Origin: a virus
Taxonomy: Duplodnaviria > Caudoviricetes
DNA length: 64,000 bases
Direction: 5' to 3' (one strand)
Virus record (IMG/VR): IMGVR_UViG_3300049491_000829
Location: 126 to 64,125 of that record
Part shown: piece by piece, positions 1 through 64,000 of the stretch
Layout of the letters: every line of letters starts with the position of its first letter
Position numbering within the stretch: the first letter of the stretch is position 1
Program-made: the position numbers and the translations under genes
Notes under the pieces: model-generated
Seen by the model: the letters and a program-made list of their open reading frames with translations, nothing else
Told to the model about the DNA's origin: nothing
Databases searched by the model: none

Positions 1-235
1 ACTTAAGTAGCTTACAGAGCAATATAGAGGAAGATTGCACAGTTAAGCATTTCTCAAACACGATCGCGCTTTGAAATGTATTTCGCGATCGCAAATAATT
101 CAATCAAGAAGGTCAATGTTCCGCGTCGGGCGCGAATGTGAATTTTGCGACATGCAGAAAAGCTAAGAAGACGTGTCAATGTGCTTGCATGATAGAATAG
201 TCGTTGACGCAAGTTTACAAGCTTTAAAAAAGAAT

Positions 236-418
236 ATGGCTATGAAAAAATGGGCGGTTTATTGAATCACCATGAGTCTTGCTCAAATAGAACAAAACAA
301 ACTAGCTGACGAGTGCGATCGTGCTGGGCGATTAATGACTGATATTTTACGCGAATTGATTAGAGTACATTTACTTAGTAGTTCTAACTCTTCCGTAGAC
401 GGATTAAGCAATAATTAA
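236..418 (+). pseudogene. Cyanobacterial CopG/RHH-type regulator interrupted by an in-frame TGA
   Basis: Manual translation MAMKKWAVY*ITMSLAQIEQNKLADECDRAGRLMTDILRELIR resembles cyanobacterial RHH proteins (KKWAV.RIT..L...GR..TD..RELIR); stop at 263-265. Confidence 0.55.
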
Positions 419-659
419 GAAATGAAAAAAATTTGCACGACAAAAAACCTTGTAGATACTCATCTGCAAGATTTTGAGTTAGCCAATGCTGTATAGCTTT
501 GTTGCTCAGTTGAGCCAAAAGTTCAAATTATCTGTTTTATCCCCATTAAGGATTAAGCGCGATCGCGAATTGACTTAGGGAAACTTTTCTCTAAGTTGTA
601 GTTTCAACCCAGTCTATTGCAAATGCTTTCCCCTTGTCTGTTTCACCCTTGTTTAAGGA

Positions 660-911
660 TTGAGCGCGATCGCCTCTCTACGAGAATTGACTAAGCAAAA
701 AGTAGAACTTCGACAAGGTAAATTTTTCTTTATCGAAGCCAAAAATACTACTCAAACCTGTCATTGCTGCCAGCAGATATTAACGAAACCTATTTCACCG
801 CAAGAGTCTTTCTACTGCGAAAACTCAAAGTGTGACATGTATAACAAAGAACAGCATCCAGATATTAACGCTGCTAAGTATATTAAATCTTTTGCGATTG
901 ACCAAGTTTGA
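660..911 (+). pseudogene. tnpB: IS200/IS605 TnpB C-terminal zinc-ribbon remnant
   Basis: TTQTCHCC...FYC...C...HPDINAAKYI matches the TnpB Zn ribbon and RuvC-III (D.NAA.NI); most of the protein is missing. Confidence 0.7.
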
Positions 912-1015
912 CTTAGGGAAAAGTTTCTCTAAGTCAAAAAGAAAGCGATCGCGGGTTGAGTCGCGATCGCGTGATGTGTTTGACTAAGGTTAAAGCGAGA
1001 TAGGAAGTTAGATAG

Positions 1016-1480
1016 TTAAACTACGTCGATTGAGACAGTACCAGGTAATCCGATGGTATCGGGAGTTGGATTGATTTCAATTTCATCAATACTATCAGGG
1101 GCAGGAACGGTATCAACTGGCGCAGGTGTAGGAGTTGGTTCCGTAGGCTGTTCTGGTGATGGAACAGTAGGAACAAGTTGCAATACAGCGTCTTTAGCTT
1201 TAGCTACTTGTTCCGTGTTGTTATTGAGAAGCGCGATCGCTTCTTCTATCTGCTGTGTAGAGGCTGCGCCATTTTTTGCGTCTTCCAGAGCTTTGAGGAT
1301 TTGGGGCGCGACACTGTTTACCGCGTCGTGAACACCTGCGATCGCGAGTCCATTTTTTTCGATTGCTTGAAGCAACTGTTTTTGAGTTGTCATGATTAAT
1401 TTTTTAAGATTTTCTACTTCGTTTTTCTTTGGTTTCCGAGACATAAAATCTTTGAACCAGGTTAGTAAAAAAGCAAACAT
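1016..1480 (-). CDS. Hypothetical protein, coiled coil with Pro/Thr-rich tail
   Basis: 154-aa ORF; start uncertain. Confidence 0.55.
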   Translation of the reverse strand: MFAFLLTWFKDFMSRKPKKNEVENLKKLIMTTQKQLLQAIEKNGLAIAGVHDAVNSVAPQILKALEDAKNGAASTQQIEEAIALLNNNTEQVAKAKDAVLQLVPTVPSPEQPTEPTPTPAPVDTVPAPDSIDEIEINPTPDTIGLPGTVSIDVV

Positions 1481-1532
1481 GCGAGTGTTAGTTTTGCTTA
1501 AATGGTAGCATCAATAATAAAAGGAATTCAAC

Positions 1533-1715
1533 ATGTATCAAGAATACAAAGGAATATTGATTGAAATTTATCCAGGACATTGCGACAATGAATCAGAGCA
1601 GTATTTCTGGGCTGCTTTTGGAATTAATTATTTAGGCGATCGCTTTATTTCTCCTGAAGCAGCGCTTTTTGCAGCGATGCAAGACATCGACATTAATCGT
1701 CTAGATTGTACGTAA
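1533..1715 (+). CDS. Small hypothetical protein
   Basis: 60-aa ORF with AAGGA RBS upstream. Confidence 0.5.
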   Translation: MYQEYKGILIEIYPGHCDNESEQYFWAAFGINYLGDRFISPEAALFAAMQDIDINRLDCT

Positions 1716-4392
1716 TTGAAGCGCGATCGCTGGCATCATCTGCTGTGCTAATTACCGCGTTTTTGGTATCAAGCAAATTTCTAAAAGTTGTAGTATTTTC
1801 TGTTTGAGAAACTTTTCCACCAAGTACGGAAGAAAAGAGACGAATTAACTTTTTAATTGACCAGTTTGCATCAATTTCTGTTAGGAGTAAAGCTGCAATT
1901 ATTGTTGTAGCAGTAGGAGGATTAACGTAATTTGCAGCTTTCAAAGTATTTTCTAACAAAGTGCGATCGCTTCCAAGAAATCCACCATTAACATTGACTT
2001 GCAAATCACTGGCAACAGCACGTGTGGAAATCTTAACGTCCGCGTTTGTGAGGATAGACGCGATTGCATTGTTGTTAGGAGCAACATAATCAGATGAGTT
2101 AAGCTTTGATTGCAAAGCTGTGCGATCGCTTGTCGTAAATCCTCCAGTAATTTGCACATCGCTAGGAGCCGCACGGGTAGAAGTTTTAACGTCAACCTTA
2201 TCAAGAACTGCTGCTAGCCCAGTTAAAACGGGCGTGAGGTCAGAAACCCCACCAGTGCCAGTCACGACAACGACTTGATTAGTAGGCAAATCGACGAATC
2301 TACCATTAAAACTATCTAAAAGTCTTCTAGGTGAGTCGTAGCCTTGATGTACAATTTCACCAACTATATACGGTCGATTATTTGCAGCATTTGTATCAGC
2401 AGCTTTTATTTTTAATAAAGTATTATTTGCAAAAATTATTTGGTTATTTTCAAAGCGAACTGGTACGGAAATATCGAATGCTTGATTGTCAATATTTCCT
2501 GATTGAAACTTTTCTATAGCTGCAATAAGAGCGTTAGCTGAAATATTCGGAGCTATGGGATTATAGGCAATAACAAATTGTTTTGATGCATAGTCGAAAG
2601 TTACGCAATCAATTTCTGTTTGGGGCGCAGTAATAATCAAATCAGTACCGTCAGGATTCTTAATGCGGGGGAGAGATATTTCTAAGATTGTATCCCCCGC
2701 TTTAATTGTTTGTGGATTCGAGCGAATATACAAATAATCATCGGCAATTACTTGATAATCTTTAGCGGGGTCAATCTTCGCGATCGCAATCCCTGTATTT
2801 GGCACTGTTATATATACCGATGTTCCACCAACAATATCTGTAAGCTTGATTTTGGCAGTTCCCGTAGTTGGTAAACCTGTAAAAACAAACCCTAAACCAG
2901 TGCTATCAATAACAGGAATGGCGATCGCGCCCGTCCCAGTTACCGATACAATCCCAGTTGTTTTAATCGATGTATACTTACTCGATTTTGAAATATTTCC
3001 ACCATTGCCAACAACTATATTGATGTTGCCAAAATTAGCTACCAGTCCATCTTTGGTAACTGGTTTATGATTCCTGGTGATATGGAAAGCTTGGGCATTG
3101 TTCGCGATCGCCTGGGAAAAAAGCCAGTCAACAATCTCAGATAAAGTTCTATTTTCGGTAATTGTTAAAGTGCTGCTGACAAGATTTAAAGATAATCCTG
3201 TGTACGCGATCGCAGTCGCTTCATTTGCAGTAACCTCACTTAATAATTCTGATTCTGCAAGTATCGGTATGCCGTCAAATCCCTTGTTGTCATTGCGGGG
3301 GTTGATGTTCAGTTGTTGGAATAAATACCCATATTTGCAAAGATATAAATCGTATAATCCATAATTAGTCCAATTTAATTCTAAATCTCCACGTACATTA
3401 TGAGGCTTTACGGATTGGATTAATTTCAGAGAAAATTTACCAGTCACATCAGTGAAACCGCTTTGCTGTCCGTTCGAGTTTTTGCGAATTATTAAAACTT
3501 TGGTATCTGCGATCGCGCTTCCAGATTTAATCTTATGTTCTATTTTTAAAGTTCTTTGCAGCCACAGAAAACCTCCATAAACTTGATTGTTGTTATCTTT
3601 TGGAGCTACGAAGGGTTGTAGTGAATCTTCAATATATACGTTGTCGTTTGCATCGCCTAAGTAAGTGTCCAGATATTGCCCTGCATATCCCGTCACAGTC
3701 ATATTGATAGCCGTGTTTATTGCTTCCCCATTCACCCTGTATGGTGCTGTGTTGATGTTGTAGATGTTGTGTTTACCAAAACTTGGAAGCTGTACAAGCG
3801 CTTCTACACCAACTTCAAAGCCATCAATTACAGCATTTTCGTCTAGAAAAATATTAGGTGATGCAAAATGATTGTATCCATTTCCACTGATATATGTGCC
3901 ATATAATCCTATATCTGCATTAACAGATATGTCCATGTCGTGTCTAGTTGCCGACTGGTTTCTAAATCCTCCACCATACATTCGCAATTTACCAGCAGTT
4001 CCTAAACCGTCGGTATTTCTAGTAGTTGCGTTGCTGTAAGAATCAGAAGATGAGTAAACAGCGCCCTCGCAAGTAATGAAAACCTGTCCTGTATATTCGG
4101 GCGTTAGATTTTTTATTTCCCGCTTACCTAGTGTCACATCAGCGCTCGTACCAGCTAAAACTATCCACGCTTGGTTACGCAAAATTATGTATCTAAACCC
4201 GGCTCTTTCTTCTTTGAGCGTGCATCGCAGTACCAGGGATATAGCACCAGTTAAAACATAAAAATTACCAGACGAACCCGTTGTATTTATACTTGGTAGT
4301 TGTGACCAAACCTCATCCAGACTGTTGCCGCTACCTGTAGCCACCAAAGCAGATCGAGAACCAAAAGTTTGTGATGTAATTGTGATAGGCAT
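1693..4392 (-). CDS. Large virion-associated or tail-appendage protein
   Basis: 899 aa, beta-rich, internal repeats (VDVKTSTRA/ADVKISTRA), C-terminal TTTFRNL.DTKN.V..T.D phage motif; late-gene strand. Confidence 0.6.
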   Translation of the reverse strand: MPITITSQTFGSRSALVATGSGNSLDEVWSQLPSINTTGSSGNFYVLTGAISLVLRCTLKEERAGFRYIILRNQAWIVLAGTSADVTLGKREIKNLTPEYTGQVFITCEGAVYSSSDSYSNATTRNTDGLGTAGKLRMYGGGFRNQSATRHDMDISVNADIGLYGTYISGNGYNHFASPNIFLDENAVIDGFEVGVEALVQLPSFGKHNIYNINTAPYRVNGEAINTAINMTVTGYAGQYLDTYLGDANDNVYIEDSLQPFVAPKDNNNQVYGGFLWLQRTLKIEHKIKSGSAIADTKVLIIRKNSNGQQSGFTDVTGKFSLKLIQSVKPHNVRGDLELNWTNYGLYDLYLCKYGYLFQQLNINPRNDNKGFDGIPILAESELLSEVTANEATAIAYTGLSLNLVSSTLTITENRTLSEIVDWLFSQAIANNAQAFHITRNHKPVTKDGLVANFGNINIVVGNGGNISKSSKYTSIKTTGIVSVTGTGAIAIPVIDSTGLGFVFTGLPTTGTAKIKLTDIVGGTSVYITVPNTGIAIAKIDPAKDYQVIADDYLYIRSNPQTIKAGDTILEISLPRIKNPDGTDLIITAPQTEIDCVTFDYASKQFVIAYNPIAPNISANALIAAIEKFQSGNIDNQAFDISVPVRFENNQIIFANNTLLKIKAADTNAANNRPYIVGEIVHQGYDSPRRLLDSFNGRFVDLPTNQVVVVTGTGGVSDLTPVLTGLAAVLDKVDVKTSTRAAPSDVQITGGFTTSDRTALQSKLNSSDYVAPNNNAIASILTNADVKISTRAVASDLQVNVNGGFLGSDRTLLENTLKAANYVNPPTATTIIAALLLTEIDANWSIKKLIRLFSSVLGGKVSQTENTTTFRNLLDTKNAVISTADDASDRASITYNLDD

Positions 4393-4393
4393 A

Positions 4394-4666
4394 TCAATAA
4401 ATTTTAAAAATTCCTCTTGCAGCAGCTTGAATGGAGCCTAGCGACTGAATCGTATAAATGTAATCATCTGGGATTACATTTAAAGTTGAAAATTCATACT
4501 CAAACTTTTCCTCATTAACAATCCTACTCATCGCCCCAGACGCGATCGCAACTCCTGTACTATTTTTGATAGTTATATCAGCACTTGTCGGGAAAACAGA
4601 AACTCCCTCAAGCGTATGGAATTTTGCTTGTATAACTATTACATTTCCAGCAACAACACTAATCAT
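4394..4666 (-). CDS. Small Ig-like/BppU-like structural protein
   Basis: 90 aa, beta-rich, tightly packed with neighbours. Confidence 0.5.
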   Translation of the reverse strand: MISVVAGNVIVIQAKFHTLEGVSVFPTSADITIKNSTGVAIASGAMSRIVNEEKFEYEFSTLNVIPDDYIYTIQSLGSIQAAARGIFKIY

Positions 4667-4964
4667 GATTACATGTTTGAATAACGGCTTTGATTAAATA
4701 AGGACTAGCTGCGATCGCAGTAACACTAACTTTTGCTTTAGCTTTGTTGTTTGCATAATAACTTTGATTCTCACTTGCTTTGATAAAATAGCTTTGTCTT
4801 TCTGTGACTTGAGCGAAGCTTGTTTGAGACTCGTTACAACAAACTGAATATTTAATAAAAACAGAATGCTTGATGCAACCCGCGATCGCAGTTGGATTAG
4901 ACTTTAGGAAATAACCCCAAGTAAAATATTTGCTGGAAAAATGTTTTAAATTAAACATGAGCAA
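4659..4964 (-). CDS. Hypothetical protein
   Basis: 101-aa ORF in operon. Confidence 0.45.
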   Translation of the reverse strand: MLMFNLKHFSSKYFTWGYFLKSNPTAIAGCIKHSVFIKYSVCCNESQTSFAQVTERQSYFIKASENQSYYANNKAKAKVSVTAIAASPYLIKAVIQTCNHD

Positions 4965-4967
4965 TTG

Positions 4968-5264
4968 TTAACTTGGCTTTGGTCTATCCGCTAATATTTT
5001 CAAAATTGCGGCTTCAACAAGATCGGAGATTTTAACTGCTTGCTGCTTAGGCACAAACTGATGCGCGATCGCGTATACATCAATTGGACAATCCCCCAAA
5101 GGCAAAGATTCTAGAAAAAGAAAAGCCTCGTCATAAGTAAAAGCGTATAAAAAGCCAGTTTCAACGCTGTGATAGATGTGTCCTTGCTGATTTCCAATCG
5201 CCCCAATTGTCAGATTGTCTCCTTTTACTAGGATTTCTCCTGTTGCTTTTATTTTGTATCGCAT
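4968..5264 (-). CDS. Hypothetical protein
   Basis: 98-aa ORF in operon. Confidence 0.55.
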   Translation of the reverse strand: MRYKIKATGEILVKGDNLTIGAIGNQQGHIYHSVETGFLYAFTYDEAFLFLESLPLGDCPIDVYAIAHQFVPKQQAVKISDLVEAAILKILADRPKPS

Positions 5265-5317
5265 TTCATGTCCTGCAAATATAGTTACTGACTTAGAGAA
5301 ACTTTTCCCTAAGTCAA

Positions 5318-5557
5318 TTACATTAAATCGTTGTCAATATCAACTTTATCAATCTGACTATTAGTTATTTGCGATCGCCCGCTTGATTGAGTTGCTGCCC
5401 CTGCGGCTCCTGTAATCGCTCCTACAGCCATGTTGCTAATTAATCCGAATCTATCTGCTGAAATAGCCTCGCTTTTTAAAATTGCAACTATTGCGATCGC
5501 ACCTCCCATGACTCCTAAAAGTAAGGGTGTAATTGCTCTAATAATCTCGCTGTTCAT
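5318..5557 (-). CDS. Small two-TM membrane protein, holin candidate
   Basis: Two hydrophobic segments and a charged C-terminus. Confidence 0.5.
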   Translation of the reverse strand: MNSEIIRAITPLLLGVMGGAIAIVAILKSEAISADRFGLISNMAVGAITGAAGAATQSSGRSQITNSQIDKVDIDNDLM

Positions 5558-5608
5558 GAGTAAAAACCCGGAATAATATAGATAGTAATTGTGAACTAGT
5601 ATACAAGA

Positions 5609-6406
5609 ATGGATGCTGTTTTTTTGTTAGCGCAAAAGCATTGGCGAATACTTTCAGTTTTAATCCTTTGGTTAAACCTTGCATTTTTTCTACATTTAAT
5701 TGGTAAACGTCTGGAAAAAATCAACAGCGACAAGTTAATTCTATCTTGGTTGTCTGAGATTGGATCGGACATCAGGCTATACGGAATTGTCACGTCGTTA
5801 AGTTTGACTATCGCTTATGCTTCAAGCGTATACAGTAATTATCTTGCTTGGCTGTCCAGACTAAGTTCAGTGCTAGCAAAAGTCAGCGCATTATTTTGGC
5901 TCGTACTCGTCGCGATCGCATTCACTGAAACTGCTGCGCCGCATTTTTCAAGAATTATTACTCGCAGTCAGATGAATCAAATTGACAAACGGAACGCACT
6001 AACTCTCATTCCTTTATCTGCAAGTAGCGCAAAAGTAATAATTTATATTCTTGCTTTTATATTTGGATTGGGAGCATTCGGGGTTGATATATCCCCATTG
6101 CTGAATATGAGTACGGTCGCGATCGCAATATTTGGCTTTGCAGGTGCAGAAACTTTTAAAGATATATTAGCCTCGTTAAAAATTTTTATTGACAGACTTT
6201 ACTACGTCGGTTCAATTGTAGAAGTTAGTACAGATGGACTATGCAAATACGAGGGACAGTTAAAAGGCACAATTACTAAAATTACACTGTTTAATACAAC
6301 TATTCAATTAGAAAAGTCAGCAACTTTTAGTAAGTCGCTGACAGTAGCAAACGGTGCAATCCGAAGTATTATTGTATATCAAGAAAATATCAAGTCACGT
6401 GAATAG
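5609..6406 (+). CDS. MscS-family mechanosensitive channel-like membrane protein
   Basis: Several TMs, then FGVDISPLL...IFGFAGAETFKDILASLKIFIDRLYYVGSIVEV...GTITKITLFNTTI...VANG, the MscS TM3/beta-domain pattern. Confidence 0.75.
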   Translation: MDAVFLLAQKHWRILSVLILWLNLAFFLHLIGKRLEKINSDKLILSWLSEIGSDIRLYGIVTSLSLTIAYASSVYSNYLAWLSRLSSVLAKVSALFWLVLVAIAFTETAAPHFSRIITRSQMNQIDKRNALTLIPLSASSAKVIIYILAFIFGLGAFGVDISPLLNMSTVAIAIFGFAGAETFKDILASLKIFIDRLYYVGSIVEVSTDGLCKYEGQLKGTITKITLFNTTIQLEKSATFSKSLTVANGAIRSIIVYQENIKSRE

Positions 6407-7384
6407 CATGATGTGTTGCAAGACTGCGCGATACAAATTAACTGGTACTGCATTACCTAGCGCTGCACCATCTACTAAGTTTATTCCTGAGAATTGATAC
6501 CAATTAGGCAAAGTTTGCAACCCTGCAACATCCTGAATCGACAGCGATCGCGTTATGCCATTTACCCAAATATCTAAGAAATTTTGACGACTAGCACCTT
6601 TACCATCACTAAACATAGATTTGGTAATTGTAAAACACGGCTCAAATTGATGCCGAATTTTTATTGTGTCGTTACGCTTACCAATTCGTTGAATCAAAAA
6701 CGCTTGAGTTGTCGGATACATTTGCAATTCAACGTCAATATCTTTTTGCTGAGTCGCAGTCAGCTTAGATAGTTTCATTTGCGCTATGCGATCGCCTAAT
6801 ACGCTCCACCAGCCCAAACGAGGACGACGCGCAGGCAATCCCAACACTCGTCCCTCTCTGTCCGCAATTACGATCATTCTCTCTCTGTCCTGCGGTACAT
6901 CATAATCATGGGCGTTTGCGATGCCAAATGTCACCCCATAGCCCAGTTCAATCAAGGCAGTTTTAATCATTTCCCAAGACTGCGATCGCGCATAGCCTGG
7001 GACTTGCTCTAGCGTGAAAAACCTTGGACGCTTTAATTGCAAAAATCTGATTGTTGAATACGCCATTGCAAAGTCCCGTTCTAACTCCATCGCATCAGTT
7101 TTTGCAGCAGAATAATTTTGACAAGGCAGCGAGATATGCCCAATCATTGGCTCATTTTCAATAAATCTAAAATCCAATCTCGCCGCATCTTGAATACTGC
7201 CTCGAAATAAATTGCAGCCGTATTGCTTAAAGTTTTTATCGTGCAAGTCCGCGATCGCGCTACTCAACGCTGGATTTTCTGGATCGAACTCCACTGCATT
7301 TGTATAGTGCAATCCTTCTTCAATAAAGGCTGCACCAATTCCACCACCACCACTGCAAAAATCTATAACACTACTATTTTGCAT
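6395..7384 (-). CDS. C5-cytosine DNA methyltransferase with canonical motif X
   Basis: Motifs I DFCSGGGG, IV LPCQ, VI EQV, VIII QDRER, X LGNAVP. Confidence 0.88.
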   Translation of the reverse strand: MQNSSVIDFCSGGGGIGAAFIEEGLHYTNAVEFDPENPALSSAIADLHDKNFKQYGCNLFRGSIQDAARLDFRFIENEPMIGHISLPCQNYSAAKTDAMELERDFAMAYSTIRFLQLKRPRFFTLEQVPGYARSQSWEMIKTALIELGYGVTFGIANAHDYDVPQDRERMIVIADREGRVLGLPARRPRLGWWSVLGDRIAQMKLSKLTATQQKDIDVELQMYPTTQAFLIQRIGKRNDTIKIRHQFEPCFTITKSMFSDGKGASRQNFLDIWVNGITRSLSIQDVAGLQTLPNWYQFSGINLVDGAALGNAVPVNLYRAVLQHIMLFT

Positions 7385-7407
7385 ATAAGTTACTCATAAC
7401 TTACTTA

Positions 7408-7436
7408 AGTATGTCGCACCTGACATACTATGTCAA
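7408..7436 (-). promoter_or_regulatory. Sigma70-type promoter containing the TATGTC-N6-GACATA operator
   Basis: TTGACA-17-CATACT on the minus strand upstream of the MTase. Confidence 0.75.
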
Positions 7437-7496
7437 TGCATCGCTTGACTTAGAGAAAAGTTTCCCTAAGTCAAATTCAACGTCAAGTTACTGCCG

Positions 7497-8510
7497 CTAC
7501 ACGGGCAGAACTGTTGCTCGATTGCTATTTCTCAACGGTGGTCTTCCTGTCTCCATGCATCTATACATGTGGTCAAATGCTGGAGAAATGACAAGCGGGT
7601 CAGTTGGCTTTTTAATATTGCTGTTGTCAGTAAAATAGCCATGTCCAAGCTTGTCAAATAGCATACTGAATTCTGAGCAATCTAAGTCATATACGTTCTT
7701 TGGAGTTTGACTTAGATTCTCAGTGCCAGTGTGCCCTAGCCTTCTGCCTGCTATGTCGCGATCGCCTGGGGCGTTTCTACCAACGTTGATAACTTTAGAC
7801 CCCCTGAGAGCTAAATCATCCATTGCTGAATAAACACAACAGTTTCTAGTTGAATAAGGTATCAATTCCCCTTCTTGTCCGCGTTCTAGTATTTGATTTG
7901 GTAAGTCAGCAGCAACTAAGAAAATATTGCGGAAAATCATTGGTAATTGCGGTATGTTGTAATGTTTTTTTAAATCTAAGTAAGCTTGGCGCAAAACACG
8001 ATTACCCATTGAATGGGCGAGTAAATTTAGTCGCACTGTACAAGGCTCGTAACCCTGCATCGTAGTTTCTGGGCGAGTTTGCCAGTCTAGAAACATCATT
8101 AACAAGCGAGCAAATGCGACACCTGATGAGTCAGAAGTCACTTGATCTGTAATGTATCTTTCTCCCATGTTTACGGGAGAAACTTCACTCGCCCAGATAA
8201 TAGGAATAACCCCGTATGCTCCTGACTTCCTGCTATCTAATAATGATTGAAGTCGTTTAGCACCATTGATTGCAGCTTCAGGAGCAACGTTAAAGCCATG
8301 TATGTAAAACAATAATTGCTGATATCCAGAGATTCGCAAGTTGTTAAATACTGCATCGCTACCTACTTCGTCCATTGCAGTTGTCGTATCGCTGCGATCG
8401 CAGAAGTGCAACGATTGTTGAGCAGTCGAATTGTTCAAGTCAAATTCAACTGCTCTAGGTAAAGTCCCAGACTTACCTTGTTTCATGACTCGATTTGTAA
8501 TAATTAGCAT
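7497..8510 (-). CDS. Alpha/beta hydrolase (DUF900-like esterase)
   Basis: YIHGFN, nucleophile elbow AHSMG, C-terminal HGYF. Confidence 0.8.
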   Translation of the reverse strand: MLIITNRVMKQGKSGTLPRAVEFDLNNSTAQQSLHFCDRSDTTTAMDEVGSDAVFNNLRISGYQQLLFYIHGFNVAPEAAINGAKRLQSLLDSRKSGAYGVIPIIWASEVSPVNMGERYITDQVTSDSSGVAFARLLMMFLDWQTRPETTMQGYEPCTVRLNLLAHSMGNRVLRQAYLDLKKHYNIPQLPMIFRNIFLVAADLPNQILERGQEGELIPYSTRNCCVYSAMDDLALRGSKVINVGRNAPGDRDIAGRRLGHTGTENLSQTPKNVYDLDCSEFSMLFDKLGHGYFTDNSNIKKPTDPLVISPAFDHMYRCMETGRPPLRNSNRATVLPV

Positions 8511-8552
8511 TGCACTTCACGTAGGTTGTTACTAGTAGGATTGTACCATTGC

Positions 8553-9440
8553 TTAAGCAGGTAATCTCCAAACTTGAACAGCAGTATAGTTTTCACGAAC
8601 GCGAGACTGAATCCCGCGAGTTAAATAGACTTGAATCGTAGCTGTTTGTCCTTGTGTCATTTGCAACGGCTCAGGATTAGAGCCATTTAAAGTTATATCT
8701 CCGTATGCACTGTCCGCTTGCTGGATAATTGCAATTTCTTGACTGTTTGAAAAGAGGGATAATTTAACAGCAAGAGCGCTGCTACTGGGCGCTAACGTGT
8801 CAACTCTTGCGGAGACATCAAAAAGATATTGTCCTGTAACTGGTGCTGTAAATACACCTGATGTTGCAAATCCTTCGCCTTTTAAGGATTCAAATGGTAC
8901 GACATAATAAGCGGTATTTCCTGGAATAGCGTAAAGCGCAGTTTTTCTTGCAACTGCGACAGAGACACGCGATCGCGAGTTTGCATAATCGATAGTTGCG
9001 TAATTATCTATGTTGATGGCTGCTGGACGCACCTCGAATAGTGGGTAATTCTGAACGGAAATAATAGCGTTATTCGCGCTGACAACTCTAGCAATTTCAA
9101 GTCCTATTGTCGGGCGATTTGCTGAGACAACAATTGTCCCTAAATCGCTAATCCAAATGATACTTGTCGCGTTATTGGGGACTGTAATTGTACTTGCTGC
9201 GATCGCAACGACAAGTACGCCAATTTTAACGGAACCAGCAGCAACACTTAAATTTAGACCAGCAACGGGCTTAACTTGAAAAGCAGTAGACAACTGACTT
9301 TTTAAATCTGCGACTTGCTGATTTGCTAACGCAAGCGCTTCGTCCAAGCTGGCAATTTTTTGAGCAACTGCATTAATCCATGCCGCGCGAAGATAGTCAG
9401 TATCTTGAGCTACTTGTCCGAGATTGATAATATCTGCCAT
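8553..9440 (-). CDS. Tail fibre or receptor-binding protein with C1q/TNF-like C-terminal domain
   Basis: GVFTAPVTGQYLF motif; downstream of baseplate genes. Confidence 0.65.
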   Translation of the reverse strand: MADIINLGQVAQDTDYLRAAWINAVAQKIASLDEALALANQQVADLKSQLSTAFQVKPVAGLNLSVAAGSVKIGVLVVAIAASTITVPNNATSIIWISDLGTIVVSANRPTIGLEIARVVSANNAIISVQNYPLFEVRPAAINIDNYATIDYANSRSRVSVAVARKTALYAIPGNTAYYVVPFESLKGEGFATSGVFTAPVTGQYLFDVSARVDTLAPSSSALAVKLSLFSNSQEIAIIQQADSAYGDITLNGSNPEPLQMTQGQTATIQVYLTRGIQSRVRENYTAVQVWRLPA

Positions 9441-10919
9441 TTACGCGACTCTCCAGATAATTAAATTGTTTTGAGAACCCCCGATAATTTCGCTTGGGTC
9501 ACTATAAGCAGTCGCCCCGTTTGAGTAATAAATGTTTGCGCGAACCTCAATTTGAGTTGCAGCGCTTAACGAACTCAAATAGACTAGCCCATTACCTTGG
9601 AATAATGACGAGACAGTATAAGGCAATCGCTTCTCAGTACGGAAAAATCCTTCAAGTTCGCCTACTGACAATGAAGATAAATAAGCTCTAGCACCTGATT
9701 TTGTTGGCTCTGTTGCTGAATTTGGTTGCAATTGCAGATTTAAATTCACGTAAAAAAGATAATTCCCAGCAGTTGGTACTGTAAAAATACCACCTGACAT
9801 ATTTGCACTACCAAGCAACGTAGAATCCCAAGCCACGCGAACATTGCCTGATGATGAGCCATTGTTACATACGATTTGGTCACTAGTTCTTCTTGTCCAG
9901 ACAATTGGGCGAGGCAATAGCCCGACACCTAGCGCTGCGATCGCGTCTTCTACATATTGAGCGGTAGATATTTCAGTAGCTTTTTCAGCAGTCGCGACAG
10001 GGAAGCTTAAAGCAGCCCTTTTTGATGTTCCAGTCATCACAGCATTGTTTCTAGGGAGTCCGGCTACAATTGTTAGATATCCGCTCAAATCCGGAGGCTG
10101 CACAGATGCGATCGCATCTCTAACATCTCCTCTTGCTGCTGCTTCTGCGCTGCCTTGCCATGTTATTGGGGAGAATCCAACTATTTGCGCTCCTGTCCCT
10201 CCGACTGCACCTTTGCTTGCTATCTGGAACCAGTTTGCATTATTTGTTGCTGGTGGTGTTTGTCCTGTTAGCGATGCAGAATTTACCCAGACGTAAGAAT
10301 TGCCATTGTAATTGATTAAATCCCCATATACGTAAGCTGTAGCTGCGCTATAAGCTCCTTTTGGTGTGAACTTAGAACTAATCCGATCGCGGTAAACTGC
10401 AATTGTAGTCAGCAGTTCCGCGATACGATAAAGACTGATATTTAAATAGGGTTGTTCTGCGGGAATCCCGACTAGAGCAGAAAAATCAATACTTGCAACG
10501 TCGGGTACGACAGCATGAATTTTTGCAGATGCGATCGCAAGATTTTCTGTTCTATCAACTTTGTCAAGCCGTTGCGAATTGGCGACGTGGACGCTACCCG
10601 TGTACCAAAGTCCATCAGTTGCCCATAAATGAGTTGCGCCTTTGTACTCAATACCATCTAAAAAGTAAAAAGTAGAAGTTGTAACTGTTCTAAACTGCTC
10701 AAAATACCAAGTAATCCCCTCTGTCGTTACGTTAGGGGTTCCCGCTAGATTCTGAGACTGAGGTACGTTGATTGTAAATGAACCATTGGCGATCGCTGCC
10801 TCAATAGGTAGCATCACTAATGTTTTTGGATTTGTTGAATTGTCAATAAAAATATGGTCAGGAGTTGCCCTGATGATTCCGTTGACGCTTCCGTTAATTT
10901 TGCCTGTGATTGTAGTCAT
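9441..10919 (-). CDS. Tail fibre protein
   Basis: KGAYSAATAYVYGDLINYNGNSYV module, EISTAQYV motif and C1q-like GIFTVPTAGNYLF. Confidence 0.7.
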   Translation of the reverse strand: MTTITGKINGSVNGIIRATPDHIFIDNSTNPKTLVMLPIEAAIANGSFTINVPQSQNLAGTPNVTTEGITWYFEQFRTVTTSTFYFLDGIEYKGATHLWATDGLWYTGSVHVANSQRLDKVDRTENLAIASAKIHAVVPDVASIDFSALVGIPAEQPYLNISLYRIAELLTTIAVYRDRISSKFTPKGAYSAATAYVYGDLINYNGNSYVWVNSASLTGQTPPATNNANWFQIASKGAVGGTGAQIVGFSPITWQGSAEAAARGDVRDAIASVQPPDLSGYLTIVAGLPRNNAVMTGTSKRAALSFPVATAEKATEISTAQYVEDAIAALGVGLLPRPIVWTRRTSDQIVCNNGSSSGNVRVAWDSTLLGSANMSGGIFTVPTAGNYLFYVNLNLQLQPNSATEPTKSGARAYLSSLSVGELEGFFRTEKRLPYTVSSLFQGNGLVYLSSLSAATQIEVRANIYYSNGATAYSDPSEIIGGSQNNLIIWRVA

Positions 10920-10959
10920 TGTTTTGTAAATTTTTTACTTAGGGAAACTTTTCCCTAAG

Positions 10960-11895
10960 TCAAGGGCGAGCAAAGCGAAGAAATAATGATATCTGAGCTT
11001 GAATAGATGTTGCAGTAGCTCCGTTCTTGGTTGCTTCAAGTCTAAGAAACCAAGAATTACCAGGCAAGAAGATACTAGGATTTTGGGTTATTCTTCTATA
11101 CGTGATTCCTGTAGCTGGTATATTTTGCGTGTTTTCTGGAAAGCTGTACTCTGTTCCTGAAAACGTCCCAGTACCTAGATAATGTCTGAGTTTAAAGCTG
11201 TAGAAGTTAGTGGAATCATGCGCGATCGCGCCTGTGAGAGTGTTTGAAAGTATCCCAAAAGCATGTTCGATTTTAATGCGATTCCCTGTGTTATTGAAAA
11301 ATGGAACAGCTTTGTTTACGCCAGAGCTTGAGCTAAAACTCGACAGAAAATCAAAAAGGATTGTATTGCTTAACCATAGTTGATTTGCTGCGTCCCATCT
11401 CCAAGGCTGGGGATAGATTGCCCCTGGTTCAAACCAAATAAATCCATTATCAGGATTAACAGGCGCAGAAGCATCATAAGCGATCGCACCTTTAATAATT
11501 TCTGCAACTTTCCCTTTACTATTAATTGAAATTTTTGCAGGATTTTCAAAAATTCCAGGTTCGACAATATCTTCATTTCCTGGGAAAACAATCAAGGGTC
11601 GTTCAATCCCCGTGTAATCGTCTTCATCTGGTAAAAATGGAAAAGCTTCTCGCAGGATTTCAACGTAGTCAAGAAGCTCGGAAAGCTTTAATTCCCTTCC
11701 ATTCGCTTCAACAAACTTCATCCCATGAATCAAATCAAAGATTAGCTTTGCACCAACTGCGGCGATCGCAAGGTATTCGACTGCTGCATCTTCATTTGTT
11801 TCAAGTTCGATAAATCTGTAAAAGGCATTCTCCAAATCAATTTGTTTTTCTGTTGCGACGCTTGCATTGACAAGGGAATTAATTAGATTTTTCAT
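10960..11895 (-). CDS. Tail or baseplate-associated protein
   Basis: APVNPDNGFIWFEP fibre-type motif; likely start MKNLINS. Confidence 0.55.
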   Translation of the reverse strand: MKNLINSLVNASVATEKQIDLENAFYRFIELETNEDAAVEYLAIAAVGAKLIFDLIHGMKFVEANGRELKLSELLDYVEILREAFPFLPDEDDYTGIERPLIVFPGNEDIVEPGIFENPAKISINSKGKVAEIIKGAIAYDASAPVNPDNGFIWFEPGAIYPQPWRWDAANQLWLSNTILFDFLSSFSSSSGVNKAVPFFNNTGNRIKIEHAFGILSNTLTGAIAHDSTNFYSFKLRHYLGTGTFSGTEYSFPENTQNIPATGITYRRITQNPSIFLPGNSWFLRLEATKNGATATSIQAQISLFLRFARP

Positions 11896-12073
11896 TTTTA
11901 ACAACAGGTGCTTTTTTAAATATTGACTCCCCCGTTTGAAACAACAAGTATCTATTAGCAGCTTTGACATCATGTTGAGCAATACTTAAGCATTGCTTTT
12001 TAATCCCAGAATGCTTAGAAGCAAGATGTACTAATAGTTTTTCAATTTCCGATTGAGTCGCTGGTCTACACAT
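11879..12073 (-). CDS. Small hypothetical protein
   Basis: 64-aa ORF filling the gap in the operon. Confidence 0.45.
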   Translation of the reverse strand: MCRPATQSEIEKLLVHLASKHSGIKKQCLSIAQHDVKAANRYLLFQTGESIFKKAPVVKNEKSN

Positions 12074-12077
12074 ATCT

Positions 12078-13208
12078 TTAGTAGTTGTAAGTTATTTGTC
12101 CAATACTGCGATCGCTGAATGTCAAAGTAATCGTAAGCGTGTCAAGTTTGCCAACTGTCCAAAGATTGGGCATAGTCGCAGGCATAGCAAACTGATTCAA
12201 CTCAATATTGATAATTCCTGGAAGGACACCAGGGATTGACTGTATTCTTGCTTCAATTGCTTTGTTGTATATTGAATCCCCAGGCGGTAAATTACCAGGC
12301 TTTAAGTAATTTCTGATGTTCTCTGCGATCGCGCTTGCAATTGATTCAGGGAGTACAGATGTATTAACTCCGACAACGACATTGACGTTGACAACAAAAT
12401 TCTGAATTGACCAGACGTTGATTGTTGCCATTGCAGAAACAGAATTAAGCTCGTTTGTCAGCGCAGATATTTGAGCATTGCTAAGTGTTGAGCCATCTGC
12501 GTTAAGTCCGAATACGCCTACGTAGCCATTTGCAAATGTTGCTTGATCAGCCTTCATTCGTCCAAGCGCGATCGCTGTCGATCCAATTCCTAAAAAGTTT
12601 ATTGTTGCTCGGACAAAATCATCTTCACTAATTAGAGTATCTCGACTTCGCAACAATCCGTAAACTCTCTGTTGGAAATCTGCGTCTGATTCTTCGTTTC
12701 GTCCTCCTGTTACTGCATCAGTCAAAGTTATTGTTCCTAGCTTTCGCAAACTGGGGAATGACACTGCTGTTGCAGACGAGGCATTCCCGCGATCGCCTTC
12801 TACTGTGCAAATGATGTTGACTTCTGCATAGTCCGTATAAGATGAGATCGCAAGGGGTTCAACAGTTTCATAAATCAATCCGTTGATTGAAATATTGAAT
12901 CCCTCTGGCAATACGAAGGATTCTCCATATAATCCATCCAGCCTTACTCCTATTCTGCCTATTGCTTTTGCACCTGTTTGCTTTTCCAATCCAAATAAAG
13001 CAATTCTGTTTTTTTCCAGAGTCGTAGCTAATCCGTTGACTGCGGACAAAACAGTCTCGCCTTGTTTTGCTGTTGCTTCCAAAATTGCAACAACTGGAGA
13101 TGCAGGAGAAAAATCATTTAATCTACCTGCGCTAACTGCGATCGCTCTTTCTTTGCCAATGTTTAATAAATCCTGAACTGTCTTTTTATCAATAGCTGGT
13201 GTGTCCAT
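12078..13208 (-). CDS. Baseplate J/gp47-like wedge protein
   Basis: C.VEG.RGN, TGGRNEESDADFQQR, IQSIPGV motifs. Confidence 0.9.
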   Translation of the reverse strand: MDTPAIDKKTVQDLLNIGKERAIAVSAGRLNDFSPASPVVAILEATAKQGETVLSAVNGLATTLEKNRIALFGLEKQTGAKAIGRIGVRLDGLYGESFVLPEGFNISINGLIYETVEPLAISSYTDYAEVNIICTVEGDRGNASSATAVSFPSLRKLGTITLTDAVTGGRNEESDADFQQRVYGLLRSRDTLISEDDFVRATINFLGIGSTAIALGRMKADQATFANGYVGVFGLNADGSTLSNAQISALTNELNSVSAMATINVWSIQNFVVNVNVVVGVNTSVLPESIASAIAENIRNYLKPGNLPPGDSIYNKAIEARIQSIPGVLPGIINIELNQFAMPATMPNLWTVGKLDTLTITLTFSDRSIGQITYNY

Positions 13209-13251
13209 TTCCTCTCACTTTGACTTAGGGAAACTTTTCCCTAAGTGCTTT

Positions 13252-15540
13252 TTAAGTTGGTTGTTTACCTGCGATCGCCCAATACACAAACCCTGCTTGG
13301 GGTGGAATCGCTGTCCTGTCGAGCTTTCGTTGAGCAAAATGTAAATGCGGTCCCGTTGACGCTCCTGTATTCCCAGAGCGAGCAATAACATCTCCTGCTT
13401 TTGCTTTCCCTGAGAATCCAGAGGATAAATGCATATATTGCCAAATAAAACCCCCGTAGGTAAATTCTACTATGTTCCCGCCTGCCCCGGAGTTTGGGAC
13501 GTATTTTACATCGACTGTTTCGCCTGGTTTGACGATTGGATAAAGTGGAGTACCGACAGGCATTGGTACATCTGTACCTTGGTGATTTGTTGAACCAATG
13601 CCACCGGGAGAGGCGCGGGGTCCAAAAGGAGAGGAAACTGTATAGCCTGCTATTTTGTCGCCCCGTTTAGGTGACGCTTGGAGGTTCGCGGGTACAAATA
13701 AAGTAGAACCAACGGAGGGAGCGCTACCAGTTGCGGCAGGTGTTGCTACTTGTTTTGCTTTGATTTTGACTGGTAAATAAAGATTGATGCTTGTCGCGAT
13801 CGCATTGTCGTTATAGCTGTGGGAGACTTCGCTGATTCTGTAAGCTTGCGCGATCGCGTTTCCTAGATTTACGTCATCATCTAGTTTCAGTATTTGTCCG
13901 GGTTGTGCGAGTAATATCTCAGGCATCATCATAGTGTTGATGCTGATTGAGGATTCAAATCCTTTTCCGATTTCATCGCCTGGTTTTAACTTTAAATCTA
14001 AAATACCAGATGGATTAGTCGGAGTTGGAACAACAAAAGGAGGCTTAATTGAGTCTGGAGATTTACTTGCAAGCACTCGATCGGAAGAAGCGCGATCGCC
14101 CCATGTTGCGCCGGGTCTTAGTGCGATCGCTTTTACAATAATTGTTTTGTCATCGGGTTTTAGCTCTTTGATATTGAGCTTGGTTGCTTCTCCACGAATA
14201 AATAATCCCTGGGATTTTGCAACTTTGAGCAAATACTCATAATCTGATTCAGATTGCAAACTACTTGCAATAATATTATTTGCTGCGGGTCCGAATTCTC
14301 CCAAGTCGCCACCTGTTTTTTTGACAAACTCTTGCGCGATTTGACGCACAGTTGTATTTTGACGGATTTTGTAAATTTTTGAGTTAGCTGATAATTTTGC
14401 ACTTTTCGCAATCGCGTAAGTAATTTGCTTTCCCATTATCCGCGTAGTGTTTGGGTAATCGTTACTGCCTCTGACATCAGTAAGCAAAAATTGGTAAGTC
14501 CCACTTTCGGAAGCTTTGTCATAGAATCCAAGTTCAATATTAATTATTATCCCCTCCTTCACATCAACAGTAGGCGCGATCGCTGTGGGAGTAGTAGCAG
14601 GGGCAATTGTTGGAGTAGTGGTTGGAGTAGCAGTTGTGGGAGTAGCAGGACTTGTCGCAGAAGTTGCTGCTGGGGTTTTTGATGCGCTTTGAATAAACTT
14701 TTGAATGTTTGCAAGAAAAGTAGTACGTTTGCCCCCTGGTGTTCCTTGTCCGTATGGATTGCCTTGAATTGATGCCCATTCGTATCTAGCGCCTAGTCCT
14801 TTGCCTTTACCGTCGATTGCAGCTTCAAAGCGTCCGGCAATTACATCATCAAGTATTTGTCGATAAATCATTCGTCCGACTGCAAGTATCTCTTGTGAAA
14901 CTGGCTTAAAGTCAACTAGTCCTAATTTCCGATATCCATAAGCATCATCTTCCCAGACAAAATCCATCGTTTGGTAACGTCCAGTTGCACTGCTTGTAAA
15001 TCTTCCTGATGAGATTCTGCGCTTGGGATGGGAGCTTAACGAGCAAGGGCTAAACGTTTCTTTGCCTCCTGTATCACCAAATAAATATCCGTATCCTCCT
15101 TTTGCTTCTGCGTCTTCGCCTAGTTCCGCGATCGCAATTGCTTTTAAAAAAGCTTGGACGTTTACACTTTTTAAAGCTTCCAAGCATCTTTTACCAGTAG
15201 AAGTTAGCTTTGATAAATCGGAACCGCAGCCAAAGCGTTTTTCAATATTTTTTAAATAGTCAACGCCTAGCAATGTTGCACCTGATGCTGTGCTGGATGT
15301 TGCTTCAGACTGGGGATTTTCCAGTAAATTTGCAGGTATCATAATACCTCCTTTTGATTGGAATTCTGTAAGCAATAAATTCAATACTTTTAATCCAGGG
15401 TCATAAAACGAGAAAGAGCAACTAGACGATCGCTCTTGTTCTGCAATGCTTACATTGCATTGCTGCAAATAACCATCACCTGTTTCGTAGAAAAATTTAT
15501 CAGCTATTTGAATTTTGCAAAAAGGCGATCGCAGAAACAT
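13252..15540 (-). CDS. Baseplate hub (gpD/gp27-like) fused to a lambda-R-like lysozyme and an M23 peptidase
   Basis: AFLKAIAIAE...SSATGRYQ...EWASI (lysozyme); QSESDYEYLLKVAK (hub); HQGTD...YMHLS...GNTGASTGPHLHF (M23). Confidence 0.82.
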   Translation of the reverse strand: MFLRSPFCKIQIADKFFYETGDGYLQQCNVSIAEQERSSSCSFSFYDPGLKVLNLLLTEFQSKGGIMIPANLLENPQSEATSSTASGATLLGVDYLKNIEKRFGCGSDLSKLTSTGKRCLEALKSVNVQAFLKAIAIAELGEDAEAKGGYGYLFGDTGGKETFSPCSLSSHPKRRISSGRFTSSATGRYQTMDFVWEDDAYGYRKLGLVDFKPVSQEILAVGRMIYRQILDDVIAGRFEAAIDGKGKGLGARYEWASIQGNPYGQGTPGGKRTTFLANIQKFIQSASKTPAATSATSPATPTTATPTTTPTIAPATTPTAIAPTVDVKEGIIINIELGFYDKASESGTYQFLLTDVRGSNDYPNTTRIMGKQITYAIAKSAKLSANSKIYKIRQNTTVRQIAQEFVKKTGGDLGEFGPAANNIIASSLQSESDYEYLLKVAKSQGLFIRGEATKLNIKELKPDDKTIIVKAIALRPGATWGDRASSDRVLASKSPDSIKPPFVVPTPTNPSGILDLKLKPGDEIGKGFESSISINTMMMPEILLAQPGQILKLDDDVNLGNAIAQAYRISEVSHSYNDNAIATSINLYLPVKIKAKQVATPAATGSAPSVGSTLFVPANLQASPKRGDKIAGYTVSSPFGPRASPGGIGSTNHQGTDVPMPVGTPLYPIVKPGETVDVKYVPNSGAGGNIVEFTYGGFIWQYMHLSSGFSGKAKAGDVIARSGNTGASTGPHLHFAQRKLDRTAIPPQAGFVYWAIAGKQPT

Positions 15541-15599
15541 AAACTTTTCACACTCAAGTTTTTATATAATAAATCAAACACTTCAAGGTAAACACTGAA

Positions 15600-16463
15600 A
15601 TGGGCACAATTAGAGCAGCAAAAACAACATTAATCAAAGCAAAAAATGTTGCTGGCGATTTATTGGAAAAATCACAATTACTAACAGTCAAAGAAGGACA
15701 AGTTTTAGCTGTTCAAAAAGTCACGGACGACAAAAATCAACATGCAAAAATAATGTTAGCTTCCCCCGCGATCGCAGATGACGGAACTAGTAGTTTACAA
15801 GAAGTCTACGGATACGAACCACATTGGATTATTCCTCCTGAGATGATGCCCAGAGAAATAAAGCTAGCTGCAAAATATCGCAGTCAATTAGACAACTTCA
15901 CAGGCGATCATGGAACCCCGTATAGACAATGTGCTTTGACTTCAAGAGCGATCGCACTAGACTGGGCGTTAAAACGATTTGGACAAGAAGGTCTAGATGC
16001 TCGTGCAGCAAAAGAAGGATTCAGAGAAGGCGAAGGCTGGTACGGCAGAGTTCTCAAAGAATACGGCGACACGACAATACACGAATTTCATACAAAAGCA
16101 TTTAAAGAATTTGCTGTAGAATCTTACTTCACAATGACAGCTTCATTATCAGACTTGATTGAAGCGCTTGAATGTCAAATGTGTGTCCCTATCTCAGTTA
16201 GCTACAAATCAAGCGGTCACGTCATTTGTGTAGTTGGCTACAATCCAGAACAAAAGTTTTTCTGGATTCACGATCCTTATGGATGTCGAGCAGGCAGCGC
16301 TGACTACTATTCAGTCAGAGGAGGTAACGCAGGTGCATTTGATAAATACTCGTTGGACGTAATGCGCGACATCTGGGGCGATCGCGGCAACAAAGATTCG
16401 GGCTGGGCGCATTTTATCACTTCAGTTGCGAATCAACCAACAGGAGTAAAATCGGGAATGTAA
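15600..16463 (+). CDS. C39-like cysteine peptidase, probable endolysin
   Basis: RQCALTS, GHVICVVGY, IHDPYG. Confidence 0.78.
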   Translation: MGTIRAAKTTLIKAKNVAGDLLEKSQLLTVKEGQVLAVQKVTDDKNQHAKIMLASPAIADDGTSSLQEVYGYEPHWIIPPEMMPREIKLAAKYRSQLDNFTGDHGTPYRQCALTSRAIALDWALKRFGQEGLDARAAKEGFREGEGWYGRVLKEYGDTTIHEFHTKAFKEFAVESYFTMTASLSDLIEALECQMCVPISVSYKSSGHVICVVGYNPEQKFFWIHDPYGCRAGSADYYSVRGGNAGAFDKYSLDVMRDIWGDRGNKDSGWAHFITSVANQPTGVKSGM

Positions 16464-16525
16464 TTCAAACTCACTTAGGGAAAAGTTTCCCTAAGTGAAA
16501 AATCAAAATAACTTGGAATTTTAAA

Positions 16526-16987
16526 ATGGTGACAAATCTTTTTCTAGAATTAGCTGTAATTGATTGGGAAAGCGAGGTTATTGACTACGAAGATTTGCAA
16601 AATATTACTTCCCAAATGTATCCAGGGCGATCGCATGAGGAGAGAGCAAAGCTGATTCGTTCTAGCTACGGACGTTTGTATAAAATCTGGCGTTTTTTGT
16701 ACAAACTTTCTCCGAACATAAGTATTATTGAGTGCATACTGACAAAACTTGTTGGTAGAAGCATCACCGTGGGTCCCGTGACTATCTATGGTTGCAATGC
16801 AATGATGTGGTACTGGGAAATTTACGGTAGTTACAAAGGCGATCGCGGGTACTGGCTATTTCGTCCGCCATGCTTCAAAATCTTTGGACACAGGGGTTTC
16901 ACTTTGGGTAGATTGTACTGGAGTCCAGACGGTACACCAGGGCATGGAAAAGCAAAAAATTTTTATGGGAAGGAGTCAGGGTATTGA
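16526..16987 (+). CDS. Hypothetical protein
   Basis: 153-aa ORF. Confidence 0.55.
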   Translation: MVTNLFLELAVIDWESEVIDYEDLQNITSQMYPGRSHEERAKLIRSSYGRLYKIWRFLYKLSPNISIIECILTKLVGRSITVGPVTIYGCNAMMWYWEIYGSYKGDRGYWLFRPPCFKIFGHRGFTLGRLYWSPDGTPGHGKAKNFYGKESGY

Positions 16988-18459
16988 AAGACGTAGATTT
17001 GATTATAAAGAACAAAGGATATCTAACAGGCGATACTTTTTTTGACACCTTTATCGGACCCAAGCTTGAGGAAAGCGACGAAAGTAATCGAAGAATTATG
17101 GATCGAGTTCGTCGGGTTTTCCAATGTGCAAACAAAATTAGCGAAGTCGTAAGAAGACATCGCAACGCTTTAATTGGTACACCACCTTCTTACAATTTTG
17201 GCAATACCTCAGACGCGCAAGCACAAGCGATCGCAGAACAACTAAAATCTTTGATGAAAGAATGGCAACGCTTGAATCTTTTCCAAGATGGGGCGCAGTC
17301 AAATCCTGTAAATAAAGCAATTGACGATTGCTTGACGACTGGATATGGATATTTAAGATTGTGGAGTCCGTTAAAGTATGTGCGATCGCAGAATCCGTTT
17401 AAACAAGTCGCGATGCATTCGCCCGATCCTTTGAGCGTTGAGATTAAACGAGATGCTGACGGATTTAGCAAGCAAATCCGTTACGCTTACTACGACGAAG
17501 ATGGAAAGCGCTTTTTTGAGGTGCAAGAAATAAGTGCCGAAACGGACTTTACGACAATATGGACAGAAGACGAAAAGCGCGATCGCGTCAAAATGGTAGA
17601 CGCGCTGACAGGGCTAGAGTACGACGAAATTAATTTAAATCTTGGAGGTAGATATACAATTCACGAATTCAGGCGATCGCCTTTGATCACAGACACAATA
17701 CGCAGGGCACAAGATGCAATTAATTATGCGTTGACGCTAGTTCCATCACTCAACGAGTACTCAGGATTTCTACTGCACTTGATTCTTAACGGACAACCAC
17801 CTGGAGAATGGCAAAAAGATGCAGCAACAGGTAAAGACAAGTTTGTCCCTGATGCTGCTGTAAAAATGTCGCCAGGGTCTATTAACTATATACAGGGTGT
17901 TCCTTTGTACAAGGAAGATAGCGAAAATCCAACAGGCTATACAAATCCTCAAGTTGACACGACACAGCCAGCGACGATCGCGCATCTATTCGAGACGTAC
18001 AAACTGTTCTCCTCAGTAATATATGAGTCAGTCGGTCAAGGGCACATCTTAAATAGTGACATGCAAATTTCAGGATTGAGCAGACAGCAACAGCGAAGCG
18101 ACTTTAAAATTGCATTACTTGAAGATGCAACAACTATTGAGCTAGTTCTTAGCGATGCATACATGGCAGCGTTGTTAATGCTCAATCGCGATCGCCCTCA
18201 AGATTATTTAGATATTAATTTAGATATCGATCTAAAAATCCACACTGGGGAAATGTTACCAGAGGATAGAAATACTGTAAGAAATGATTACACTGCTGGG
18301 TTACTTTCAAGACAAACCGCGATCGCATCTCAGGGACATGTCGAAGATACTGCGACTGAAATCGAAACAATCGAATCAGAACTTGAAACGTATAAAGACT
18401 CGCTAACTCCAAGAACTAATAAAGCCACATCGATAAGTAACGAATCTAACAAAATTTAG
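16984..18459 (+). CDS. Portal protein (SPP1 gp6-like)
   Basis: 491 aa, N.ISEVV.RHRNALIG, GYGYLRLW, SGLSRQQ, GLLSRQTAI; next to terminase. Confidence 0.72.
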   Translation: MKDVDLIIKNKGYLTGDTFFDTFIGPKLEESDESNRRIMDRVRRVFQCANKISEVVRRHRNALIGTPPSYNFGNTSDAQAQAIAEQLKSLMKEWQRLNLFQDGAQSNPVNKAIDDCLTTGYGYLRLWSPLKYVRSQNPFKQVAMHSPDPLSVEIKRDADGFSKQIRYAYYDEDGKRFFEVQEISAETDFTTIWTEDEKRDRVKMVDALTGLEYDEINLNLGGRYTIHEFRRSPLITDTIRRAQDAINYALTLVPSLNEYSGFLLHLILNGQPPGEWQKDAATGKDKFVPDAAVKMSPGSINYIQGVPLYKEDSENPTGYTNPQVDTTQPATIAHLFETYKLFSSVIYESVGQGHILNSDMQISGLSRQQQRSDFKIALLEDATTIELVLSDAYMAALLMLNRDRPQDYLDINLDIDLKIHTGEMLPEDRNTVRNDYTAGLLSRQTAIASQGHVEDTATEIETIESELETYKDSLTPRTNKATSISNESNKI

Positions 18460-18463
18460 GCAC

Positions 18464-18494
18464 AAAAAAATGCAGTAGCACTAACTGCATTTTG
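18464..18494. terminator. Probable bidirectional terminator between convergent portal and terminase genes
   Basis: AAAATGCAGT-loop-ACTGCATTTT hairpin. Confidence 0.6.
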
Positions 18495-18571
18495 TTAAGC
18501 AAAAGGGCATCTATCCAAGCTATAAGCATAGTAAAATTATACTATGCAATCGCACTTAGGGAAAAGTTTCC

Positions 18572-20110
18572 CTAACCACCGATACTAAAACTAGTCGCAG
18601 GTAATCTCTTCGCACTGCGATTTTTCTTTGCATAATACAAAATCAATTGTCCAGCGCTGTCAACTTGGTCATCAGTCGATCCATTGGGGAAAGTTATAAA
18701 TTCCGTTTCAACATCATCTGCAATACTATTATCTGGCAACCAGATATTGCCAGACTCAAAATAAGGCGCGATCGCCCTTGCTCTAATTTCTTTATCATCT
18801 TTGGGAGATATTGCAACTATTCCTGAAAACACTTCTTTCAAATCCTCAATAATGTCTGCACCTGATGCTTTTTTTTCTATCAATTTTCGACTGATAAAGC
18901 CCAGATACGAATACTCTTCAACCATATCTCGAATCATTTGTTTTGTCTCAGAAAAGCCGCAGCGCTTGCGTTTTTGATGAATCAAGTAAAAATTAGGATA
19001 TGCGATCGCCCATAGTTGCACAACGACATAAGACGCGGTTTTACTTGTGGAGCCAAACGACGGATCGACTGATATTGCTAATTCATATTTACCAGGCAGA
19101 TTCTGCCATTTTTGCCATTTTGCTAGTGAGAAAATACCCCCTTCCAATGGTGCAGGTTCCTGATCGTGCCTGCCAGAGTACATATACGCACCTAGCTTTT
19201 GTCTGGCTGAGTCGTCTTCTTCCTTCCCAAATCTATCAGGATGTAAATAGGGTCCAAGCATCTCTTTTATCTCGTTCCCGTCTTTGTCTCGGAAAATTGC
19301 ACTTTCTGGCGATCGCTCTATTGTTCTACCACTACGAGGAAATACAATTGTTTCTGTTTTCTCACAGCGCGTTGGTAGTTTGATTAATTTCCACTTTGGA
19401 GCGTCAGGACTTGATAGCTCATAACCTGAGATGTCGTCTTGGTGGGTGCGCTGCTGCACTATAATAATTGCTGTCGTTTTAGGATCGTTCTGTCGGGTTG
19501 TGCTGTAATCCTTCCACTTTTTCTTGCAGCCTTCGCGAATTACGTCTGACTCTACTTTCTCCGGATTGTTTAAGTCATCACCAATAATTCTTAATGCGCC
19601 AACCCCCGTGACGCTTCCATCTGCACCACGGGCGTACATCAAGCCTTGGGAATTATTACTAAATTCCTTAACTCGATTGCGATCGTCGCTCAATATGCAT
19701 TGCTTCTGCGACAACTGCTGATACCATGCGGAACCAACTACTTGTCTACGCTTGTAACTGTGTTCTTGTGCCAAGTCGCTGGAGTAGGACATACAAAGAT
19801 ACGACATACTAGGCGATCGCAACCATTCCCATGCAGGGAAAAACACGCTCACTATCAAAGACTTGAGCGATCGCGGCATGACGTTAATAATTAATCTCTT
19901 ATTCCTTCCTTCTGCGATTTCCTCCAATTCTTCGCAAATCAATTCGTGATGCCAATTCCACTTCAACGGCGTAGCTGGCTCCAAGATTCTCCAAGCTTCA
20001 AAACAAAACTCTATCAGCGATCGCTTGCAAAGTTCATTCCGCAAATCTAGCTCTTTCTCAATCTCTTTTTGTCTCTCATTGGCATCGCGAATCGTTGCTA
20101 CTGTTACCAT
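18572..20110 (-). CDS. terL: Terminase large subunit
   Basis: RLIINVMPRSLKS, IIGDDL, QQRTHQDD, SVDPS, IEKKASG, FPNGSTDDQVDS. Confidence 0.95.
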   Translation of the reverse strand: MVTVATIRDANERQKEIEKELDLRNELCKRSLIEFCFEAWRILEPATPLKWNWHHELICEELEEIAEGRNKRLIINVMPRSLKSLIVSVFFPAWEWLRSPSMSYLCMSYSSDLAQEHSYKRRQVVGSAWYQQLSQKQCILSDDRNRVKEFSNNSQGLMYARGADGSVTGVGALRIIGDDLNNPEKVESDVIREGCKKKWKDYSTTRQNDPKTTAIIIVQQRTHQDDISGYELSSPDAPKWKLIKLPTRCEKTETIVFPRSGRTIERSPESAIFRDKDGNEIKEMLGPYLHPDRFGKEEDDSARQKLGAYMYSGRHDQEPAPLEGGIFSLAKWQKWQNLPGKYELAISVDPSFGSTSKTASYVVVQLWAIAYPNFYLIHQKRKRCGFSETKQMIRDMVEEYSYLGFISRKLIEKKASGADIIEDLKEVFSGIVAISPKDDKEIRARAIAPYFESGNIWLPDNSIADDVETEFITFPNGSTDDQVDSAGQLILYYAKKNRSAKRLPATSFSIGG

Positions 20111-20664
20111 CTACTCTTGTTTCCAACTAGCTTAACTAGCTCATCAGTGGACATATTCGCAGGCTCCAGCAAATCATCATCACTAACAGGTACAGGCAAA
20201 ACGTCAATAATATTTGCTGGTAATTTTGGCTGCAACGCTGCAAGAACTTGGGAGTAAACAGAACCATTTATTTGTTCGGATAAGTAAACAAAAATCTCAA
20301 TAATTTTTCTACTAATGATTTCTGCTTCGTGCTGATTCTTGCCCCATGTTTCTGGGAATCTACGCTCTAACATCCACGCGGCTGCTCTCCAGTCATCGTC
20401 CCCTTTTGAGCGTACCTGCCGGACTAACCCTATTTCAGAATAAGCGATCGCCTCTTCAACTTTCACTGCAAAATCGTAATACTTCCCGCTTCCTTCCTTT
20501 TCCCCTCTTGCTCGCCATTTGTTAAAAGTATCGTAATGAACGCCAGCGTAAGCACACGCTGACTTCATTCCAACACACTGACGAATCGCAAGAAGCAGTC
20601 TTTGCTTCTTTTCCTCAGTAAATTTAGAAATTGGATATGAATTCTCTCTTTTCCTAGTCGTCAT
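20104..20664 (-). CDS. terS: Terminase small subunit
   Basis: N-terminal HTH (ACAYAGVHYDTFNKW) and DWRAAAWMLERRFP; overlaps the terL start. Confidence 0.8.
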   Translation of the reverse strand: MTTRKRENSYPISKFTEEKKQRLLLAIRQCVGMKSACAYAGVHYDTFNKWRARGEKEGSGKYYDFAVKVEEAIAYSEIGLVRQVRSKGDDDWRAAAWMLERRFPETWGKNQHEAEIISRKIIEIFVYLSEQINGSVYSQVLAALQPKLPANIIDVLPVPVSDDDLLEPANMSTDELVKLVGNKSRW

Positions 20665-20753
20665 TTTAATTCCTCTCACTTAGGGAAACTTTTCCCTAAG
20701 TTACCACTAAATATAATATCTCTTATTATCTCAAATAGAATACTTCTCAGCCA

Positions 20754-20782
20754 TTGACAATCTATGTCGTTAATGACATACT
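20754..20782 (+). promoter_or_regulatory. Promoter with operator
   Basis: TTGACA-17-CATACT containing TATGTC-GTTAAT-GACATA. Confidence 0.8.
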
Positions 20783-20824
20783 TTATTTAGTTGAGTAAAT
20801 AAACGTTTGACAAGGAAAGGTAAA

Positions 20825-21961
20825 ATGACAAGATTAGTTTTTGGGAATTCGGTTAATACAGATAGCAGCTTCAAAAACAATTCTGAGATTGACAAGTTTG
20901 GGGAAGCAGAACGATCGCTTGCTGCGTCGGAAATCAGAGAGCGGATTGCAGCGACAGGAGGAGCAAAAAAGCTCTTAAATCCTGAGAGATTGTATAAAGG
21001 AATCGGGGCGTTAGTCTCGAATGATATGAGCATTGACGAGCAACTGTCGAAAGCTAAATTAGATTGGGGCGTAGGCAAAAGTGCAATTAGATACGGAGAA
21101 ATGTTTGAATATGCAGATACAGCAGCCCAAGCTATTTACAGAGAAGATAACGGGCAATTGCTGACAACAACAAGCGGCGATCGCTGGACACCCTTTCAAA
21201 ACGAAGAAATTGTTACAACATTTAATCAATTCTGTAACGACGGAGGAATTGAAATTGAACGATTGGGCAGCTTAAAAGGTGGGAAGCTAATTTTTGCAAG
21301 CGCGATCGCAAACGAATCCTTTGATGTCCTCAACAGTGGCGACGCACTAGCCGCGAGAGTAATTCTTACTAACTCGCATGAATACGGCAAAGGTTTAACA
21401 GTTAAGCTCAACGCAATTAGACTTGTTTGTTGCAACGGACTTACTCAAACTGTAAAAGTTGGCTTTCAAACAATTTCTCATAGAGCCGCGTTTTCAGAAA
21501 TTCAAGTCCGAGAAATTTTAGAAAAGTCTAAAACATCGTTTGCAGAATTTGCACAAACAGCGCAAGACTTAGCCCAAATTCAAATATCCAACAGCGAAGC
21601 ACATGATTTACTCATCACCTCGCAAGCTCTAAGAGGCGATCGCGACAAGTCCTTGGAAGACCAGCCTAGAATAATCCAAAAAGCTTATAGCAACTTTGTC
21701 AACGACACTGCAACAGGCGGCAATCTAGAATCAGCGCATGGTACAGCGTGGGGATTGGTCAACGCAGTCACAGAGCATGTAAATCACGACTCCAACGTTC
21801 GAGGCGGAGTCGAAACCCACATAAATAGCCTTTGGTATGGAACCAAAGCGAATACTCAGCAAAGTTTTGTGACCCATGTAATTAGCTCAATCGACTTCGC
21901 AAATCAACGCGCTGCACAAAAACACTTACAGCGCGAAGCCCAGGCTGTAAGAGCATTCTAA
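20825..21961 (+). CDS. DUF932-family phage/plasmid protein
   Basis: PFQN.E, GSLKGGK, LTNSH.G, IRLVC.NG, GTAWGLVNAVTEHVNH, SLWYG. Confidence 0.85.
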   Translation: MTRLVFGNSVNTDSSFKNNSEIDKFGEAERSLAASEIRERIAATGGAKKLLNPERLYKGIGALVSNDMSIDEQLSKAKLDWGVGKSAIRYGEMFEYADTAAQAIYREDNGQLLTTTSGDRWTPFQNEEIVTTFNQFCNDGGIEIERLGSLKGGKLIFASAIANESFDVLNSGDALAARVILTNSHEYGKGLTVKLNAIRLVCCNGLTQTVKVGFQTISHRAAFSEIQVREILEKSKTSFAEFAQTAQDLAQIQISNSEAHDLLITSQALRGDRDKSLEDQPRIIQKAYSNFVNDTATGGNLESAHGTAWGLVNAVTEHVNHDSNVRGGVETHINSLWYGTKANTQQSFVTHVISSIDFANQRAAQKHLQREAQAVRAF

Positions 21962-22016
21962 CTATTTTTCACTTAGGGAAAAGTTTCTCTAAGCTGATTC
22001 ACAGAAAAATATAGGG

Positions 22017-22046
22017 GAAAGCCGGGTGGTATAATCCGGCTTTTTC
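22017..22046 (+). terminator. Intrinsic terminator
   Basis: AAAAGCCGG...CCGGCTTTTT. Confidence 0.6.
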
Positions 22047-22081
22047 TGTTATCTTTTAATTGTTAATTGTGTTCTCATGGC

Positions 22082-22110
22082 TTGCACTTTTATGTACAGC
22101 CTGACATACT
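22082..22110 (+). promoter_or_regulatory. Promoter with operator
   Basis: TTGCAC-17-CATACT containing TATGTA-N6-GACATA. Confidence 0.7.
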
Positions 22111-22139
22111 AAGTTAATAACCAAGGCAAAAAAGGCAAA

Positions 22140-23015
22140 ATGGCACGTTCCAAACTATCTTTCTCAGATGTTTCCAAGGTATTTAAAGCATTAAATTTAA
22201 AATTGATGCAAAGTACTAAAGGATATTCCGTAAACGTAAAAAAGAAAATTCACACTTTCCCGACTCTACAAGCAGCAACAGATTTTATTCTTGCTTATGA
22301 GCCTGGTACTAAGTCGTCAAAAATTATCGTTACTGAAATTGCCTGTATTCCTTGCGTAGCTTATGAAATGCAAGCTTTCCAAGCAATATTAGAAGCAATA
22401 TTAGAGGAGATTGGAGACTGGATTGAGACGACTGTTGCTGACGCGCCTGAGACAGCGAGAGTTTACACAACAGCGACAGAGAAGTATGACATTCCAGAGA
22501 TTACAGTTTCTAGTTACTGGATTAATTTAATGTCGGGTTCCAAACGCCAATGGAGAGTCATAGAATCGCTGGACGCAGAAAGACAAATAAAAGCTTGTAA
22601 AGACGCAAAGTACAGCGCTGTCAATGAAGATGAATGGCAGACCGTACAGATGTATCAACTTCCTTACGTTAAAGAATTAGACAAAGCAATTTCAAGAACA
22701 GCAGCAAAAATCAAAGCATTCAAAGAAAAGAAAAAAGCTGAAAAAATTTCTGAGGCAATTGGCAAAAATGGCAAACCTAAAGCAGTAAAGGAAAATGGCG
22801 AGTACAAGCCTGGGATGACAACGAAAGAAGTAACGCCAGGCTCAAAAATTGACAAAATTATTCAGATGCTTGGACAAGGCACAACAATGGAAGAATTAAG
22901 CTCTGCTATTGGCAAAGATATGACAGCATCCTACGTTGCTCAACGTCTTGCATTACGTGGCTATGGATTAAAAAAAGAAGTAGGCAGCGATCGCTACCTA
23001 CTTGTTAAGCCCTAA
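22140..23015 (+). CDS. Hypothetical protein with C-terminal winged-helix-like domain
   Basis: GSKIDKIIQML..GTTMEELSSAIG pattern. Confidence 0.6.
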   Translation: MARSKLSFSDVSKVFKALNLKLMQSTKGYSVNVKKKIHTFPTLQAATDFILAYEPGTKSSKIIVTEIACIPCVAYEMQAFQAILEAILEEIGDWIETTVADAPETARVYTTATEKYDIPEITVSSYWINLMSGSKRQWRVIESLDAERQIKACKDAKYSAVNEDEWQTVQMYQLPYVKELDKAISRTAAKIKAFKEKKKAEKISEAIGKNGKPKAVKENGEYKPGMTTKEVTPGSKIDKIIQMLGQGTTMEELSSAIGKDMTASYVAQRLALRGYGLKKEVGSDRYLLVKP

Positions 23016-23032
23016 TTATTTGCGCTAACGGG

Positions 23033-23782
23033 TCATTTGATAGCAATCCACGCAGCAAATTGACCCCAACGCCAGATGCATTCACTTTGCACAAATCCTG
23101 TATATCTTAAACTTTCTTCATTTTGAAAAGCAGTCCAAGGCACTAGAACCCCTTCTAAGCTTAAGCGTTTGCGCTGTATCTCATATTCTGTGTAGCCATT
23201 TTCAAATTTTAAAGAATAATAAACCTTTGTCAAAATATCATCAATATCAGCCGTTTTTGCTAAAGTTTTCTCTACAAGGATAAAAGCGCCGCCACGATTC
23301 AAGCTTCGATAAATCCGGCGCAATAATTGCAAGCGATACTCCACAGGGATGAATTGCAGCGTCAGGACAGACATTACAACGCTATTCTGCCCTTGGGGAA
23401 AATCAACCCGCAAATCTAAATTATCAATGCTAACGCGATCGCGTACATCTTTGAATCGCTCCTGACATACTTTTATCATTGCGTCGCTACGATCTATCAT
23501 CTTATATCTAATATCGGGTTGCAATCGCGACAGCAATCTAGCGATTGTCTCACCCCTGCTACAACCTAAGTCTAAAATTGCACCCTTGTTTGTCGCAAAA
23601 TTAACAGCGAATTCTACGACAAGCGATCGCATCACATCATAATCAGGGATCGAACGCTGTAACATCTCTTCAAATACATCCGCTACTTGCTCGTTAAACT
23701 CCCAATTACTTGGCATCGCGATCGCTTCAGGAGTATTTTGCAGTTGGGGAAACGTTTCCCTAAGTGGATTCTCGTTTTGCAT
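23033..23782 (-). CDS. cmoA: Carboxy-S-adenosylmethionine synthase, CmoA-like
   Basis: WEFNEQVADVFEEMLQRSIPDY, LDLGCSRG, LTLQFI, ILVEK, GYTEYEIQRKRLSLEGV match CmoA, including the KR motif. Confidence 0.88.
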   Translation of the reverse strand: MQNENPLRETFPQLQNTPEAIAMPSNWEFNEQVADVFEEMLQRSIPDYDVMRSLVVEFAVNFATNKGAILDLGCSRGETIARLLSRLQPDIRYKMIDRSDAMIKVCQERFKDVRDRVSIDNLDLRVDFPQGQNSVVMSVLTLQFIPVEYRLQLLRRIYRSLNRGGAFILVEKTLAKTADIDDILTKVYYSLKFENGYTEYEIQRKRLSLEGVLVPWTAFQNEESLRYTGFVQSECIWRWGQFAAWIAIK

Positions 23783-24257
23783 GATTTAAAATTAGCTTTG
23801 GCTTAGGAACAATTGTTAGATAGCGATCGCTGATTACAGCAGTGACAGTTTGCTTTGATTTGAGCTTTGCACGAAAATAACCTTTGATAAATAAAGCAAA
23901 AGGCTTAACATTCTTTGTTTGCGAAACAATCTTTATAGTGACTTGGTTTCGCAACTTACTTTTAGCAACAAGTTCGCCAGCTATTAAAAATGTATTTACT
24001 TTAATACTAGGATGCGGACTGTCTGCGTCTGCAATAGTCCTGCAAACAAACAATGTTAGCTCTCCTGTCTGTGGATTTGTACGAGGATAGACTGTAAGTC
24101 TTAGTAGTTTTGTACTATCTACTTTTAAAAAGGCGCGTTTTGCAGATTGAACGAAAATAATAGGGATTGAATAAGTGTCAGTTATAGCAGCGTACCCAGT
24201 TTCAAAAGGAATAATGTTAGCAAGGATAACGCCTACAGCTTGAGAGTAAAATTCCAT
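23760..24257 (-). CDS. Hypothetical protein in the modification operon
   Basis: 165 aa, overlaps both neighbours. Confidence 0.6.
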   Translation of the reverse strand: MEFYSQAVGVILANIIPFETGYAAITDTYSIPIIFVQSAKRAFLKVDSTKLLRLTVYPRTNPQTGELTLFVCRTIADADSPHPSIKVNTFLIAGELVAKSKLRNQVTIKIVSQTKNVKPFALFIKGYFRAKLKSKQTVTAVISDRYLTIVPKPKLILNHAKREST

Positions 24258-25258
24258 TAGTTAGTTTGTTGTAACAGTCTTTTACACAAGCTACCAGCGA
24301 TCGCGGACATTGCCAACGGTGGGACAGCGCGTCCTAGACGTTCCCAATTCTCTGCATCTGTTCCACCTAGATAAAAATCGTCAGGGAAGGAACATATTTT
24401 TTTGAGTTCGGGAATTGTGAACTGCCTTGTTTCTCCTGTATCTGATTTAATCCAACCACCACCAGAAAAATATGCGGATTCAAAGCGACCGTAATCATGT
24501 GCCATTATTGTAGGAGAAGGGCGATCGCTCGATTTATAATTAAATGCAGAACCACTGTGTTTTACGTAGCGGATATGAGGTAATACGTCTTTCACGCTGT
24601 AAGTATAAGGAAGAGGACGCGGGAAAACAGGCTGTATCTTCAAATCCTTGCGGATACCCATGAAGAAAACACGATCGCGCATCTGCGGTACTCTCAAATA
24701 CTGACAATCAATCTTGCTACAAATAACACTGTATCCACAATCTTTCAAAGCTTGGACAATCTCAACAAAATAGCCTTTTGCTTTCCCTTTTACTAGACCT
24801 GCAACATTTTCAGCAATGAACCCCTTTGGCTGTAACTCTTTGAGTATTCGCGAGTATTCAAAAAATAAATCATCTGACTTTTGAGATTTTTTGCCTGAGT
24901 AATGTCTTTTTTTGCCCCAACCTTTATCACCTGAACCTGCGCTAGAGAAACTAGTACAAGGTGGAGAGCCATCTAAAATATCGATTTTGCCCACTGCTGC
25001 AACAATATCTTTTGCTGCAATATCTCGCACATCTCGCGTATCTAGTTTTGTTGTTGAATGATTTGCTTGGTAACATGCGATCGCTTCTTCAACAAATTCA
25101 GCAGCATACACAACTTCACATCCAGCCAATTTGTAACCCAAACTGCTACCACCGCAGCCTGAGAACAAAGAAGCTACTTTAATCCCATTTTTAGGAATTA
25201 ATGCAATTTCCGCCATGCTTGGCATATAGTAATCAGGTTTATCTTTTTTATAGTTCAT
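24257..25258 (-). CDS. C5-cytosine MTase homologue with motif X Asn>Arg, predicted DNA carboxymethyltransferase
   Basis: I SLFSGCGG, IV GSPPC, VI ENV, VIII QMRDR, X LGRAVPP. Confidence 0.9.
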   Translation of the reverse strand: MNYKKDKPDYYMPSMAEIALIPKNGIKVASLFSGCGGSSLGYKLAGCEVVYAAEFVEEAIACYQANHSTTKLDTRDVRDIAAKDIVAAVGKIDILDGSPPCTSFSSAGSGDKGWGKKRHYSGKKSQKSDDLFFEYSRILKELQPKGFIAENVAGLVKGKAKGYFVEIVQALKDCGYSVICSKIDCQYLRVPQMRDRVFFMGIRKDLKIQPVFPRPLPYTYSVKDVLPHIRYVKHSGSAFNYKSSDRPSPTIMAHDYGRFESAYFSGGGWIKSDTGETRQFTIPELKKICSFPDDFYLGGTDAENWERLGRAVPPLAMSAIAGSLCKRLLQQTN

Positions 25259-25580
25259 TGTTAAACCCCAGATAAGTCATCGCTTCAAAACCTTTTACAC
25301 GTTCGTTCGTAATAATAAATTGCTCTTCATATTCGTAGTATCCTTCTTCTAATTCAAATTCTGTCGGGTATCTAACCCAGACGTGCTTGATGTCTAAAGG
25401 GGAAAAAGGGACTGAGTTATCCTCTTCGTCCTCCTCCTCGCAATAGTCCGAATAATCCGCGATCGCGTAACGGAAAAACTTATCAATATCTACGTGTCCT
25501 TTTGCGTAATAACCCATCAGACTATTACAATCACATTCTCGGACTTCGCACATCTCAAATTCACGCTGCAAATTTACCAT
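25248..25580 (-). CDS. Acidic hypothetical protein
   Basis: 110 aa, Glu/Asp-rich. Confidence 0.55.
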   Translation of the reverse strand: MVNLQREFEMCEVRECDCNSLMGYYAKGHVDIDKFFRYAIADYSDYCEEEDEEDNSVPFSPLDIKHVWVRYPTEFELEEGYYEYEEQFIITNERVKGFEAMTYLGFNNEL

Positions 25581-25597
25581 TTTTCAATATCCTTGTT

Positions 25598-26104
25598 TTA
25601 CTTCTTTGGAGTCGTAAATTGATATTTGCACTTGGGACAAGTCACATCAAGCTCAGACGCGATCGCATCCGGGTCAATTTCTGTGAAGTCTTGCGGGAAT
25701 TCTTCACTCATCAATGCATCAATCTCATCTTGAGAAAATCCAGTCAATTCTAAATCAGCTTCCAAATCAATCAAAGATTGAAGCTCAAATTTTAGCGCTT
25801 CATCATCCCAAGGCGATTGCGCTAACTTATTGTCAGAGATTCGCAATTGTGTTTTTTGCGCGTCCGATAATCCTGTACGGACAATTACAGCAACTTCTTC
25901 CAACTCAGCAACGATCGCAGCTTCTCTCCTGCAATGCCCTTTTAAAATGTTGTTGTTCTCATCAACAACAATCGGTACATCAAAACCAAGCGTTTTCATC
26001 ACTTCCGCTAACTTCTCAATCTGCTGTCTGCTATGGATTTTAGCGTTTTGCTCGTAAGGGATTAGAGCGTTTGGCGATCGCATCTCAATATTTAAATTAC
26101 TCAA
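25598..26104 (-). CDS. ParB/Srx N-terminal domain protein with C-terminal CxxC
   Basis: LIPYEQNAKIHS, GFDVPIVVD, GHCRREAA, RISDNK, CPKC. Confidence 0.85.
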   Translation of the reverse strand: MSNLNIEMRSPNALIPYEQNAKIHSRQQIEKLAEVMKTLGFDVPIVVDENNNILKGHCRREAAIVAELEEVAVIVRTGLSDAQKTQLRISDNKLAQSPWDDEALKFELQSLIDLEADLELTGFSQDEIDALMSEEFPQDFTEIDPDAIASELDVTCPKCKYQFTTPKK

Positions 26105-26105
26105 A

Positions 26106-26768
26106 TTACTCAGTCCTTGTTGGTAAACTGTAATATTTTGTATGATACCTTTTCTGCTCGATCCAAGCGTTGATTAAACCTTGTTGATGCATTTTTGAAC
26201 ATATCTTACGAATTGTTGTTTTATTTAACTTTGCTTCATTCGCTAATTCTTCAGTCGTCAAAGGTCTTTTGTACTCAGACAGCAAATTTAATATTATTTT
26301 TTCAGTTTCTAAACCAAATTTATCTATTAACTTTTCTTTTTCTCCCGCAAGACAATAATACAATTTTGAACCCCTGTCACGTCGATAACTCTCAATTTTA
26401 CCTGCTGCAATCAACGCATCACAATGAAATAAAGCTGTTTGGGGCGATCGCTCAATAGCAGGAGCAATATCATAAACACTCAAAGGTTCTTTAGCAAGTA
26501 ATCCTAATATTATTGCGCGATGTTTCTCGTTAACAAAAGGTCTAACAGCTTCGCGCTTTTGCTTGACTTTCCTGCGTTTAATCACTTCTGGCTTTTCACG
26601 CTGTTCCTGGACAAGCTTAGTTTTGTCAATGCCTCGACTAATGATTAAAAAATTTCCACAGGCAGAGCAAAAGTTATTACTTTCTTCCTCGCAAATACAG
26701 TAAATTTGGCGAAATTTTAAGCATCGACCGCAGTATTTAAAAATAGATTTTTCCCAAACAAGTTGCAT
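26106..26768 (-). CDS. Zinc ribbon plus tandem winged-helix DNA-binding protein
   Basis: CGRC...CSAC and two wHTH-like segments. Confidence 0.65.
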   Translation of the reverse strand: MQLVWEKSIFKYCGRCLKFRQIYCICEEESNNFCSACGNFLIISRGIDKTKLVQEQREKPEVIKRRKVKQKREAVRPFVNEKHRAIILGLLAKEPLSVYDIAPAIERSPQTALFHCDALIAAGKIESYRRDRGSKLYYCLAGEKEKLIDKFGLETEKIILNLLSEYKRPLTTEELANEAKLNKTTIRKICSKMHQQGLINAWIEQKRYHTKYYSLPTRTE

Positions 26769-26839
26769 TTTATTCTTCCCTTGAACTTGTCTTAATTTAA
26801 AAGCACTTAGGGAAACGTTTCTCTAAGTCCAAAAACAGT

Positions 26840-26866
26840 AAAAGCCATCTTAGTTAGATGGCTTTT
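26840..26866 (-). terminator. Intrinsic terminator
   Basis: AAAAGCCATCT-loop-AGATGGCTTTT. Confidence 0.6.
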
Positions 26867-26887
26867 AATTTCCGATGCAATCAACTT

Positions 26888-29377
26888 TTAAACAAGGGCG
26901 ATCGCTTGTTCTTTAGCTAGTGCTAATGTATCAATTCCTTCTTTAATAATTTCATTATCGATTGTGATTCTAAATTTGCCTCCTTTAATCTTAGTAAGTA
27001 TAATTTCTTTCTTTCTAAAGATTGACACTGCACCTGATTTAGTTGGTAGCCATTCGATTTCTTCTTCCTCTTCCTGTTCCTCTATTCCATCAATCGCCCA
27101 AACGGCTAAACGACAATCCCCATATTCATCAAATTTCTCGTAAAAATTGCGCCAGTTGTTGCCAATGTACAGCAACACTACGTCAAAGTTTGGATTGTCA
27201 AGATTATCATTGTTTTTCTTAAGCTCTTCGCGATATTTACGATGCTCAGGAGGACAGGAAAACGCGACACGTCCTGTCATGTCGCACGTTATTTCAAACA
27301 AACGTTTTGCGATCGCGCCTGAGCCTTTGTTTGACTTTAATCCTTGTTTTGCAAGGACTACACCCTCTTTGATGTTATTTTTACCAACTTGCTCTTCAAT
27401 CTTTTTGAGCCAAGCTTCCGGGTCCGAGTAAGGAATATTAGCAAAAAATGTGATAGGACGATTGTCATCTGGGATTTGCCAGTCTTGGGTTAAACCATTT
27501 AATTCTTCAGTTAATCCTGTGAAATGATGCTTTGCAGCTATGCGTTTACCAGGGTCAGCACAAGGATCAATGTCAATCTCTCCTAATACTTCGGCAATTG
27601 TTTCAACTAACCAATCAGGGGTGTACCATTGATCCGACATCAACGGTATATGCTTTTCTATATCTAGTCTTTGCTGTTCCGGATAAATAAGCGATCGCCC
27701 GGTTTGAATAGTCTCCGCGAGTGCGACTGTTTTGCCATCAACAGGCTGACTAAGTTGTTGAGTTTGTTGCTGAGTAGCTTGTTGTTGGGGAATACTTGCA
27801 GCTTTCCCAATTGCGCCTTGTTTAGATGGCGTACTTTGTTTCTCAGAAAATAATTTGCTTAATGCTTTTTCTACGCTTGTAGCTTCACCACGTAGAATCA
27901 AATCTGCAACTTGCATTGCAACTTTAGCGCCGTAGTTTGGATTTTGGTAAACTTCTTCGCGCAACTTGCGAACTGTCGCGACCATTTTGTCATTTTTATT
28001 AAATAGTTCGCGCAATTTAATCCGATTAGCGTCAGGAAGTGTGTCAATCCAATCAAGCAGCTTGCTAGCTTCATAAGCTGTTTTCCCAGAGAGTCCGGAA
28101 CCGCGTGCGGCTTCATCCCACGCTTTGCCAGATTGGGACGCATCTTTTTTTGACACTCTTGCTTGACGATCGCGAGCTAAAGTCGCGCAATATTGCTTAC
28201 GCGCAGCAATTTCCCGGATTTTCATCTCTTGATTGCGATCGCGTGTCTTGTCATTTGTATCAAGCAGCGCTTCCACTACTTCCGCTATCGAACCAAACGG
28301 ACGAACTTCAACAGGTATTGTAGAAATATTTTCAATTACAGCAGCTTGAGTACGTCTGTTCCCTGCAACTACTTCTAAATCGTAAACATTCTCATCATTT
28401 TTGACTAAGCCAACAAGAACTCGTTGCAGAATAACACCCCCGTTATTTTGAAGACTTTCTTGAATATTTGTAATATCCTCGCCATCTCGACCAGGGTGGT
28501 AAACTTCTCTATTAACATCCAGAAATGGCAACAAATGCGGCGGATAATCCCCAATAAATCCTGACTCTAGCTCTTTTGTGCGTGCATGATACTCGCGACA
28601 CACAGCGCTACGCACCGAATGAAAATATTGTCCGCGTTCTGTTGCGTACAGAATTTCAGTACCACCATCTTTCATTGTCGCTTCTTGTCCAGCTATTAAC
28701 AAAGCTGGTATTTCTTGCTCCAAAAAACCAACAAAGCCGCCTTGATAGAACTGATCGACGCGAACAATATAGCCTTTACGTGAATAACTAAAAATTGTCC
28801 GAAATTCTTCATCCTCGTCGCTTGCCTTCCATAAAGCTTCTCCTAACTCTGTTTTATCTTCTTCAATACTTTCTGCAACTTTTGCAGATTCACTACTTGT
28901 ATCAACAATCTCAGACATTTCATCATCCTTAATAACTTGAAATTCTTCTATAACTGACTCTAAACCATTTTCAATAATTGCAATTTTCCCAGGGAAAATC
29001 AGTCTTTCAACCGTAAAAATCCCTTTTTCTGTCTGGACGCGATCGCCCAATTCAACATTTAGTATGTTCAGTTTATCATCATATTGTAAATCCAACAGCT
29101 TAACAGCCTGCTCGTTGCCACTCTGACTACGGACTATAACAGACCCGTCGTTGGATATATCGACAATTCGGACAATTTCAGCATCGCCTTGTTTTGCTAC
29201 GCAAGCGCCAAACAAATCAAAACCCGCATCTGTCAAACGGAAGAAGTTAGCAAGGTTAGATTCACGCTTTTCTATGATTACCTGTTGTTTTGTGTGTACC
29301 TTTGAGCCTAGCTTCATATCCTTAAGTTTGTCGCGATCGCTCTCTAGTTCCCTTAACGCGCTTTTTAGTGTTTCCAT
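26888..29377 (-). CDS. Multidomain protein: ParB-like domain fused to a phage N6-adenine DNA methyltransferase
   Basis: VVAGNRRTQAA (ParB); SDQWYTP, IDPCA, FANIPYS (phage Dam-type). Confidence 0.8.
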   Translation of the reverse strand: METLKSALRELESDRDKLKDMKLGSKVHTKQQVIIEKRESNLANFFRLTDAGFDLFGACVAKQGDAEIVRIVDISNDGSVIVRSQSGNEQAVKLLDLQYDDKLNILNVELGDRVQTEKGIFTVERLIFPGKIAIIENGLESVIEEFQVIKDDEMSEIVDTSSESAKVAESIEEDKTELGEALWKASDEDEEFRTIFSYSRKGYIVRVDQFYQGGFVGFLEQEIPALLIAGQEATMKDGGTEILYATERGQYFHSVRSAVCREYHARTKELESGFIGDYPPHLLPFLDVNREVYHPGRDGEDITNIQESLQNNGGVILQRVLVGLVKNDENVYDLEVVAGNRRTQAAVIENISTIPVEVRPFGSIAEVVEALLDTNDKTRDRNQEMKIREIAARKQYCATLARDRQARVSKKDASQSGKAWDEAARGSGLSGKTAYEASKLLDWIDTLPDANRIKLRELFNKNDKMVATVRKLREEVYQNPNYGAKVAMQVADLILRGEATSVEKALSKLFSEKQSTPSKQGAIGKAASIPQQQATQQQTQQLSQPVDGKTVALAETIQTGRSLIYPEQQRLDIEKHIPLMSDQWYTPDWLVETIAEVLGEIDIDPCADPGKRIAAKHHFTGLTEELNGLTQDWQIPDDNRPITFFANIPYSDPEAWLKKIEEQVGKNNIKEGVVLAKQGLKSNKGSGAIAKRLFEITCDMTGRVAFSCPPEHRKYREELKKNNDNLDNPNFDVVLLYIGNNWRNFYEKFDEYGDCRLAVWAIDGIEEQEEEEEIEWLPTKSGAVSIFRKKEIILTKIKGGKFRITIDNEIIKEGIDTLALAKEQAIALV

Positions 29378-29414
29378 CTTACTTTTTTCTGATTTTTGCT
29401 TTGAGTACTTCTAT

Positions 29415-29442
29415 ATTGTATGCTAAATGCGACATATTGCAA
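29415..29442 (-). promoter_or_regulatory. Promoter with operator
   Basis: TTGCAA-16-TACAAT on the minus strand with TATGCT-N6-GACATA. Confidence 0.65.
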
Positions 29443-29536
29443 GGGCATAAGCATCAGAATATTCAATACAAAGGAAAAATGACTTAGAGAAACTTTTCCC
29501 TAAGTCATTTAAGCGGAGATTTATTGTATGCAAGCT

Positions 29537-29830
29537 TTAATCGATTGAGTCCAGCAATGTATAAGGTATCCCCATGCGCTCAAACCATTTCTGAGGATAA
29601 GTTCTGCTTATGTATTGGTCGATAACGTTTAACGCCCCCGTTGGGGTCCAGCACCCGCAGGATATGCCGTTGATAATTAATTCGAGATATTCACAGTCGT
29701 AGTCAATTTCAATGTCTTTATTTTGGCGTTGCAATCGTTGTAATTTAGTCAAAAACGCTTGTAGATGGAATTCTTCAGTGTTTGCTGGTGACAATAGTGC
29801 TTGCATTACGGGATTACCCCCACAGGACAA
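29537..29830 (-). CDS. Hypothetical protein
   Basis: 97-aa ORF. Confidence 0.5.
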   Translation of the reverse strand: MSCGGNPVMQALLSPANTEEFHLQAFLTKLQRLQRQNKDIEIDYDCEYLELIINGISCGCWTPTGALNVIDQYISRTYPQKWFERMGIPYTLLDSID

Positions 29831-30456
29831 GCAGTAAACACTGCGTCAATCTTGTCGCGATCGCCAAGTAGCAAAGAAACTTCAAAGGAAATTTTATCAG
29901 GATCGAGAGTACGTGCAGGGGTTTTTCCAATCTCCGCTAAATCGTACAACGCTGATAAACAGTAAATTTCATCGGCTGATACTATCCAAGAAGCTGATGC
30001 TACAGAATCGTTGTAACCCTGCAAACACCAAGCATCGACAGATGCATTGTTTTCTCTTAACCAATTGCAATATGCATGTACAATCAAGGGTTTATATTCC
30101 TTGATTAACTTTTCATCTTCTTTGAGCAAATTAAGTCCAAAGGAACACGCAGGGAACTGAATCAAACGATCGCCTAGAGGGATGCTGCGCCATTCAATCC
30201 CAGAGATATTAAATTCTCTTTGGAATTCGCGCACCCATGCATGAATTACATGTGACGCAAACATAGCTAGCGCATTTTTTTCTTTGATAAAGCACTGGAT
30301 TTGTTCGGAATTGCAAGTCGCGATCGCTGCTTTGACAAGATTTGACGCTGTAATTTGTAAACATTCTAAATCTGGGATGTCGCGTCCAAGCGCGATCGCG
30401 CAATTGACACTATGTAAGTATTCAGCTAATTGTTTCGTTTCCATTGTTGCTTGCAC
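29806..30456 (-). CDS. Hypothetical protein
   Basis: 216-aa ORF. Confidence 0.6.
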   Translation of the reverse strand: MQATMETKQLAEYLHSVNCAIALGRDIPDLECLQITASNLVKAAIATCNSEQIQCFIKEKNALAMFASHVIHAWVREFQREFNISGIEWRSIPLGDRLIQFPACSFGLNLLKEDEKLIKEYKPLIVHAYCNWLRENNASVDAWCLQGYNDSVASASWIVSADEIYCLSALYDLAEIGKTPARTLDPDKISFEVSLLLGDRDKIDAVFTACPVGVIP

Positions 30457-30501
30457 TGTAGTTTTTACTTAGTTGCACTTAGGGAAAAGTTTCCCTAAGT
30501 C

Positions 30502-31140
30502 CTAAAACGCTTTTGACAATCCCTGCTTTTTGCTTGCGTACAAAGCTGCGATCGCGCTTACTGCTTTATCTCTAGCTTGTTGCTCTGCTTCGATGTCGAT
30601 TTCAGGAGCAATCGCAGGCGACAAAGCTAAGACGTTATGAGCAGTTGGCTTAATCAAGTCCTGCATAGTCTTGTCTTTTTTCCAGTTAGTGGATTTTTTA
30701 AAAGATTTCCAAGCCGTGATAAACTGATTTTTGAGCGTACTGTGTAAACTCTCAACCCTTGCTTCTGCTAGCAAGGATAAACCACCTAGAGTTTGCAAAG
30801 CTAGCTTGGCGTGACCTGATAAAGTGTCTACAATCGCAGGACGATCCGTTGGCGCAAGTCGCAGCGCTTGCAAGATTTTGAGCCATTCTTGCAGCGCTTC
30901 TGCTTCTTCGTCACCTGTAATCAACTGGGTAAACTCTTGGGGACTAGGCATCCATTTAAGTGTCGCGATCGCCTTTTTCTTTGCAATCTCGATTTCGTCG
31001 TCATCAAGAACGCCAAAAACTTCATTTTTCCAAACTTGCATTACTACTTTGGGAATTTCTTTCTCGTCAGGGCTTTTCCCGTGTAACCAAGAAAAATAAC
31101 TAGTTAGCTCTCCTAGAAGTTCTTTAATGGGTTCTTCCAT
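30502..31140 (-). CDS. Replication-associated protein (helicase loader/inhibitor-like, DUF6475-like)
   Basis: W...L..L...EIEIA...A...KWMPSPQEF...AEALQEW pattern; directly downstream of the initiator. Confidence 0.55.
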   Translation of the reverse strand: MEEPIKELLGELTSYFSWLHGKSPDEKEIPKVVMQVWKNEVFGVLDDDEIEIAKKKAIATLKWMPSPQEFTQLITGDEEAEALQEWLKILQALRLAPTDRPAIVDTLSGHAKLALQTLGGLSLLAEARVESLHSTLKNQFITAWKSFKKSTNWKKDKTMQDLIKPTAHNVLALSPAIAPEIDIEAEQQARDKAVSAIAALYASKKQGLSKAF

Positions 31141-31166
31141 TGCTTTTGCTCGATAAGTGATGTTTT

Positions 31167-31196
31167 ATTGTATGTCGCATGTGACACACTTGTCAA
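31167..31196 (-). promoter_or_regulatory. Promoter with operator
   Basis: TTGACA-18-TACAAT on the minus strand with TATGTC-N6-GACACA. Confidence 0.65.
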
Positions 31197-31246
31197 CCAT
31201 CTTATTTAGTAGCCTGAATCTAGGCTTTTGCAATTTTGTGACTTGA

Positions 31247-32875
31247 CTAAACGAATGCTTTTATTTCGTGTCGATATTCCGCAAACTCCGGGCGATCGCT
31301 TATTATCAAATCTCTCAATTCTTCAACCCAGTTAGGTCGTCGATCGAAGACTTGCGTCATCGGAAGGTGTTTGAGATTGTTGTCTATGAAGAACTGTTTT
31401 TTATACGCTCTAAAAATATCGCTTCTCTCTAGCTCCGAAAACATTACTTTGTCCGCTTGTTGATTTAAAGCGTCTGCAACTTTCATCGTCGCAACTTCTT
31501 TAGGTAGTGCGTCTCGACTAGTCGCGCTGACTAATGCTGGATTGCTTTCTATCATTGCATTCCACTCAATAAACAACTCGTCGCGTCGTTGGTTATTGTA
31601 TTTTGCAATTGAAATATGCTTCCGTATCTGAGTTAGCGCAGAACCAACTGTCAAAGACTTGTAAAACTTTGTTGCAGAAAGTCTTTGACACATCCAGTCT
31701 TCAAACCCAGCGTGAAAATGATAGCGATCGCCTTCTATATCCCAAGGAAATTGTTCGCTCCCGTCTAAATTGCGTTTTACGCCCGGTTCATTTACGCGGA
31801 TGTACTTTGCAGCATTCTCGACAGTTAAAGTCGCTTGCACGCGATTTTGAACGGGCTGCGCGGCGACTGCGGAAGATTGACCCTCTAGGCAAATATTGTG
31901 GTCAACATAAGAATTCTCAATCTTAGTAACAGGCGTAGTCGCGCAGTCTATGACTTCTTCTTTTATTTCTATATTCTGCTGTACCTCCCATTCCTGGAGT
32001 TCGTTCTGTATTTTATCCCAATCAACATTTTCAAAATTGAAAGATTCCTCATCCCCCCCCAAGGCTGTTTCTTTTATTTCCAAATCCACGGCTGTTAATT
32101 CAAAATTCCTGAACACGACAAATCCAGCAGTTGAAGCAACCCCCCCAAGGCTGTTCTCTTCGTTTTTTCCAGCCTTCGCGTTTAATAAAGATTGGGGGGG
32201 TATAGATAATATATTTTTTGTATTATCTTTTAAATCTTTTACATATATAGTCAGTTTGGTCACGTTCTGCAAACTAGTTTGGTCACGTTCTGCAAACTCA
32301 GTTTGGTCACGTTCTGCAAACTCAGTTTGGTCACGTTCTGCAAACTCAGTTTGGTCACGTTCTGCAAACTCAGTTTGGTCACGTTCTGCAAACTCAGCGC
32401 TGTCTGGCATCTCTACAACAAAACGAGCGCGAGGGCTTTTACGTTTTGAACGAGGACGATCGCTCTTAAAAGTTCCGCCTAGAATCGCGTCAATCTTCTC
32501 GTCTAGCGCTTCATAATTAACTTTGTAATGCAAAGTAGCAGGCGAACCCCTTAATACTGTCTCAATCACTCCTAGTTCAATCAAATGATTTCTATTTTTT
32601 TCAATTTCGTAGCGACTCAAAGATGTTTTTTCTTCCCACTCACGAACTGATTTGCTAAACCAGCCATTTTTACCAGCTTCGAGCGATCGCTGACTCCAGT
32701 AATCCGCTTGGGAAAGCAGTAAACCCCCACATGCACAACCCGCGATCGTTGCAAATATCCGAGAAAAAGCAATTACCCCTGTTAGTTTTTGATATTTGCT
32801 CTTCCCTTTTTTCTCGTTTCCAGCTACACTAGGTTCAACTTGACTAGACGATTCGACTTGAGTTGAATATTTCAC
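31247..32875 (-). CDS. Phage replication initiator (lambda O-like, N-terminal wHTH) with internal iterons
   Basis: LLLSQADYW...GWFSKS..EWEEKTSLSRYEIEKNRNHLIELGVIE...GSPATLHYKVN, then EFAERDQT repeats. Confidence 0.82.
   Translation of the reverse strand: MKYSTQVESSSQVEPSVAGNEKKGKSKYQKLTGVIAFSRIFATIAGCACGGLLLSQADYWSQRSLEAGKNGWFSKSVREWEEKTSLSRYEIEKNRNHLIELGVIETVLRGSPATLHYKVNYEALDEKIDAILGGTFKSDRPRSKRKSPRARFVVEMPDSAEFAERDQTEFAERDQTEFAERDQTEFAERDQTEFAERDQTSLQNVTKLTIYVKDLKDNTKNILSIPPQSLLNAKAGKNEENSLGGVASTAGFVVFRNFELTAVDLEIKETALGGDEESFNFENVDWDKIQNELQEWEVQQNIEIKEEVIDCATTPVTKIENSYVDHNICLEGQSSAVAAQPVQNRVQATLTVENAAKYIRVNEPGVKRNLDGSEQFPWDIEGDRYHFHAGFEDWMCQRLSATKFYKSLTVGSALTQIRKHISIAKYNNQRRDELFIEWNAMIESNPALVSATSRDALPKEVATMKVADALNQQADKVMFSELERSDIFRAYKKQFFIDNNLKHLPMTQVFDRRPNWVEELRDLIISDRPEFAEYRHEIKAFV
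32253..32394. repeat. Iteron array 1: 6 x 24 bp AGTTTGGTCACGTTCTGCAAACTC, probable origin
   Basis: Units at 32253, 32276, 32300, 32324, 32348, 32372; AT-rich tract 32200-32250 adjacent. Confidence 0.9.
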
Positions 32876-33203
32876 TCGATTACTCCTGTTTTGGTTGACG
32901 GGTTCTGTTGATTAGTCTGTCTTGTTCAAAAAAATTCATTTAATTACTACGGGAGGTCGGAACGCGATCGCCCGTTTTGTCTTTTTAGAAAGCTTTCCAC
33001 AAGATACAGCATTTTGCAAGTAACCCTTTTTTCTACTTAGGGAAAAGTTTCTCTAAGTCCGTATCGTGGATTATCTCACATATCTATGTTATACAGCAAA
33101 TTAAATTATGTGCAACTTTTGACATACAAAATTGATTTCCAAACAAACGTAGCGGTGGACATTTAAGGTATCCACCGCTAGCAAAATAAGGATGCATTTT
33201 TAA

Positions 33204-33452
33204 TTACAGGTTGTTAACGATTTTTTCCAGTTGATAGACTTGTCGTTCTAGCATCGCGATCGCTTGCTGCATCTGACTCGCTTCGCTGTTGTCTTGAATC
33301 GTTAACTGAGATTTGATGATTTTGTTGAGTGCTTGCGCTGCTCCTAAGTTGTTTTTTCTGCAATACTCCTGAAATAAACTTAGTGTTTCACCATTTGGAT
33401 ACGCAGCAAGTCTCAAGGATTTGGGTGTTCTGTTTGCTGTTGCTGTTTTCAT
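33204..33452 (-). CDS. Small RHH-like regulator
   Basis: Beta-helix-helix pattern plus coiled coil. Confidence 0.55.
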   Translation of the reverse strand: MKTATANRTPKSLRLAAYPNGETLSLFQEYCRKNNLGAAQALNKIIKSQLTIQDNSEASQMQQAIAMLERQVYQLEKIVNNL

Positions 33453-33706
33453 GCGATCGCCCCTATCTTGCTCTCTAAAACGTTTAACTTTGCTTGCAGC
33501 CTTTCTAATTTTGCTTGTGGGGATTCTACTATCCCACCCTCAAAAAAATTCTGCATCAGAAAAATAACAAAGCTACTCTCGCTAATATCGCCTTCTTTAC
33601 GTCTAGCAGCCTCGAACGCTCTATACTCCTCATTGCTGATTCGCGTAGCAATCTGCTTTGTTTTAGTTAATTCCTTCATAGCTAGTTTGTTTATTTGATG
33701 GCTCAA
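33449..33706 (-). CDS. Small RHH-like regulator
   Basis: QIATRISNEEYRAFEAA...ISESSFV pattern. Confidence 0.6.
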   Translation of the reverse strand: MSHQINKLAMKELTKTKQIATRISNEEYRAFEAARRKEGDISESSFVIFLMQNFFEGGIVESPQAKLERLQAKLNVLESKIGAIA

Positions 33707-33790
33707 TCATGTCATATCAATCATATCATTATTTAAAAAAATCGCAAGGAGACAAAACGCTGCATCCCGGTCTGGTTGCTTGATAAAGCG

Positions 33791-33808
33791 TATGTCGCTA
33801 TTGACATA
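33791..33808. promoter_or_regulatory. Operator TATGTC-GCTATT-GACATA in divergent intergenic region
   Basis: Exact match to the operator palindrome. Confidence 0.7.
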
Positions 33809-33880
33809 CTTCTTGTTTAAGATTACAAGTATAGATACACAGTGTTTGCAACACTTACAAAAAAGACATTAAGGACAATC

Positions 33881-35038
33881 ATGGCTATTAAAGGGCTTAC
33901 AGACAAAAGTGATAGAAACGACAGAAGCATCTTAGGTAGGATTGAAATAAAGGTATTTAAAGGCGATCGCATGACTGGCAGCAAAGGGCAAAGTAATACC
34001 CGTGCGGGTGTGACCCTTCAAAAGGATTATCGTATAACCACTGCTAACACAAGGCTGCGAAAGCTACTCGAAGCAGCGTATGGGAAAGCAAACGAGCAAG
34101 GGGATATTCTCACAGATGTACTAAATGTGTATTTTCCTTTTGAAGAGAGCGATCGCACGTTCGCGACAAGTATGAAAAGTTTCTCAGCTTCAGGACTTGA
34201 AATTGTTTGCGATCGCGAGACAATCTCGAAAGAAGTGCAGCAGATGAAAGACGATAAAGGGAATATACATCGTCCAATTATTGAATGCAGCAAGCCCTGC
34301 TTTGTCGCTGGACAGCCTGTTAGCGTTCAATGTCCCAAGGGTTGCAAAGCAGGTGGTGAGTTTTATTTCTATATCAGAGAGTTATTTGATGCGGATATTA
34401 TGACCCCATGTTTGATGACAGTACATGGCTATTCAGACATTGATTACATTGGAAATCGTTTAGAGACGCTGCAAGCTGAGATTGGGAGCATAACAAATAG
34501 TCCATTTCCTAGCTTCCAGACCCGACATAAAATACCGTTTACCCTGACACGTGCGAAAATTGGCATAAAACGTCCAGTTGTTAGCGGACGAGATGACGGA
34601 TACAAGCGGACTGGGAAAAAAGCAGACGGAGAAACCTGGGCAGTCGAGATAAATCCAGATACTAGATACATGGAGTTATTGCGAGCTTGGAGGCTCGCAG
34701 ACGAACTTAAGCGCATGAACATAGCTTTACCCTCTAAAGCGCTCGCAGGGCTACTGCAAGGTGATGCAGCAGCAATACAATATATAGATGTCGATGTAGT
34801 GGAATCCGTTGCTGTTAAAGCACTACCTGTTGCAATTCAAGAAAGACAAATAACAAGCGAAGAATGGGCGATCGCAAAGCATCTCTTTGAAGAAAACAAT
34901 TGGACAAAAAACGCAACAATCCGACTTTTGCAAGAATGCTTTGCAGTCGAAAAAGCGTCTTTGCTCACTATTGAACAATTGCGAAGACTAGAAGCGATCG
35001 CAGTCGATCCCGATGAGCGCGAATACTGGCAAACTTAA
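33881..35038 (+). CDS. Gp3/recombination-directionality-factor-like protein
   Basis: MAIKGLTD..., CDRET, C..C...GCK.GG.FYF, IPFTLTR pattern. Confidence 0.6.
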   Translation: MAIKGLTDKSDRNDRSILGRIEIKVFKGDRMTGSKGQSNTRAGVTLQKDYRITTANTRLRKLLEAAYGKANEQGDILTDVLNVYFPFEESDRTFATSMKSFSASGLEIVCDRETISKEVQQMKDDKGNIHRPIIECSKPCFVAGQPVSVQCPKGCKAGGEFYFYIRELFDADIMTPCLMTVHGYSDIDYIGNRLETLQAEIGSITNSPFPSFQTRHKIPFTLTRAKIGIKRPVVSGRDDGYKRTGKKADGETWAVEINPDTRYMELLRAWRLADELKRMNIALPSKALAGLLQGDAAAIQYIDVDVVESVAVKALPVAIQERQITSEEWAIAKHLFEENNWTKNATIRLLQECFAVEKASLLTIEQLRRLEAIAVDPDEREYWQT

Positions 35039-35088
35039 AACTGACAATACTATTTTTTACCTGCGACTTAGAGAAACTTTTCTCTAAG

Positions 35089-35241
35089 TCATTTTTGTGT
35101 GTTTTTACTCTCCAAAAATTTGTCAATAAGCGTGACTATTAAATTATTGACGCTTCTGTTGTCCGCGATCGCGCAACGTTTCAACTGTTCTAATTTCTCA
35201 GGTTCGACGTAAACAACAACTTTAGGCTTTTTACTAGGCAT
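35089..35241 (-). CDS. Arc/CopG ribbon-helix-helix repressor
   Basis: MPSKKPKVVVYVEPEKLEQLKRCAIADNRSVNNLIVTLI. Confidence 0.8.
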   Translation of the reverse strand: MPSKKPKVVVYVEPEKLEQLKRCAIADNRSVNNLIVTLIDKFLESKNTQK

Positions 35242-35334
35242 ACTTGTATACTCTTTCATTCCCCTTTTAGTTTTATACAGAAACAAAAAAATATAAAGGG
35301 GTTGACACCTTCACACCCCTTGCGCTAATTTAGA

Positions 35335-35386
35335 TGTTAACAGGGTGTTAACAGACTGTTTACACGTTGAGAACAAGTTGTTTACA
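35335..35386. promoter_or_regulatory. Operator array TGTTWACA with 11-bp period
   Basis: Units at 35335, 35346, 35357, 35368 (degenerate), 35379, between divergent genes. Confidence 0.7.
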
Positions 35387-35397
35387 GGAGGAGTTTT

Positions 35398-35577
35398 ATG
35401 AGTAGATGGACCGTGCAGACAGATAAAAGCTGCAAGGCGATCGCAGAAAGAGTCATGCAAGAGACAGGGATTGAATCAATTGGAAAAGTGATTGAGATTT
35501 TGTTAATTCGTCATAGCGACGATTTGATAAAGGGCTACAACACTTTTATGTCAAACGTGGCACAGGGGGAGAGATGA
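35398..35577 (+). CDS. Small hypothetical protein (59 aa, not in the ORF track)
   Basis: GGAGGAG RBS; stop overlaps the next ATG (ATGA). Confidence 0.65.
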   Translation: MSRWTVQTDKSCKAIAERVMQETGIESIGKVIEILLIRHSDDLIKGYNTFMSNVAQGER

Positions 35578-36014
35578 CGCGAGGTACTAAATATCTCAAA
35601 CAAGCTTCTCTTGGTGGATTTGGATTGATTTTAATAGCAGCCCCTTGGATTCTGACTGTACCTGGTAGTTTTAAAGTTTATTCGACAGCAAACAGCTTGC
35701 AGACAGAAGCAGGAATCAAAGGAGCGGAGATTGAGCAAGACGAATTAGTTCGTAGACGCAGGGACGTAGAGAGGAAGGAAACGTCAAAAGCCTTAAAGGC
35801 AAATGGTGACTTTCTTCCAAGCCATGACAGATTACGCATGAGCCGTTATTTATACGATGAAAAACGCGATCCTCGCCCGGATACATCAGGATACCAGAAA
35901 GGTGAAACTGTATATGTTTTTGACTCTTCCTGGCAGTGCATAGGGAGAATCAAGGACGGGGAATGGCAATTTAAGCCACGCTATCAAGGAAACATTTGTA
36001 AAGATTTTAACTAA
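35574..36014 (+). CDS. Single-TM membrane protein
   Basis: N-terminal hydrophobic helix and coiled coil. Confidence 0.65.
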   Translation: MTRGTKYLKQASLGGFGLILIAAPWILTVPGSFKVYSTANSLQTEAGIKGAEIEQDELVRRRRDVERKETSKALKANGDFLPSHDRLRMSRYLYDEKRDPRPDTSGYQKGETVYVFDSSWQCIGRIKDGEWQFKPRYQGNICKDFN

Positions 36015-36023
36015 TTAAGGAGT

Positions 36024-36809
36024 ATGCCTAAAATGACACAAGCTAGAAGAAGAGGAAGACCACCCCGTAGTGTTGCAGAAAGCGATAATTTGCCAATGAA
36101 TCAAACAGAGCAAGACGCATCTACACCTGTGGAAGTATTTGAGCAAGAGCAAAAAGCTAAAGGCATTGGCGGTTGGATTGAGATTATTGCAGGATGGGTA
36201 GTTTTTGTAGTTTCTTTGCCTATTCGTTTTTTTGGCGCGATCGCCGAGCAGTTTGTAAAGCGAGGTGGTCACGGCACAAAGATTTTAGGATTTGTCGCGT
36301 TTGCAATTGGCATGTTCTTGAGTGCAGATGGAATCTGGCAAACATTCTTTCAAGGAATTCCGTTATTCCCGTGGTTTGAAGATTCTTGGATTGGCTGGCA
36401 AGGCTGGCTCACAATCTGGATTAACCCTGCGTTTTGGGCTTCTTTGGTAATCTCGACGACAATTCAAGTAATCGAAGCTGGTGCAATTCGAGGAAAAACA
36501 CCAGGTAAAGCAAGAGCGGAATACGAGAACGTTAAGCATCACACTTTGCCAACGCAACCTAGTCAGGGGATTGATTTAGTTCGCGCAGCTTGGAAGGACT
36601 ATAAAAAGGCTGGGATGACTCAACGCAATCAAAATAGCTTGTTTAGGCTAGTTGTTTGGGGTACTGACGTTGTTACTTGTTTTGTAGGGCGTAACCCGTT
36701 TGCTTTTACAAGTCCAGGAATGATACTTGCTTGTTTTGCTTACAACATTTTTACAATCCTTGCTGCTGAACACGGCTACAACATTTGGAAGGAAATGAAA
36801 GAAGACTAA
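36024..36809 (+). CDS. Multi-pass membrane protein
   Basis: About 4-5 hydrophobic segments; AAGGAG RBS. Confidence 0.7.
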   Translation: MPKMTQARRRGRPPRSVAESDNLPMNQTEQDASTPVEVFEQEQKAKGIGGWIEIIAGWVVFVVSLPIRFFGAIAEQFVKRGGHGTKILGFVAFAIGMFLSADGIWQTFFQGIPLFPWFEDSWIGWQGWLTIWINPAFWASLVISTTIQVIEAGAIRGKTPGKARAEYENVKHHTLPTQPSQGIDLVRAAWKDYKKAGMTQRNQNSLFRLVVWGTDVVTCFVGRNPFAFTSPGMILACFAYNIFTILAAEHGYNIWKEMKED

Positions 36810-36980
36810 GACTACGCGATCGTTGTAAAGCGGTGTTTTTAACACATCGCTGATAGGACAGCAACCAAGTTCGATGCTTGGGCGATCGCTTTAGCGGCAT
36901 CCTTGATGTATCGCTTTCACTTAGAGAAACTTTTCCCTAAGTCACTATACGAGATTTTATAAATACAGGTCATCATTATT

Positions 36981-39023
36981 ATGGATAACAATCTACCAAA
37001 ACTTGATTCTCGCGAAATGACGCGATTAAAGAGTGAGTATCCAAGTCTTGCTCATTTGGAAGCTGGAGATACAGCGCGATGGCTAACAATTCGACGCGAG
37101 GATTTATTAAGTAAAGCACGAGACGACAGAACAGGGATGAACTTGAGTAAGACTATTACGATGGCAGGCGCGATCGCAGGTGGTCTTTGTTACGCTGTAA
37201 GTCCGCTTGGTGTAGCAGGTGCGATCGTCTCTGGCATTGGTTATGCTTGGGCTGTTGCTCAAGACATGAATGATAGCCATATATTTGCGCCTTTGCCTTT
37301 TGTTCGTGGCGATTTTTTTGAATTTCTCCAAGCAATGGGCGATGCTGAGATGCGGGAAGAATATTTCAGCCATCAAAACGAGCAAGCTGACTTGATGGGG
37401 CATTTAGAGCCATTTGAGCGTAAGGAATACGCAATGCTCGCTGTCCATACTCACACGTTATCGGATTATTTGGAGCAGATTGAAGAAGGTAAGCGATTTT
37501 ACGCTTATAGATGGCTGCTGCAATGGTTTGTCCAACTCCAAGGGAATGTACCTGGTGTTGAGGAATTACACAGTCATATGAGAAGCGTCAAAGTCGATTC
37601 AGCAATTAACTATCAGCACGTCAAAGCATTGCGATCTCAACAAGAGCAAATCGCGCAAATAACTGGCATTCCAGGATTGTCTAGTCCGTTGCAAACTGTA
37701 AGTTTACCTCAAGCTCAAACTGTGAGTTTACCGACTGCTCAAGCTGCTAGCATTCCTGGTTTATCAAAAGTAGAATCTTCCACAGCACAATCTGCAAATT
37801 CTCAACAGTCTAACGAAACAATCAAGCAAACGCAAGCAAAAGCTCAGAAGATTATTGAGAAACTGGAAACAGACGGATTTGAGATTAGAGAAATAATGGC
37901 AGGGCAGATTATTGGCATAGCTGGTACTCAACGCGGAGGTAAAGGGACGCTTGCTGGACTTTGTGCAGTGTTAAATCTTGCAATTGACTCAACACAGACT
38001 GTTGAGTATTTCACATCAGGGGTTGACGTTTATCCTTTTAAATGTCGTTTGCACTGCGCTTTGAGTTATCCCAATCTAGATATTCAAGACGCTGACAAGC
38101 AAGTTGCTCGTGATTTGCTTGCATTCCTCAAAAAGCTTGCAAATAGCGAACCATATTCGCAAACTGGTTTAATCCTTGTCATTGACGAATGTTTGACTTT
38201 GCTCGGACAACTCGAAGCAAAGGACAGAGCATGGGCTATCAAATATCTTCTTTCCAATTCTGCAAAAACAGGTGCTTGCATCATCATGGTGCTTCACGCG
38301 AATAACTTGACTGCGATCGCTGGCGAAGAAACGTCAGGCATGGCTGCAACATTTCAAGAGTCAGTTCACTTTATTGGTTGTAAAGCTCAAAGTGTTCCAA
38401 TGCCTAACAATCCTATGCGTTCAATGAACGTTGCATCAGGCGAATACTTTATAGCGGATGTGAAAAATTTTGGCAAAGCGATCGCAGATGGTGAACTTGG
38501 ACAAGTACCTGGCTGGCTCAAAAAAGAAATCCACCCCGGTAGCAAACAACCCGATCCTGTGCGATCGCTTCTCAAGTTTTTCCCAGAACTTGAAGACTGC
38601 GATCGCTCTTCAGTCATCCTTGGTGGAAACGTTGCTCTAAGTAGTGAAAGTGATGATTGGGACATGGACTATACAGACGAAGTAGTTTTGCAGCGCGATC
38701 GTACCCCTGTTCAAGTAGTAGAAGAAGTCAAAGACAAAGTAAAGAATGAAACACAATTCGACAAAGACGAATCTTACGAGGATGACGAAAGATTTATCTC
38801 TAAAGCTACGTCAATTATAGTTGCATACATGAATGAGAAAAAAATGTCTAACTTTGAGCGAAAAGACACAAGGAAACTCAGAGAAATTTATAAATTTCGC
38901 TCAAAGCTTGTAGGTAGGCATTTGAACATTAGTGAGATGGACAGAGTTATAAATAAGCTTATTCTTGACGGCTATATGGAAAAGAATGGAGATAACTTTA
39001 TTTTTACCCTTGATGAAGATTAA
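36981..39023 (+). CDS. Membrane-anchored P-loop ATPase (FtsK/HerA/TraB-like) with C-terminal wHTH-like domain
   Basis: Two N-terminal TMs, Walker A GTQRGGKGT, Walker B LILVIDE, basic helical C-terminus. Confidence 0.7.
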   Translation: MDNNLPKLDSREMTRLKSEYPSLAHLEAGDTARWLTIRREDLLSKARDDRTGMNLSKTITMAGAIAGGLCYAVSPLGVAGAIVSGIGYAWAVAQDMNDSHIFAPLPFVRGDFFEFLQAMGDAEMREEYFSHQNEQADLMGHLEPFERKEYAMLAVHTHTLSDYLEQIEEGKRFYAYRWLLQWFVQLQGNVPGVEELHSHMRSVKVDSAINYQHVKALRSQQEQIAQITGIPGLSSPLQTVSLPQAQTVSLPTAQAASIPGLSKVESSTAQSANSQQSNETIKQTQAKAQKIIEKLETDGFEIREIMAGQIIGIAGTQRGGKGTLAGLCAVLNLAIDSTQTVEYFTSGVDVYPFKCRLHCALSYPNLDIQDADKQVARDLLAFLKKLANSEPYSQTGLILVIDECLTLLGQLEAKDRAWAIKYLLSNSAKTGACIIMVLHANNLTAIAGEETSGMAATFQESVHFIGCKAQSVPMPNNPMRSMNVASGEYFIADVKNFGKAIADGELGQVPGWLKKEIHPGSKQPDPVRSLLKFFPELEDCDRSSVILGGNVALSSESDDWDMDYTDEVVLQRDRTPVQVVEEVKDKVKNETQFDKDESYEDDERFISKATSIIVAYMNEKKMSNFERKDTRKLREIYKFRSKLVGRHLNISEMDRVINKLILDGYMEKNGDNFIFTLDED

Positions 39024-39053
39024 CTAACATTAATTCCTTTTAGGGTTAATAAA

Positions 39054-39308
39054 TGGGACGAGTGGGACGGATGGGACGACACCCCAAAAACCCCTTGTTT
39101 TTACCCTCGTCCCACTCGTCCCACGTCCCACGTCCCAACCGTCCCAAGTGACGCAAATCCTTACACAGCAAGTCGTCCCACCTCGTCCCATTATTATTTT
39201 TTGATTTATAACCAGACGACGATATAAGTCATGAGTCGTCCCACTCGTCCCAAGTCGCCGTCCCAACCGTCCCAAGTGACGCAATCCCTTACACAGCAAG
39301 TCGTCCCA
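39054..39308. repeat. CGTCCCA heptamer cluster (12 forward, 3 reverse) with a duplication of about 50 bp
   Basis: Reverse 39054, 39063, 39072; forward 39108, 39117, 39124, 39131, 39140, 39174, 39184, 39237, 39246, 39259, 39268, 39302. Confidence 0.92.
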
Positions 39309-39366
39309 CTCCGTTAAGCTAACTTTTTAAAGTTTTTACACAAATCATCATCAGGAGTTCAATAAA

Positions 39367-39711
39367 ATGGATAGTTTCTATCAATTAATACCCGCTACAA
39401 ATCCAGTAGCAATTAGACAACAAAGAATATGGTGTAATTGCTTGTTGCTGTTGCCAGATGATGTTAGAAATAGCACTCCATTACTAACAGTTGAAAGATG
39501 TCACGGTAACTTTGTTTTAGGCTTTTCTCAGATGCCAATACTAGGCGAGAAATTTCCTTTTGAGGGTCAAATTTGGGAAGTAGTCAAACACCCGATACAG
39601 TTTCCAAGTAGATACAAAACCAGGTCAAAAAAGAAACCCGCGATCGTAATTACTAAGTGGGCTTGTAGCTATAACAATGATGAAGAGATGATGCAATTTT
39701 TGCTTGATTGA
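39367..39711 (+). CDS. Hypothetical protein
   Basis: 114-aa ORF with AGGAG RBS. Confidence 0.6.
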   Translation: MDSFYQLIPATNPVAIRQQRIWCNCLLLLPDDVRNSTPLLTVERCHGNFVLGFSQMPILGEKFPFEGQIWEVVKHPIQFPSRYKTRSKKKPAIVITKWACSYNNDEEMMQFLLD

Positions 39712-39721
39712 ATTGTTATTT

Positions 39722-39828
39722 AGTCAAAAATAGCTAGCCAAACACAGCCAAATATAGCCAAAGGTAAGTATTAATGCTCATGGCAATTTTGCCATATTTA
39801 GCCTAAAGTTGTCTGTACAACGCCAAAA
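39722..39828. repeat. parC-like centromere: AGCCAAA-type repeats with about 10-bp period
   Basis: AGCCAAA at 39736, 39746, 39756; degenerate units 39791-39827; directly upstream of parM. Confidence 0.55.
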
Positions 39829-39843
39829 GGAGGCAAAACAAAA

Positions 39844-40932
39844 GTGAACCAAAAAACAGCTAATTCTACTGCTCCACCGACTATTTATATTAGTGCGGAC
39901 TTTGGAAACCATTTTACAAAAATGATGATTACCCGCCCTCAAGAATCTACATCTACAGTGGTCGTGAATAGTGGATTAATGTTCGATCAACCGGAAAAAG
40001 GTGTTATTTACGATCCCAAAGACTCGGACGTATTTTATTGTAAGTACGGATCGAAAGCATGGAGAGAAAAGTCTTGGTTTCCTCATCCCAAAGGTGTACG
40101 TCCGTTCAATCTTAACGGCACAGAGTTTTGTCAAGGGGACAACGCAAAAGGTATGCTTGCTTTTCCTTTGTTGATTGGTAACGCTTGGGATTATTTACAA
40201 GACGGCGACACGATCGCACTCAACGCAACTACTCAGAACATCCATACGACGAGAGATGTAATGATTGCTCAATTAGAAGGAATTCACACGATTACTTATA
40301 ACGGTGAGCCTAAAAAGCTGACAATCTTAAAGCCTGAAGTGTTAGCAGAAGGAATTGGGGCTTTACTCCACCAAGGCAGCAAAAAAACAGACGTAACCAC
40401 ACTACTAGATATTGGAGGAGATACTGTAATTGTCAGCATATTTGCTGGGTTAAGGCTAAAAGGTGACGTGATACCAATGCCAGGACTAGGCACAAACTTT
40501 TTTGTATCGGAAATGATGGGTAATGGGGAAGTTTCTAAAATCTTAAGCAGACAGCCTCATAATCATGATGAGTGCTTGGAAATTGTTCGCGGAAAGACAT
40601 TTGTAAACGCGGACGGGATAGAGCTAGATTTTAAACCCGCTATTAGGAAAATGTCGGAAGCGTGGCTACATGAAATCTTTACCCGTGTTATTGACCCTTA
40701 CAAATTACGGATTAACGAGTCAAATATCAGACTTGCAACTGGCGGAGCCGTGCATATTCACGGTATTAGTGATTGTCTCAAAGCAAAAGGTTACACAACT
40801 CTTAAGGACGGGCAAAAGGCAAACGTAAAAGGCATACACGCTAGATTGCTAAGTAGTCACAATATTGCGCCTGTAGAAGTTAAAAAGGCAAAAAAACCAG
40901 CAAAGGCAGTCAAGGATGCAACAAATGACTAA
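39844..40932 (+). CDS. parM: ParM/StbA actin-like partition ATPase
   Basis: ADFGNHFTK, LAEGIGA, LDIGGDT, ATGGAV, ANVKG actin-fold motifs. Confidence 0.85.
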   Translation: MNQKTANSTAPPTIYISADFGNHFTKMMITRPQESTSTVVVNSGLMFDQPEKGVIYDPKDSDVFYCKYGSKAWREKSWFPHPKGVRPFNLNGTEFCQGDNAKGMLAFPLLIGNAWDYLQDGDTIALNATTQNIHTTRDVMIAQLEGIHTITYNGEPKKLTILKPEVLAEGIGALLHQGSKKTDVTTLLDIGGDTVIVSIFAGLRLKGDVIPMPGLGTNFFVSEMMGNGEVSKILSRQPHNHDECLEIVRGKTFVNADGIELDFKPAIRKMSEAWLHEIFTRVIDPYKLRINESNIRLATGGAVHIHGISDCLKAKGYTTLKDGQKANVKGIHARLLSSHNIAPVEVKKAKKPAKAVKDATND

Positions 40933-41170
40933 ACGCAAGGAGGTAGAAAAAACTAGAATTTATATCAAAAAATACCTCGTAGACATGGTGCGCGATCGCT
41001 TTCCTACTCTTGTTGGATATTCAGACTCAGAAGTTGTAGAGTATGCGCTGTCTTTTCAGCTTAACTCTACACCTCAGCCAAAGATTTTGCAGCCTGTGAC
41101 TTCTGCGATATCACAACCAAACGAAACAGAAGAAGATGAGTACGTTGATATTAACGATGAGCTTGATTAA
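40916..41170 (+). CDS. ParR-like centromere-binding adaptor
   Basis: Small; overlaps the parM end; RHH-like N-terminus and acidic tail. Confidence 0.55.
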   Translation: MQQMTKRKEVEKTRIYIKKYLVDMVRDRFPTLVGYSDSEVVEYALSFQLNSTPQPKILQPVTSAISQPNETEEDEYVDINDELD

Positions 41171-41183
41171 ACAAAGGATTTTT

Positions 41184-41426
41184 ATGATTACGGCTGCACA
41201 ATGGCTTAAAAATAATGCGTATGAGTTAACTGCTTACCAAAAACATCGCTTTTCTGCGATCGCATCTGCGCTGTATACTGTTGAGTTCAAGCAAGAGCCT
41301 TACACGACGGGCGAATTAGTTAGCAGCAAGCGAAGCGGAGTTAACGTATACGATCCCAGAAATAAAATAGTTGAGAAATGCTTGCTTACTGCTTTTAAGA
41401 CCGCCCAAGGTCTTGCAGACCAATAA
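41184..41426 (+). CDS. Hypothetical protein
   Basis: ORF from MITAAQWL with AAGGA RBS. Confidence 0.5.
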   Translation: MITAAQWLKNNAYELTAYQKHRFSAIASALYTVEFKQEPYTTGELVSSKRSGVNVYDPRNKIVEKCLLTAFKTAQGLADQ

Positions 41427-41518
41427 CAAAAAAAAAACAAGCGATCGCTCAAAATCCCCAATAAATAAGCACTTAGAGAAACTTTTCCCTAAGTGCTTAT
41501 TTTTTTTCTTCTCACTCC

Positions 41519-41547
41519 TTGCGCTTTTATGTCGTGTGTGACATACT
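41519..41547 (+). promoter_or_regulatory. Promoter with operator
   Basis: TTGCGC-17-CATACT containing TATGTC-GTGTGT-GACATA. Confidence 0.75.
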
Positions 41548-41576
41548 TTAAGAATAGAAATACAGGTCACGAATTT

Positions 41577-42206
41577 ATGAAGCTTAACAACGAATACAAA
41601 CGCCAGGTTTACAAAATGATGGATAGCGCTGGAATAGCGCGATCGAACGCTTCGAGCTTTGGCAATTTAACAAAGTTTGAGACTTGGCAAAGAATTGAAG
41701 TGCATTGCAGAATTAAAAATGAAGACTGGGTTGTATGTCCAATTCCAGCTTTAATCGCGGAGGATTCCTGGACAGTGAAATCTGAAGAAGTTTTGGAAAC
41801 CCAGGAACAACCAACATCAATCCAGTTGTTTGAGCCAATCTCGAAGCCAGCGATTAAGCAGTTTGATGTTAATGAGTATTTCCCAGAAACGGACTACAGC
41901 CTTGATGATTTATTAGCAGAACTAGAAAATAAAGGACAAGCGCCCAAACTCATCAAGGGACAATCTGAAACAATCGACTTTGCCCAGTTTGAGGGAGCGT
42001 CTTCTACTCCAGCGTCAATTTCAAAGCAAGCGGAAAACTTGGGAGACGAAGAGGAAGAAGTACAGCGCTGGTATGAGAAACCTGTTGCGATCGCGGGAAT
42101 CATTGCAGCTTTATTTTTTGCAAGTATGGGATTAACAATAGGATATAGAGCAATCAACGGTGTGCCATCAAGGGGGGAGATTGGGGAAGTTCGAGCAATT
42201 AACTGA
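41577..42206 (+). CDS. Hypothetical protein with C-terminal TM
   Basis: Start MKLNNEY after the AAATACAGGTCA leader. Confidence 0.6.
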   Translation: MKLNNEYKRQVYKMMDSAGIARSNASSFGNLTKFETWQRIEVHCRIKNEDWVVCPIPALIAEDSWTVKSEEVLETQEQPTSIQLFEPISKPAIKQFDVNEYFPETDYSLDDLLAELENKGQAPKLIKGQSETIDFAQFEGASSTPASISKQAENLGDEEEEVQRWYEKPVAIAGIIAALFFASMGLTIGYRAINGVPSRGEIGEVRAIN

Positions 42207-42370
42207 ATTAGCTGATTTTTACGGTTTTGACTTGCGGGATATCTCAAACAATTTGGGGTACAAAGACCGGAAACGAGCTACATACGGACTGTACGATCGC
42301 AGGGACAATACTCTTGCTTGCAGCTACAGCACTTTTACGCAGATTAAAAATTATTTAAGGAGATTTCAAA

Positions 42371-42808
42371 GTGCAAAATCAAATTGAGACAGTTTTACCA
42401 GACTTAGGCGAACGCCCGTACTACCTCTACAATTTTAAGGATTTGAAACACTGGGCGACAGAAAAGCAAGGGGAAATGTATTGGTATCAAGGTAAATGGA
42501 TGACTTTGACAGACTTGCAGTTATGGGGAATTGATGAAGCGACAGAATACGAGCTTGAGAATTACCCTATTGAGGATGTCGAGCAATCTGAAGGCACACT
42601 CAGCTTTGTTAACGATTTAAGTCGCGATCGCGCTCGTGCGATCGCTGAGTACAACTATTTGCTTTCGCGAATTGACGATCCAGAAAACGAAGATTTTGAC
42701 GATTTTGAAAGCGAGGAAGACTTCTACGATTACATTTGCGTTGAGTTAAGAAGATGGGCGATTTACATTCAAAGCAAAGATGAAGTATTTAAAACGTTGA
42801 TTCGCTAG
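42371..42808 (+). CDS. Acidic hypothetical protein
   Basis: 145 aa, AAGGAG RBS. Confidence 0.6.
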   Translation: MQNQIETVLPDLGERPYYLYNFKDLKHWATEKQGEMYWYQGKWMTLTDLQLWGIDEATEYELENYPIEDVEQSEGTLSFVNDLSRDRARAIAEYNYLLSRIDDPENEDFDDFESEEDFYDYICVELRRWAIYIQSKDEVFKTLIR

Positions 42809-42825
42809 ACTTGGACAAATCAAGC

Positions 42826-42860
42826 AAAAAGACGAGTAAGTTGATTACTCGTCTTTTTTT
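42826..42860. terminator. Bidirectional intrinsic terminator
   Basis: AAAAAGACGAGTAA-loop-TTACTCGTCTTTTTTT between convergent genes. Confidence 0.75.
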
Positions 42861-42865
42861 TGTTG

Positions 42866-43636
42866 CTAAGGTGCTAATCTAGCTTTCCCGTAACGCTTTG
42901 CTTTGTACCACGCTGCAAGCTCTGGTGCAACCTTCTCGAATTCAGAAAACAACAAAGACGCGAGTATTTGGATTTCTCGCTCTGAGTCTGTTTTTGTTCT
43001 CTGATCGAGCAAATGCCATAAACCCTCTACAGTAGTAAAAATATCAAAAGGTTGCCTGTAACAAAATGGCAAAAACTCTCGTGCCATTTCAAAGGGCATG
43101 TTCAAAATCTCGATATCGTGCTTGTATTGCAAACAAGCATCGCGACACTGAGCGTATCTTCTCCTTTGCATTGCTTGCGTCCAATTACATTTTTTACCAG
43201 CGCGATCGCTGTATATCCCTTCAGGACGCACGTAAAAAGCTTTTGCAACTTCTAAATCACCGTTTGCAACATCAACAAACTTTTTCCCCGTGTATCGCAT
43301 CGAAGTAACTAGAAATGCGCTGTCACGATGTCTTGTCGCTTGCTGCATAACGCTGTGAGGGAAACCATAGCATTTAAAGCTGATGAAAGCTGCATTTAAA
43401 ACACTGAAATGTTCAACATTCAATTGATGTTTAACAATTGCGTCACCGCAGCTTTCATTGCTTAAACCCGCAGTATTTGGATCGAACTCATCGCTAAAAT
43501 ACGAATCGGGTTTGTCACAAACACAAGTATGCTGCCCCTTCCAAATAGCAGACTGAATCTGCGGGGATGTTCCATCAATATCCACAAATACCTTAAACTG
43601 CAAGTCGTTGTCTTCAAAATAGTCTGAGCCTGACAT
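42866..43636 (-). CDS. thyX: Flavin-dependent thymidylate synthase
   Basis: HFSVL, RHR-x7-S (RHRDSAFLVTS), SMRY, EMAREFLP, EREIQ. Confidence 0.92.
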   Translation of the reverse strand: MSGSDYFEDNDLQFKVFVDIDGTSPQIQSAIWKGQHTCVCDKPDSYFSDEFDPNTAGLSNESCGDAIVKHQLNVEHFSVLNAAFISFKCYGFPHSVMQQATRHRDSAFLVTSMRYTGKKFVDVANGDLEVAKAFYVRPEGIYSDRAGKKCNWTQAMQRRRYAQCRDACLQYKHDIEILNMPFEMAREFLPFCYRQPFDIFTTVEGLWHLLDQRTKTDSEREIQILASLLFSEFEKVAPELAAWYKAKRYGKARLAP

Positions 43637-43768
43637 ATTGTTACCAGATTGTTTTTGCCATTTTAAAGCACTTAGAGAAACTTTTCCCTAAGTGAGATAA
43701 ACTCTCATCCATAGATAACCCCATCAAAAAACCAAGAAAAGCATTTGCAGATTCGCAGTTCTCAACCC

Positions 43769-43797
43769 TTGCGCTTTTATGTCGTGTGTGACATACT
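43769..43797 (+). promoter_or_regulatory. Promoter with operator, identical to the 41519 copy
   Basis: TTGCGCTTTTATGTCGTGTGTGACATACT. Confidence 0.75.
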
Positions 43798-43869
43798 TTA
43801 GAAGTGAGACGGAGGGAACCGCAAGAACAAACGCCACAAACAAAACTACAAACCTTATAGGACAAAGAC

Positions 43870-44676
43870 ATGCAGACACTCAAGCAACAAATAGAAGCAA
43901 AGTTAATCGAAACAAAAGAAGCTACAGACGACAAGGCGATCGCGGAATTCATCAAGTCCCGATTCGGCAAACTTTCTAGCAAAGAAGGCAAAGCAAGCGC
44001 GATCGCATGGTTGGAACAGTGTCAGGTCGAAGATTGTAGAGAGCAAGTGTTTATCGAAGCAAGCGAACACTTTGACGAGGTTGAATGCTTGCAAGCGCCT
44101 GAAAGCTGCGACGTGCTTGACGCTCAATCTCCTTGGTACGGTGCAACTTGCTCAATCCTTGAACCACTTAACAATAACGTTTTGGAAAGCAGACTGTATA
44201 TCGACTGGGCTACAAATCGCATTGAATGTCTTGCGTCAACTTACGACAACAACGCATACTATCCGCAGGGTGTTTTAATTTTTGACATGCTGTCTGAAAA
44301 AGTCTGGTCAATGCCCGATATCTCAGCAACTCAACAATTTATCAGCGATCGCCGTTACTGGCTAATCTGGAAAGCGAAATATACTGAAGCAATTGCAAGC
44401 ATTGAACCCAAGCAAAAAGTAACCCCTGTCAGCAAAGAAGTTACCTCAAATCCTGCAATCATTGGAATCGCGATCGCGTTACTCGTTGTCGAAGCTTACA
44501 GATTTGCAGTTGCCGCGATGCTGCCAGTTATTGCGATCGCCTTTAGCAAGCTGCAAACAATGCTGACGGCTCAAAGACTCGCAGATAAAGGCTTTGCAGC
44601 CGCAGCAAAATTCTCTAAGTTTGCTGCATCGCTCCAAATTCCGCACTTAGGGAAAAGTTTCTCTAAGTTCGTATAG
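43870..44676 (+). CDS. Hypothetical early protein
   Basis: 268-aa ORF downstream of a promoter. Confidence 0.6.
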   Translation: MQTLKQQIEAKLIETKEATDDKAIAEFIKSRFGKLSSKEGKASAIAWLEQCQVEDCREQVFIEASEHFDEVECLQAPESCDVLDAQSPWYGATCSILEPLNNNVLESRLYIDWATNRIECLASTYDNNAYYPQGVLIFDMLSEKVWSMPDISATQQFISDRRYWLIWKAKYTEAIASIEPKQKVTPVSKEVTSNPAIIGIAIALLVVEAYRFAVAAMLPVIAIAFSKLQTMLTAQRLADKGFAAAAKFSKFAASLQIPHLGKSFSKFV

Positions 44677-44729
44677 ACAGTCCCATGACAAACCGCAAGA
44701 AAATTCTATATATTTTGTCTTCTCTGCCC

Positions 44730-44758
44730 TTGCGGTCTTATGTCGCGCCTGACATACT
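44730..44758 (+). promoter_or_regulatory. Promoter with operator
   Basis: TTGCGG-17-CATACT containing TATGTC-GCGCCT-GACATA. Confidence 0.75.
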
Positions 44759-44790
44759 ATAGAAGTTAAACAAATACAGGTCAACAGTCA

Positions 44791-45273
44791 ATGCAAACAC
44801 TACAAGCTACAGTTACAGTTACAAAATTAGACAATCCCTGGACATTAGAGCAACGCAGTCTTATTGCATCAGCAATTAACGAAGCGCTTGAGACAAAGCT
44901 AGAAGCTAGCAGCATTATCGGTGTAGTAATCGTAGACAATCGCGCTTATGTCGTTTGGAACGGTGATGGAGTTCGCCAGAGTTTTTACTTTGATAAAGCT
45001 GATTTCCGCGCAATGCTCGACGCGCAGCGCTTAAAAATTGTACAAAGCGTATTTGCAAGACGATCGCTGACAGTGCGAATCCTTGCAAGCGAGTCTGATA
45101 AGCAAACTTTTGTTATCCGCGATCGCTCTGGTGCATTTTTAGGAATTGTGACAGCGCGAGACAATAGCTGGTCAGTAACAAGAGCGTCAGGAAATGGCTA
45201 TCCATTGCCAGTTAGCAGCCTTGACGATGCAGCATTAAGTATATGGATGCTTGAAGTAGGAGCGATCGCATAA
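44791..45273 (+). CDS. Hypothetical early protein
   Basis: 160-aa ORF. Confidence 0.6.
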   Translation: MQTLQATVTVTKLDNPWTLEQRSLIASAINEALETKLEASSIIGVVIVDNRAYVVWNGDGVRQSFYFDKADFRAMLDAQRLKIVQSVFARRSLTVRILASESDKQTFVIRDRSGAFLGIVTARDNSWSVTRASGNGYPLPVSSLDDAALSIWMLEVGAIA

Positions 45274-45459
45274 TGGATTTTTTAGACTTAGGACAATACG
45301 AGCCAATTCCAGATGATGCTCCTGCACCTACTGCTCACGATTTGCTGGACGCGCTAGACGACGCAGACAACGACGATTAAACAACTTAGGGGCGGTGTAA
45401 AATCGCCCTGCTAAACAAACAAAAAAGGTGATACAAGCAAAAGTTAAGGAGTTAAAAAA

Positions 45460-45735
45460 ATGCGATTCAAAATCATTCAACTATTAAATAAAACAGTTCA
45501 GCACATAGCAATTACAGCAATAAGCGTTTCCGCTTGCTGCGCGATCGCCGCCCTTGGTTCTAAAGGAATGGTAGATGTAAGAATGTCACAAGACAATGAA
45601 TCAGCAGCATATAGATACGAACAATCCTTCTTGTACAATCGAGGTGCATCAATGTTTTCAGCCGCTATTGGGCTAGGTAGTATTGCTGCTAGTATGGCTT
45701 TAACATCTGTTGAAAATAATCAGGAAGAAGACTAA
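45460..45735 (+). CDS. Small membrane protein
   Basis: Two hydrophobic segments; AGGAG RBS. Confidence 0.55.
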   Translation: MRFKIIQLLNKTVQHIAITAISVSACCAIAALGSKGMVDVRMSQDNESAAYRYEQSFLYNRGASMFSAAIGLGSIAASMALTSVENNQEED

Positions 45736-45920
45736 TGGAAGAGCATATTGAATATGTCACAGCAATTTACGACAAGTATTTTAAACATTTGCGTTTAAAA
45801 GGTATTCCACCAGAAGCGGCGACAATAGCTGCTGCAAATCTTACAAACGCTGTAATGCTTTCAAAATTAACAACTGATGGCATGGACATCACAACTACTC
45901 AAGCACCCTCTAAGTATTAA
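45735..45920 (+). CDS. Hypothetical protein
   Basis: Translationally coupled 61-aa ORF. Confidence 0.5.
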   Translation: MEEHIEYVTAIYDKYFKHLRLKGIPPEAATIAAANLTNAVMLSKLTTDGMDITTTQAPSKY

Positions 45921-45922
45921 TT

Positions 45923-46156
45923 ATGCAGACTAGTCAAACTGTTGAAATTGAAAACTTAACTTTTGCAGACTGGCAAGCGATCGCAATCGCTTGCGGTAAC
46001 TCCGAAAAGTACGGATTGTACAAATGGCTGGAAAACGCAAGCTCTAGCAGCCTTAAGCAAATAGCTATTGAGGAATGGATTGAATTAGCGCAACTAGTTG
46101 GCTACTCTCAAGCCTGGGCAGCTAAAAAGTTTGTAGAGAACAAATTAGCTGCGTAG
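45923..46156 (+). CDS. Hypothetical protein
   Basis: 77 aa; ELAQLVGYSQAWA motif. Confidence 0.55.
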   Translation: MQTSQTVEIENLTFADWQAIAIACGNSEKYGLYKWLENASSSSLKQIAIEEWIELAQLVGYSQAWAAKKFVENKLAA

Positions 46157-46296
46157 TTAAAGGAAAGCTTCTAACGTCTCTGTTAGAAGCTTTCAAAATA
46201 CAGGTCAACAATCAATTTACCACAATTACAAAAATAAAGCGCGTCAGATAGACGCGCCATCAAAAAACAAACTATGTTCATTATTGCAGATAAAGC

Positions 46297-46674
46297 ATGA
46301 TTATTTCTTTCTCTCTGACTACAAAAATTGCCAAAGAAAAAGGTGTTCCCGATCCAATCCTCGCAGGCGTTAAAACTTGCACGAGACGTAATTGGTCAGA
46401 AAAACAAGCTGAAAAATGGCTCAACGCTTATCACAAAGGCGATCGCATTCATCAAGCATGGTCTAACAATCCTTACGTCAAAGGAGCTTACAAGCTTGCA
46501 GACATTGAAGTAACAGCAGAACCTTATCAAGAACCGCTTAACTTGATGTCTGAGCAAGATTTATTTTGTGAAGGGAATCTATGGGAGTCCAAAAGCGATT
46601 TTATGCAACTGTTTGAATCTCCAAACTGTTTAGTCTGGGTTCTACGTTTTTCACTTAGGGAAAAGTTTCTCTAA
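46297..46674 (+). CDS. ASCH-domain protein
   Basis: ILAGVKTCTRR (GxKxxTxR), DLFCEG, VWVLRF. Confidence 0.78.
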   Translation: MIISFSLTTKIAKEKGVPDPILAGVKTCTRRNWSEKQAEKWLNAYHKGDRIHQAWSNNPYVKGAYKLADIEVTAEPYQEPLNLMSEQDLFCEGNLWESKSDFMQLFESPNCLVWVLRFSLREKFL

Positions 46675-46729
46675 GTGATTGTGCGTAATGTCGCTTGATT
46701 TTGCAGATAGTTAAGAAAAATAAACAAAA

Positions 46730-47035
46730 ATGGAAAGCAAAAAAGAAGAAGTTATTAAGTTCTGGAAAAGCGGCAAAACCAGGCAAGAGATAAAGGAAAT
46801 GTTGGGTATCTCTCTAAAAACAATTTCAATTTATCTCAATAGCGATCGCGAGTACAGGCAAATTAAGGATAGAGAGAGAATTGCAAGGGAATGTTTGTAC
46901 GAGGAAATATTTGAGATTTGGCGATCGCAGTCGAAGAAAAATATTTCCAAAATAGCTCGCATATTTAATTTATCAAGGCAACGAACCCAGCAAATCTTAG
47001 GAAGATACAAGGAGTACAGAGATTATGGAGATTAA
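46730..47035 (+). CDS. Tandem HTH DNA-binding protein
   Basis: GKTRQEIKEMLGISLKTISIYL and NISKIARIFNLSRQRTQQIL. Confidence 0.75.
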   Translation: MESKKEEVIKFWKSGKTRQEIKEMLGISLKTISIYLNSDREYRQIKDRERIARECLYEEIFEIWRSQSKKNISKIARIFNLSRQRTQQILGRYKEYRDYGD

Positions 47036-47684
47036 CTTATTTCCTCAAACGCGAAGTCACGTAGAAATTTATCCAGGGTGCTGGCATCTAGTTGACTTGC
47101 TTAGTCCTAATTGCCAACAGTTTCTAGTCGAAAGCTGTAGGGTTTGGGGAAAAGGAAGAATGAAGACTTGGGAGACTTCACCTGGTAAGTTGATGAATCA
47201 TCCCTTTTTCTGTGTTGGGCACAATTGGAAGCCGTATGAGTATTACAAAGGAGATGTACAATTTCCTGGACAATTGCAGATGATGTGGAGCGCGTTGTTG
47301 AGGCAATGTCCCGACTTGGAAGTAAGAAAATACTTGATTGATGCACATAATCCCGATACTGCGATCGTTAATTGGTATCCACCTGATTCTTCGCTTGCAA
47401 TGCACGTCGATAAAAGCGAAGATTTGGAGTTACAACAGCAAGGTAGCCCAATTGTGACGATCGCTCTAGGGGCAAACGCAACAGTCAAAATAGGCGGATT
47501 TAACAAGTTGGAAAATGTAAAATCAAAATCAGTAATCATGCGATCGGGCGACGTTCTTCTAATGTATGGCGAATCTCGCACACGGTTGCACAGTGTCGCA
47601 AAAATTCACGAGAATAGCGAACCTGTTGATTTGCTGCAAACATCTGGCAGAATATCAGTAACAATGAGAAGGGCAAAACTATGA
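47025..47684 (+). CDS. alkB: AlkB-family 2OG-Fe(II) dioxygenase
   Basis: IVNWY...MHVD (HxD), GDVLLM.G.SR..LHSV, RISVTMR. Confidence 0.9.
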   Translation: MEINLFPQTRSHVEIYPGCWHLVDLLSPNCQQFLVESCRVWGKGRMKTWETSPGKLMNHPFFCVGHNWKPYEYYKGDVQFPGQLQMMWSALLRQCPDLEVRKYLIDAHNPDTAIVNWYPPDSSLAMHVDKSEDLELQQQGSPIVTIALGANATVKIGGFNKLENVKSKSVIMRSGDVLLMYGESRTRLHSVAKIHENSEPVDLLQTSGRISVTMRRAKL

Positions 47685-47911
47685 TTGAATCAATCATCGA
47701 AGCGAAAGTATTGAGCTACTACGCACTAAGTCCAAAAGGCGAATACTACGCAAACGGCGGTCAAGGAGCTATTACAAAGGACTTCCGAGAAGCATTATTA
47801 TTTGACTCAAAAAAAGGCGCGATCGCGTATAGAGAAGTTTACGACAAGCAGCATAGAATCACGAGATCGCTGCTATTGAGCGTACAAATTATGATAGGGG
47901 ATGCAGAATGA
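47681..47911 (+). CDS. Hypothetical protein
   Basis: ATGA overlap with alkB. Confidence 0.55.
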   Translation: MIESIIEAKVLSYYALSPKGEYYANGGQGAITKDFREALLFDSKKGAIAYREVYDKQHRITRSLLLSVQIMIGDAE

Positions 47912-48294
47912 TTTCCGATTTTGATTCAATCCAATTCCTGCTAATCTCCTGGGCTAAAGCAGAATCAGATATCTGTACAGCAAGAAATGAAAGCAACACA
48001 ATTTTTGATATAGTAATCGATATTGGCAAAGAACCAAGATTTTTTACATTTTACCTTGCTGGAATTGGAACGAGTAGCGAAAGTGCAAATCTTGATGGAT
48101 TGTTTTTAGCAGCAACGTTCGCGATCGCAAAGAAAAGCCTAACCCTTGCAATTTTTCCTGGATACAGTGCTACTTTGACCAGGGACAGTAATGTTTATGG
48201 AGTTGGACGACAAAGCAAGCATCCTGGTTTATCAGTTTTAGATGCTTATGTCGCTTATCTCGACAAAGCAAGCATCCTGGTTTATCAGTTTTAG
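47908..48294 (+). CDS. Hypothetical protein
   Basis: ATGA overlap; 3' end lies in a tandem duplication. Confidence 0.5.
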   Translation: MISDFDSIQFLLISWAKAESDICTARNESNTIFDIVIDIGKEPRFFTFYLAGIGTSSESANLDGLFLAATFAIAKKSLTLAIFPGYSATLTRDSNVYGVGRQSKHPGLSVLDAYVAYLDKASILVYQF

Positions 48295-48312
48295 AGCTTA
48301 TGTTGCTTATCT
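48208..48312. repeat. Tandem duplication of about 53 bp
   Basis: CGACAAAGCAAGCATCCTGGTTTATCAGTTTTAGA... at 48208 and 48261. Confidence 0.85.
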
Positions 48313-48900
48313 GTGGATGTCGCAGCGCAATCTAAGTTACGATCCGTTGCCGCGTTTAGCTTAAACAGAAGAAGCCTCACATCTGTACTGTAATCAGTCA
48401 GTGTGAGATGAATTCGAGGCAAAATCGAAACATTGTCTTTATTGATTTTCTGCACAGCAGGAACAGAGAAAGATAATAGTTGAGATTTTGCCAAAATATT
48501 TCATGATTTGCTATAATCATCTTGGTTAACTTCGCCCGTATTGGTGTCTGATAAGCCTCTACCCAGTAGCATTGCGACTATTGGTAAGCGACTCCGTTGC
48601 ACAGCATAAAAGAAGTAGGCACATCTTGATTAATATGAATTACCTTTGGGTTTGTCCTATAGTGCGAACAAGCCAGCATCTCATCCAGGACAGTAAAATT
48701 CGTAGGGTACAAGGTAAGAATTACATAGTCTGCGGAGGGGCTTCTCGTGGACTTAAAACAAAGCTCAGTCAATGTCTTCATAGAAGAGTCGCTGAGAAGC
48801 CTACACTGTATGCTTGCATCAGTGTAGGAGTATGTCACTCTAATTCCCAAAATTAAATATTCTCGCTTTGACTTAGGGAAAAGTTTCTCTAAGTCCTTTT

Positions 48901-49686
48901 TTATCTTCCTAACGCTGTTTGAATAGCATTCCATCTAGTAGTGAAACCCGCGATCGCAGCAGAGGGGATTGATTTGCCAGTTCCAAAGCCACCGATGTTC
49001 CTTGCAGTTACTACATCTGCTGCATTTCTGCCCATTGCGGCGATCGCAGCAGCAGGGAAGGATAAACCCGACGTTGATGCTGTAGTGGATTGAGCAATTT
49101 GCACCCCTCGCTGATAAATTGTCTGGGTTGCGTTGCTCTTAGTCCCGACAATCAAACCTGAAGAATTTGCGCTATTTGCAACGCTGATTCTTCCCGTGCT
49201 TGGGTTGCCTACGTCGAAGTAAAGATTGTCATCCCCATTCCAGCGAGGATGTATCAGAAGTCTTGGGGTATTTGTTGCATCCGATACTCCAAAAAAATCT
49301 CTGTTTGCTGCGGTTGATAAGTTATGGAAGAAAATTGAAAAATCGTTTATGTTCAGCAGATTAGCATTATGGGTTCTAAGTTCATTAGTTCCCGCAGTTA
49401 CAGTAACGCCTGTTGTGTTGTTGTAACTGGGCGTTCCCAAAAGCGTTAACCCTGCACTTTCCCCACTCCGAAACCATAGTTTTGTTAAGACTGTTGTAGA
49501 AGCAATCCAGCAACTTTCAACAATGTGATTTTGCCCGGCAGTATCTCGCAATCCGTTTGCGTAGCACCAAGTTACAAACTCATTAATAGCTGCGATCGCG
49601 GCTGGGAGAATGACTGCGCTTCCTGTTATTCTGCTTAGAAATGCGATTGTATCAGGATGCAATTGCATTATTAATGGTAATGGCAT
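48901..49686 (-). CDS. Virion protein with LamG/concanavalin-like domain
   Basis: Beta-rich, small-residue rich; in the tail block. Confidence 0.55.
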   Translation of the reverse strand: MPLPLIMQLHPDTIAFLSRITGSAVILPAAIAAINEFVTWCYANGLRDTAGQNHIVESCWIASTTVLTKLWFRSGESAGLTLLGTPSYNNTTGVTVTAGTNELRTHNANLLNINDFSIFFHNLSTAANRDFFGVSDATNTPRLLIHPRWNGDDNLYFDVGNPSTGRISVANSANSSGLIVGTKSNATQTIYQRGVQIAQSTTASTSGLSFPAAAIAAMGRNAADVVTARNIGGFGTGKSIPSAAIAGFTTRWNAIQTALGR

Positions 49687-50028
49687 CTACGCGATCGCTC
49701 CAAAAATTCGCCATTCGTTTGCTGCAATTTTCCGTAAATAACAAGTTGTGTACTGCCCTACGATTTGATGTCCAGTAGTTGCTGTACTGCCCAATCTACG
49801 AATTACTACCCCGGCTGCTGCTGTAAAAGTGACAGTTCCCGCTCCGTCGCGCTGGACTTCGATTGTTGTCCAAACTGGTAAATTAAAGGTTGCGTCTGCG
49901 GGCACAGTGATTGCGATCGCGGATGCATTTGTACAGTACTGGAGAGAGAAAGCATCGTCATCAGCAAGTGTTTTATTTGCTGTAACAGTAAAAGGTGTTG
50001 GAAAGTTATAAGGACGGCTGTAAACCAT
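49687..50028 (-). CDS. Small tail-fibre-type beta protein
   Basis: AITVP...I.V...GAGTVTFTAAAGV...LRKIAANEW.IFG. Confidence 0.65.
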   Translation of the reverse strand: MVYSRPYNFPTPFTVTANKTLADDDAFSLQYCTNASAIAITVPADATFNLPVWTTIEVQRDGAGTVTFTAAAGVVIRRLGSTATTGHQIVGQYTTCYLRKIAANEWRIFGAIA

Positions 50029-50030
50029 TT

Positions 50031-51200
50031 TTAAATAGGAATAATAGCGTTGAGGAATGCTGTTTGTATTTGGACGTGCCCTGATGCGTTCATGTGGATA
50101 CCATCGCTTTGTAGCAAAGTGTCTCCTCCGTTGTTTAGCATTTGAGTATAAATATCAGCAAATCTGCATTGATACTTACGTGCTACTTCTTGAATTACTG
50201 CATTGTATTGAAGATGCAGCGCGTTATTTGCTCCAGTCCAGGGAGCGCCAGGACTGTAAGCATCTGGTCGAATATAAGGAATATTCCCTAAATATATTCT
50301 TGTCGGGCAAATTCTTTTTCTGATTAAATCTGCTGTAAAACTGTCAAGCTGATTTGTAAAATTTGTTAGGCTATTGCCATTCCATCGCAAGTCGTTCAAG
50401 CCATACATGAAAAACAAGTAATCAGGATATTCGCTGATTACTCGAATCCCATAAGAATCAAATCCATTTACTAACTGAGTTGTCGGAAATGGTTGAGTTG
50501 CCGCGTTTGTGTTTTGGAAAAGTGATGCACAAATTCCTTGATTATCCTCTGTTATCCCTAGTGATTGGGACAGCAGATAGCTAAATCTTTGAATTGCAGT
50601 AACAGTTGAGCCTAAAAAAATGGCGTAAGTATTGCTATCTCCAAGGAATACAGCAGTTGCTTTATCAACAGCAAATGTCGCTGTTGGGAGGGACAGAAAT
50701 TCCATCGTCCCCGTCCGGAAAGCCACGTTTCCGGACGACAGTACAAAAATAGTCGCAGGCGCTTCATTCCCTAATGCTGAAGCCATTGCTACAAACATTA
50801 ATGATTCAGAAGGACGACAAGAAGGAGGCAAAAGCGCGATCGCTTGCAAAAAAGAGGCTTGACCGCTTGATTTTGCAAGTATTCCTTTTAGTTCGACTAA
50901 TCCACCTGGATGCTTCCTATAAGAAGGGGTTGCAAATCCAGCCGCACCAGTCCACTTTCCCCAACCATTTAAATAGACAAATTGTGTCCAGGGTATAGAA
51001 CCTGATAGCGCGATCGCTTTGTCAATATCCAATGTTAGAGGAATTAATCCATCACTATCAGGTAAATCAATTTTTCTTGCTGCTTTTGGATTCCAGTTTA
51101 ACGAACCGCGATCGCCAAACTTAAGGCATTTTTGACCAACCCCTAGACCAATTTGAAAAGCATTATTTACGGAACCAATTAAATCTTTCCAAATGCTCAT
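50031..51200 (-). CDS. Tail-associated protein with SGNH/GDSL hydrolase domain
   Basis: FLGDSNT, YGLND, DGIHMN..GH; fibre-like LP..CRP segment. Confidence 0.78.
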   Translation of the reverse strand: MSIWKDLIGSVNNAFQIGLGVGQKCLKFGDRGSLNWNPKAARKIDLPDSDGLIPLTLDIDKAIALSGSIPWTQFVYLNGWGKWTGAAGFATPSYRKHPGGLVELKGILAKSSGQASFLQAIALLPPSCRPSESLMFVAMASALGNEAPATIFVLSSGNVAFRTGTMEFLSLPTATFAVDKATAVFLGDSNTYAIFLGSTVTAIQRFSYLLSQSLGITEDNQGICASLFQNTNAATQPFPTTQLVNGFDSYGIRVISEYPDYLFFMYGLNDLRWNGNSLTNFTNQLDSFTADLIRKRICPTRIYLGNIPYIRPDAYSPGAPWTGANNALHLQYNAVIQEVARKYQCRFADIYTQMLNNGGDTLLQSDGIHMNASGHVQIQTAFLNAIIPI

Positions 51201-51868
51201 TAGTTAGGATTGCAATAAAATAATTCGACTCGCGCACTACCTGCTGTTGCTCCTCCTGCGGCGTATGTAATTTGCAAAGCTTCTGTTGATGCGTTCGCCG
51301 CGATCGCTGGATATATCTCAAATTGAGTCAAAGCAGGCTGCTTTAAATCGACTTGAGTAGAAGCAACATATTTACTAGGCGTTCCAGAAGTCCCCACACT
51401 TAAAGTAGGAGTTCCGTTAAACGTGGTATCAATCGTAACTCTGACGCAGTTTACTACTGCGTTTGCTGGAAGCGTAAACATTGCTTTGGGGGAAGTATCA
51501 CCAAAAGCTAATGTGGTAGTGTCGCATCCAACGCGATCGGCTGTTGAACCTGCACTAATAAAGGATAAGATGCCAGCACCATTTGTTGACAAAACTTGCC
51601 CAGCGCTTCCAGCAGTTGCAGGAAATTCGAGTGCAAGAGGAGCTACTTGAGAACTCGGACGACGTAATGTATAAGTATTTGCAGATTCACTGTTGAGAAT
51701 AACTGTATCGCCTGATATGTCCGCTCGAAGTACTGCGATCGCAGCAAATGCAGCGTTTGCTGCATCGCGAATTCTAATCCTACCTGCGCTTGTTTCGATT
51801 GTATTGCCTGTCAAGCCAATTTTAAAAGTTGACAGCAAAGTTCCGACTAAATCTTTCCAAATACTCAT
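51200..51868 (-). CDS. Virion structural protein
   Basis: GSAGQVLSTNGAG.LS fibre motif; N-terminus paralogous to the next gene. Confidence 0.6.
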   Translation of the reverse strand: MSIWKDLVGTLLSTFKIGLTGNTIETSAGRIRIRDAANAAFAAIAVLRADISGDTVILNSESANTYTLRRPSSQVAPLALEFPATAGSAGQVLSTNGAGILSFISAGSTADRVGCDTTTLAFGDTSPKAMFTLPANAVVNCVRVTIDTTFNGTPTLSVGTSGTPSKYVASTQVDLKQPALTQFEIYPAIAANASTEALQITYAAGGATAGSARVELFYCNPN

Positions 51869-51914
51869 TCTATTAGACCTCTAAAATTACAAATCCGTTA
51901 CCTACCTGACTTGA

Positions 51915-52205
51915 CTATTCCTCACCCAAAACAACAGATGCGTTAAGCATCATGTTAAGTTTATGAGTCTCAATAATTACGTCTGACTCTTCCCCTGGCT
52001 CTAAATTCCAAAGCATTGATAATCCAATATCTTTATGCTCGTTCTCTGGCAAGCGACTGCGTACAAGCTCTTCTAGCTTTTCTTTTGCTTGGTTAAAGTC
52101 AAGAAGAATATTACAAAGCTGTTTGCAGTTTTCTCGAACATCCTCAATTATTTTTACTTGCTCTTCATCTGGCTGCTGATAACTAAAAATCTTGTCTACA
52201 TTCAT
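51915..52205 (-). CDS. Small helical protein resembling Acb2/Tad1-type sponge proteins
   Basis: FSYQQP...Q......VRE..K.L...LPENEHKDIGL...MMLNASVV; flanked by 30-bp direct repeats. Confidence 0.45.
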   Translation of the reverse strand: MNVDKIFSYQQPDEEQVKIIEDVRENCKQLCNILLDFNQAKEKLEELVRSRLPENEHKDIGLSMLWNLEPGEESDVIIETHKLNMMLNASVVLGEE

Positions 52206-52209
52206 TAGT

Positions 52210-52617
52210 CTAGACCTCTAGAATTACAAATCCATTACCTTGATTGCACCCCTCGCCTGGTGCGATTGTAAGCTTAATCGAAGTTGACGAAATATATTGA
52301 ACCATTGGCGAAGTCTCATACTCCGCGATCGCACTAGGATTATTTACATATTTGCTAATCAAGCGATCGCTATTCAAGTCATCCCCAAGCGACAAAAGCG
52401 AAGGTACGTTAAAAGGATTTAAAATAACAATTGACGCTCTCTTAATAAATCCTTGAATAGAAGTAATAGTTTTTGGCGTTGCGTCCCCCCAAGAAAAAGG
52501 AACTTTAATTCTATTTTGACTATGATTTACACTTGCATTTGGGAATACCGCGATCGCAACTCGCTCTTTGACAACACGTACAACCGCATCTTTTGCAATA
52601 ACAGTAACTAGCGTCAT
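52210..52617 (-). CDS. Virion structural protein
   Basis: Similar to the C-terminal half of 51200..51868 (WGDATPKTI vs FGDTSPKAM). Confidence 0.55.
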   Translation of the reverse strand: MTLVTVIAKDAVVRVVKERVAIAVFPNASVNHSQNRIKVPFSWGDATPKTITSIQGFIKRASIVILNPFNVPSLLSLGDDLNSDRLISKYVNNPSAIAEYETSPMVQYISSTSIKLTIAPGEGCNQGNGFVILEV

Positions 52618-53063
52618 CTTGTCACCTCTGGCGATACTTCAACCCAACCTTCAAGAATCCGCAACACGTTACCTTCTGGCGATTCAAGCTCTAGATCGTA
52701 AACCCAAATATTTCTGCCTGGGATTGCTTGTTCTCTTTCACTTGTGCGAACTTTCATTTTAGCTGCTAGCCAGTTTAATACCTTTGTTTGCGCTTGCGAT
52801 AGAAAGGGTTTGACTATTGTTCCTGTTGCGTTGCCTCCAGTTGATAAAGCAGCACTACCCAAAATTAAAGGAGCAAAAGAAAACGTTGCTTTCACTATTC
52901 CCCCTTCTTCTGCATAGCGATCGCGTATTTGTCCGCGTGGTGTCCATCTTGTAAAATCTCCCTCAATTACAATTGTCAACCAGTCAAATGTTATGCCTTG
53001 TTCGATTGCATAACGATTTGGATAATTATCAATATTTGTTAGATGGAAAATTGCCGAACTCAT
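52614..53063 (-). CDS. BppU-like tail/baseplate protein
   Basis: IEQGITF...VYDLELESP.G.V.RILEG.V.VSPEVTR. Confidence 0.65.
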   Translation of the reverse strand: MSSAIFHLTNIDNYPNRYAIEQGITFDWLTIVIEGDFTRWTPRGQIRDRYAEEGGIVKATFSFAPLILGSAALSTGGNATGTIVKPFLSQAQTKVLNWLAAKMKVRTSEREQAIPGRNIWVYDLELESPEGNVLRILEGWVEVSPEVTR

Positions 53064-53101
53064 AAAACCTCAGAGTTGACTTAGAGAAAAGTTTCCCTAA
53101 G

Positions 53102-53623
53102 TCATTGGATTAGTTGATCGAGGGGTACTCTTAAAAGCGTAAAACTAATTAAACATCCTGCAAGACTGCCATCAGGATACCAGTCTTGCTCTGTTCTTTG
53201 AAAGCGAGTCATGACGCATGGAGAATGCGATCGCGCACCCCAGACAAAAGCGAGTACAGGCGGTGCTTTTCCTTTTTCCACAGGCTTAAGGAATGCTGCA
53301 AGCTCATCAATATACTTTTCAATAAGCCTTGCTTGTCGTCTAGCAGGCTCGTCATTTTTGTTTGCTGGACTAATTATACTCCTTCCAGATATAGGTAAGT
53401 TGTTAATTGATAAAGTAAGATTCTCATTATTTCGCCATTGAACAAATTGCATTTCTGTAGCTGGAGAATTTGCAGTTGCATAGTTTGCAGCCGTTTCGTA
53501 GTTGATTTCAGTTGGCTGCAATAGAAACTTCCAGGAGCCTTTGCCATCTAAGCGCGAAATACCCGCGTAAGTTGCTTTGACTCGCTGAATAGTTGGCAAT
53601 GTTTTAATGACTTCTGGATTCAT
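53102..53623 (-). CDS. Contractile-tail tube initiator (CIS tube-like)
   Basis: FLLQPTEI, APPVLAFVWG, CVMT, PDGS; follows the tape measure gene. Confidence 0.72.
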   Translation of the reverse strand: MNPEVIKTLPTIQRVKATYAGISRLDGKGSWKFLLQPTEINYETAANYATANSPATEMQFVQWRNNENLTLSINNLPISGRSIISPANKNDEPARRQARLIEKYIDELAAFLKPVEKGKAPPVLAFVWGARSHSPCVMTRFQRTEQDWYPDGSLAGCLISFTLLRVPLDQLIQ

Positions 53624-53630
53624 GTAAATC

Positions 53631-55532
53631 TCAAGCTAATCTAACGTCTAACTCATTGGTAAGAGCATTTTCTATAATTGCGATCGCAGCCATTGCAATC
53701 TCCTGGGGCGTGCCAGATGGAAGATTCATTACAATCGATCCGGAATTAAAGTTTACAGTTGAGCCTGATGTTTTGCTTCCCCGAACTAAATTTGACATTT
53801 GTTGAGGATTTAAAATGAACTCGCTAGAATTCGCAATCACAGGTTTTGCACCTGCGGGGGCATTTCTCATCTCTTTGCTGATAGCTGGGAAATAGCCATC
53901 AGCAGCAGTAGGAATATTCCCTGCATATTTTGGCAGCAATCCAAGCAAGAATTTAGCCACTCCTAGATTACCGTTAATTGGAGCAAGAGGAGTAACGCCA
54001 GGCGCAGAGCCTAAACCGCGAGTTGTTGATTTTGCACTACCATCAACGCTTGAGTCGTCAATCAAACCAGTCGCAGATGCAATTGGTCTAAGTAAATTTT
54101 TGACTGCGTTGACTGCGCTACCGATTAAATTAAAAATGAATTTTGCACCGGATACAAGAGTGTTTAAAACGGGTGCAACAAATAAAGCATTGATTCCCTC
54201 AACAACCGCGATCGCTGGTGCTGCAAGTCTTCCAAGAACGGGTGCAATAAATAAATCGTAAACAAATTTAGGAATACTTGACACCAAATCAACAACTAAA
54301 AAAGCTGCATTTTTTAGAGATGAGATTAAAAAAGATAGCAAAAATTCGCCAGCGAACAAAATAAGCCCTGGTAAATTCCCAATTATTCCTTTAGAAATTG
54401 AGCCAATAATCCCAAACAGGAAATCGCTAGCCCACATCCCTGCCTTTTGCCCTAATCCCTCAATATCTCCTGTATTCAAGCCTTTTAGCGATTCTGCAAC
54501 ACCTTTTAGCCAATTATTAAAGGATTCAACGCGATCGCGAACTGGAATCATCACATCTCCAGTAATCCCCAGTATTCGCGCAAGTTCCCAGAAAATACCG
54601 TCGTCCCCAATCACTAAATTAATTGTGTCATTAAGCGAAGTGAGTACGCTTTGATATCCCTCAACGTTAGGATTTAAATCGCGCTGAATGCTAAAAATTC
54701 CCACGTTTGGATCGAACAATCGATCTGTAAACGAAGATAACGTAGACTTACTTAGTTTTTGCAGCCTTGCTATATCATCGTCAGAGATTGCGGATTCTAG
54801 GGATTTAATTAAAATATTGATGCGATCGCTCAACGATACATCAGCAAAGCTTTTTGCACTAGAATTAATCGCTTTAAGATTGTCAACAAGTGCAGATTTT
54901 AACAGCGTGTTATCAGCAAAGAATTTATACTGATTCAATCCACGGGGTCCGATAGAGCCTGCAACATAAGCTGCGAGTGCTGCCCGTGTGTCGCGAATTC
55001 TAGTGTTGCTCAATTCTCCAAGCAATGCAGCTTTAGTGCTTGCATTTAACAATGCATCGCCTATCTCGTTTGCTGTTTTGCCAACTGTTTTCAGTCCTAG
55101 CGCAAAGTCATCCTGAATTGTTCTACTGATAACAGAGATATTCTCTGCGCTTGTTGGCAAATCCCGACCAAGAATACTTACTTGTTCGTAAAAGTTCTTG
55201 ACGTATTTTGCTGCATCGTTGTACCCCAGTCCTAGCGTTTTTGTAGCTGTTGTGATTGCGTTCAATTCCTCCGCTTGTCTATCCAGCCCCGCGCTTAAAG
55301 TGTCATTTAAAGCAGATATCCCTGCTCGCGCTGTATTGATTGCACCAGCGATCGCAGCAGTTTGTAAATTTGCATACCCCAGCGCGTTTGCAAGACTATT
55401 TCCTAGTCCTCCTATTCCTCCGTTTGCTCCTGCCGCTGCGGCTTGTAATCCGCGCAAATTCTCACCAACGCTCTTAAATGCAGCTTGGGTTAAATCCCTT
55501 GCGATTAATAAAATTTCTGCAACTTCTGACAT
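53631..55532 (-). CDS. Tape measure protein
   Basis: I.ARDLTQAAFKSV start, Ala/Gly-rich helical body, NSSEFILN motif. Confidence 0.8.
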   Translation of the reverse strand: MSEVAEILLIARDLTQAAFKSVGENLRGLQAAAAGANGGIGGLGNSLANALGYANLQTAAIAGAINTARAGISALNDTLSAGLDRQAEELNAITTATKTLGLGYNDAAKYVKNFYEQVSILGRDLPTSAENISVISRTIQDDFALGLKTVGKTANEIGDALLNASTKAALLGELSNTRIRDTRAALAAYVAGSIGPRGLNQYKFFADNTLLKSALVDNLKAINSSAKSFADVSLSDRINILIKSLESAISDDDIARLQKLSKSTLSSFTDRLFDPNVGIFSIQRDLNPNVEGYQSVLTSLNDTINLVIGDDGIFWELARILGITGDVMIPVRDRVESFNNWLKGVAESLKGLNTGDIEGLGQKAGMWASDFLFGIIGSISKGIIGNLPGLILFAGEFLLSFLISSLKNAAFLVVDLVSSIPKFVYDLFIAPVLGRLAAPAIAVVEGINALFVAPVLNTLVSGAKFIFNLIGSAVNAVKNLLRPIASATGLIDDSSVDGSAKSTTRGLGSAPGVTPLAPINGNLGVAKFLLGLLPKYAGNIPTAADGYFPAISKEMRNAPAGAKPVIANSSEFILNPQQMSNLVRGSKTSGSTVNFNSGSIVMNLPSGTPQEIAMAAIAIIENALTNELDVRLA

Positions 55533-55558
55533 AACTAATCACTTAGAGAAACTTTTCC

Positions 55559-56092
55559 CTAAGTCGTGAATTGGATTTGCAAGTAACACCAACAGGGTAA
55601 AAAGTTTTTTGCGAGTTTTTCTACCAAAGAGCGATCGCTCGTATTGGGTGCGTAGCTAGGCGGGACTTGGATTATCCAAGAAAAAGGGTCACTCCCCAAA
55701 GGATTATTAAGCCTTGTTACGCCCAAAATAAATCCGCTACTAGGAACTAAAGACGCATTTAAATTAAAAAGTTGAAACAGAAAAGGTAATATTTTTTTGT
55801 TGCCTCGATTTCTCCAGATGTAATCAGTGTTTGCCAAAAGCGATCGCTTGACATCTACTTGCCAGGATGCGTCCCATAAATCGCCCCAACCACCCCAACG
55901 CGCAAGCATGTCGAGCCATTCAGGAAAACAAGTCTCAGGCTCTAATCTATCTGTTTCGTAGTAAGCAAGAAGAACGCTCCAAAATTGGAATCCTTCATCA
56001 ATCCCTGCTGTTAGGGCATTTGCAATTTCTTCCATCTCGCTGCGATCGCGATAACATTTAGGTAAACTATTAACGATCAAGTTTTCACTCAT
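55559..56092 (-). CDS. Baseplate wedge protein, P2 gpI-like
   Basis: PETCFPEWLDMLARW.GW...KRSLL...WRNRG. Confidence 0.8.
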   Translation of the reverse strand: MSENLIVNSLPKCYRDRSEMEEIANALTAGIDEGFQFWSVLLAYYETDRLEPETCFPEWLDMLARWGGWGDLWDASWQVDVKRSLLANTDYIWRNRGNKKILPFLFQLFNLNASLVPSSGFILGVTRLNNPLGSDPFSWIIQVPPSYAPNTSDRSLVEKLAKNFLPCWCYLQIQFTT

Positions 56093-56426
56093 GGATGTTT
56101 CATTTCCCCTGTCTTACAATAACTACGGCTCTTTACAACTTGTTGACGGCAGTAGCAAATACACTTCGCAGATTAAACATCTACTAAACACCGTTGTTAC
56201 TGAGCGCTTACTTTCTCCTAACTTTGGATTTCCAATCGACTTGCTTTACAATCTGCCATTGCCTGATTTAGTTGCAGAAAGAATTAGACTTGCGATCGCT
56301 CCTTATCTTCCAATTCCTTTTGCTGTTAAAATCAATGCCCCTGTCAACGGAAAATTAGGGATAGAAGTAGCAATCGGAGAAGAAGAACCAGAGGTGATAA
56401 TTTACGACTTGCGATTATTCGCTTGA
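56091..56426 (+). CDS. GPW/gp25-family baseplate protein, inverted relative to the tail operon
   Basis: SFPL, IKHLLNT..TERLLSPNFG. Confidence 0.78.
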   Translation: MDVSFPLSYNNYGSLQLVDGSSKYTSQIKHLLNTVVTERLLSPNFGFPIDLLYNLPLPDLVAERIRLAIAPYLPIPFAVKINAPVNGKLGIEVAIGEEEPEVIIYDLRLFA

Positions 56427-56618
56427 TTCGTATCTGTCCTTCATTTCTTCGTTATACCAATTTAGAGTGTTTAGCATAAGCTGGATTATTGGAATTGGAA
56501 TATCATTCCATTGCTCGTAATTCGTGAAACTCTTATTGTTTAGAAGAAATACCATTTTTAACCATTCATCATTGCTCGCGTTGAGCAAAGCGAAAGTTGG
56601 CAGAGAAGAATTTATCAT
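56415..56618 (-). CDS. Tail assembly chaperone, second ORF (gpT-like)
   Basis: Overlaps the chaperone end; WNDIPIPII motif; start uncertain. Confidence 0.5.
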   Translation of the reverse strand: MINSSLPTFALLNASNDEWLKMVFLLNNKSFTNYEQWNDIPIPIIQLMLNTLNWYNEEMKDRYESSE

Positions 56619-56904
56619 AAGCAGCTTGCAAAACCATGCAAGCTTTGTCCCTACTAGGTTCTAGCAATTCCAACGAAGTTATACCATTGCGATCGCCCCA
56701 TTTAGTTATTACTAAAGCTAAAGTTTTTTCTAATCCATTTTCGTCACCTTGGAATTCGCGAAGGGTAGAACGATCGCGTCTTGTCACAGCGCGTATATGC
56801 ACTTCGACGCTTTCTTTGCCATAATTGTCAGGGATATTATGAATAATCAACTTCCCTTCTTCTTCGTCAAAATCGTAAATAATTTCCGCAGTTGCCATGT
56901 TCAA
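56569..56904 (-). CDS. Tail assembly chaperone
   Basis: Follows the tube gene; HIRAVTRRD motif. Confidence 0.6.
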   Translation of the reverse strand: MNMATAEIIYDFDEEEGKLIIHNIPDNYGKESVEVHIRAVTRRDRSTLREFQGDENGLEKTLALVITKWGDRNGITSLELLEPSRDKACMVLQAAYDKFFSANFRFAQREQ

Positions 56905-57363
56905 TTATGCAGTTACAACAACTCCTTCACCACCTTGGACGCGCTGAACATCTTCAGTTGAACCAATGCCATTGAAGGATATTTGCAGTTTAACATCTGC
57001 TGCACTATTACTTGCTTTATCAAATTCCCCGTATTCTAATCTCAACAGTCGTACACCCGTTAGGATTGTTACTAATTCACCAATTTGATGAGTTGCAACA
57101 AGGCTACCGTCTTTGCCCTTTGCACTGTTGTAGAGCGATCGCAAAGTAATAAACTGCGGCTTGCTCAATATCCCTGTCAAAGTGATATTTTCATACTCTG
57201 TTTGACCAATTAAAAAAGACATCCTGTCAGTGTTTGGATCGTAATATTTATCGCCAACAACGGGAGCTTCAACAATTGCGCTTCCTGACGAGAAAATATA
57301 TTGCAAAGACTGAATTTCAACTTTTCCTTTTGATTTAGGTGCTGGGAAGTATTTTTCTGCCAT
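56905..57363 (-). CDS. Tail tube protein
   Basis: G.TEYENITL..., EFDKASNS; follows the sheath gene. Confidence 0.75.
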   Translation of the reverse strand: MAEKYFPAPKSKGKVEIQSLQYIFSSGSAIVEAPVVGDKYYDPNTDRMSFLIGQTEYENITLTGILSKPQFITLRSLYNSAKGKDGSLVATHQIGELVTILTGVRLLRLEYGEFDKASNSAADVKLQISFNGIGSTEDVQRVQGGEGVVVTA

Positions 57364-57410
57364 TTTTTTATTCCTACTTTAGGACTTAGGGAAACTTTTC
57401 CCTAAGTTGT

Positions 57411-58625
57411 TTAGACATTGCCTGTGGGGATTAAATCAACGTTGATAAGCTCGATTTCAATCATCTCTAAAGTTTCGACAAATCGACAATATGCAGATAT
57501 CTTGATTCTGCGAAGATTCCTTGGTAAAGCTGTCGTCACAGGTGTCGTAGGCGTGGGATTCGTGGTTGCAGGAGGTGCAACCGGATCGACAGCAGGCGTA
57601 ACAGGTACATCACGCTCGACAATTCGATAAGCATCCTGCGGCGTGGAACCTGATAAGCCACCATCTGCGTAAGCTTGTTCCAGCAAACTCGTAATTAATC
57701 GCAGAACTTCGCCTCTGGTATATCCCTGTGGGTCCGATGGCTCGAATAGCTGAGGAAGTAAAGCGATCGTCAACTGACGAGAGACAATACTCATGGCAAC
57801 GCGAGTATTGATATTGCTAAATCTTGCTTCCTTTGCAAGCGTCCGCGCACCCCATAGACATTTCCCGTAAGTAGGAATATCTTGACAGCAATTAATACCT
57901 TTACCGCGTAACTCATCGTAATCAGCAGGAAGAACGATCGCGTAAGGTTCTGCTTTAGTCCCTTTAACTGGATAACGCACACCAGCCGGAGGATTATAGG
58001 GATTATCTCTAAACCTTTGTAGAGCGATCGCAGTTGCAATGACGGAAAGAGGAACAGCTTTATCTTCCAAATCTGTCAACATTCCATAATACAAAGAAGA
58101 ATGCCCCAAAGGTGAAGAGTATAATTGCGATTCTGTAACCGCTTTAGCAGGACTGTCAGTAGTTGTAGCTGTATTAAAAAAATGTAGCCATCCAAGTTTT
58201 ACGCATAACGCTTCTGCTTCTGCGTATACAGTTGTTCTGTCGTTTTGAAGCGCAATTGCGCTAAATTCTGGAATACAAACTAGATGCATTTCCAAATCGG
58301 ATTTATTACCAATTTGTTTGAGCGCATAAACTAAATGTCCTTTGTCTCCAGCAATTGCGATCGCAGGGTCTTTCGCTGCAATAAAGGATAATCTAGCTGC
58401 TGGGTAATTACGGAAAACAGCCCGAATTGAAGCAATCAATAAGTCAGATGCCCCTGTGAACTTTAATGCAAAATCCGCACTGTCCGCGATCGCAACTAAC
58501 TGATTTGCATTAGCTGCAAGCACTGGTACTGCAAAGCCAACGAGACAAATTCGATTGATAGAAGTTGCACTATTGCTAATACTTGGCTGGACTCTTTCAA
58601 TTATTGATAAACCTTGAATTGCCAT
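57411..58625 (-). CDS. Tail sheath protein
   Basis: PPAG, GINC, LWGARTL, INTR, FEP. Confidence 0.92.
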   Translation of the reverse strand: MAIQGLSIIERVQPSISNSATSINRICLVGFAVPVLAANANQLVAIADSADFALKFTGASDLLIASIRAVFRNYPAARLSFIAAKDPAIAIAGDKGHLVYALKQIGNKSDLEMHLVCIPEFSAIALQNDRTTVYAEAEALCVKLGWLHFFNTATTTDSPAKAVTESQLYSSPLGHSSLYYGMLTDLEDKAVPLSVIATAIALQRFRDNPYNPPAGVRYPVKGTKAEPYAIVLPADYDELRGKGINCCQDIPTYGKCLWGARTLAKEARFSNINTRVAMSIVSRQLTIALLPQLFEPSDPQGYTRGEVLRLITSLLEQAYADGGLSGSTPQDAYRIVERDVPVTPAVDPVAPPATTNPTPTTPVTTALPRNLRRIKISAYCRFVETLEMIEIELINVDLIPTGNV

Positions 58626-58626
58626 A

Positions 58627-59172
58627 TTAAGGTACTTTTGTTACTAATAAAGCGTCTAACTCGCTTAACGTTGTAGACGTGAATATCTCTACACTGTCAA
58701 CTTTGTCGTCTTCATCTCCTAACTCAATATCAACTCTTAATAATTTTGTTGACTGAAATCTTAGCTCGCATTCCCAAGTCCCATCATCGGGCTTCATCAA
58801 GTCGTAGCCATCGAACCAAAGCGATCGCCTTGAATCCGTTTTGTCAGCAAAAGGAATGAACCCAATTAAATAACCAAGGATTTGGTCAATTACCCAGTAA
58901 AGCGCGTCAATTTCTTCCCCTTCTGGAAATAAGTTTTGCACTGAGATTTTGACATAAGTTAAATAATTTACTTCTTGAATTCCATTTTGTTCGTCAGGTT
59001 GTTGTCCTTTGCATTGAGGTGTAACAACGCTGATGTAATAAGGCTGCGATCGCGCATTTCTTCTTGCTTCCTTTGGCAAAATATTGCTTTTTATTCCATA
59101 GGAGATAAGCGCATCGCTAACAGGTTTAATGCGCTCAAGAATGCTTGCATCTATCAGTCTCAGTTCTAGCAT
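58627..59172 (-). CDS. Tail terminator (Mu gp37-like)
   Basis: Position; LY.VID.I...L.GF.P motif. Confidence 0.6.
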   Translation of the reverse strand: MLELRLIDASILERIKPVSDALISYGIKSNILPKEARRNARSQPYYISVVTPQCKGQQPDEQNGIQEVNYLTYVKISVQNLFPEGEEIDALYWVIDQILGYLIGFIPFADKTDSRRSLWFDGYDLMKPDDGTWECELRFQSTKLLRVDIELGDEDDKVDSVEIFTSTTLSELDALLVTKVP

Positions 59173-59597
59173 CAGCGCTTTTTAGTAAGGATGAATTGGG
59201 CGTATCGCTCAAAGATTTTAACAATCTCGCGCAAGTCTTTCTTGGAAAATCCTAAGAATTTTCTTTGGGGAATAAACTTAGTTCCAAATTGATGAAAGCT
59301 TGACTTTTCATCATCGCTGACAATTTCCAATTCATTGCCAACTATGCGGACACGAATTTTATTCATCATGTCCTTAGACTCTTGCAACTTCTTAGGGTTT
59401 GTTTTTTTAGCCCATGTTGCAGGCTTTAAATCAACCCAGGGAACACCCGACGGGCTAACCTCGCGTTCAAGTCTGTCTAAAGTTGCACTCAATTGATAAT
59501 CGCGAGCATTTTTAATTGGTGTTTGTAAATTACCGCGTCTAGCAATTTTTAAAGCTCGCTCTAAATCTGTTGCGATAACTTTAACTTGAACGTCCAT
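59172..59597 (-). CDS. Virion morphogenesis protein (P2 gpS/Mu gpG-like)
   Basis: SPSG.PW..LKP.T, HQFGT..IP.RKFLG. Confidence 0.88.
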   Translation of the reverse strand: MDVQVKVIATDLERALKIARRGNLQTPIKNARDYQLSATLDRLEREVSPSGVPWVDLKPATWAKKTNPKKLQESKDMMNKIRVRIVGNELEIVSDDEKSSFHQFGTKFIPQRKFLGFSKKDLREIVKIFERYAQFILTKKR

Positions 59598-59931
59598 AAG
59601 TCACCTTTTCTATTATGCTGATACGGATATTTGCACCAAAGATTTTGGATGCGATCGCGATGCTATCTCTTGAGATTTCGTCTAGTCGAATCCTGTAAAC
59701 TTGCCCGTTTACAGTACCTTCACCAGTTAATCCAGAGTACAAATCCTCCAAACATCCTGCGGAGATTGCAGTTACAAACCCCTCATAAGCTTGCTGATAA
59801 GTTGCGCGATCGTAATCTGTTTCTGCGGATTTTACAGAAACAGGGTCTAGAACTGCTGTTAATTCTGTTTCGCGATCGCTTTCTAACTTAAATCTCAAAT
59901 GAGATTTACTAATCAGACTTCCTTTAAACAT
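59581..59931 (-). CDS. Head closure protein candidate
   Basis: Size and position. Confidence 0.5.
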   Translation of the reverse strand: MFKGSLISKSHLRFKLESDRETELTAVLDPVSVKSAETDYDRATYQQAYEGFVTAISAGCLEDLYSGLTGEGTVNGQVYRIRLDEISRDSIAIASKIFGANIRISIIEKVTYGRSS

Positions 59932-59963
59932 AGTTTGGGGACTTAGAGAAACTTTTCCCTAAG

Positions 59964-60359
59964 TCAAGGTGGTGAAACATTTTTGATTAAAGTCATAGAC
60001 CCCATTACGTATTTAGTTGTTTTGGGTGTGTATGATTCCTGACCAAGTGGGGCAATTAAATTAAACGCTAAGTCCTGCGATCGCTGCATCTCTTGAAGCA
60101 TTGCGATCGCAGGAGAAAAATCATTTAACTCAGTTTTGTGATGCTTTTTGATGCGGAAGCTATCAGGATTTTGCTGAATATATCGCATTGCAGCAATGTA
60201 AACACGATAAACTTTTATTCCCGATTTGAAACTTCCCGCAGTTGCTTCTAGAAGCTCGTTGATAAAGTCAAGATGTGCAGGATTAAAAACTTCCTGTACA
60301 CAAGGAATCTGCTCAAACTTCCGCAAAGCATCATCAATGTCCAAAGGAAGCTCAATCAT
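59964..60359 (-). CDS. Head-tail adaptor candidate
   Basis: Helical 131 aa downstream of the capsid gene. Confidence 0.5.
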   Translation of the reverse strand: MIELPLDIDDALRKFEQIPCVQEVFNPAHLDFINELLEATAGSFKSGIKVYRVYIAAMRYIQQNPDSFRIKKHHKTELNDFSPAIAMLQEMQRSQDLAFNLIAPLGQESYTPKTTKYVMGSMTLIKNVSPP

Positions 60360-60673
60360 TTACGTTTGCGCGTTGGCGTAGGTGCTTCGTCTTCTTCAAT
60401 CTCAATTAAATCGTCGTCCTCAGTAGAAGGATTTAATTCAGTAGAAGGATTTAATTCAGTAGAAGGATTTAAATTAGCTCCCTCAACAGTAAGCGCGTTT
60501 TGAGCTTGTTCTACTTGCTCTTGAAATTCGTCAGACTGCGATCGCGCTTGTTCCGCAGCTTCCAAGAGTTCCGCAAGCTCTCTAGGGATTAATGCAAATC
60601 CTTGAGAATCAGGATTATAGATTGTCCCGTTGTACATTTGAGATTCGTTAATTTTGTACTTTACATTAGCCAT
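60356..60673 (-). CDS. Hypothetical protein with 3 x NPSTE repeat
   Basis: Likely start MANVKYK; 18-bp tandem repeat about 60420-60472. Confidence 0.6.
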   Translation of the reverse strand: MANVKYKINESQMYNGTIYNPDSQGFALIPRELAELLEAAEQARSQSDEFQEQVEQAQNALTVEGANLNPSTELNPSTELNPSTEDDDLIEIEEDEAPTPTRKRK

Positions 60674-60686
60674 TGATTTACCTTGT

Positions 60687-61880
60687 TTACGCTGGTCTAT
60701 AAACTTTAAGAACAAAGAATGCATCAGGAGCAGTTAAAACAGGCAAACACATCTCGAACGCTTCTGCATACAAACTTTCAGGATAGCGATCGGCTGCAAC
60801 TACAGCATTCATAAATCGACCGATGCGAGTTTGACCAAGCACTCGTCCAACTCCCATGTAACCAAGGGTATTTGCAAGATTGACTTTTCCTAAAGAAAGA
60901 GGGATATCAATCTGTAAACTTTGTTTGGTCTTGCAAGTAATAATAACAGGGTCATAACCAGGTCTATCTAAATAGCCAGTTCGCTGAATATTTCTACTTG
61001 CATCGCGATAGTTGTAACCCTTGTTGTATTGCTTCCAACCCGGCAGCCCTTGACGTGCTAGCAATCCTTGGATAGCAGTTTCGTCAACGTTGGAAGACAA
61101 AGAAGAAATCTGACTATTTTGCAGAATTACTGCATTATTGAATCGCGTTTTGATTGATGCATTATCCATAAATGCAGCAAACGCAATGTAATTTGAATAA
61201 ATGCCCTGTAAGTCGTATCCTTTATCTGCTGCAAGCTTTTTAACAGTTCTAAAATCTGTGATTGGATCGTAACTGCCGTCTTGCTTGTACCATCCAGCAG
61301 GAGATGCGATCGTACCTCCTGAAATATTTAAGCGCTGTCCAGCATTTGCGTAAACAACAGTTTCAGCGTAGCCGTTTACACCTTTTCTTTGTACTTGCCC
61401 ATCAATTAGAGATTGAGCGCGATACAGTTCCTTTAAGTCATCCAAAGGGCTAAGAATGCGTTGGTCAATCCAACGTATAACTTCAGCAGCAGCGCGGATA
61501 TCGCGCAAATTGCTTCCATCTGTGGACAATTGCAAAATGTCCATAATATTTTCATACGTAGCCGCGTCGATTTCGTCAGCTTGGTTAATTACGCCAAAGT
61601 TGACATCAAAGAACCCCATGATTTGTCCACCAGGGTTGATAATAGCGGGTGAGTAATTTGTGCCCGCGTTACCAATTACCCGACGATAGGTAATTTGTCC
61701 CTCAGTGTACATATTCTTGGGCTTCTGCTGGTCAGGTATTAACTCCGCAAGCATGTAAGGAGAATCATCGGGTCCGAATTGACTCATGGGATTTAGAACC
61801 ATTTTGTCAATGTCGGAATAACCGTCTTTGCCAGGAGTTTTCAGGGATTTTACGACATCCCCTAATGTTGCCATTGCCAT
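60687..61880 (-). CDS. Major capsid protein
   Basis: 397 aa after scaffold and decoration genes; ELYRAQSLIDG, YDPITDF, LPVLTAPDA.F.LKV capsid-E-like features. Confidence 0.8.
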   Translation of the reverse strand: MAMATLGDVVKSLKTPGKDGYSDIDKMVLNPMSQFGPDDSPYMLAELIPDQQKPKNMYTEGQITYRRVIGNAGTNYSPAIINPGGQIMGFFDVNFGVINQADEIDAATYENIMDILQLSTDGSNLRDIRAAAEVIRWIDQRILSPLDDLKELYRAQSLIDGQVQRKGVNGYAETVVYANAGQRLNISGGTIASPAGWYKQDGSYDPITDFRTVKKLAADKGYDLQGIYSNYIAFAAFMDNASIKTRFNNAVILQNSQISSLSSNVDETAIQGLLARQGLPGWKQYNKGYNYRDASRNIQRTGYLDRPGYDPVIITCKTKQSLQIDIPLSLGKVNLANTLGYMGVGRVLGQTRIGRFMNAVVAADRYPESLYAEAFEMCLPVLTAPDAFFVLKVYRPA

Positions 61881-61916
61881 AAAATTATTTACCTATTAAG
61901 GATGCAAACTAATTTA

Positions 61917-62537
61917 TTAGTCGATGAATTGATACCAGTTTTCGAGTTTGGCTTTAGTTGCAGCGTTCAAAGCTGCATAGTTTCGCAAACCAGCCCGAAA
62001 GACCATTGCACCATGTCTTAAGAGGGTAATTTCTGGAATTGTGCCAACATCAAAGTTATCAAAAGCATTGATGTAATAATCATCCATTGCATCGTTAGCA
62101 AGTTTAAATGGTAAATTTGCTACTCTGTCAGCACCCGTCCTGCCTATTAAAGTGCCACTGTACAAAGATTTATATCCGACTCCTGCATACGTAGCTACGT
62201 CATTTGCAGCCAACGCAGCCGCGATCGCGCTTACAGTCAAAGCTGTATCGCCTTCTTTTGCTTCTGCTGTAAGGGTTGCAAATTTAGCACCTCCGAAAGT
62301 AAGAATTGTCCCAGAGGGGATTTTGTCACCTTTTGCGATCGCACTCAGCAAAGGAATTGAAGTTGCTGCAACTGCTGCGCCTGCTGCGCCAACTGTAATT
62401 TTTACACCATCGACAGCTATTAACGTGCTTGCATCAAAGTTAACACCACCTGGAATAGTGTTTCTGTAATCAATTGGCTCTGCTGCCCAGTTAGCATCAT
62501 TAACTGTTGTAATCGGGCTATATCGTTGTCTTGCCAT
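61917..62537 (-). CDS. Head decoration protein
   Basis: IPSGT, YSGTLIGR, LLRHG.V; directly upstream of the capsid gene. Confidence 0.65.
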   Translation of the reverse strand: MARQRYSPITTVNDANWAAEPIDYRNTIPGGVNFDASTLIAVDGVKITVGAAGAAVAATSIPLLSAIAKGDKIPSGTILTFGGAKFATLTAEAKEGDTALTVSAIAAALAANDVATYAGVGYKSLYSGTLIGRTGADRVANLPFKLANDAMDDYYINAFDNFDVGTIPEITLLRHGAMVFRAGLRNYAALNAATKAKLENWYQFID

Positions 62538-62608
62538 TTAAAAACCCTCGCGGTTGACTGTTAAATCTCACCACCAGGGTTATCGATTATTTGTTTTTAG
62601 CTCACCAT

Positions 62609-63289
62609 CTAGGTTGTTGCTTTGTTGAACCTTCCATAGTTTGCAGCAATGTAACTGCTAGCTTGCGAAGTCGGAGAAGTCGGAGAATTACTACTGCTCC
62701 CAGTTGGTAAAGGCGATCGCGTTTCCTGTTGTTGAGTACCTGACTCTGAGGGAAATAACGCTCGTCGTTTCCAGCCCTCTATCCGTTCCAAAAACTCGCT
62801 AAAGGCAACTTCTTTGTTGTCTTTGTCCTTAATCGTAACATTATCATCTTTAATAATTACGTTCTCTACTGCAATATCACTAAAAATACTTGCGAACGCT
62901 TCATAGTCAGCACCCGTTTTTGCTGCAACATCTCGGAAATGGCGATCGCGTTCATACTTCACAGACAATGCTTTCAAATCGTCCAATTCCTTAATTGTCG
63001 CGTCACTATTTGTTTTTAATTCGTCTCGCTCCTTTGTTAATGCTTCGACTTGCGATCGCAGTTCTTTCAACAACTTATCAACGTCTTCGTCACTTCCCGC
63101 AGCATCCTTAAACCTTTGCAAAGTTGCTTCAGCTTCTCGCAACTTCCTTCTATACTCCTTCTCTCCATTTCCAATACTTGCAGAGTGAGCCTGGACAGCT
63201 TCAAAAGCGTCTGTCCCATTTTCTTGCTTTTTTATCCATTCCAACGCTTCTGCGTAACTCATTGGCATATAATTTTCTCCTAGTTTCAC
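62609..63289 (-). CDS. Capsid scaffolding protein
   Basis: Coiled coil with low-complexity C-terminus; upstream of head genes. Confidence 0.65.
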   Translation of the reverse strand: MKLGENYMPMSYAEALEWIKKQENGTDAFEAVQAHSASIGNGEKEYRRKLREAEATLQRFKDAAGSDEDVDKLLKELRSQVEALTKERDELKTNSDATIKELDDLKALSVKYERDRHFRDVAAKTGADYEAFASIFSDIAVENVIIKDDNVTIKDKDNKEVAFSEFLERIEGWKRRALFPSESGTQQQETRSPLPTGSSSNSPTSPTSQASSYIAANYGRFNKATT

Positions 63290-63351
63290 TTAGAGAAACT
63301 TTTCCCTAAGTGGCATGATTTAAATAACACGTTTCTCCAAGCTCTTTAATT

Positions 63352-63729
63352 ATGCACGATTCAATATTTTTAAACACCCAGCAAGCTACTAATTACGAGT
63401 TAATCAAAGAAGACGGACTAATCGTTGGCAGCGCGATCGCGATTGAATTTGTAATTCATCCAGAAGAATTTGACTACTTTGTCGTTATCCAAAATCTTCA
63501 CATCAATCCGCAGTTTACAAGACAAGGGTATGCAAGCGCACTTGTCAAGAAAATAATTCGAGACAATCAATCAGCAATAATTTGTCTCGAATGCAAAGCT
63601 GATAAGCAGTGCAAAAATCATCTTGACGACGAGCAATTATATCAATGGTATTTGCGATCGGGGTTCGTAAATAGCAGTCCATTCCATGAAGGCGATCGCT
63701 GGATGCATCGTCCTGCTAAATCGTTTTAA
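63352..63729 (+). CDS. GNAT acetyltransferase
   Basis: LHINPQFTRQGYASAL, WYLRSGF. Confidence 0.82.
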   Translation: MHDSIFLNTQQATNYELIKEDGLIVGSAIAIEFVIHPEEFDYFVVIQNLHINPQFTRQGYASALVKKIIRDNQSAIICLECKADKQCKNHLDDEQLYQWYLRSGFVNSSPFHEGDRWMHRPAKSF

Positions 63730-63768
63730 GTTTTGCAAAGTCCTTGCAATGCAAACTTTTAAGGACTC

Positions 63769-63935
63769 AGTTTGGTCACGTTCTGCAAACTGAGTTTGGT
63801 CACGTTCTGCAAACTCAGTTTGGTCACGTTCTGCAAACTCAGTTTGGTCACGTTCTGCAAACTCAGTTTGGTCACGTTCTGCAAACTCAGTTTGGTCACG
63901 TTCTGCAAACTCAGTTTGGTCACGTTCTGCAAACT
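63769..63935. repeat. Iteron array 2: 7 x 24 bp, same unit as array 1, non-coding
   Basis: Units at 63769, 63793, 63817, 63841, 63865, 63889, 63913; AT-rich tract follows. Confidence 0.92.
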
Positions 63936-64000
63936 GACTATATATAAGAGTTTTAAAAGAAATAAATACAAACTAAAGAAATATATAACCCCCCATTTGC

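Follow-up and report, generated by a model that had tools for sequence, protein, structure and literature searches.

Evenly spaced palindromes at the gene junctions of a cyanobacterial myophage: predicted operators for a phage-encoded dimeric protein

What does a phage do with 27 copies of one 24-bp palindrome? The question is raised by the window analysed here, a stretch of 64,000 nucleotides (positions 126 to 64,125 of the record IMGVR_UViG_3300049491_000829) from an uncultured cyanobacterial myophage, the 64-kb record being a fragment that is about 65% complete. An earlier note, made by a model from the letters alone, had described about 27 copies with AG or CT, twice CG, at the centre, and our count agrees with it. 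A search allowing up to 3 mismatches yields 24 exact matches to the consensus ACTTAGRGAAA-NN-TTTCYCTAAGT and three copies with one or two mismatches (18554, two; 21971, one; 23742, two), for a mean of 0.00-0.01 matches in dinucleotide shuffles of the sequence. The central dinucleotide is CT in 14 copies, AG in 11 and CG in 2 (23742 and 26805). The copies are listed below in window coordinates, none with a strand assigned; letters in brackets are arm position 7, centre and arm position 18, and G001 is the only relative of this phage.

573-596: exact (G-CT-T); intergenic, upstream of the TnpB remnant
911-934: exact (G-AG-T); shares one base with the TGA stop of 660-911, whose final A opens the palindrome; convergent
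5291-5314: exact (A-CT-C); two minus-strand genes either side
7448-7471: exact (A-AG-C); minus-strand promoter-like TTGACA-17-CATACT 11 nt off
10937-10960: exact (G-CT-C); abuts the stop of 10960-11982
13223-13246: exact (G-CT-C); upstream of the Baseplate_J start; synteny breakpoint against G001
16473-16496: exact (G-AG-C); two plus-strand genes either side
18554-18577: two mismatches, both in the last TerL codons; convergent; conventional terminator 18468-18492 in the junction
20678-20701: exact (G-CT-C); divergent junction between TerS and a DUF932 gene
21971-21994: one mismatch; followed by conventional terminator 22014-22047
23742-23765: two mismatches, centre CG; in the first codons of methyltransferase 23033-23782 and the end of 23760-24257
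26805-26828: exact (G-CG-T); between terminator 26839-26867 and the tandem winged-helix gene start, 36 nt away
29482-29505: exact (A-CT-C)
30477-30500: exact (G-AG-C)
33035-33058: exact (G-AG-T); upstream of an O-like replication initiator gene, in a gap shared with terminator 33150-33180
35066-35089: exact (A-CT-T); a T-run follows
36919-36942: exact (A-CT-C)
41471-41494: exact (A-CT-C); terminator-like, its stem extended to 20 bp between A and T runs; follows the partition genes
43670-43693: exact (A-CT-C); divergent junction beside ThyX
44645-44668: exact (G-AG-T); within the final 32 nt of 43870-44676
46653-46676: exact (G-AG-T); forms the last codons and stop of 46297-46674; the two-HTH gene follows after 53 nt
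48871-48894: exact (G-AG-T); convergent junction; plus-strand T-run
53079-53102: exact (A-AG-C); abuts the stop of a tube-like gene; synteny breakpoint against G001
55541-55564: exact (A-CT-C); takes up a gap of 26 nt, reaching into the stop of 55559-56092
57384-57407: exact (G-CT-C); between the sheath gene and the next; the same G001 junction lacks a palindrome
59941-59964: exact (A-CT-C); abuts the stop of 59964-60359
63288-63311: exact (A-CT-C); divergent junction

On a map of 81 ORF-based gene picks, every copy lies at a gene end or within 41 nt of one. Fifteen touch no gene at all; nine share 1-6 nt with a gene end (a stop codon for 911, 10937, 18554, 53079, 55541 and 59941, an uncertain start for the other three); and three, 23742, 44645 and 46653, lie in coding sequence but no more than 41 nt from an end of the gene, which bears out the description of a motif found mostly at gene junctions, with some copies in coding sequence and stops. 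The gene labels given with that description fared unevenly: TerL (18572-20110) fits, as does P2-gpI-like (55559-56092), weakly and below the cut-off, whereas "cmoA" (23033-23782) matches generic SAM-methyltransferase families only and "ASCH" (46297-46674) has no Pfam family at E<=0.01. Junctions of every type carry sites (co-directional 13/44 and 7/24, convergent 3/6, divergent 3/6), and of the 42 gaps that measure 26 nt or more, 24 contain a palindrome. The copies are 2412 bp apart on average (smallest gap 338 bp, largest 4552 bp), as the reported tiling at about 2.4 kb with a largest gap of about 4.5 kb had indicated, and they are more even than chance: the coefficient of variation is 0.417, as compared with 0.95 for uniform placement and 0.89 for random junctions (P<2e-5), and evenness remains significant against random large gaps (P=2.4e-4), as does the maximum gap (P=0.002). 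Most palindromes are not adjacent to a promoter-like sequence. Nor are they a CRISPR array, which has direct repeats and spacers of 25-50 bp, as the copies here are 338-4552 bp apart with genes between them.

The motif has no match in other IMG/VR contigs and only two single matches, in unrelated Firmicutes and none cyanobacterial, among representative genomes of 185,579 prokaryote species. The host-genome scan proposed in the earlier note thus shows that it is not a host repeat: it is specific to the phage and is not a repeat of sequenced host-type genomes. Taken together, the even spacing, the occurrence at all junction types, the general lack of a nearby promoter-like sequence and the absence from host-type genomes make a genome-wide role, rather than the control of single promoters, a reasonable proposal, as had been suggested.

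The conservation of the palindrome acts on sequence rather than on structure. Over 22 fixed positions in 27 copies there are 5 mismatches in total, all in copies that overlap coding sequence. The sole variable arm position is the 7/18 pair (R/Y), which is G..C in 8 copies, A..T in 1, G..T in 8 and A..C in 10; it is therefore non-Watson-Crick in 18 of the 27 copies, with compensatory change nowhere, a pattern that fits a purine-tolerant protein contact and not a hairpin. The spacer is 2 bp in every copy, no isolated half-sites were found, and weak symmetry extends beyond the arms, out to 28 bp (K-S ... S-M flanks).

Our preferred reading, which we hold tentatively, is that the palindromes are operators for a phage-encoded symmetric dimer and serve as genome-wide roadblocks, insulators or nucleation sites. 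All 27 would be double-stranded-DNA operators for a single protein of two-fold symmetry, and a half-site of 11-13 bp would be long enough to be contacted by a pair of DNA-binding domains from the same subunit. Once bound, the protein would act across the genome and not at single promoters; it might block or insulate transcription both ways at module boundaries, for example in silencing an extrachromosomal prophage, or it might nucleate a nucleoprotein structure along the DNA. Docking sites of this kind for a phage protein would be a rarely seen means of marking an entire viral genome. Silencing roadblocks or protein sites remain the best of the options listed earlier, but the likeness to L5 stoperators drawn there fails on sites that are palindromic and orientation-free, and nicking and packaging signals find no support. 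We infer protein binding, the identity of the binder, its dimeric state and the effect of its binding. The genes concerned are the following.

26106-26768, minus strand: main candidate binder, 220 aa; zinc ribbon, basic linker and two winged-helix domains (Pfam HTH_5 1.2e-9, HTH_24, HTH_20)
46730-47035, plus strand: second candidate binder, 101 aa; two helix-turn-helix motifs (Pfam HTH_23 7.5e-8, HTH_28, HTH_7)
25598-26104, minus strand: ParB N-terminal-domain protein with a C-terminal zinc ribbon (ParB_N 9.3e-5; phrog_620 9.3e-46)

Both candidate regulators have a palindrome in their own upstream region, and the likeliest binder would be the zinc-ribbon and tandem winged-helix protein, with a palindrome just upstream of its own start. 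This protein has almost no relatives and its structure prediction is unusable (pLDDT 45.6); its one homologue, 46% identical, is retained in G001, where the ParB_N and two-HTH proteins have none. One might speculate that 25598-26104, the next gene after the winged-helix gene, encodes a partner of the binder, and the missing 35% or so of the genome could encode the real actor on the palindromes. The record also holds a ParM-like partition gene (phrog_691, 6.8e-14), accompanied by an iteron cluster, which suggests a plasmid-prophage lifestyle, where global silencing would be needed.

The closest analogues are the dyad repeats of Cluster O mycobacteriophages and the stoperators of Cluster A. According to PMC4351075, Cluster O genomes of about 70 kb carry more than 30 copies of a 17-bp dyad, 5'-TGTTCGGNNNCCGAACA, for which its authors predict dimeric binding proteins. 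The same paper describes invariant inverted arms around a variable asymmetric centre, an orientation unlinked to transcription, few copies near predicted promoters, and ParB-like domain proteins with no integrase, all as in our phage with its similar genome-wide number of about 30 (PMC4351075). In contrast, the two repeats have no sequence similarity, the Cluster O arms measure 7 bp instead of 11-13 bp, about one third of the Cluster O sites lie inside genes and not, as here, always close to a gene end, and they crowd toward one end of the genome where ours are significantly evenly spaced (PMC4351075). The host phylum differs as well, and the dyad repeats, judged by their sequence, are an analogue and not a homologue. 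Cluster A stoperators (L5 gp71 type) are described in PMC9283540 as 13-bp asymmetric sites, read by the phage's immunity repressor as a monomer with two DNA-binding domains per subunit, that stop elongating RNA polymerase; they are always oriented with transcription, and lose their effect when reversed. The palindromes resemble them as one short site in more than 20 copies, found in small intergenic spaces among early and late genes, but differ in being 24-28 bp long, symmetric and free in orientation (PMC9283540).

It is possible, if unlikely, that the element works instead as RNA, the transcribed palindrome forming a 10-bp hairpin at module boundaries, where it would terminate, pause, process or stabilise polycistronic messages, perhaps as the target of an RNA-binding protein or nuclease with sequence specificity. 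On either strand, the predicted hairpins have energies of -7 to -23 kcal/mol, and the sites sit close to the upstream stop codon, leaving space for the next ribosome-binding site. In about 5 of the 27, at least 5 of the 9 nt that follow the stem on the sense strand are T, and site 41471 has the sequence of a textbook bidirectional terminator. The relative G001, which retains the winged-helix homologue, has a repeat family of its own, 11 terminator-like hairpins with one fixed stem sequence, T-runs and loops of 3-12 nt; a rigid dimer bound to duplex DNA would be unable to read these, which counts against the operator reading. When the 20 co-directional junctions are read on the sense strand, G.U exceeds A.C at the 7/18 pair (9 vs 4, P=0.27), the direction expected for RNA and not significant. 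However, the four A.C copies are mismatched, the loop is AG (11), CU (7; P=0.48) or CG (2) without a rule, and the orientation of the palindrome is independent of the transcription strand. The palindromes overall lack the stable hairpin plus sense U-tract of an intrinsic terminator, about 22 of 27 having no T-run; three sites lie in divergent junctions, and in four gaps a separate conventional terminator accompanies the palindrome. A hairpin needs no strict identity at 22 positions, no Rfam family matched the palindrome, and terminator-like sequences in positions 1-60000 are no more numerous than in shuffles. The RNA-processing hairpins of the earlier note are thus weakened by the non-compensatory variation and the missing strand rule.

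It is rather doubtful that the palindrome is selfish or spread by recombination and has no phage function, entering permissive junctions as a REP- or MITE-like element or by gene conversion, perhaps as a mere linker for module exchange. REP/RAYT elements, IS200/IS605 end hairpins and T4 PeSL cassettes are short imperfect palindromes or stem-loops repeated in intergenic DNA, typically with stem mismatches, and can mediate rearrangement or module shuffling. In our phage the arm asymmetry is linked to the orientation of the centre (14 copies in one configuration vs 3 in the mirror, P=0.013), and copies with perfect arms cluster along the genome (a run of 5, P=0.014). Independently selected symmetric operators do not predict this, which points to copying from a master copy or to a functional asymmetry. 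A site-bearing gap has about the length of a normal tight junction plus 24-28 nt, some sites rewrite a gene's last codons or stop, and the closest pair (573, 911) flanks a TnpB C-terminal remnant, the only transposon trace in the record. The sheath-tube junction has a palindrome here and none in G001, and two G001 breakpoints fall exactly on sites 13223 and 53079, the G001 order being an inversion between them; overall, breaks in synteny coincide with sites at 2 of 4 single-junction breakpoints vs 2 of 9 conserved adjacencies, too few to discriminate. On the other hand, 26 of the 27 sites lack flanking direct repeats (target duplications), and random insertion into junctions does not yield the observed evenness. 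The palindrome has drifted at only one position across 27 copies and forms no doublets, and the contigs of a second study carry identical site content. Six-frame searches found no Y1 (HUH) transposase (PF01797), the cognate enzyme of REP/RAYT and IS200/IS605, in this record (about 65% complete) or in G001, and serine and tyrosine recombinases are likewise absent from both, as the earlier note had said of tyrosine recombinases in the record. No copies occur in the cyanobacterial genomes searched, unlike the many host copies of REP/RAYT and IS200/IS605 elements, and the palindrome, far shorter than the T4 PeSL cassettes, has no promoter motif attached to it.

We regard as improbable a further reading, in which a phage protein system would load or nucleate at the regularly spaced palindromes and then spread or slide along the DNA until the whole genome is coated. 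Site recognition would fall to the winged-helix protein, in cooperation with the ParB N-domain (CTP-switch-like) proteins encoded beside it, and with a site per 2.4 kb or so and gaps of at most 4.6 kb, a short-range clamp or filament could cover an episome of about 100 kb, for silencing, compaction or protection from host nucleases. The conserved inverted repeats (CIRs) bound by the phiC31 repressor and the KorB OB sites of plasmid RK2 are known precedents for a dozen or more palindromic operators across a replicon, read by one regulator each, and KorB is a ParB-family protein. The present phage likewise scatters a single palindromic site over its replicon, and ParB N-domain proteins are encoded beside its candidate binder. 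CIR and OB sites span 13-17 bp and are less numerous than ours, and even spacing is not reported for them. In ParB-parS and KorB-OB systems the palindrome is bound by a ParB-family protein that combines an HTH with a CTP-binding N-domain. Here the ParB_N domains (25598-26104 and 26888-29377) have no HTH, the winged-helix protein is a separate polypeptide, and a full ParB or KorB with HTH is not recognisable in the record. If true, such coating would amount to a virus-wide KorB/ParB-like system assembled from split parts.

Serine-recombinase crossover sites of the hix/gix/res site I type, such as those of serine invertases, have inverted half-sites of about 12 bp around an asymmetric 2-bp centre. 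The palindromes share this layout (arms of 11-13 bp, an A/T tract adjoining the 2-bp centre, which is non-palindromic in 25/27 copies), the 46730-47035 protein weakly matches a resolvase HTH (HTH_7, 5.2e-5) and a DNA-invertase phrog (1.4e-4), and the inversion-like difference from G001 lies at 13223 and 53079; but that the copies are recombination or nuclease targets of a site-specific enzyme is very improbable, since the serine-recombinase (PF00239, Resolvase; six-frame search) and integrase catalytic domains are absent from the record and exchange among 27 sites of either orientation would leave the genome scrambled or deleted. A single arrangement is seen in the contigs of three runs, from two studies, with no differences among the listed pieces, which counts weakly against recombination as contigs drop rare variants. 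The joints and loose ends in those contigs are 24-31-nt cross-matches between palindrome copies only.

The pattern ACTTAGRGAAANNTTTCYCTAAGT matches the window exactly 24 times, and 27 times when up to three mismatches are allowed, against 0.00-0.01 matches in dinucleotide-preserving shuffles; the description in the earlier note, of about 27 copies tiled roughly every 2.4 kb, is therefore correct (distance between successive copies 338-4552 bp, mean 2412 bp). Imperfect copies are found at 18554 (2 mismatches), 21971 (1) and 23742 (2). Across the 27 copies, named here by their start coordinate, the only positions that vary besides the 2-bp centre (CT in 14, AG in 11 and CG in 2) are position 7 (R) and its mirror 18 (Y), and this variation is independent of pairing, the combinations being G..C in 8 copies, A..T in 1, G..T in 8 and A..C in 10. 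Beyond each arm, two further bases show mirror-symmetric preferences (position -1, T 16/G 9; position 0, C 14/G 11; position +25, C 14/G 7; position +26, A 13/C 8), which makes the full element a 28-bp dyad. A lone arm without its partner never occurs in the window.

The sites lie at gene boundaries, as judged on our own choice of 81 ORFs from a mechanical ORF list, which covers 90% of the window. Of the 27 copies, fifteen lie wholly between genes. Nine reach 1-6 nt into the end of a gene, and at six of these the stop codon is provided or directly adjoined by the palindrome or its TG flank. The other three are inside coding sequence, at most 41 nt from the gene end. In the degenerate copies, mismatches are confined to the stretches that overlap coding sequence. 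All junction types are occupied (minus-minus 13/44, plus-plus 7/24, convergent 3/6, divergent 3/6). Of the 42 gaps that measure 26 nt or more, 24 hold a site, and many occupied gaps are hardly longer than the site and the space that a ribosome-binding site needs.

The distribution of the sites along the genome was compared with random placement, as the earlier note had proposed. The coefficient of variation (CV) of the spacing is 0.417, against a mean of 0.95 for uniform placement (0 of 20,000 simulations as low) and 0.89 for random draws of 27 of the 81 junctions (0 of 50,000 draws as low); in the latter draws, a largest gap of no more than 4552 bp has a chance of 0.002. Restricting the draws to gaps of at least 26 nt gives a CV of 0.76 (P=2.4e-4), although there is some circularity in this null, since many gaps owe their existence solely to the site. 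The even spacing is thus real, and beyond what gene structure alone explains. Since the sites are even and found in every junction type, a genome-wide function is more likely than the control of single promoters. The most economical reading, which we hold tentatively and at slightly less than even confidence, is that the palindromes are duplex-DNA operators for a symmetric dimer acting genome-wide. Recognition would be at the sequence level, by a binder predicted to tolerate either purine at one arm position, to ignore the centre, to be indifferent to strand and to need both arms at a fixed distance. Bound sites might separate gene modules as roadblocks or insulators that work in both directions, or might nucleate a spreading protein.

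To our knowledge, dispersed operator-like repeats have been described in few actinobacteriophage groups, and a mechanism has been worked out for the stoperators only. Further points of comparison are the phiC31 CIRs, the KorB OB sites, REP/RAYT elements, hix/gix sites and the T4 PeSL cassettes. The nearest described system is the repeat of Cluster O mycobacteriophages, a 17-bp dyad in more than 30 copies, whose function is given as unknown in a 2015 paper (PMC4351075); as in our case, the arms are invariant and the asymmetric centre is unrelated to transcription, and the same paper places few repeats near promoters and describes ParB-like proteins and the absence of an integrase (PMC4351075). 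Stoperators of the L5 type were among the options of the earlier note. The Cluster A stoperators (PMC9283540) resemble the present sites in copy number, intergenic position and a two-domain reader (here a candidate), but they are asymmetric and orientation-dependent and the sites here are neither, so that membership of this class fails on these two tested features. New in the present case are a long and nearly invariant site, its strict confinement to the ends of genes, a spacing shown to be even, and the group of the host. The cyanophage is a cleaner case, with a long, almost invariant, boundary-bound and evenly spaced site and only a few recognisable helix-turn-helix (HTH) proteins in its record. 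Should the sites be even because a spreading protein has to cover the genome, viruses would have a way of managing their genomes that is new in principle; either way, the site and its protein could serve as an orthogonal roadblock or insulator tool for cyanobacteria.

Three observations keep the rival explanations (an RNA hairpin, a selfish element, a recombinase or nuclease target) alive: (i) the linkage of centre and arms, with 14 copies in the configuration A-CT-C (base at position 7, centre, base at position 18) or its reverse complement G-AG-T against 3 in the mirror configuration (P=0.013), (ii) the clustering of variants, the eight perfect-arm copies including a run of five neighbours, 10937-20678 (P=0.014), and (iii) a terminator-like family in the only relative found, G001, a record of 69,790 bases labelled as a provirus and rated 82% complete. 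G001 encodes homologues of 23 of the 81 window proteins (23-75% identity). It has no ACTTAG arms, and carries a family of its own, 11 terminator-like hairpins of the form (G)GACGGATA - loop of 3-12 nt - TATCCGTC(C), mostly flanked by A and T runs, which share the stem GGACGGATA/TATCCGTCC (for example 25808-25824 and 38948-38969). Lone copies of the 8-mer number six per strand in G001, against about one expected by arithmetic. One of the hairpins is directly 3' of the homologue of the winged-helix gene 26106-26768. The sheath-tube junction has a site in the window and none at the orthologous junction of G001.

That transcribed copies act as RNA hairpins is, in our view, unlikely. Every copy can be folded as a 10-bp RNA hairpin on both strands (-7 to -23 kcal/mol), but there are zero compensatory changes in the arms, and at the 20 co-directional junctions both the sense-strand variable pair (G.U 9, G-C 6, A.C 4, A-U 1; P=0.27) and the loop centre (AG 11, CU 7, CG 2; P=0.48) are chance-like; a T-run 3' of the stem in the sense direction is seen in only about 5 of the 27 copies. 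Four site-bearing gaps also hold a separate conventional terminator (18468-18492, 22014-22047, 26839-26867 and 33150-33180), which speaks against a terminator role for the palindrome itself. The first three of these, and another at 42826-42858, are conventional intrinsic terminators unrelated in sequence, and some are bidirectional with A and T runs; the phage thus uses ordinary terminators besides the palindrome family.

We are more doubtful still that the palindrome is a copied selfish element. Flanking direct repeats are lacking at 26 of the 27 sites, the exception being site 573. The only trace of a transposon is an 83-aa TnpB-like C-terminal remnant at 660-911 (Cas12f1-like_TNB, 1.3e-9), comprising the zinc ribbon and the last RuvC motif, and flanked exactly by the two closest copies of the palindrome, 573 and 911 (573-934). 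Next to the remnant its first ~50 nt are partially duplicated, about 40 nt of the 5' region recurring just upstream of copy 573, and GAATTGACTAAG within the remnant resembles the flank and arm start of the palindrome.

A target for a recombinase or nuclease is very improbable; Phage_integrase, Resolvase and Y1_Tnp domains are absent from six-frame searches of the window record (about 65% complete) and of G001, in agreement with the earlier note, which saw no tyrosine recombinase. Three public sequencing runs, belonging to two studies, have contigs of the same phage; one of them may be where the present DNA comes from, and no RNA run is listed as a carrier. Over 26001-46000 the pieces listed for these runs are without differences, sites 29482 and 30477 being bridged unchanged. 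Joints and loose ends at sites were rejected as evidence of recombination, being 24-31-nt cross-matches of contigs from other copies. The earlier note had suggested asking whether synteny breaks map to the sites: a site is found at two of the four junctions whose window neighbours are non-adjacent in G001 (13223 and 53079) and at two of the nine conserved adjacencies (55541 and 57384), numbers that are too low for a test. In G001 (5353-7198) the genes homologous to 52614-53063 and to Baseplate_J (12078-13208) lie side by side and diverge, an order which an inversion between copies 13223 and 53079 would yield.

No sequenced lineage has the palindrome as a host repeat. The host scan suggested in the earlier note, here of 185,579 prokaryote species through their representative genomes, returned two single copies only (a Lachnospiraceae MAG and an Enterococcus), and no other IMG/VR contig has the motif. 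In IMG/VR, identity to TerL does not exceed 36%; the 80 loci around these distant TerL relatives are without a repeated palindrome family, and so is the first 50 kb of the 65-kb Nostoc phage N1. A locus search with the winged-helix protein and two remote homologues gave no related loci, and megablast of window 26000-46000 against GenBank phages gave no match. Literature searches gave only unrelated papers among the matches listed for the arm sequences, and nothing pertinent among those listed on intergenic palindromes of cyanophages.

If the palindromes are duplex-DNA operators, the sequence offers two proteins as candidate binders and, more speculatively, a possible partner:

26106-26768 (-): CxxC...CxxC zinc ribbon, basic linker and two winged-helix domains
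25598-26104 (-): possible partner, a ParB N-domain protein, the next gene to 26106-26768, with no homologue in G001
46730-47035 (+): 101 aa, two HTH motifs, 53 nt downstream of copy 46653

Copy 26805 is 36 nt upstream of the start of 26106-26768, with a terminator on its other side, and a half-site of 11-13 bp would suit a subunit that reads DNA with two domains. Among 1.8 billion representatives, the only real homologue of this winged-helix protein is 46% identical and encoded in G001; tblastn gave no match in GenBank phages. A five-protein alignment is too divergent for searching, the single-sequence model of the winged-helix protein is poor (pLDDT 45.6), and its structure neighbours in the Atlas are generic tandem winged-helix proteins only (TM at most 0.52).

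The IMG/VR virus record is linear, with 64,125 bases (the window being bases 126-64125), and is rated 65% complete, about 35% of the genome being missing. Its recognisable genes are as follows:

Structural and packaging genes: TerL, TerS, portal (weak), sheath, tube-like, Baseplate_J, P2 gpI-like (weak)
Replication and metabolism genes: O-like replication initiator, ThyX, 2OG-Fe(II) oxygenase
ParB_N genes: a ParB_N-Dam fusion (26888-29377) and the small ParB_N protein
6395-7384 and 24257-25258: two C5-cytosine methylases
23033-23782: SAM methyltransferase
39844-40932: ParM-like partition protein (phrog_691, E=6.8e-14)

The load of DNA-modification genes (two C5 methylases, the ParB_N-Dam fusion and the SAM methyltransferase) is unusual. 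No tRNA (ARAGORN) and no Rfam family was found in the window. Fifteen cyanophage records, including the Anabaena and Nostoc phages Elbi, N1 and A-1(L), are the sole matches of the tail sheath among 50,697 GenBank phage records (identity at most 30%). The 180 copies of GCGATCGC, which we take to be the HIP1 palindrome typical of cyanobacteria, in the 64 kb of the window, and the 144 in G001, point to a HIP1-rich cyanobacterium as host.

An iteron of 8-9 bp (CGTCCCA/TGGGACG) recurs about 16 times, in both orientations, at 39050-39315. This cluster, which includes a 128-bp duplicated block and no ACTTAG site, sits in a 343-nt gap upstream of 39367-39711 and of the ParM-like gene, and has the look of an origin or of a centromere of the parC type. 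The partition gene just downstream of these iterons suggests a plasmid-like prophage state, where global silencing would make sense.

Promoter-like and terminator-like matches in 1-60000 are in no excess over shuffles, and no second motif is enriched in the 60-nt flanks of the sites. Two promoter-like sites with the same hexamers, TTGACA-17-CATACT, at 7408-7436 (-) and 20754-20782 (+), lie 11 nt from copy 7448 and 52 nt from copy 20678, respectively, and could be a small class of site-adjacent promoters.

Follow-up and report, generated by a model that had tools for sequence, protein, structure and literature searches.

The gene content of a tailed cyanophage contig, an IMG/VR record about 65% complete, was evaluated over a stretch of 64,000 nucleotides, hereafter the window. 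On the minus strand, the genes for a winged-helix protein, a ParB protein, a 110-aa ORF, a CmoX homologue, a 165-aa ORF and a CmoA homologue followed one another in one run, which ended at a strong terminator. The features are listed below by position.

22978..23003, minus strand: intrinsic terminator 3' of cmoA (11-bp stem and U-run; -21.8 kcal/mol, z -3.3)
23033..23782, minus strand: cmoA homologue, predicted carboxy-SAM synthase, 249 aa (TIGR00740, phrog_4752, PDB CmoA/YecO)
23165..23170, minus strand: codons of K205-R206, the KR of CmoA (aligned to QKR in E. coli CmoA, chain 4gek)
23747..23760, no strand assigned: palindromic boundary element at the 165-aa ORF/cmoA junction (copy of a phage-wide element)
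23760..24257, minus strand: 165-aa orphan ORF between cmoX and cmoA (database searches, codon score, contig bridging)
24257..25258, minus strand: cmoX homologue, predicted DNA cytosine C5-carboxymethyltransferase, 333 aa (8yf3, PF00145)
24329..24331, minus strand: Arg310 codon in motif X, LGRAVPP (aligned to SpCmoX R350)
24956..24967, minus strand: S98-P99-P100-C101, motif IV including the catalytic Cys (aligned to SpCmoX S95-C98)
25248..25580, minus strand: 110-aa acidic orphan ORF in the parB/cmoX interval (11-nt overlap with the cmoX start)
25598..26104, minus strand: small ParB_N (ParBc) protein, 168 aa (phrog_620, E=9.3e-46; PF02195, E=9.3e-05, below cut-off)
26106..26768, minus strand: winged-helix (ArsR/MarR-like) DNA-binding protein that opens the gene run (PF01022, E=1.2e-09)
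26810..26823, no strand assigned: palindromic boundary element upstream of the winged-helix gene (copy of the phage-wide element)
26888..29377, minus strand: upstream neighbour, a fusion of ParB_N and a Dam-type N6-adenine DNA methyltransferase, 829 aa (PF05869, E=1.1e-10; PF02195, E=1.5e-05)

The distance from cmoX to cmoA was 474 nt. The stop codon of cmoX and the start codon of the 165-aa ORF had one base in common (TAATG), and the 165-aa ORF overlapped the start of cmoA by 23 nt. An earlier note made from the sequence alone had described these three ORFs and the Arg codon, and its layout was borne out at every coordinate. The palindromic element, of 24-26 bp, occurred in 26 copies across the phage, at gene boundaries, and loci L089 and L090 had a copy at the position equivalent to 26810..26823. 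A role of these palindromes as RNA hairpins was rejected; the two copies that were folded were no more stable than shuffled sequences (z -0.3 and -0.1).

A CmoA–CmoX system has been described in the Synechococcus phage S-B43, in which SpCmoA produces carboxy-SAM (Cx-SAM) and SpCmoX forms 5cxmdC, a modification that blocks HhaI (PMC12783734). This is a natural cyanophage system of the kind that the earlier note had mentioned. In the structure of SpCmoX (PDB 8yf3), the carboxylate is bound by R350, which replaces N304 of HhaI and mirrors M.MpeI N374K; F25, E47, F48, D69 and R350 are the Cx-SAM contacts, and C98 is the nucleophile (PMC12783734). Wild-type SpCmoX accepts only Cx-SAM and not SAM, and the R350N variant is dead (PMC12783734).

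The CmoX homologue of the window matched PF00145 in Pfam (E=4.9e-55). The top match in the PDB sequence search was 8yf3 (E=1.4e-55), followed by M.HaeIII (1.2e-25). C5-MTase structures headed the fold-search list for the CmoX model (pLDDT 90), with 8yf3 again at the top (E=2.4e-27, TM 0.76, versus 2.1e-22 for ordinary C5-MTases). The identity to SpCmoX was 34% by tblastn and 40% by MAFFT. According to the alignment, R310 corresponded to SpCmoX R350 (VGRMVPP) and to the Asn of GNAVP in M.HaeIII, and F32, E54, F55, D76, C101 and R310 corresponded to F25, E47, F48, D69, C98 and R350. These six residues were invariant, and the SPPC motif was kept, in 120/120 among the relatives listed. The C5-MTase motifs FxGxG, PC, ENV and QxRxR were also kept (F32-G34-G36, C101, E150-N151-V152 and R194/R196), and the pattern used in the published CmoX search, SPPC with Arg at the R350 position, was present. 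The second C5-MTase of the window (6395-7384) carried LGNAVP and ISLPC, i.e., Asn in motif X, so that both motifs were seen as the earlier note had read them. As in M.MpeI N374K, a basic residue stands in place of the motif-X Asn, which would allow Cx-SAM use by the window C5-MTase as it does in M.MpeI N374K; the M.MpeI variant is CG-specific and has an engineered Lys, whereas the window enzyme has a natural Arg. The equivalence of R310 and M.MpeI N374 rests on the alignment of R310 with R350 and on the statements of PMC12783734. Residues of about 208-265, the target-recognition part, could not be aligned with SpCmoX and fell mostly into gaps. Hence, the GC specificity is not transferable to the window CmoX, although this enzyme is clearly related to SpCmoX and retains its diagnostic residues.

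The CmoA homologue aligned with model positions 7-239 of 239 of TIGR00740 (CmoA; E=9.6e-49). Its score of 166.2 bits was below the curated cut-off of 193.3, as were those of the CmoA proteins of CmoX-linked relatives (171-178 bits), and the NF011995 score was 119 bits, where the cut-off is 285. The E-value was 3.4e-73 for phrog_4752 and about 1e-32 for PDB 1im8 and 4gek (CmoA/YecO). K205-R206 lined up with QKR in the E. coli protein (4gek), in agreement with the earlier statement that the homologue keeps the KR motif; among 24 CmoX-linked CmoA proteins, K205 was invariant and R206 was at least 90% conserved. We take K205-R206 to be K198-R199 of E. coli CmoA, in which the Arg presumably holds the Cx-SAM carboxylate. 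The active SpCmoA, 29% identical to the window protein, aligns KE at this place; the KR motif is therefore not universal and is weak evidence either way. The full-length TIGR00740 match, together with the kept KR, points to a predicted carboxy-SAM synthase. The same cofactor chemistry is predicted as in the E. coli CmoA/CmoB tRNA cmo5U pathway, with which the CmoA fold and KR are shared, but the acceptor is a DNA C5-MTase homologue instead of CmoB. CmoB (TIGR00452) had 0 matches in the record and no tRNA gene was found in the window, as the earlier note had also observed.

The conservation of the gene pair was explored in related loci. A single CmoX protein as the locus query gave no related loci, and 160 were retrieved by a CmoX alignment query with Arg in its pattern; the set is Arg-type only. 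A CmoA homologue lay within the examined flanks of 145 of these 160 loci, a count to be read with the Arg of the retrieval pattern in mind, and within this limit GRAV-type MTases co-occur with cmoA, the relationship that the earlier note had proposed to check. CmoA directly adjoined CmoX in 87 of the 145. A ParB homologue was present in 123 of the 160 loci, and the ParB association of CmoX systems has likewise been reported (PMC12783734).

The four nearest relatives were Scytonema sp. NIES-4073 plasmid2 (AP018265.1), Brasilonema sp. UFV-L1, a Scytonema MAG and one IMG/VR provirus record. Their CmoX was 64-65% identical to that of the window, and their CmoA, directly after CmoX, was 55-56% identical. 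A CmoX of 66% identity is encoded on a further contig of 34 kb. The genes for ParB-Dam, an approximately 230-aa protein, ParB, CmoX and CmoA were syntenic with the window; homologues of p291 and DUF932 then followed on the opposite strand, with TerL close by. These relatives sit in Nostocales, one of them on a phage-like circular plasmid that carries parA and integrases. On plasmid2, 19 of the 77 window ORFs of at least 100 aa were matched, and the GenBank annotation there reads only 'cytosine-specific methyltransferase' and 'putative methyltransferase'. Three Nostocales genomes with nearest relatives had a single strong CmoA match, which adjoined CmoX (E about 1e-50; the next was 4e-11), and CmoB was absent at the cut-off (best 44 bits versus 275). 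The phage may carry its own CmoA because these genomes hold no other strong CmoA and CmoB stays below its cut-off. The window contained 180 HIP1 sites (GCGATCGC) versus about 1 expected, i.e., 2.8 per kb versus 0.47 per kb on plasmid2, and the host is a HIP1-rich cyanobacterium, probably a filamentous one. The earlier proposal of a temperate phage in a HIP1-rich host thus stood for HIP1; its temperate part found no counterpart in the window, where no integrase was detected among 39 ORFs scanned. A temperate lifestyle is suggested from the relatives only, by the integrases and parA of the Scytonema plasmid and by the provirus record.

The window very probably carries a member of the published CmoA–CmoX DNA-modification system, with 5-carboxymethylcytosine (5cxmC) as the predicted product. 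From homology, diagnostic residues, synteny and ligase absence, we infer as follows what the enzymes do, what they produce and how this serves the phage. CmoA would convert SAM and host prephenate into carboxy-SAM. CmoX, a C5 DNA methyltransferase homologue, would use carboxy-SAM as the donor, with the motif-X Arg310 placed to bind its carboxylate. Cys101 would attack C6 of a flipped-out cytosine, and transfer of the carboxymethyl group to C5 would yield 5cxmC on phage DNA; the presumed gain is that host restriction is blocked. The same mechanism has been demonstrated for S-B43 by biochemistry and by structure (PMC12783734), which, with the diagnostic residues of the window CmoX, supports the suggestion in the earlier note that the phage makes its own Cx-SAM and writes 5cxmC.

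The likeness to S-B43 included a CmoA linked to a C5-MTase homologue with SPPC and the carboxylate-binding Arg, kept adenine and ribose contacts, a missing CmoB, a nearby ParBc protein and a cyanobacterial host. The order in the window was CmoX to CmoA, whereas that in S-B43 is CmoA-CmoY-CmoX, and the target-recognition region was shorter. The genome of S-B43, a Kyanoviridae myovirus that infects marine Synechococcus, has 214 kb, whereas the window phage is smaller and has its relatives in Nostocales. Moreover, the product of S-B43 is 5-glycylcarboxymethylcytosine, and only the glycine adduct was found in the native phage (PMC12783734), whereas the window is without the ligase CmoY. Within the 64-kb window of the about 65% complete record, no CmoY-type ligase, Asn-synthetase-type or AMP-forming, was detected. 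Six-frame searches of the record gave no PF00733 match at E<=1 and no match at E<=10 to an HMM from 48 CmoX-linked ligases (639 segments), and tblastn with three reference ligases gave a best E of 0.2. Therefore, plain 5cxmC is the predicted end product, although the portion of the genome beyond the record could still encode a ligase. In S-B43, TurkishDelight and PaBG, the ligase adjoins cmoX/cmoA or lies at most two genes away.

The 165-aa ORF is a real, lineage-specific orphan gene. Its codon score was 0.28-0.31, compared with 0.18-0.33 for the long genes of the window, and both of its junctions were bridged with 0 differences by contigs from an independent study; these contigs are identical to the window and offer no substitution pattern for a selection test. 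No RNA data covering the locus were listed among public runs. No sequence relative was found among 1.84 billion representative proteins (word-index and exhaustive phmmer searches, self only), in Pfam (also at E<=10), NCBIfam, PHROGs or the PDB sequence search, or among the ORFs of the 160 related loci. There was no paralogue within the window, and BLASTP was blank against PaBG_00179, PaBG_00181, TurkishDelight gp124 and SpCmoY. In the four nearest relatives the ORF was missing and CmoX overlapped CmoA directly, with no gene between them; the ORF is thus a lineage-specific insert. The 110-aa ORF was also missing there; its protein search returned the self-match only, and it showed a weak, sub-threshold match to PF25696 (E=0.0012). 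Most likely, both ORFs are lineage-specific, moron-like orphan inserts outside the chemistry. A decayed ligase as the origin of the 165-aa ORF was rejected, as ligase similarity was absent in every frame. The AlphaFold2 single-sequence model was unusable (pLDDT 35). The ESM Atlas model (pTM 0.79) was beta-rich and resembled cyanobacterial hypothetical proteins with PF30545 or PF30514 and OB-like clusters, which is a lead only. When the orphan was modelled in a complex with CmoX and CmoA, the score was 0.00, which gave no verdict either way.

The orphan occupies the CmoY slot of other phages, with its start sharing a base with the CmoX stop, and on this ground it might be a new accessory factor of carboxymethylation, e.g., an OB-like DNA-binding partner siting CmoX, or a processor or reader of 5cxmC. 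We consider this very unlikely. The earlier note had thought that the ORF may be new, which holds for the gene as an orphan; a functional link to the modification was not found. The same slot leads to the question of whether 5cxmC is an intermediate, further derivatised by a gene other than a recognisable Asn-synthetase-type ligase, such as one of the two orphans (165 aa and 110 aa) or a gene in the third of the genome that the record lacks. The ligase sits exactly between CmoX and CmoA in TurkishDelight and fills this slot in 42 of the 145 CmoA-holding loci. Further ligase clusters have unknown amine substrates (PMC12783734). The shared base, the coding score of the orphan and the incomplete record also fit an intermediate. 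However, 84 of the 160 loci showed plain CmoX/CmoA adjacency without a ligase, and the flanks of the four nearest relatives, with CmoX overlapping CmoA, were ligase-free. Furthermore, the orphan has neither relatives nor ligase similarity, its 165 aa are far below the ligase range of 267-466 aa, and no nucleotide-binding family was named for its beta-rich model. Further derivatisation is hence unlikely, and 5cxmC itself is preferred as the end product.

The MTase could also be an ordinary 5-methylcytosine methylase, with CmoA acting elsewhere, for example in cmo5U formation on host tRNA, in a natural-product pathway that needs Cx-SAM (TglE/MccS-like) or in depleting SAM to counter SAM-dependent defences. 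Pathways other than DNA modification do use CmoA homologues (PMC10491745), and SAM depletion has been raised as a possible side effect (PMC12783734). M.MedI, a natural bacterial MTase, is reported to use both cofactors. However, SpCmoX takes Cx-SAM only, its Arg and every contact residue named for it recur in the window CmoX, and the linkage of CmoX and CmoA was tight across the related loci. A tRNA pathway is countered by the missing CmoB in the record and in related host genomes and by the lack of a tRNA gene, and a natural product by the absence of Pfam matches to biosynthesis families in the 39 ORFs scanned. An ordinary methylase is thus extremely unlikely, and carboxymethylation by a CmoA–CmoX pair remains the preferred explanation.

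The mechanism is already known (PMC12783734), and the contig is a further instance from IMG/VR, a database that was mined, with two other sources, for a census of 5,615 such enzymes (Nat Commun, December 2025; PMC12783734). Because the mechanism, structure and census have been published, the window adds no new type of system. If the orphan were an accessory factor after all, the lineage would have a variant pathway beyond the published CmoA/X/Y scheme. Given its differing target-recognition region, CmoX could be a tool enzyme with another sequence specificity. The circular, parA-bearing Nostocales plasmid suggests that the CmoX–CmoA system also travels on phage-plasmid-like replicons, and the compact, ligase-free CmoX–CmoA pair is a candidate for unadorned 5cxmC as a natural end product.

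The ORF call returned exactly the three ORFs that an earlier note had placed in one run, all on the minus strand, and further ORFs lay upstream.

23033-23782, minus strand: CmoA-like ORF, 249 aa (ORF call)
23760-24257, minus strand: 165-aa ORF (ORF call)
24257-25258, minus strand: C5-MTase (CmoX) ORF, 333 aa (ORF call)
25248-25580, minus strand: 110-aa ORF, upstream in the cmoX run (11-nt overlap with the MTase start)
25598-26104, minus strand: small ParB_N protein, upstream in the run (family profile matches)
26106-26768, minus strand: winged-helix protein, upstream in the run (family profile match)
26888-29377, minus strand: ParB_N-Dam fusion, beyond a short gap upstream of the winged-helix gene (family profile matches)

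In TAATG, the 333-aa gene stops and the 165-aa ORF begins with its ATG, one base being shared, and the end of the 165-aa ORF overlapped the start of the downstream cmoA-like gene by 23 nt. A strong intrinsic terminator followed cmoA, the last gene of the run (11-bp stem and U-run, -21.8 kcal/mol, z -3.3).

The 333-aa protein was a C5-MTase by profile match (PF00145). Its top PDB sequence match was 8yf3, which is SpCmoX, the DNA cytosine C5-carboxymethyltransferase of Synechococcus phage S-B43 (E=1.4e-55; M.HaeIII, 1.2e-25), and the same entry ranked first by fold for the predicted model (TM 0.76, query pLDDT 90). In the alignment, the motif X Arg, R310 (codon 24329-24331), faced R350 of SpCmoX and, in M.HaeIII, the Asn of GNAVP. 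R310 thus paired with the SpCmoX residue that contacts the carboxymethyl group, in agreement with the earlier note. The sequence alignment also paired F32/F25, E54/E47, F55/F48, D76/D69 and C101/C98 (window/SpCmoX). A large protein collection yielded 4,326 relatives at E<=1e-40 from 8,000 scored candidates. In the best 120 of these, which were top matches rather than a random sampling, SPPC, ENV and the Arg were kept without exception (120/120). Judged by its sequence, the window protein has every feature that defines the published CmoX family. The stretch between motifs VIII and IX was not alignable to SpCmoX, and the GC specificity is therefore not transferable to the window CmoX. The second C5-MTase of the window (6395-7384) carried ISLPC, EQV and the canonical LGNAVP previously read there; therefore, it can be used as an internal control. 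This enzyme had 40% identity to a counterpart on Scytonema plasmid2. Three DNA-modifying transferases were present in the phage, namely the canonical Asn-type C5-MTase (6395-7384, minus strand), CmoX (24257-25258, minus strand) and the ParB-Dam N6-adenine MTase fusion (26888-29377, minus strand). A ThyX-type thymidylate synthase and an AlkB-like 2OG-Fe(II) oxygenase were located ~20 kb from the operon, at 42866-43636 (minus strand) and 47025-47684 (plus strand).

The 249-aa protein covered positions 7-239 of the 239 in TIGR00740, the CmoA equivalog model (E=9.6e-49), with a score of 166 bits that falls below the cut-off of 193. It also matched the phage family phrog_4752 (E=3.4e-73) and the CmoA/YecO crystal-structure sequences (~1e-32). 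The KR motif was retained as the earlier note had stated, with K205-R206 on the QKR of E. coli CmoA; the Arg of this pair presumably holds the Cx-SAM carboxylate in the E. coli enzyme. In the CmoA alignment, Lys-Glu occupied the Lys-Arg position of E. coli and the window in both the active SpCmoA and the homologue of Moraxella phage Mcat8 (loci L007:3395-4090 and L008:6052-6702). Therefore, either phage Cx-SAM synthases do not all carry KR as their mark, or the alignment is shifted at that spot.

According to PMC12783734 (Nat Commun, 7 Dec 2025), SpCmoA converts SAM and prephenate to Cx-SAM, and SpCmoX uses Cx-SAM, not SAM, as the donor to form 5-carboxymethyl-dC in GC motifs. R350 touches the carboxymethyl group and stands in for N304 of M.HhaI, R350N is inactive, and the Arg is likened there to the engineered M.MpeI N374K. 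The modification blocks HhaI cutting, and CmoY, an Asn-synthetase-like ligase, adds glycine. The same text describes a census of 5,615 candidate CmoX sequences (SPPC and R350) from IMG/VR v4, UniProtKB and MGnify, whose contigs held 4,257 CmoA, 2,251 ligases and 1,660 ParBc proteins. Among the matches listed by a literature search from 2024 onward, no other paper dealt with a natural CmoX. Hence, the mechanism proposed in the earlier note, in which phage-made Cx-SAM and an Arg-type MTase would write 5-carboxymethylcytosine (5cxmC), is the published mechanism, and the homology to CmoA and SpCmoX supports it here. The CmoA-CmoX pair of the window is a further case of an already described system, with both enzyme activities predicted. 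No ligase was detectable anywhere in the IMG/VR virus record (64,125 bp, linear, ~65% complete by CheckV), and 5cxmC is on that ground the predicted final base of the phage DNA, with a third of the genome missing.

The window encodes a terminase large subunit (TerL), a portal-like protein, baseplate J and an M23 peptidase tail protein and, as noted before, lacks any tRNA gene. HIP1 (GCGATCGC) occurred at 180 sites against ~1 expected and was spread evenly, which points to a HIP1-rich cyanobacterium as the host, in line with the earlier proposal. The density of HIP1 was 2.8 per kb in the window and 0.47 per kb in the related Scytonema plasmid AP018265.1; the host is probably much more HIP1-rich than Scytonema NIES-4073. 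The suggestion of a temperate phage had only hints in its favour. A Pfam scan of 39 ORFs revealed no integrase, and the hints were limited to an RDF-like protein in the window and to relatives that are a plasmid or are classed as a provirus.

The earlier note had suggested that the 165-aa ORF may be new. An open frame of 165 codons has a chance of ~4e-5 at this base composition. The in-frame codon score was 0.28-0.31 nats per codon (0.18-0.33 for long genes of the window) and both shifted frames were negative, in an imperfect test in which 1/6 antisense control ORFs reached 0.23. Moreover, both junctions were bridged by contigs of an independent study with 0 differences. This evidence argues for a real gene. 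A word-index search of 5.8 billion clustered proteins and an exhaustive phmmer search of 1.84 billion representatives both returned the ORF itself and nothing else. Family and PDB searches gave no match, and similarity to the ligases and to the small neighbours in PaBG was not found. The ORF is an insert particular to the lineage of the window. The ESM Atlas model was confident and suggested a beta-rich fold like that of cyanobacterial hypothetical proteins, which serves as a lead only, and the predicted complex with both enzymes gave no verdict either way. Participation of the ORF in the modification is considered very improbable, and it is read as a moron-like insert. The slot between CmoX and CmoA is evidently permissive because it was occupied or spaced in 58/145 loci with CmoA. 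The 110-aa acidic orphan (25248-25580, minus strand) was a second insert, between parB and cmoX, and was missing from the four nearest relatives; the protein-collection search returned itself only, and a weak sub-threshold match to a beta-clamp-binding phage family was observed.

A near-perfect palindrome was repeated over the phage, with the core G[G/A]GAAA-NN-TTTC[C/T]C extended about ACTTAG..CTAAGT. With up to 2 mismatches allowed, the whole window held 26 copies, where 0.13 would be expected (e.g., 10942-10955, 13228-13241, 20683-20696, 23747-23760, 26810-26823 and 57389-57402). The listed genes take up 81% of the window, yet 21 copies were intergenic and the other 5 lay <=13 nt from a gene end. 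One copy (23747-23760) was at the junction of the 165-aa ORF and cmoA, and the copy at 26810 had an equivalent in two related loci (L089 and L090). The RNA stability of two folded copies was not unusual. The element could be a stoperator-type operator or a recombination boundary.

Related loci (80 viral and 80 genomic) were fetched with a 28-relative CmoX alignment, the pattern of which includes the Arg, and all are therefore Arg-type. A CmoA homologue was present in 145 of these 160 loci, consistent with the expected co-occurrence, a ParB homologue in 123 and a ligase in 50. CmoA directly adjoined CmoX in 87/160; the two were separated by a ligase in 42, by some other ORF in 12 and by a short spacer in 4, and 15 had no CmoA in the retrieved DNA. 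The order was CmoA-CmoY-CmoX in S-B43, ParB-CmoX-CmoA-hypothetical-Asn synthase in Pseudomonas phage PaBG, and ParB-ParB-CmoX-[glutamine-amidotransferase/Asn-synthase-type protein]-CmoA in Streptomyces phage TurkishDelight. Longer CmoX relatives (matches ~1.3 kb) occurred at many separate loci within single Verrucomicrobiota MAGs, one of which had at least 6 such loci and another at least 5. This suggests that multi-copy elements carry the system in bacterial chromosomes.

The four nearest relatives (CmoX 64-65%, CmoA 55-56% identity) were Scytonema sp. NIES-4073 plasmid2, Brasilonema sp. UFV-L1, a Scytonema MAG and a provirus-classed IMG/VR record. All four shared the synteny of the window, i.e., ParB-Dam, a ~230-aa gene, ParB, CmoX and CmoA, followed on the opposite strand by homologues of the 291-aa and DUF932 genes. 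Unlike the window, CmoX overlapped CmoA in all four and no gene lay between ParB and CmoX. The TerL homologue was split in 3/4 (query residues 38-176 and 176-507, pieces 1.2 to 6 kb apart), a pattern that points to a split gene, an intron or an intein-free insertion; TerL was intact in the window and on the Scytonema plasmid2. This plasmid (AP018265.1; circular, 76.6 kb) carried the ParB-CmoX-CmoA module beside phage genes for TerL (59% identity to that of the window), portal and tail sheath, as well as parA, two integrase-family genes, a Tn3 transposase and an NRPS. Matches on it were found for 19/77 window ORFs of >=100 aa. Plasmid2 is a phage-like replicon and a distant relative of the window phage, with the look of a phage-plasmid or of a plasmid that has captured a prophage. 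In the three Nostocales genomes among these relatives, no CmoB reached the cut-off and the CmoA beside CmoX was the sole strong CmoA match. This would explain why the element carries its own Cx-SAM synthase.
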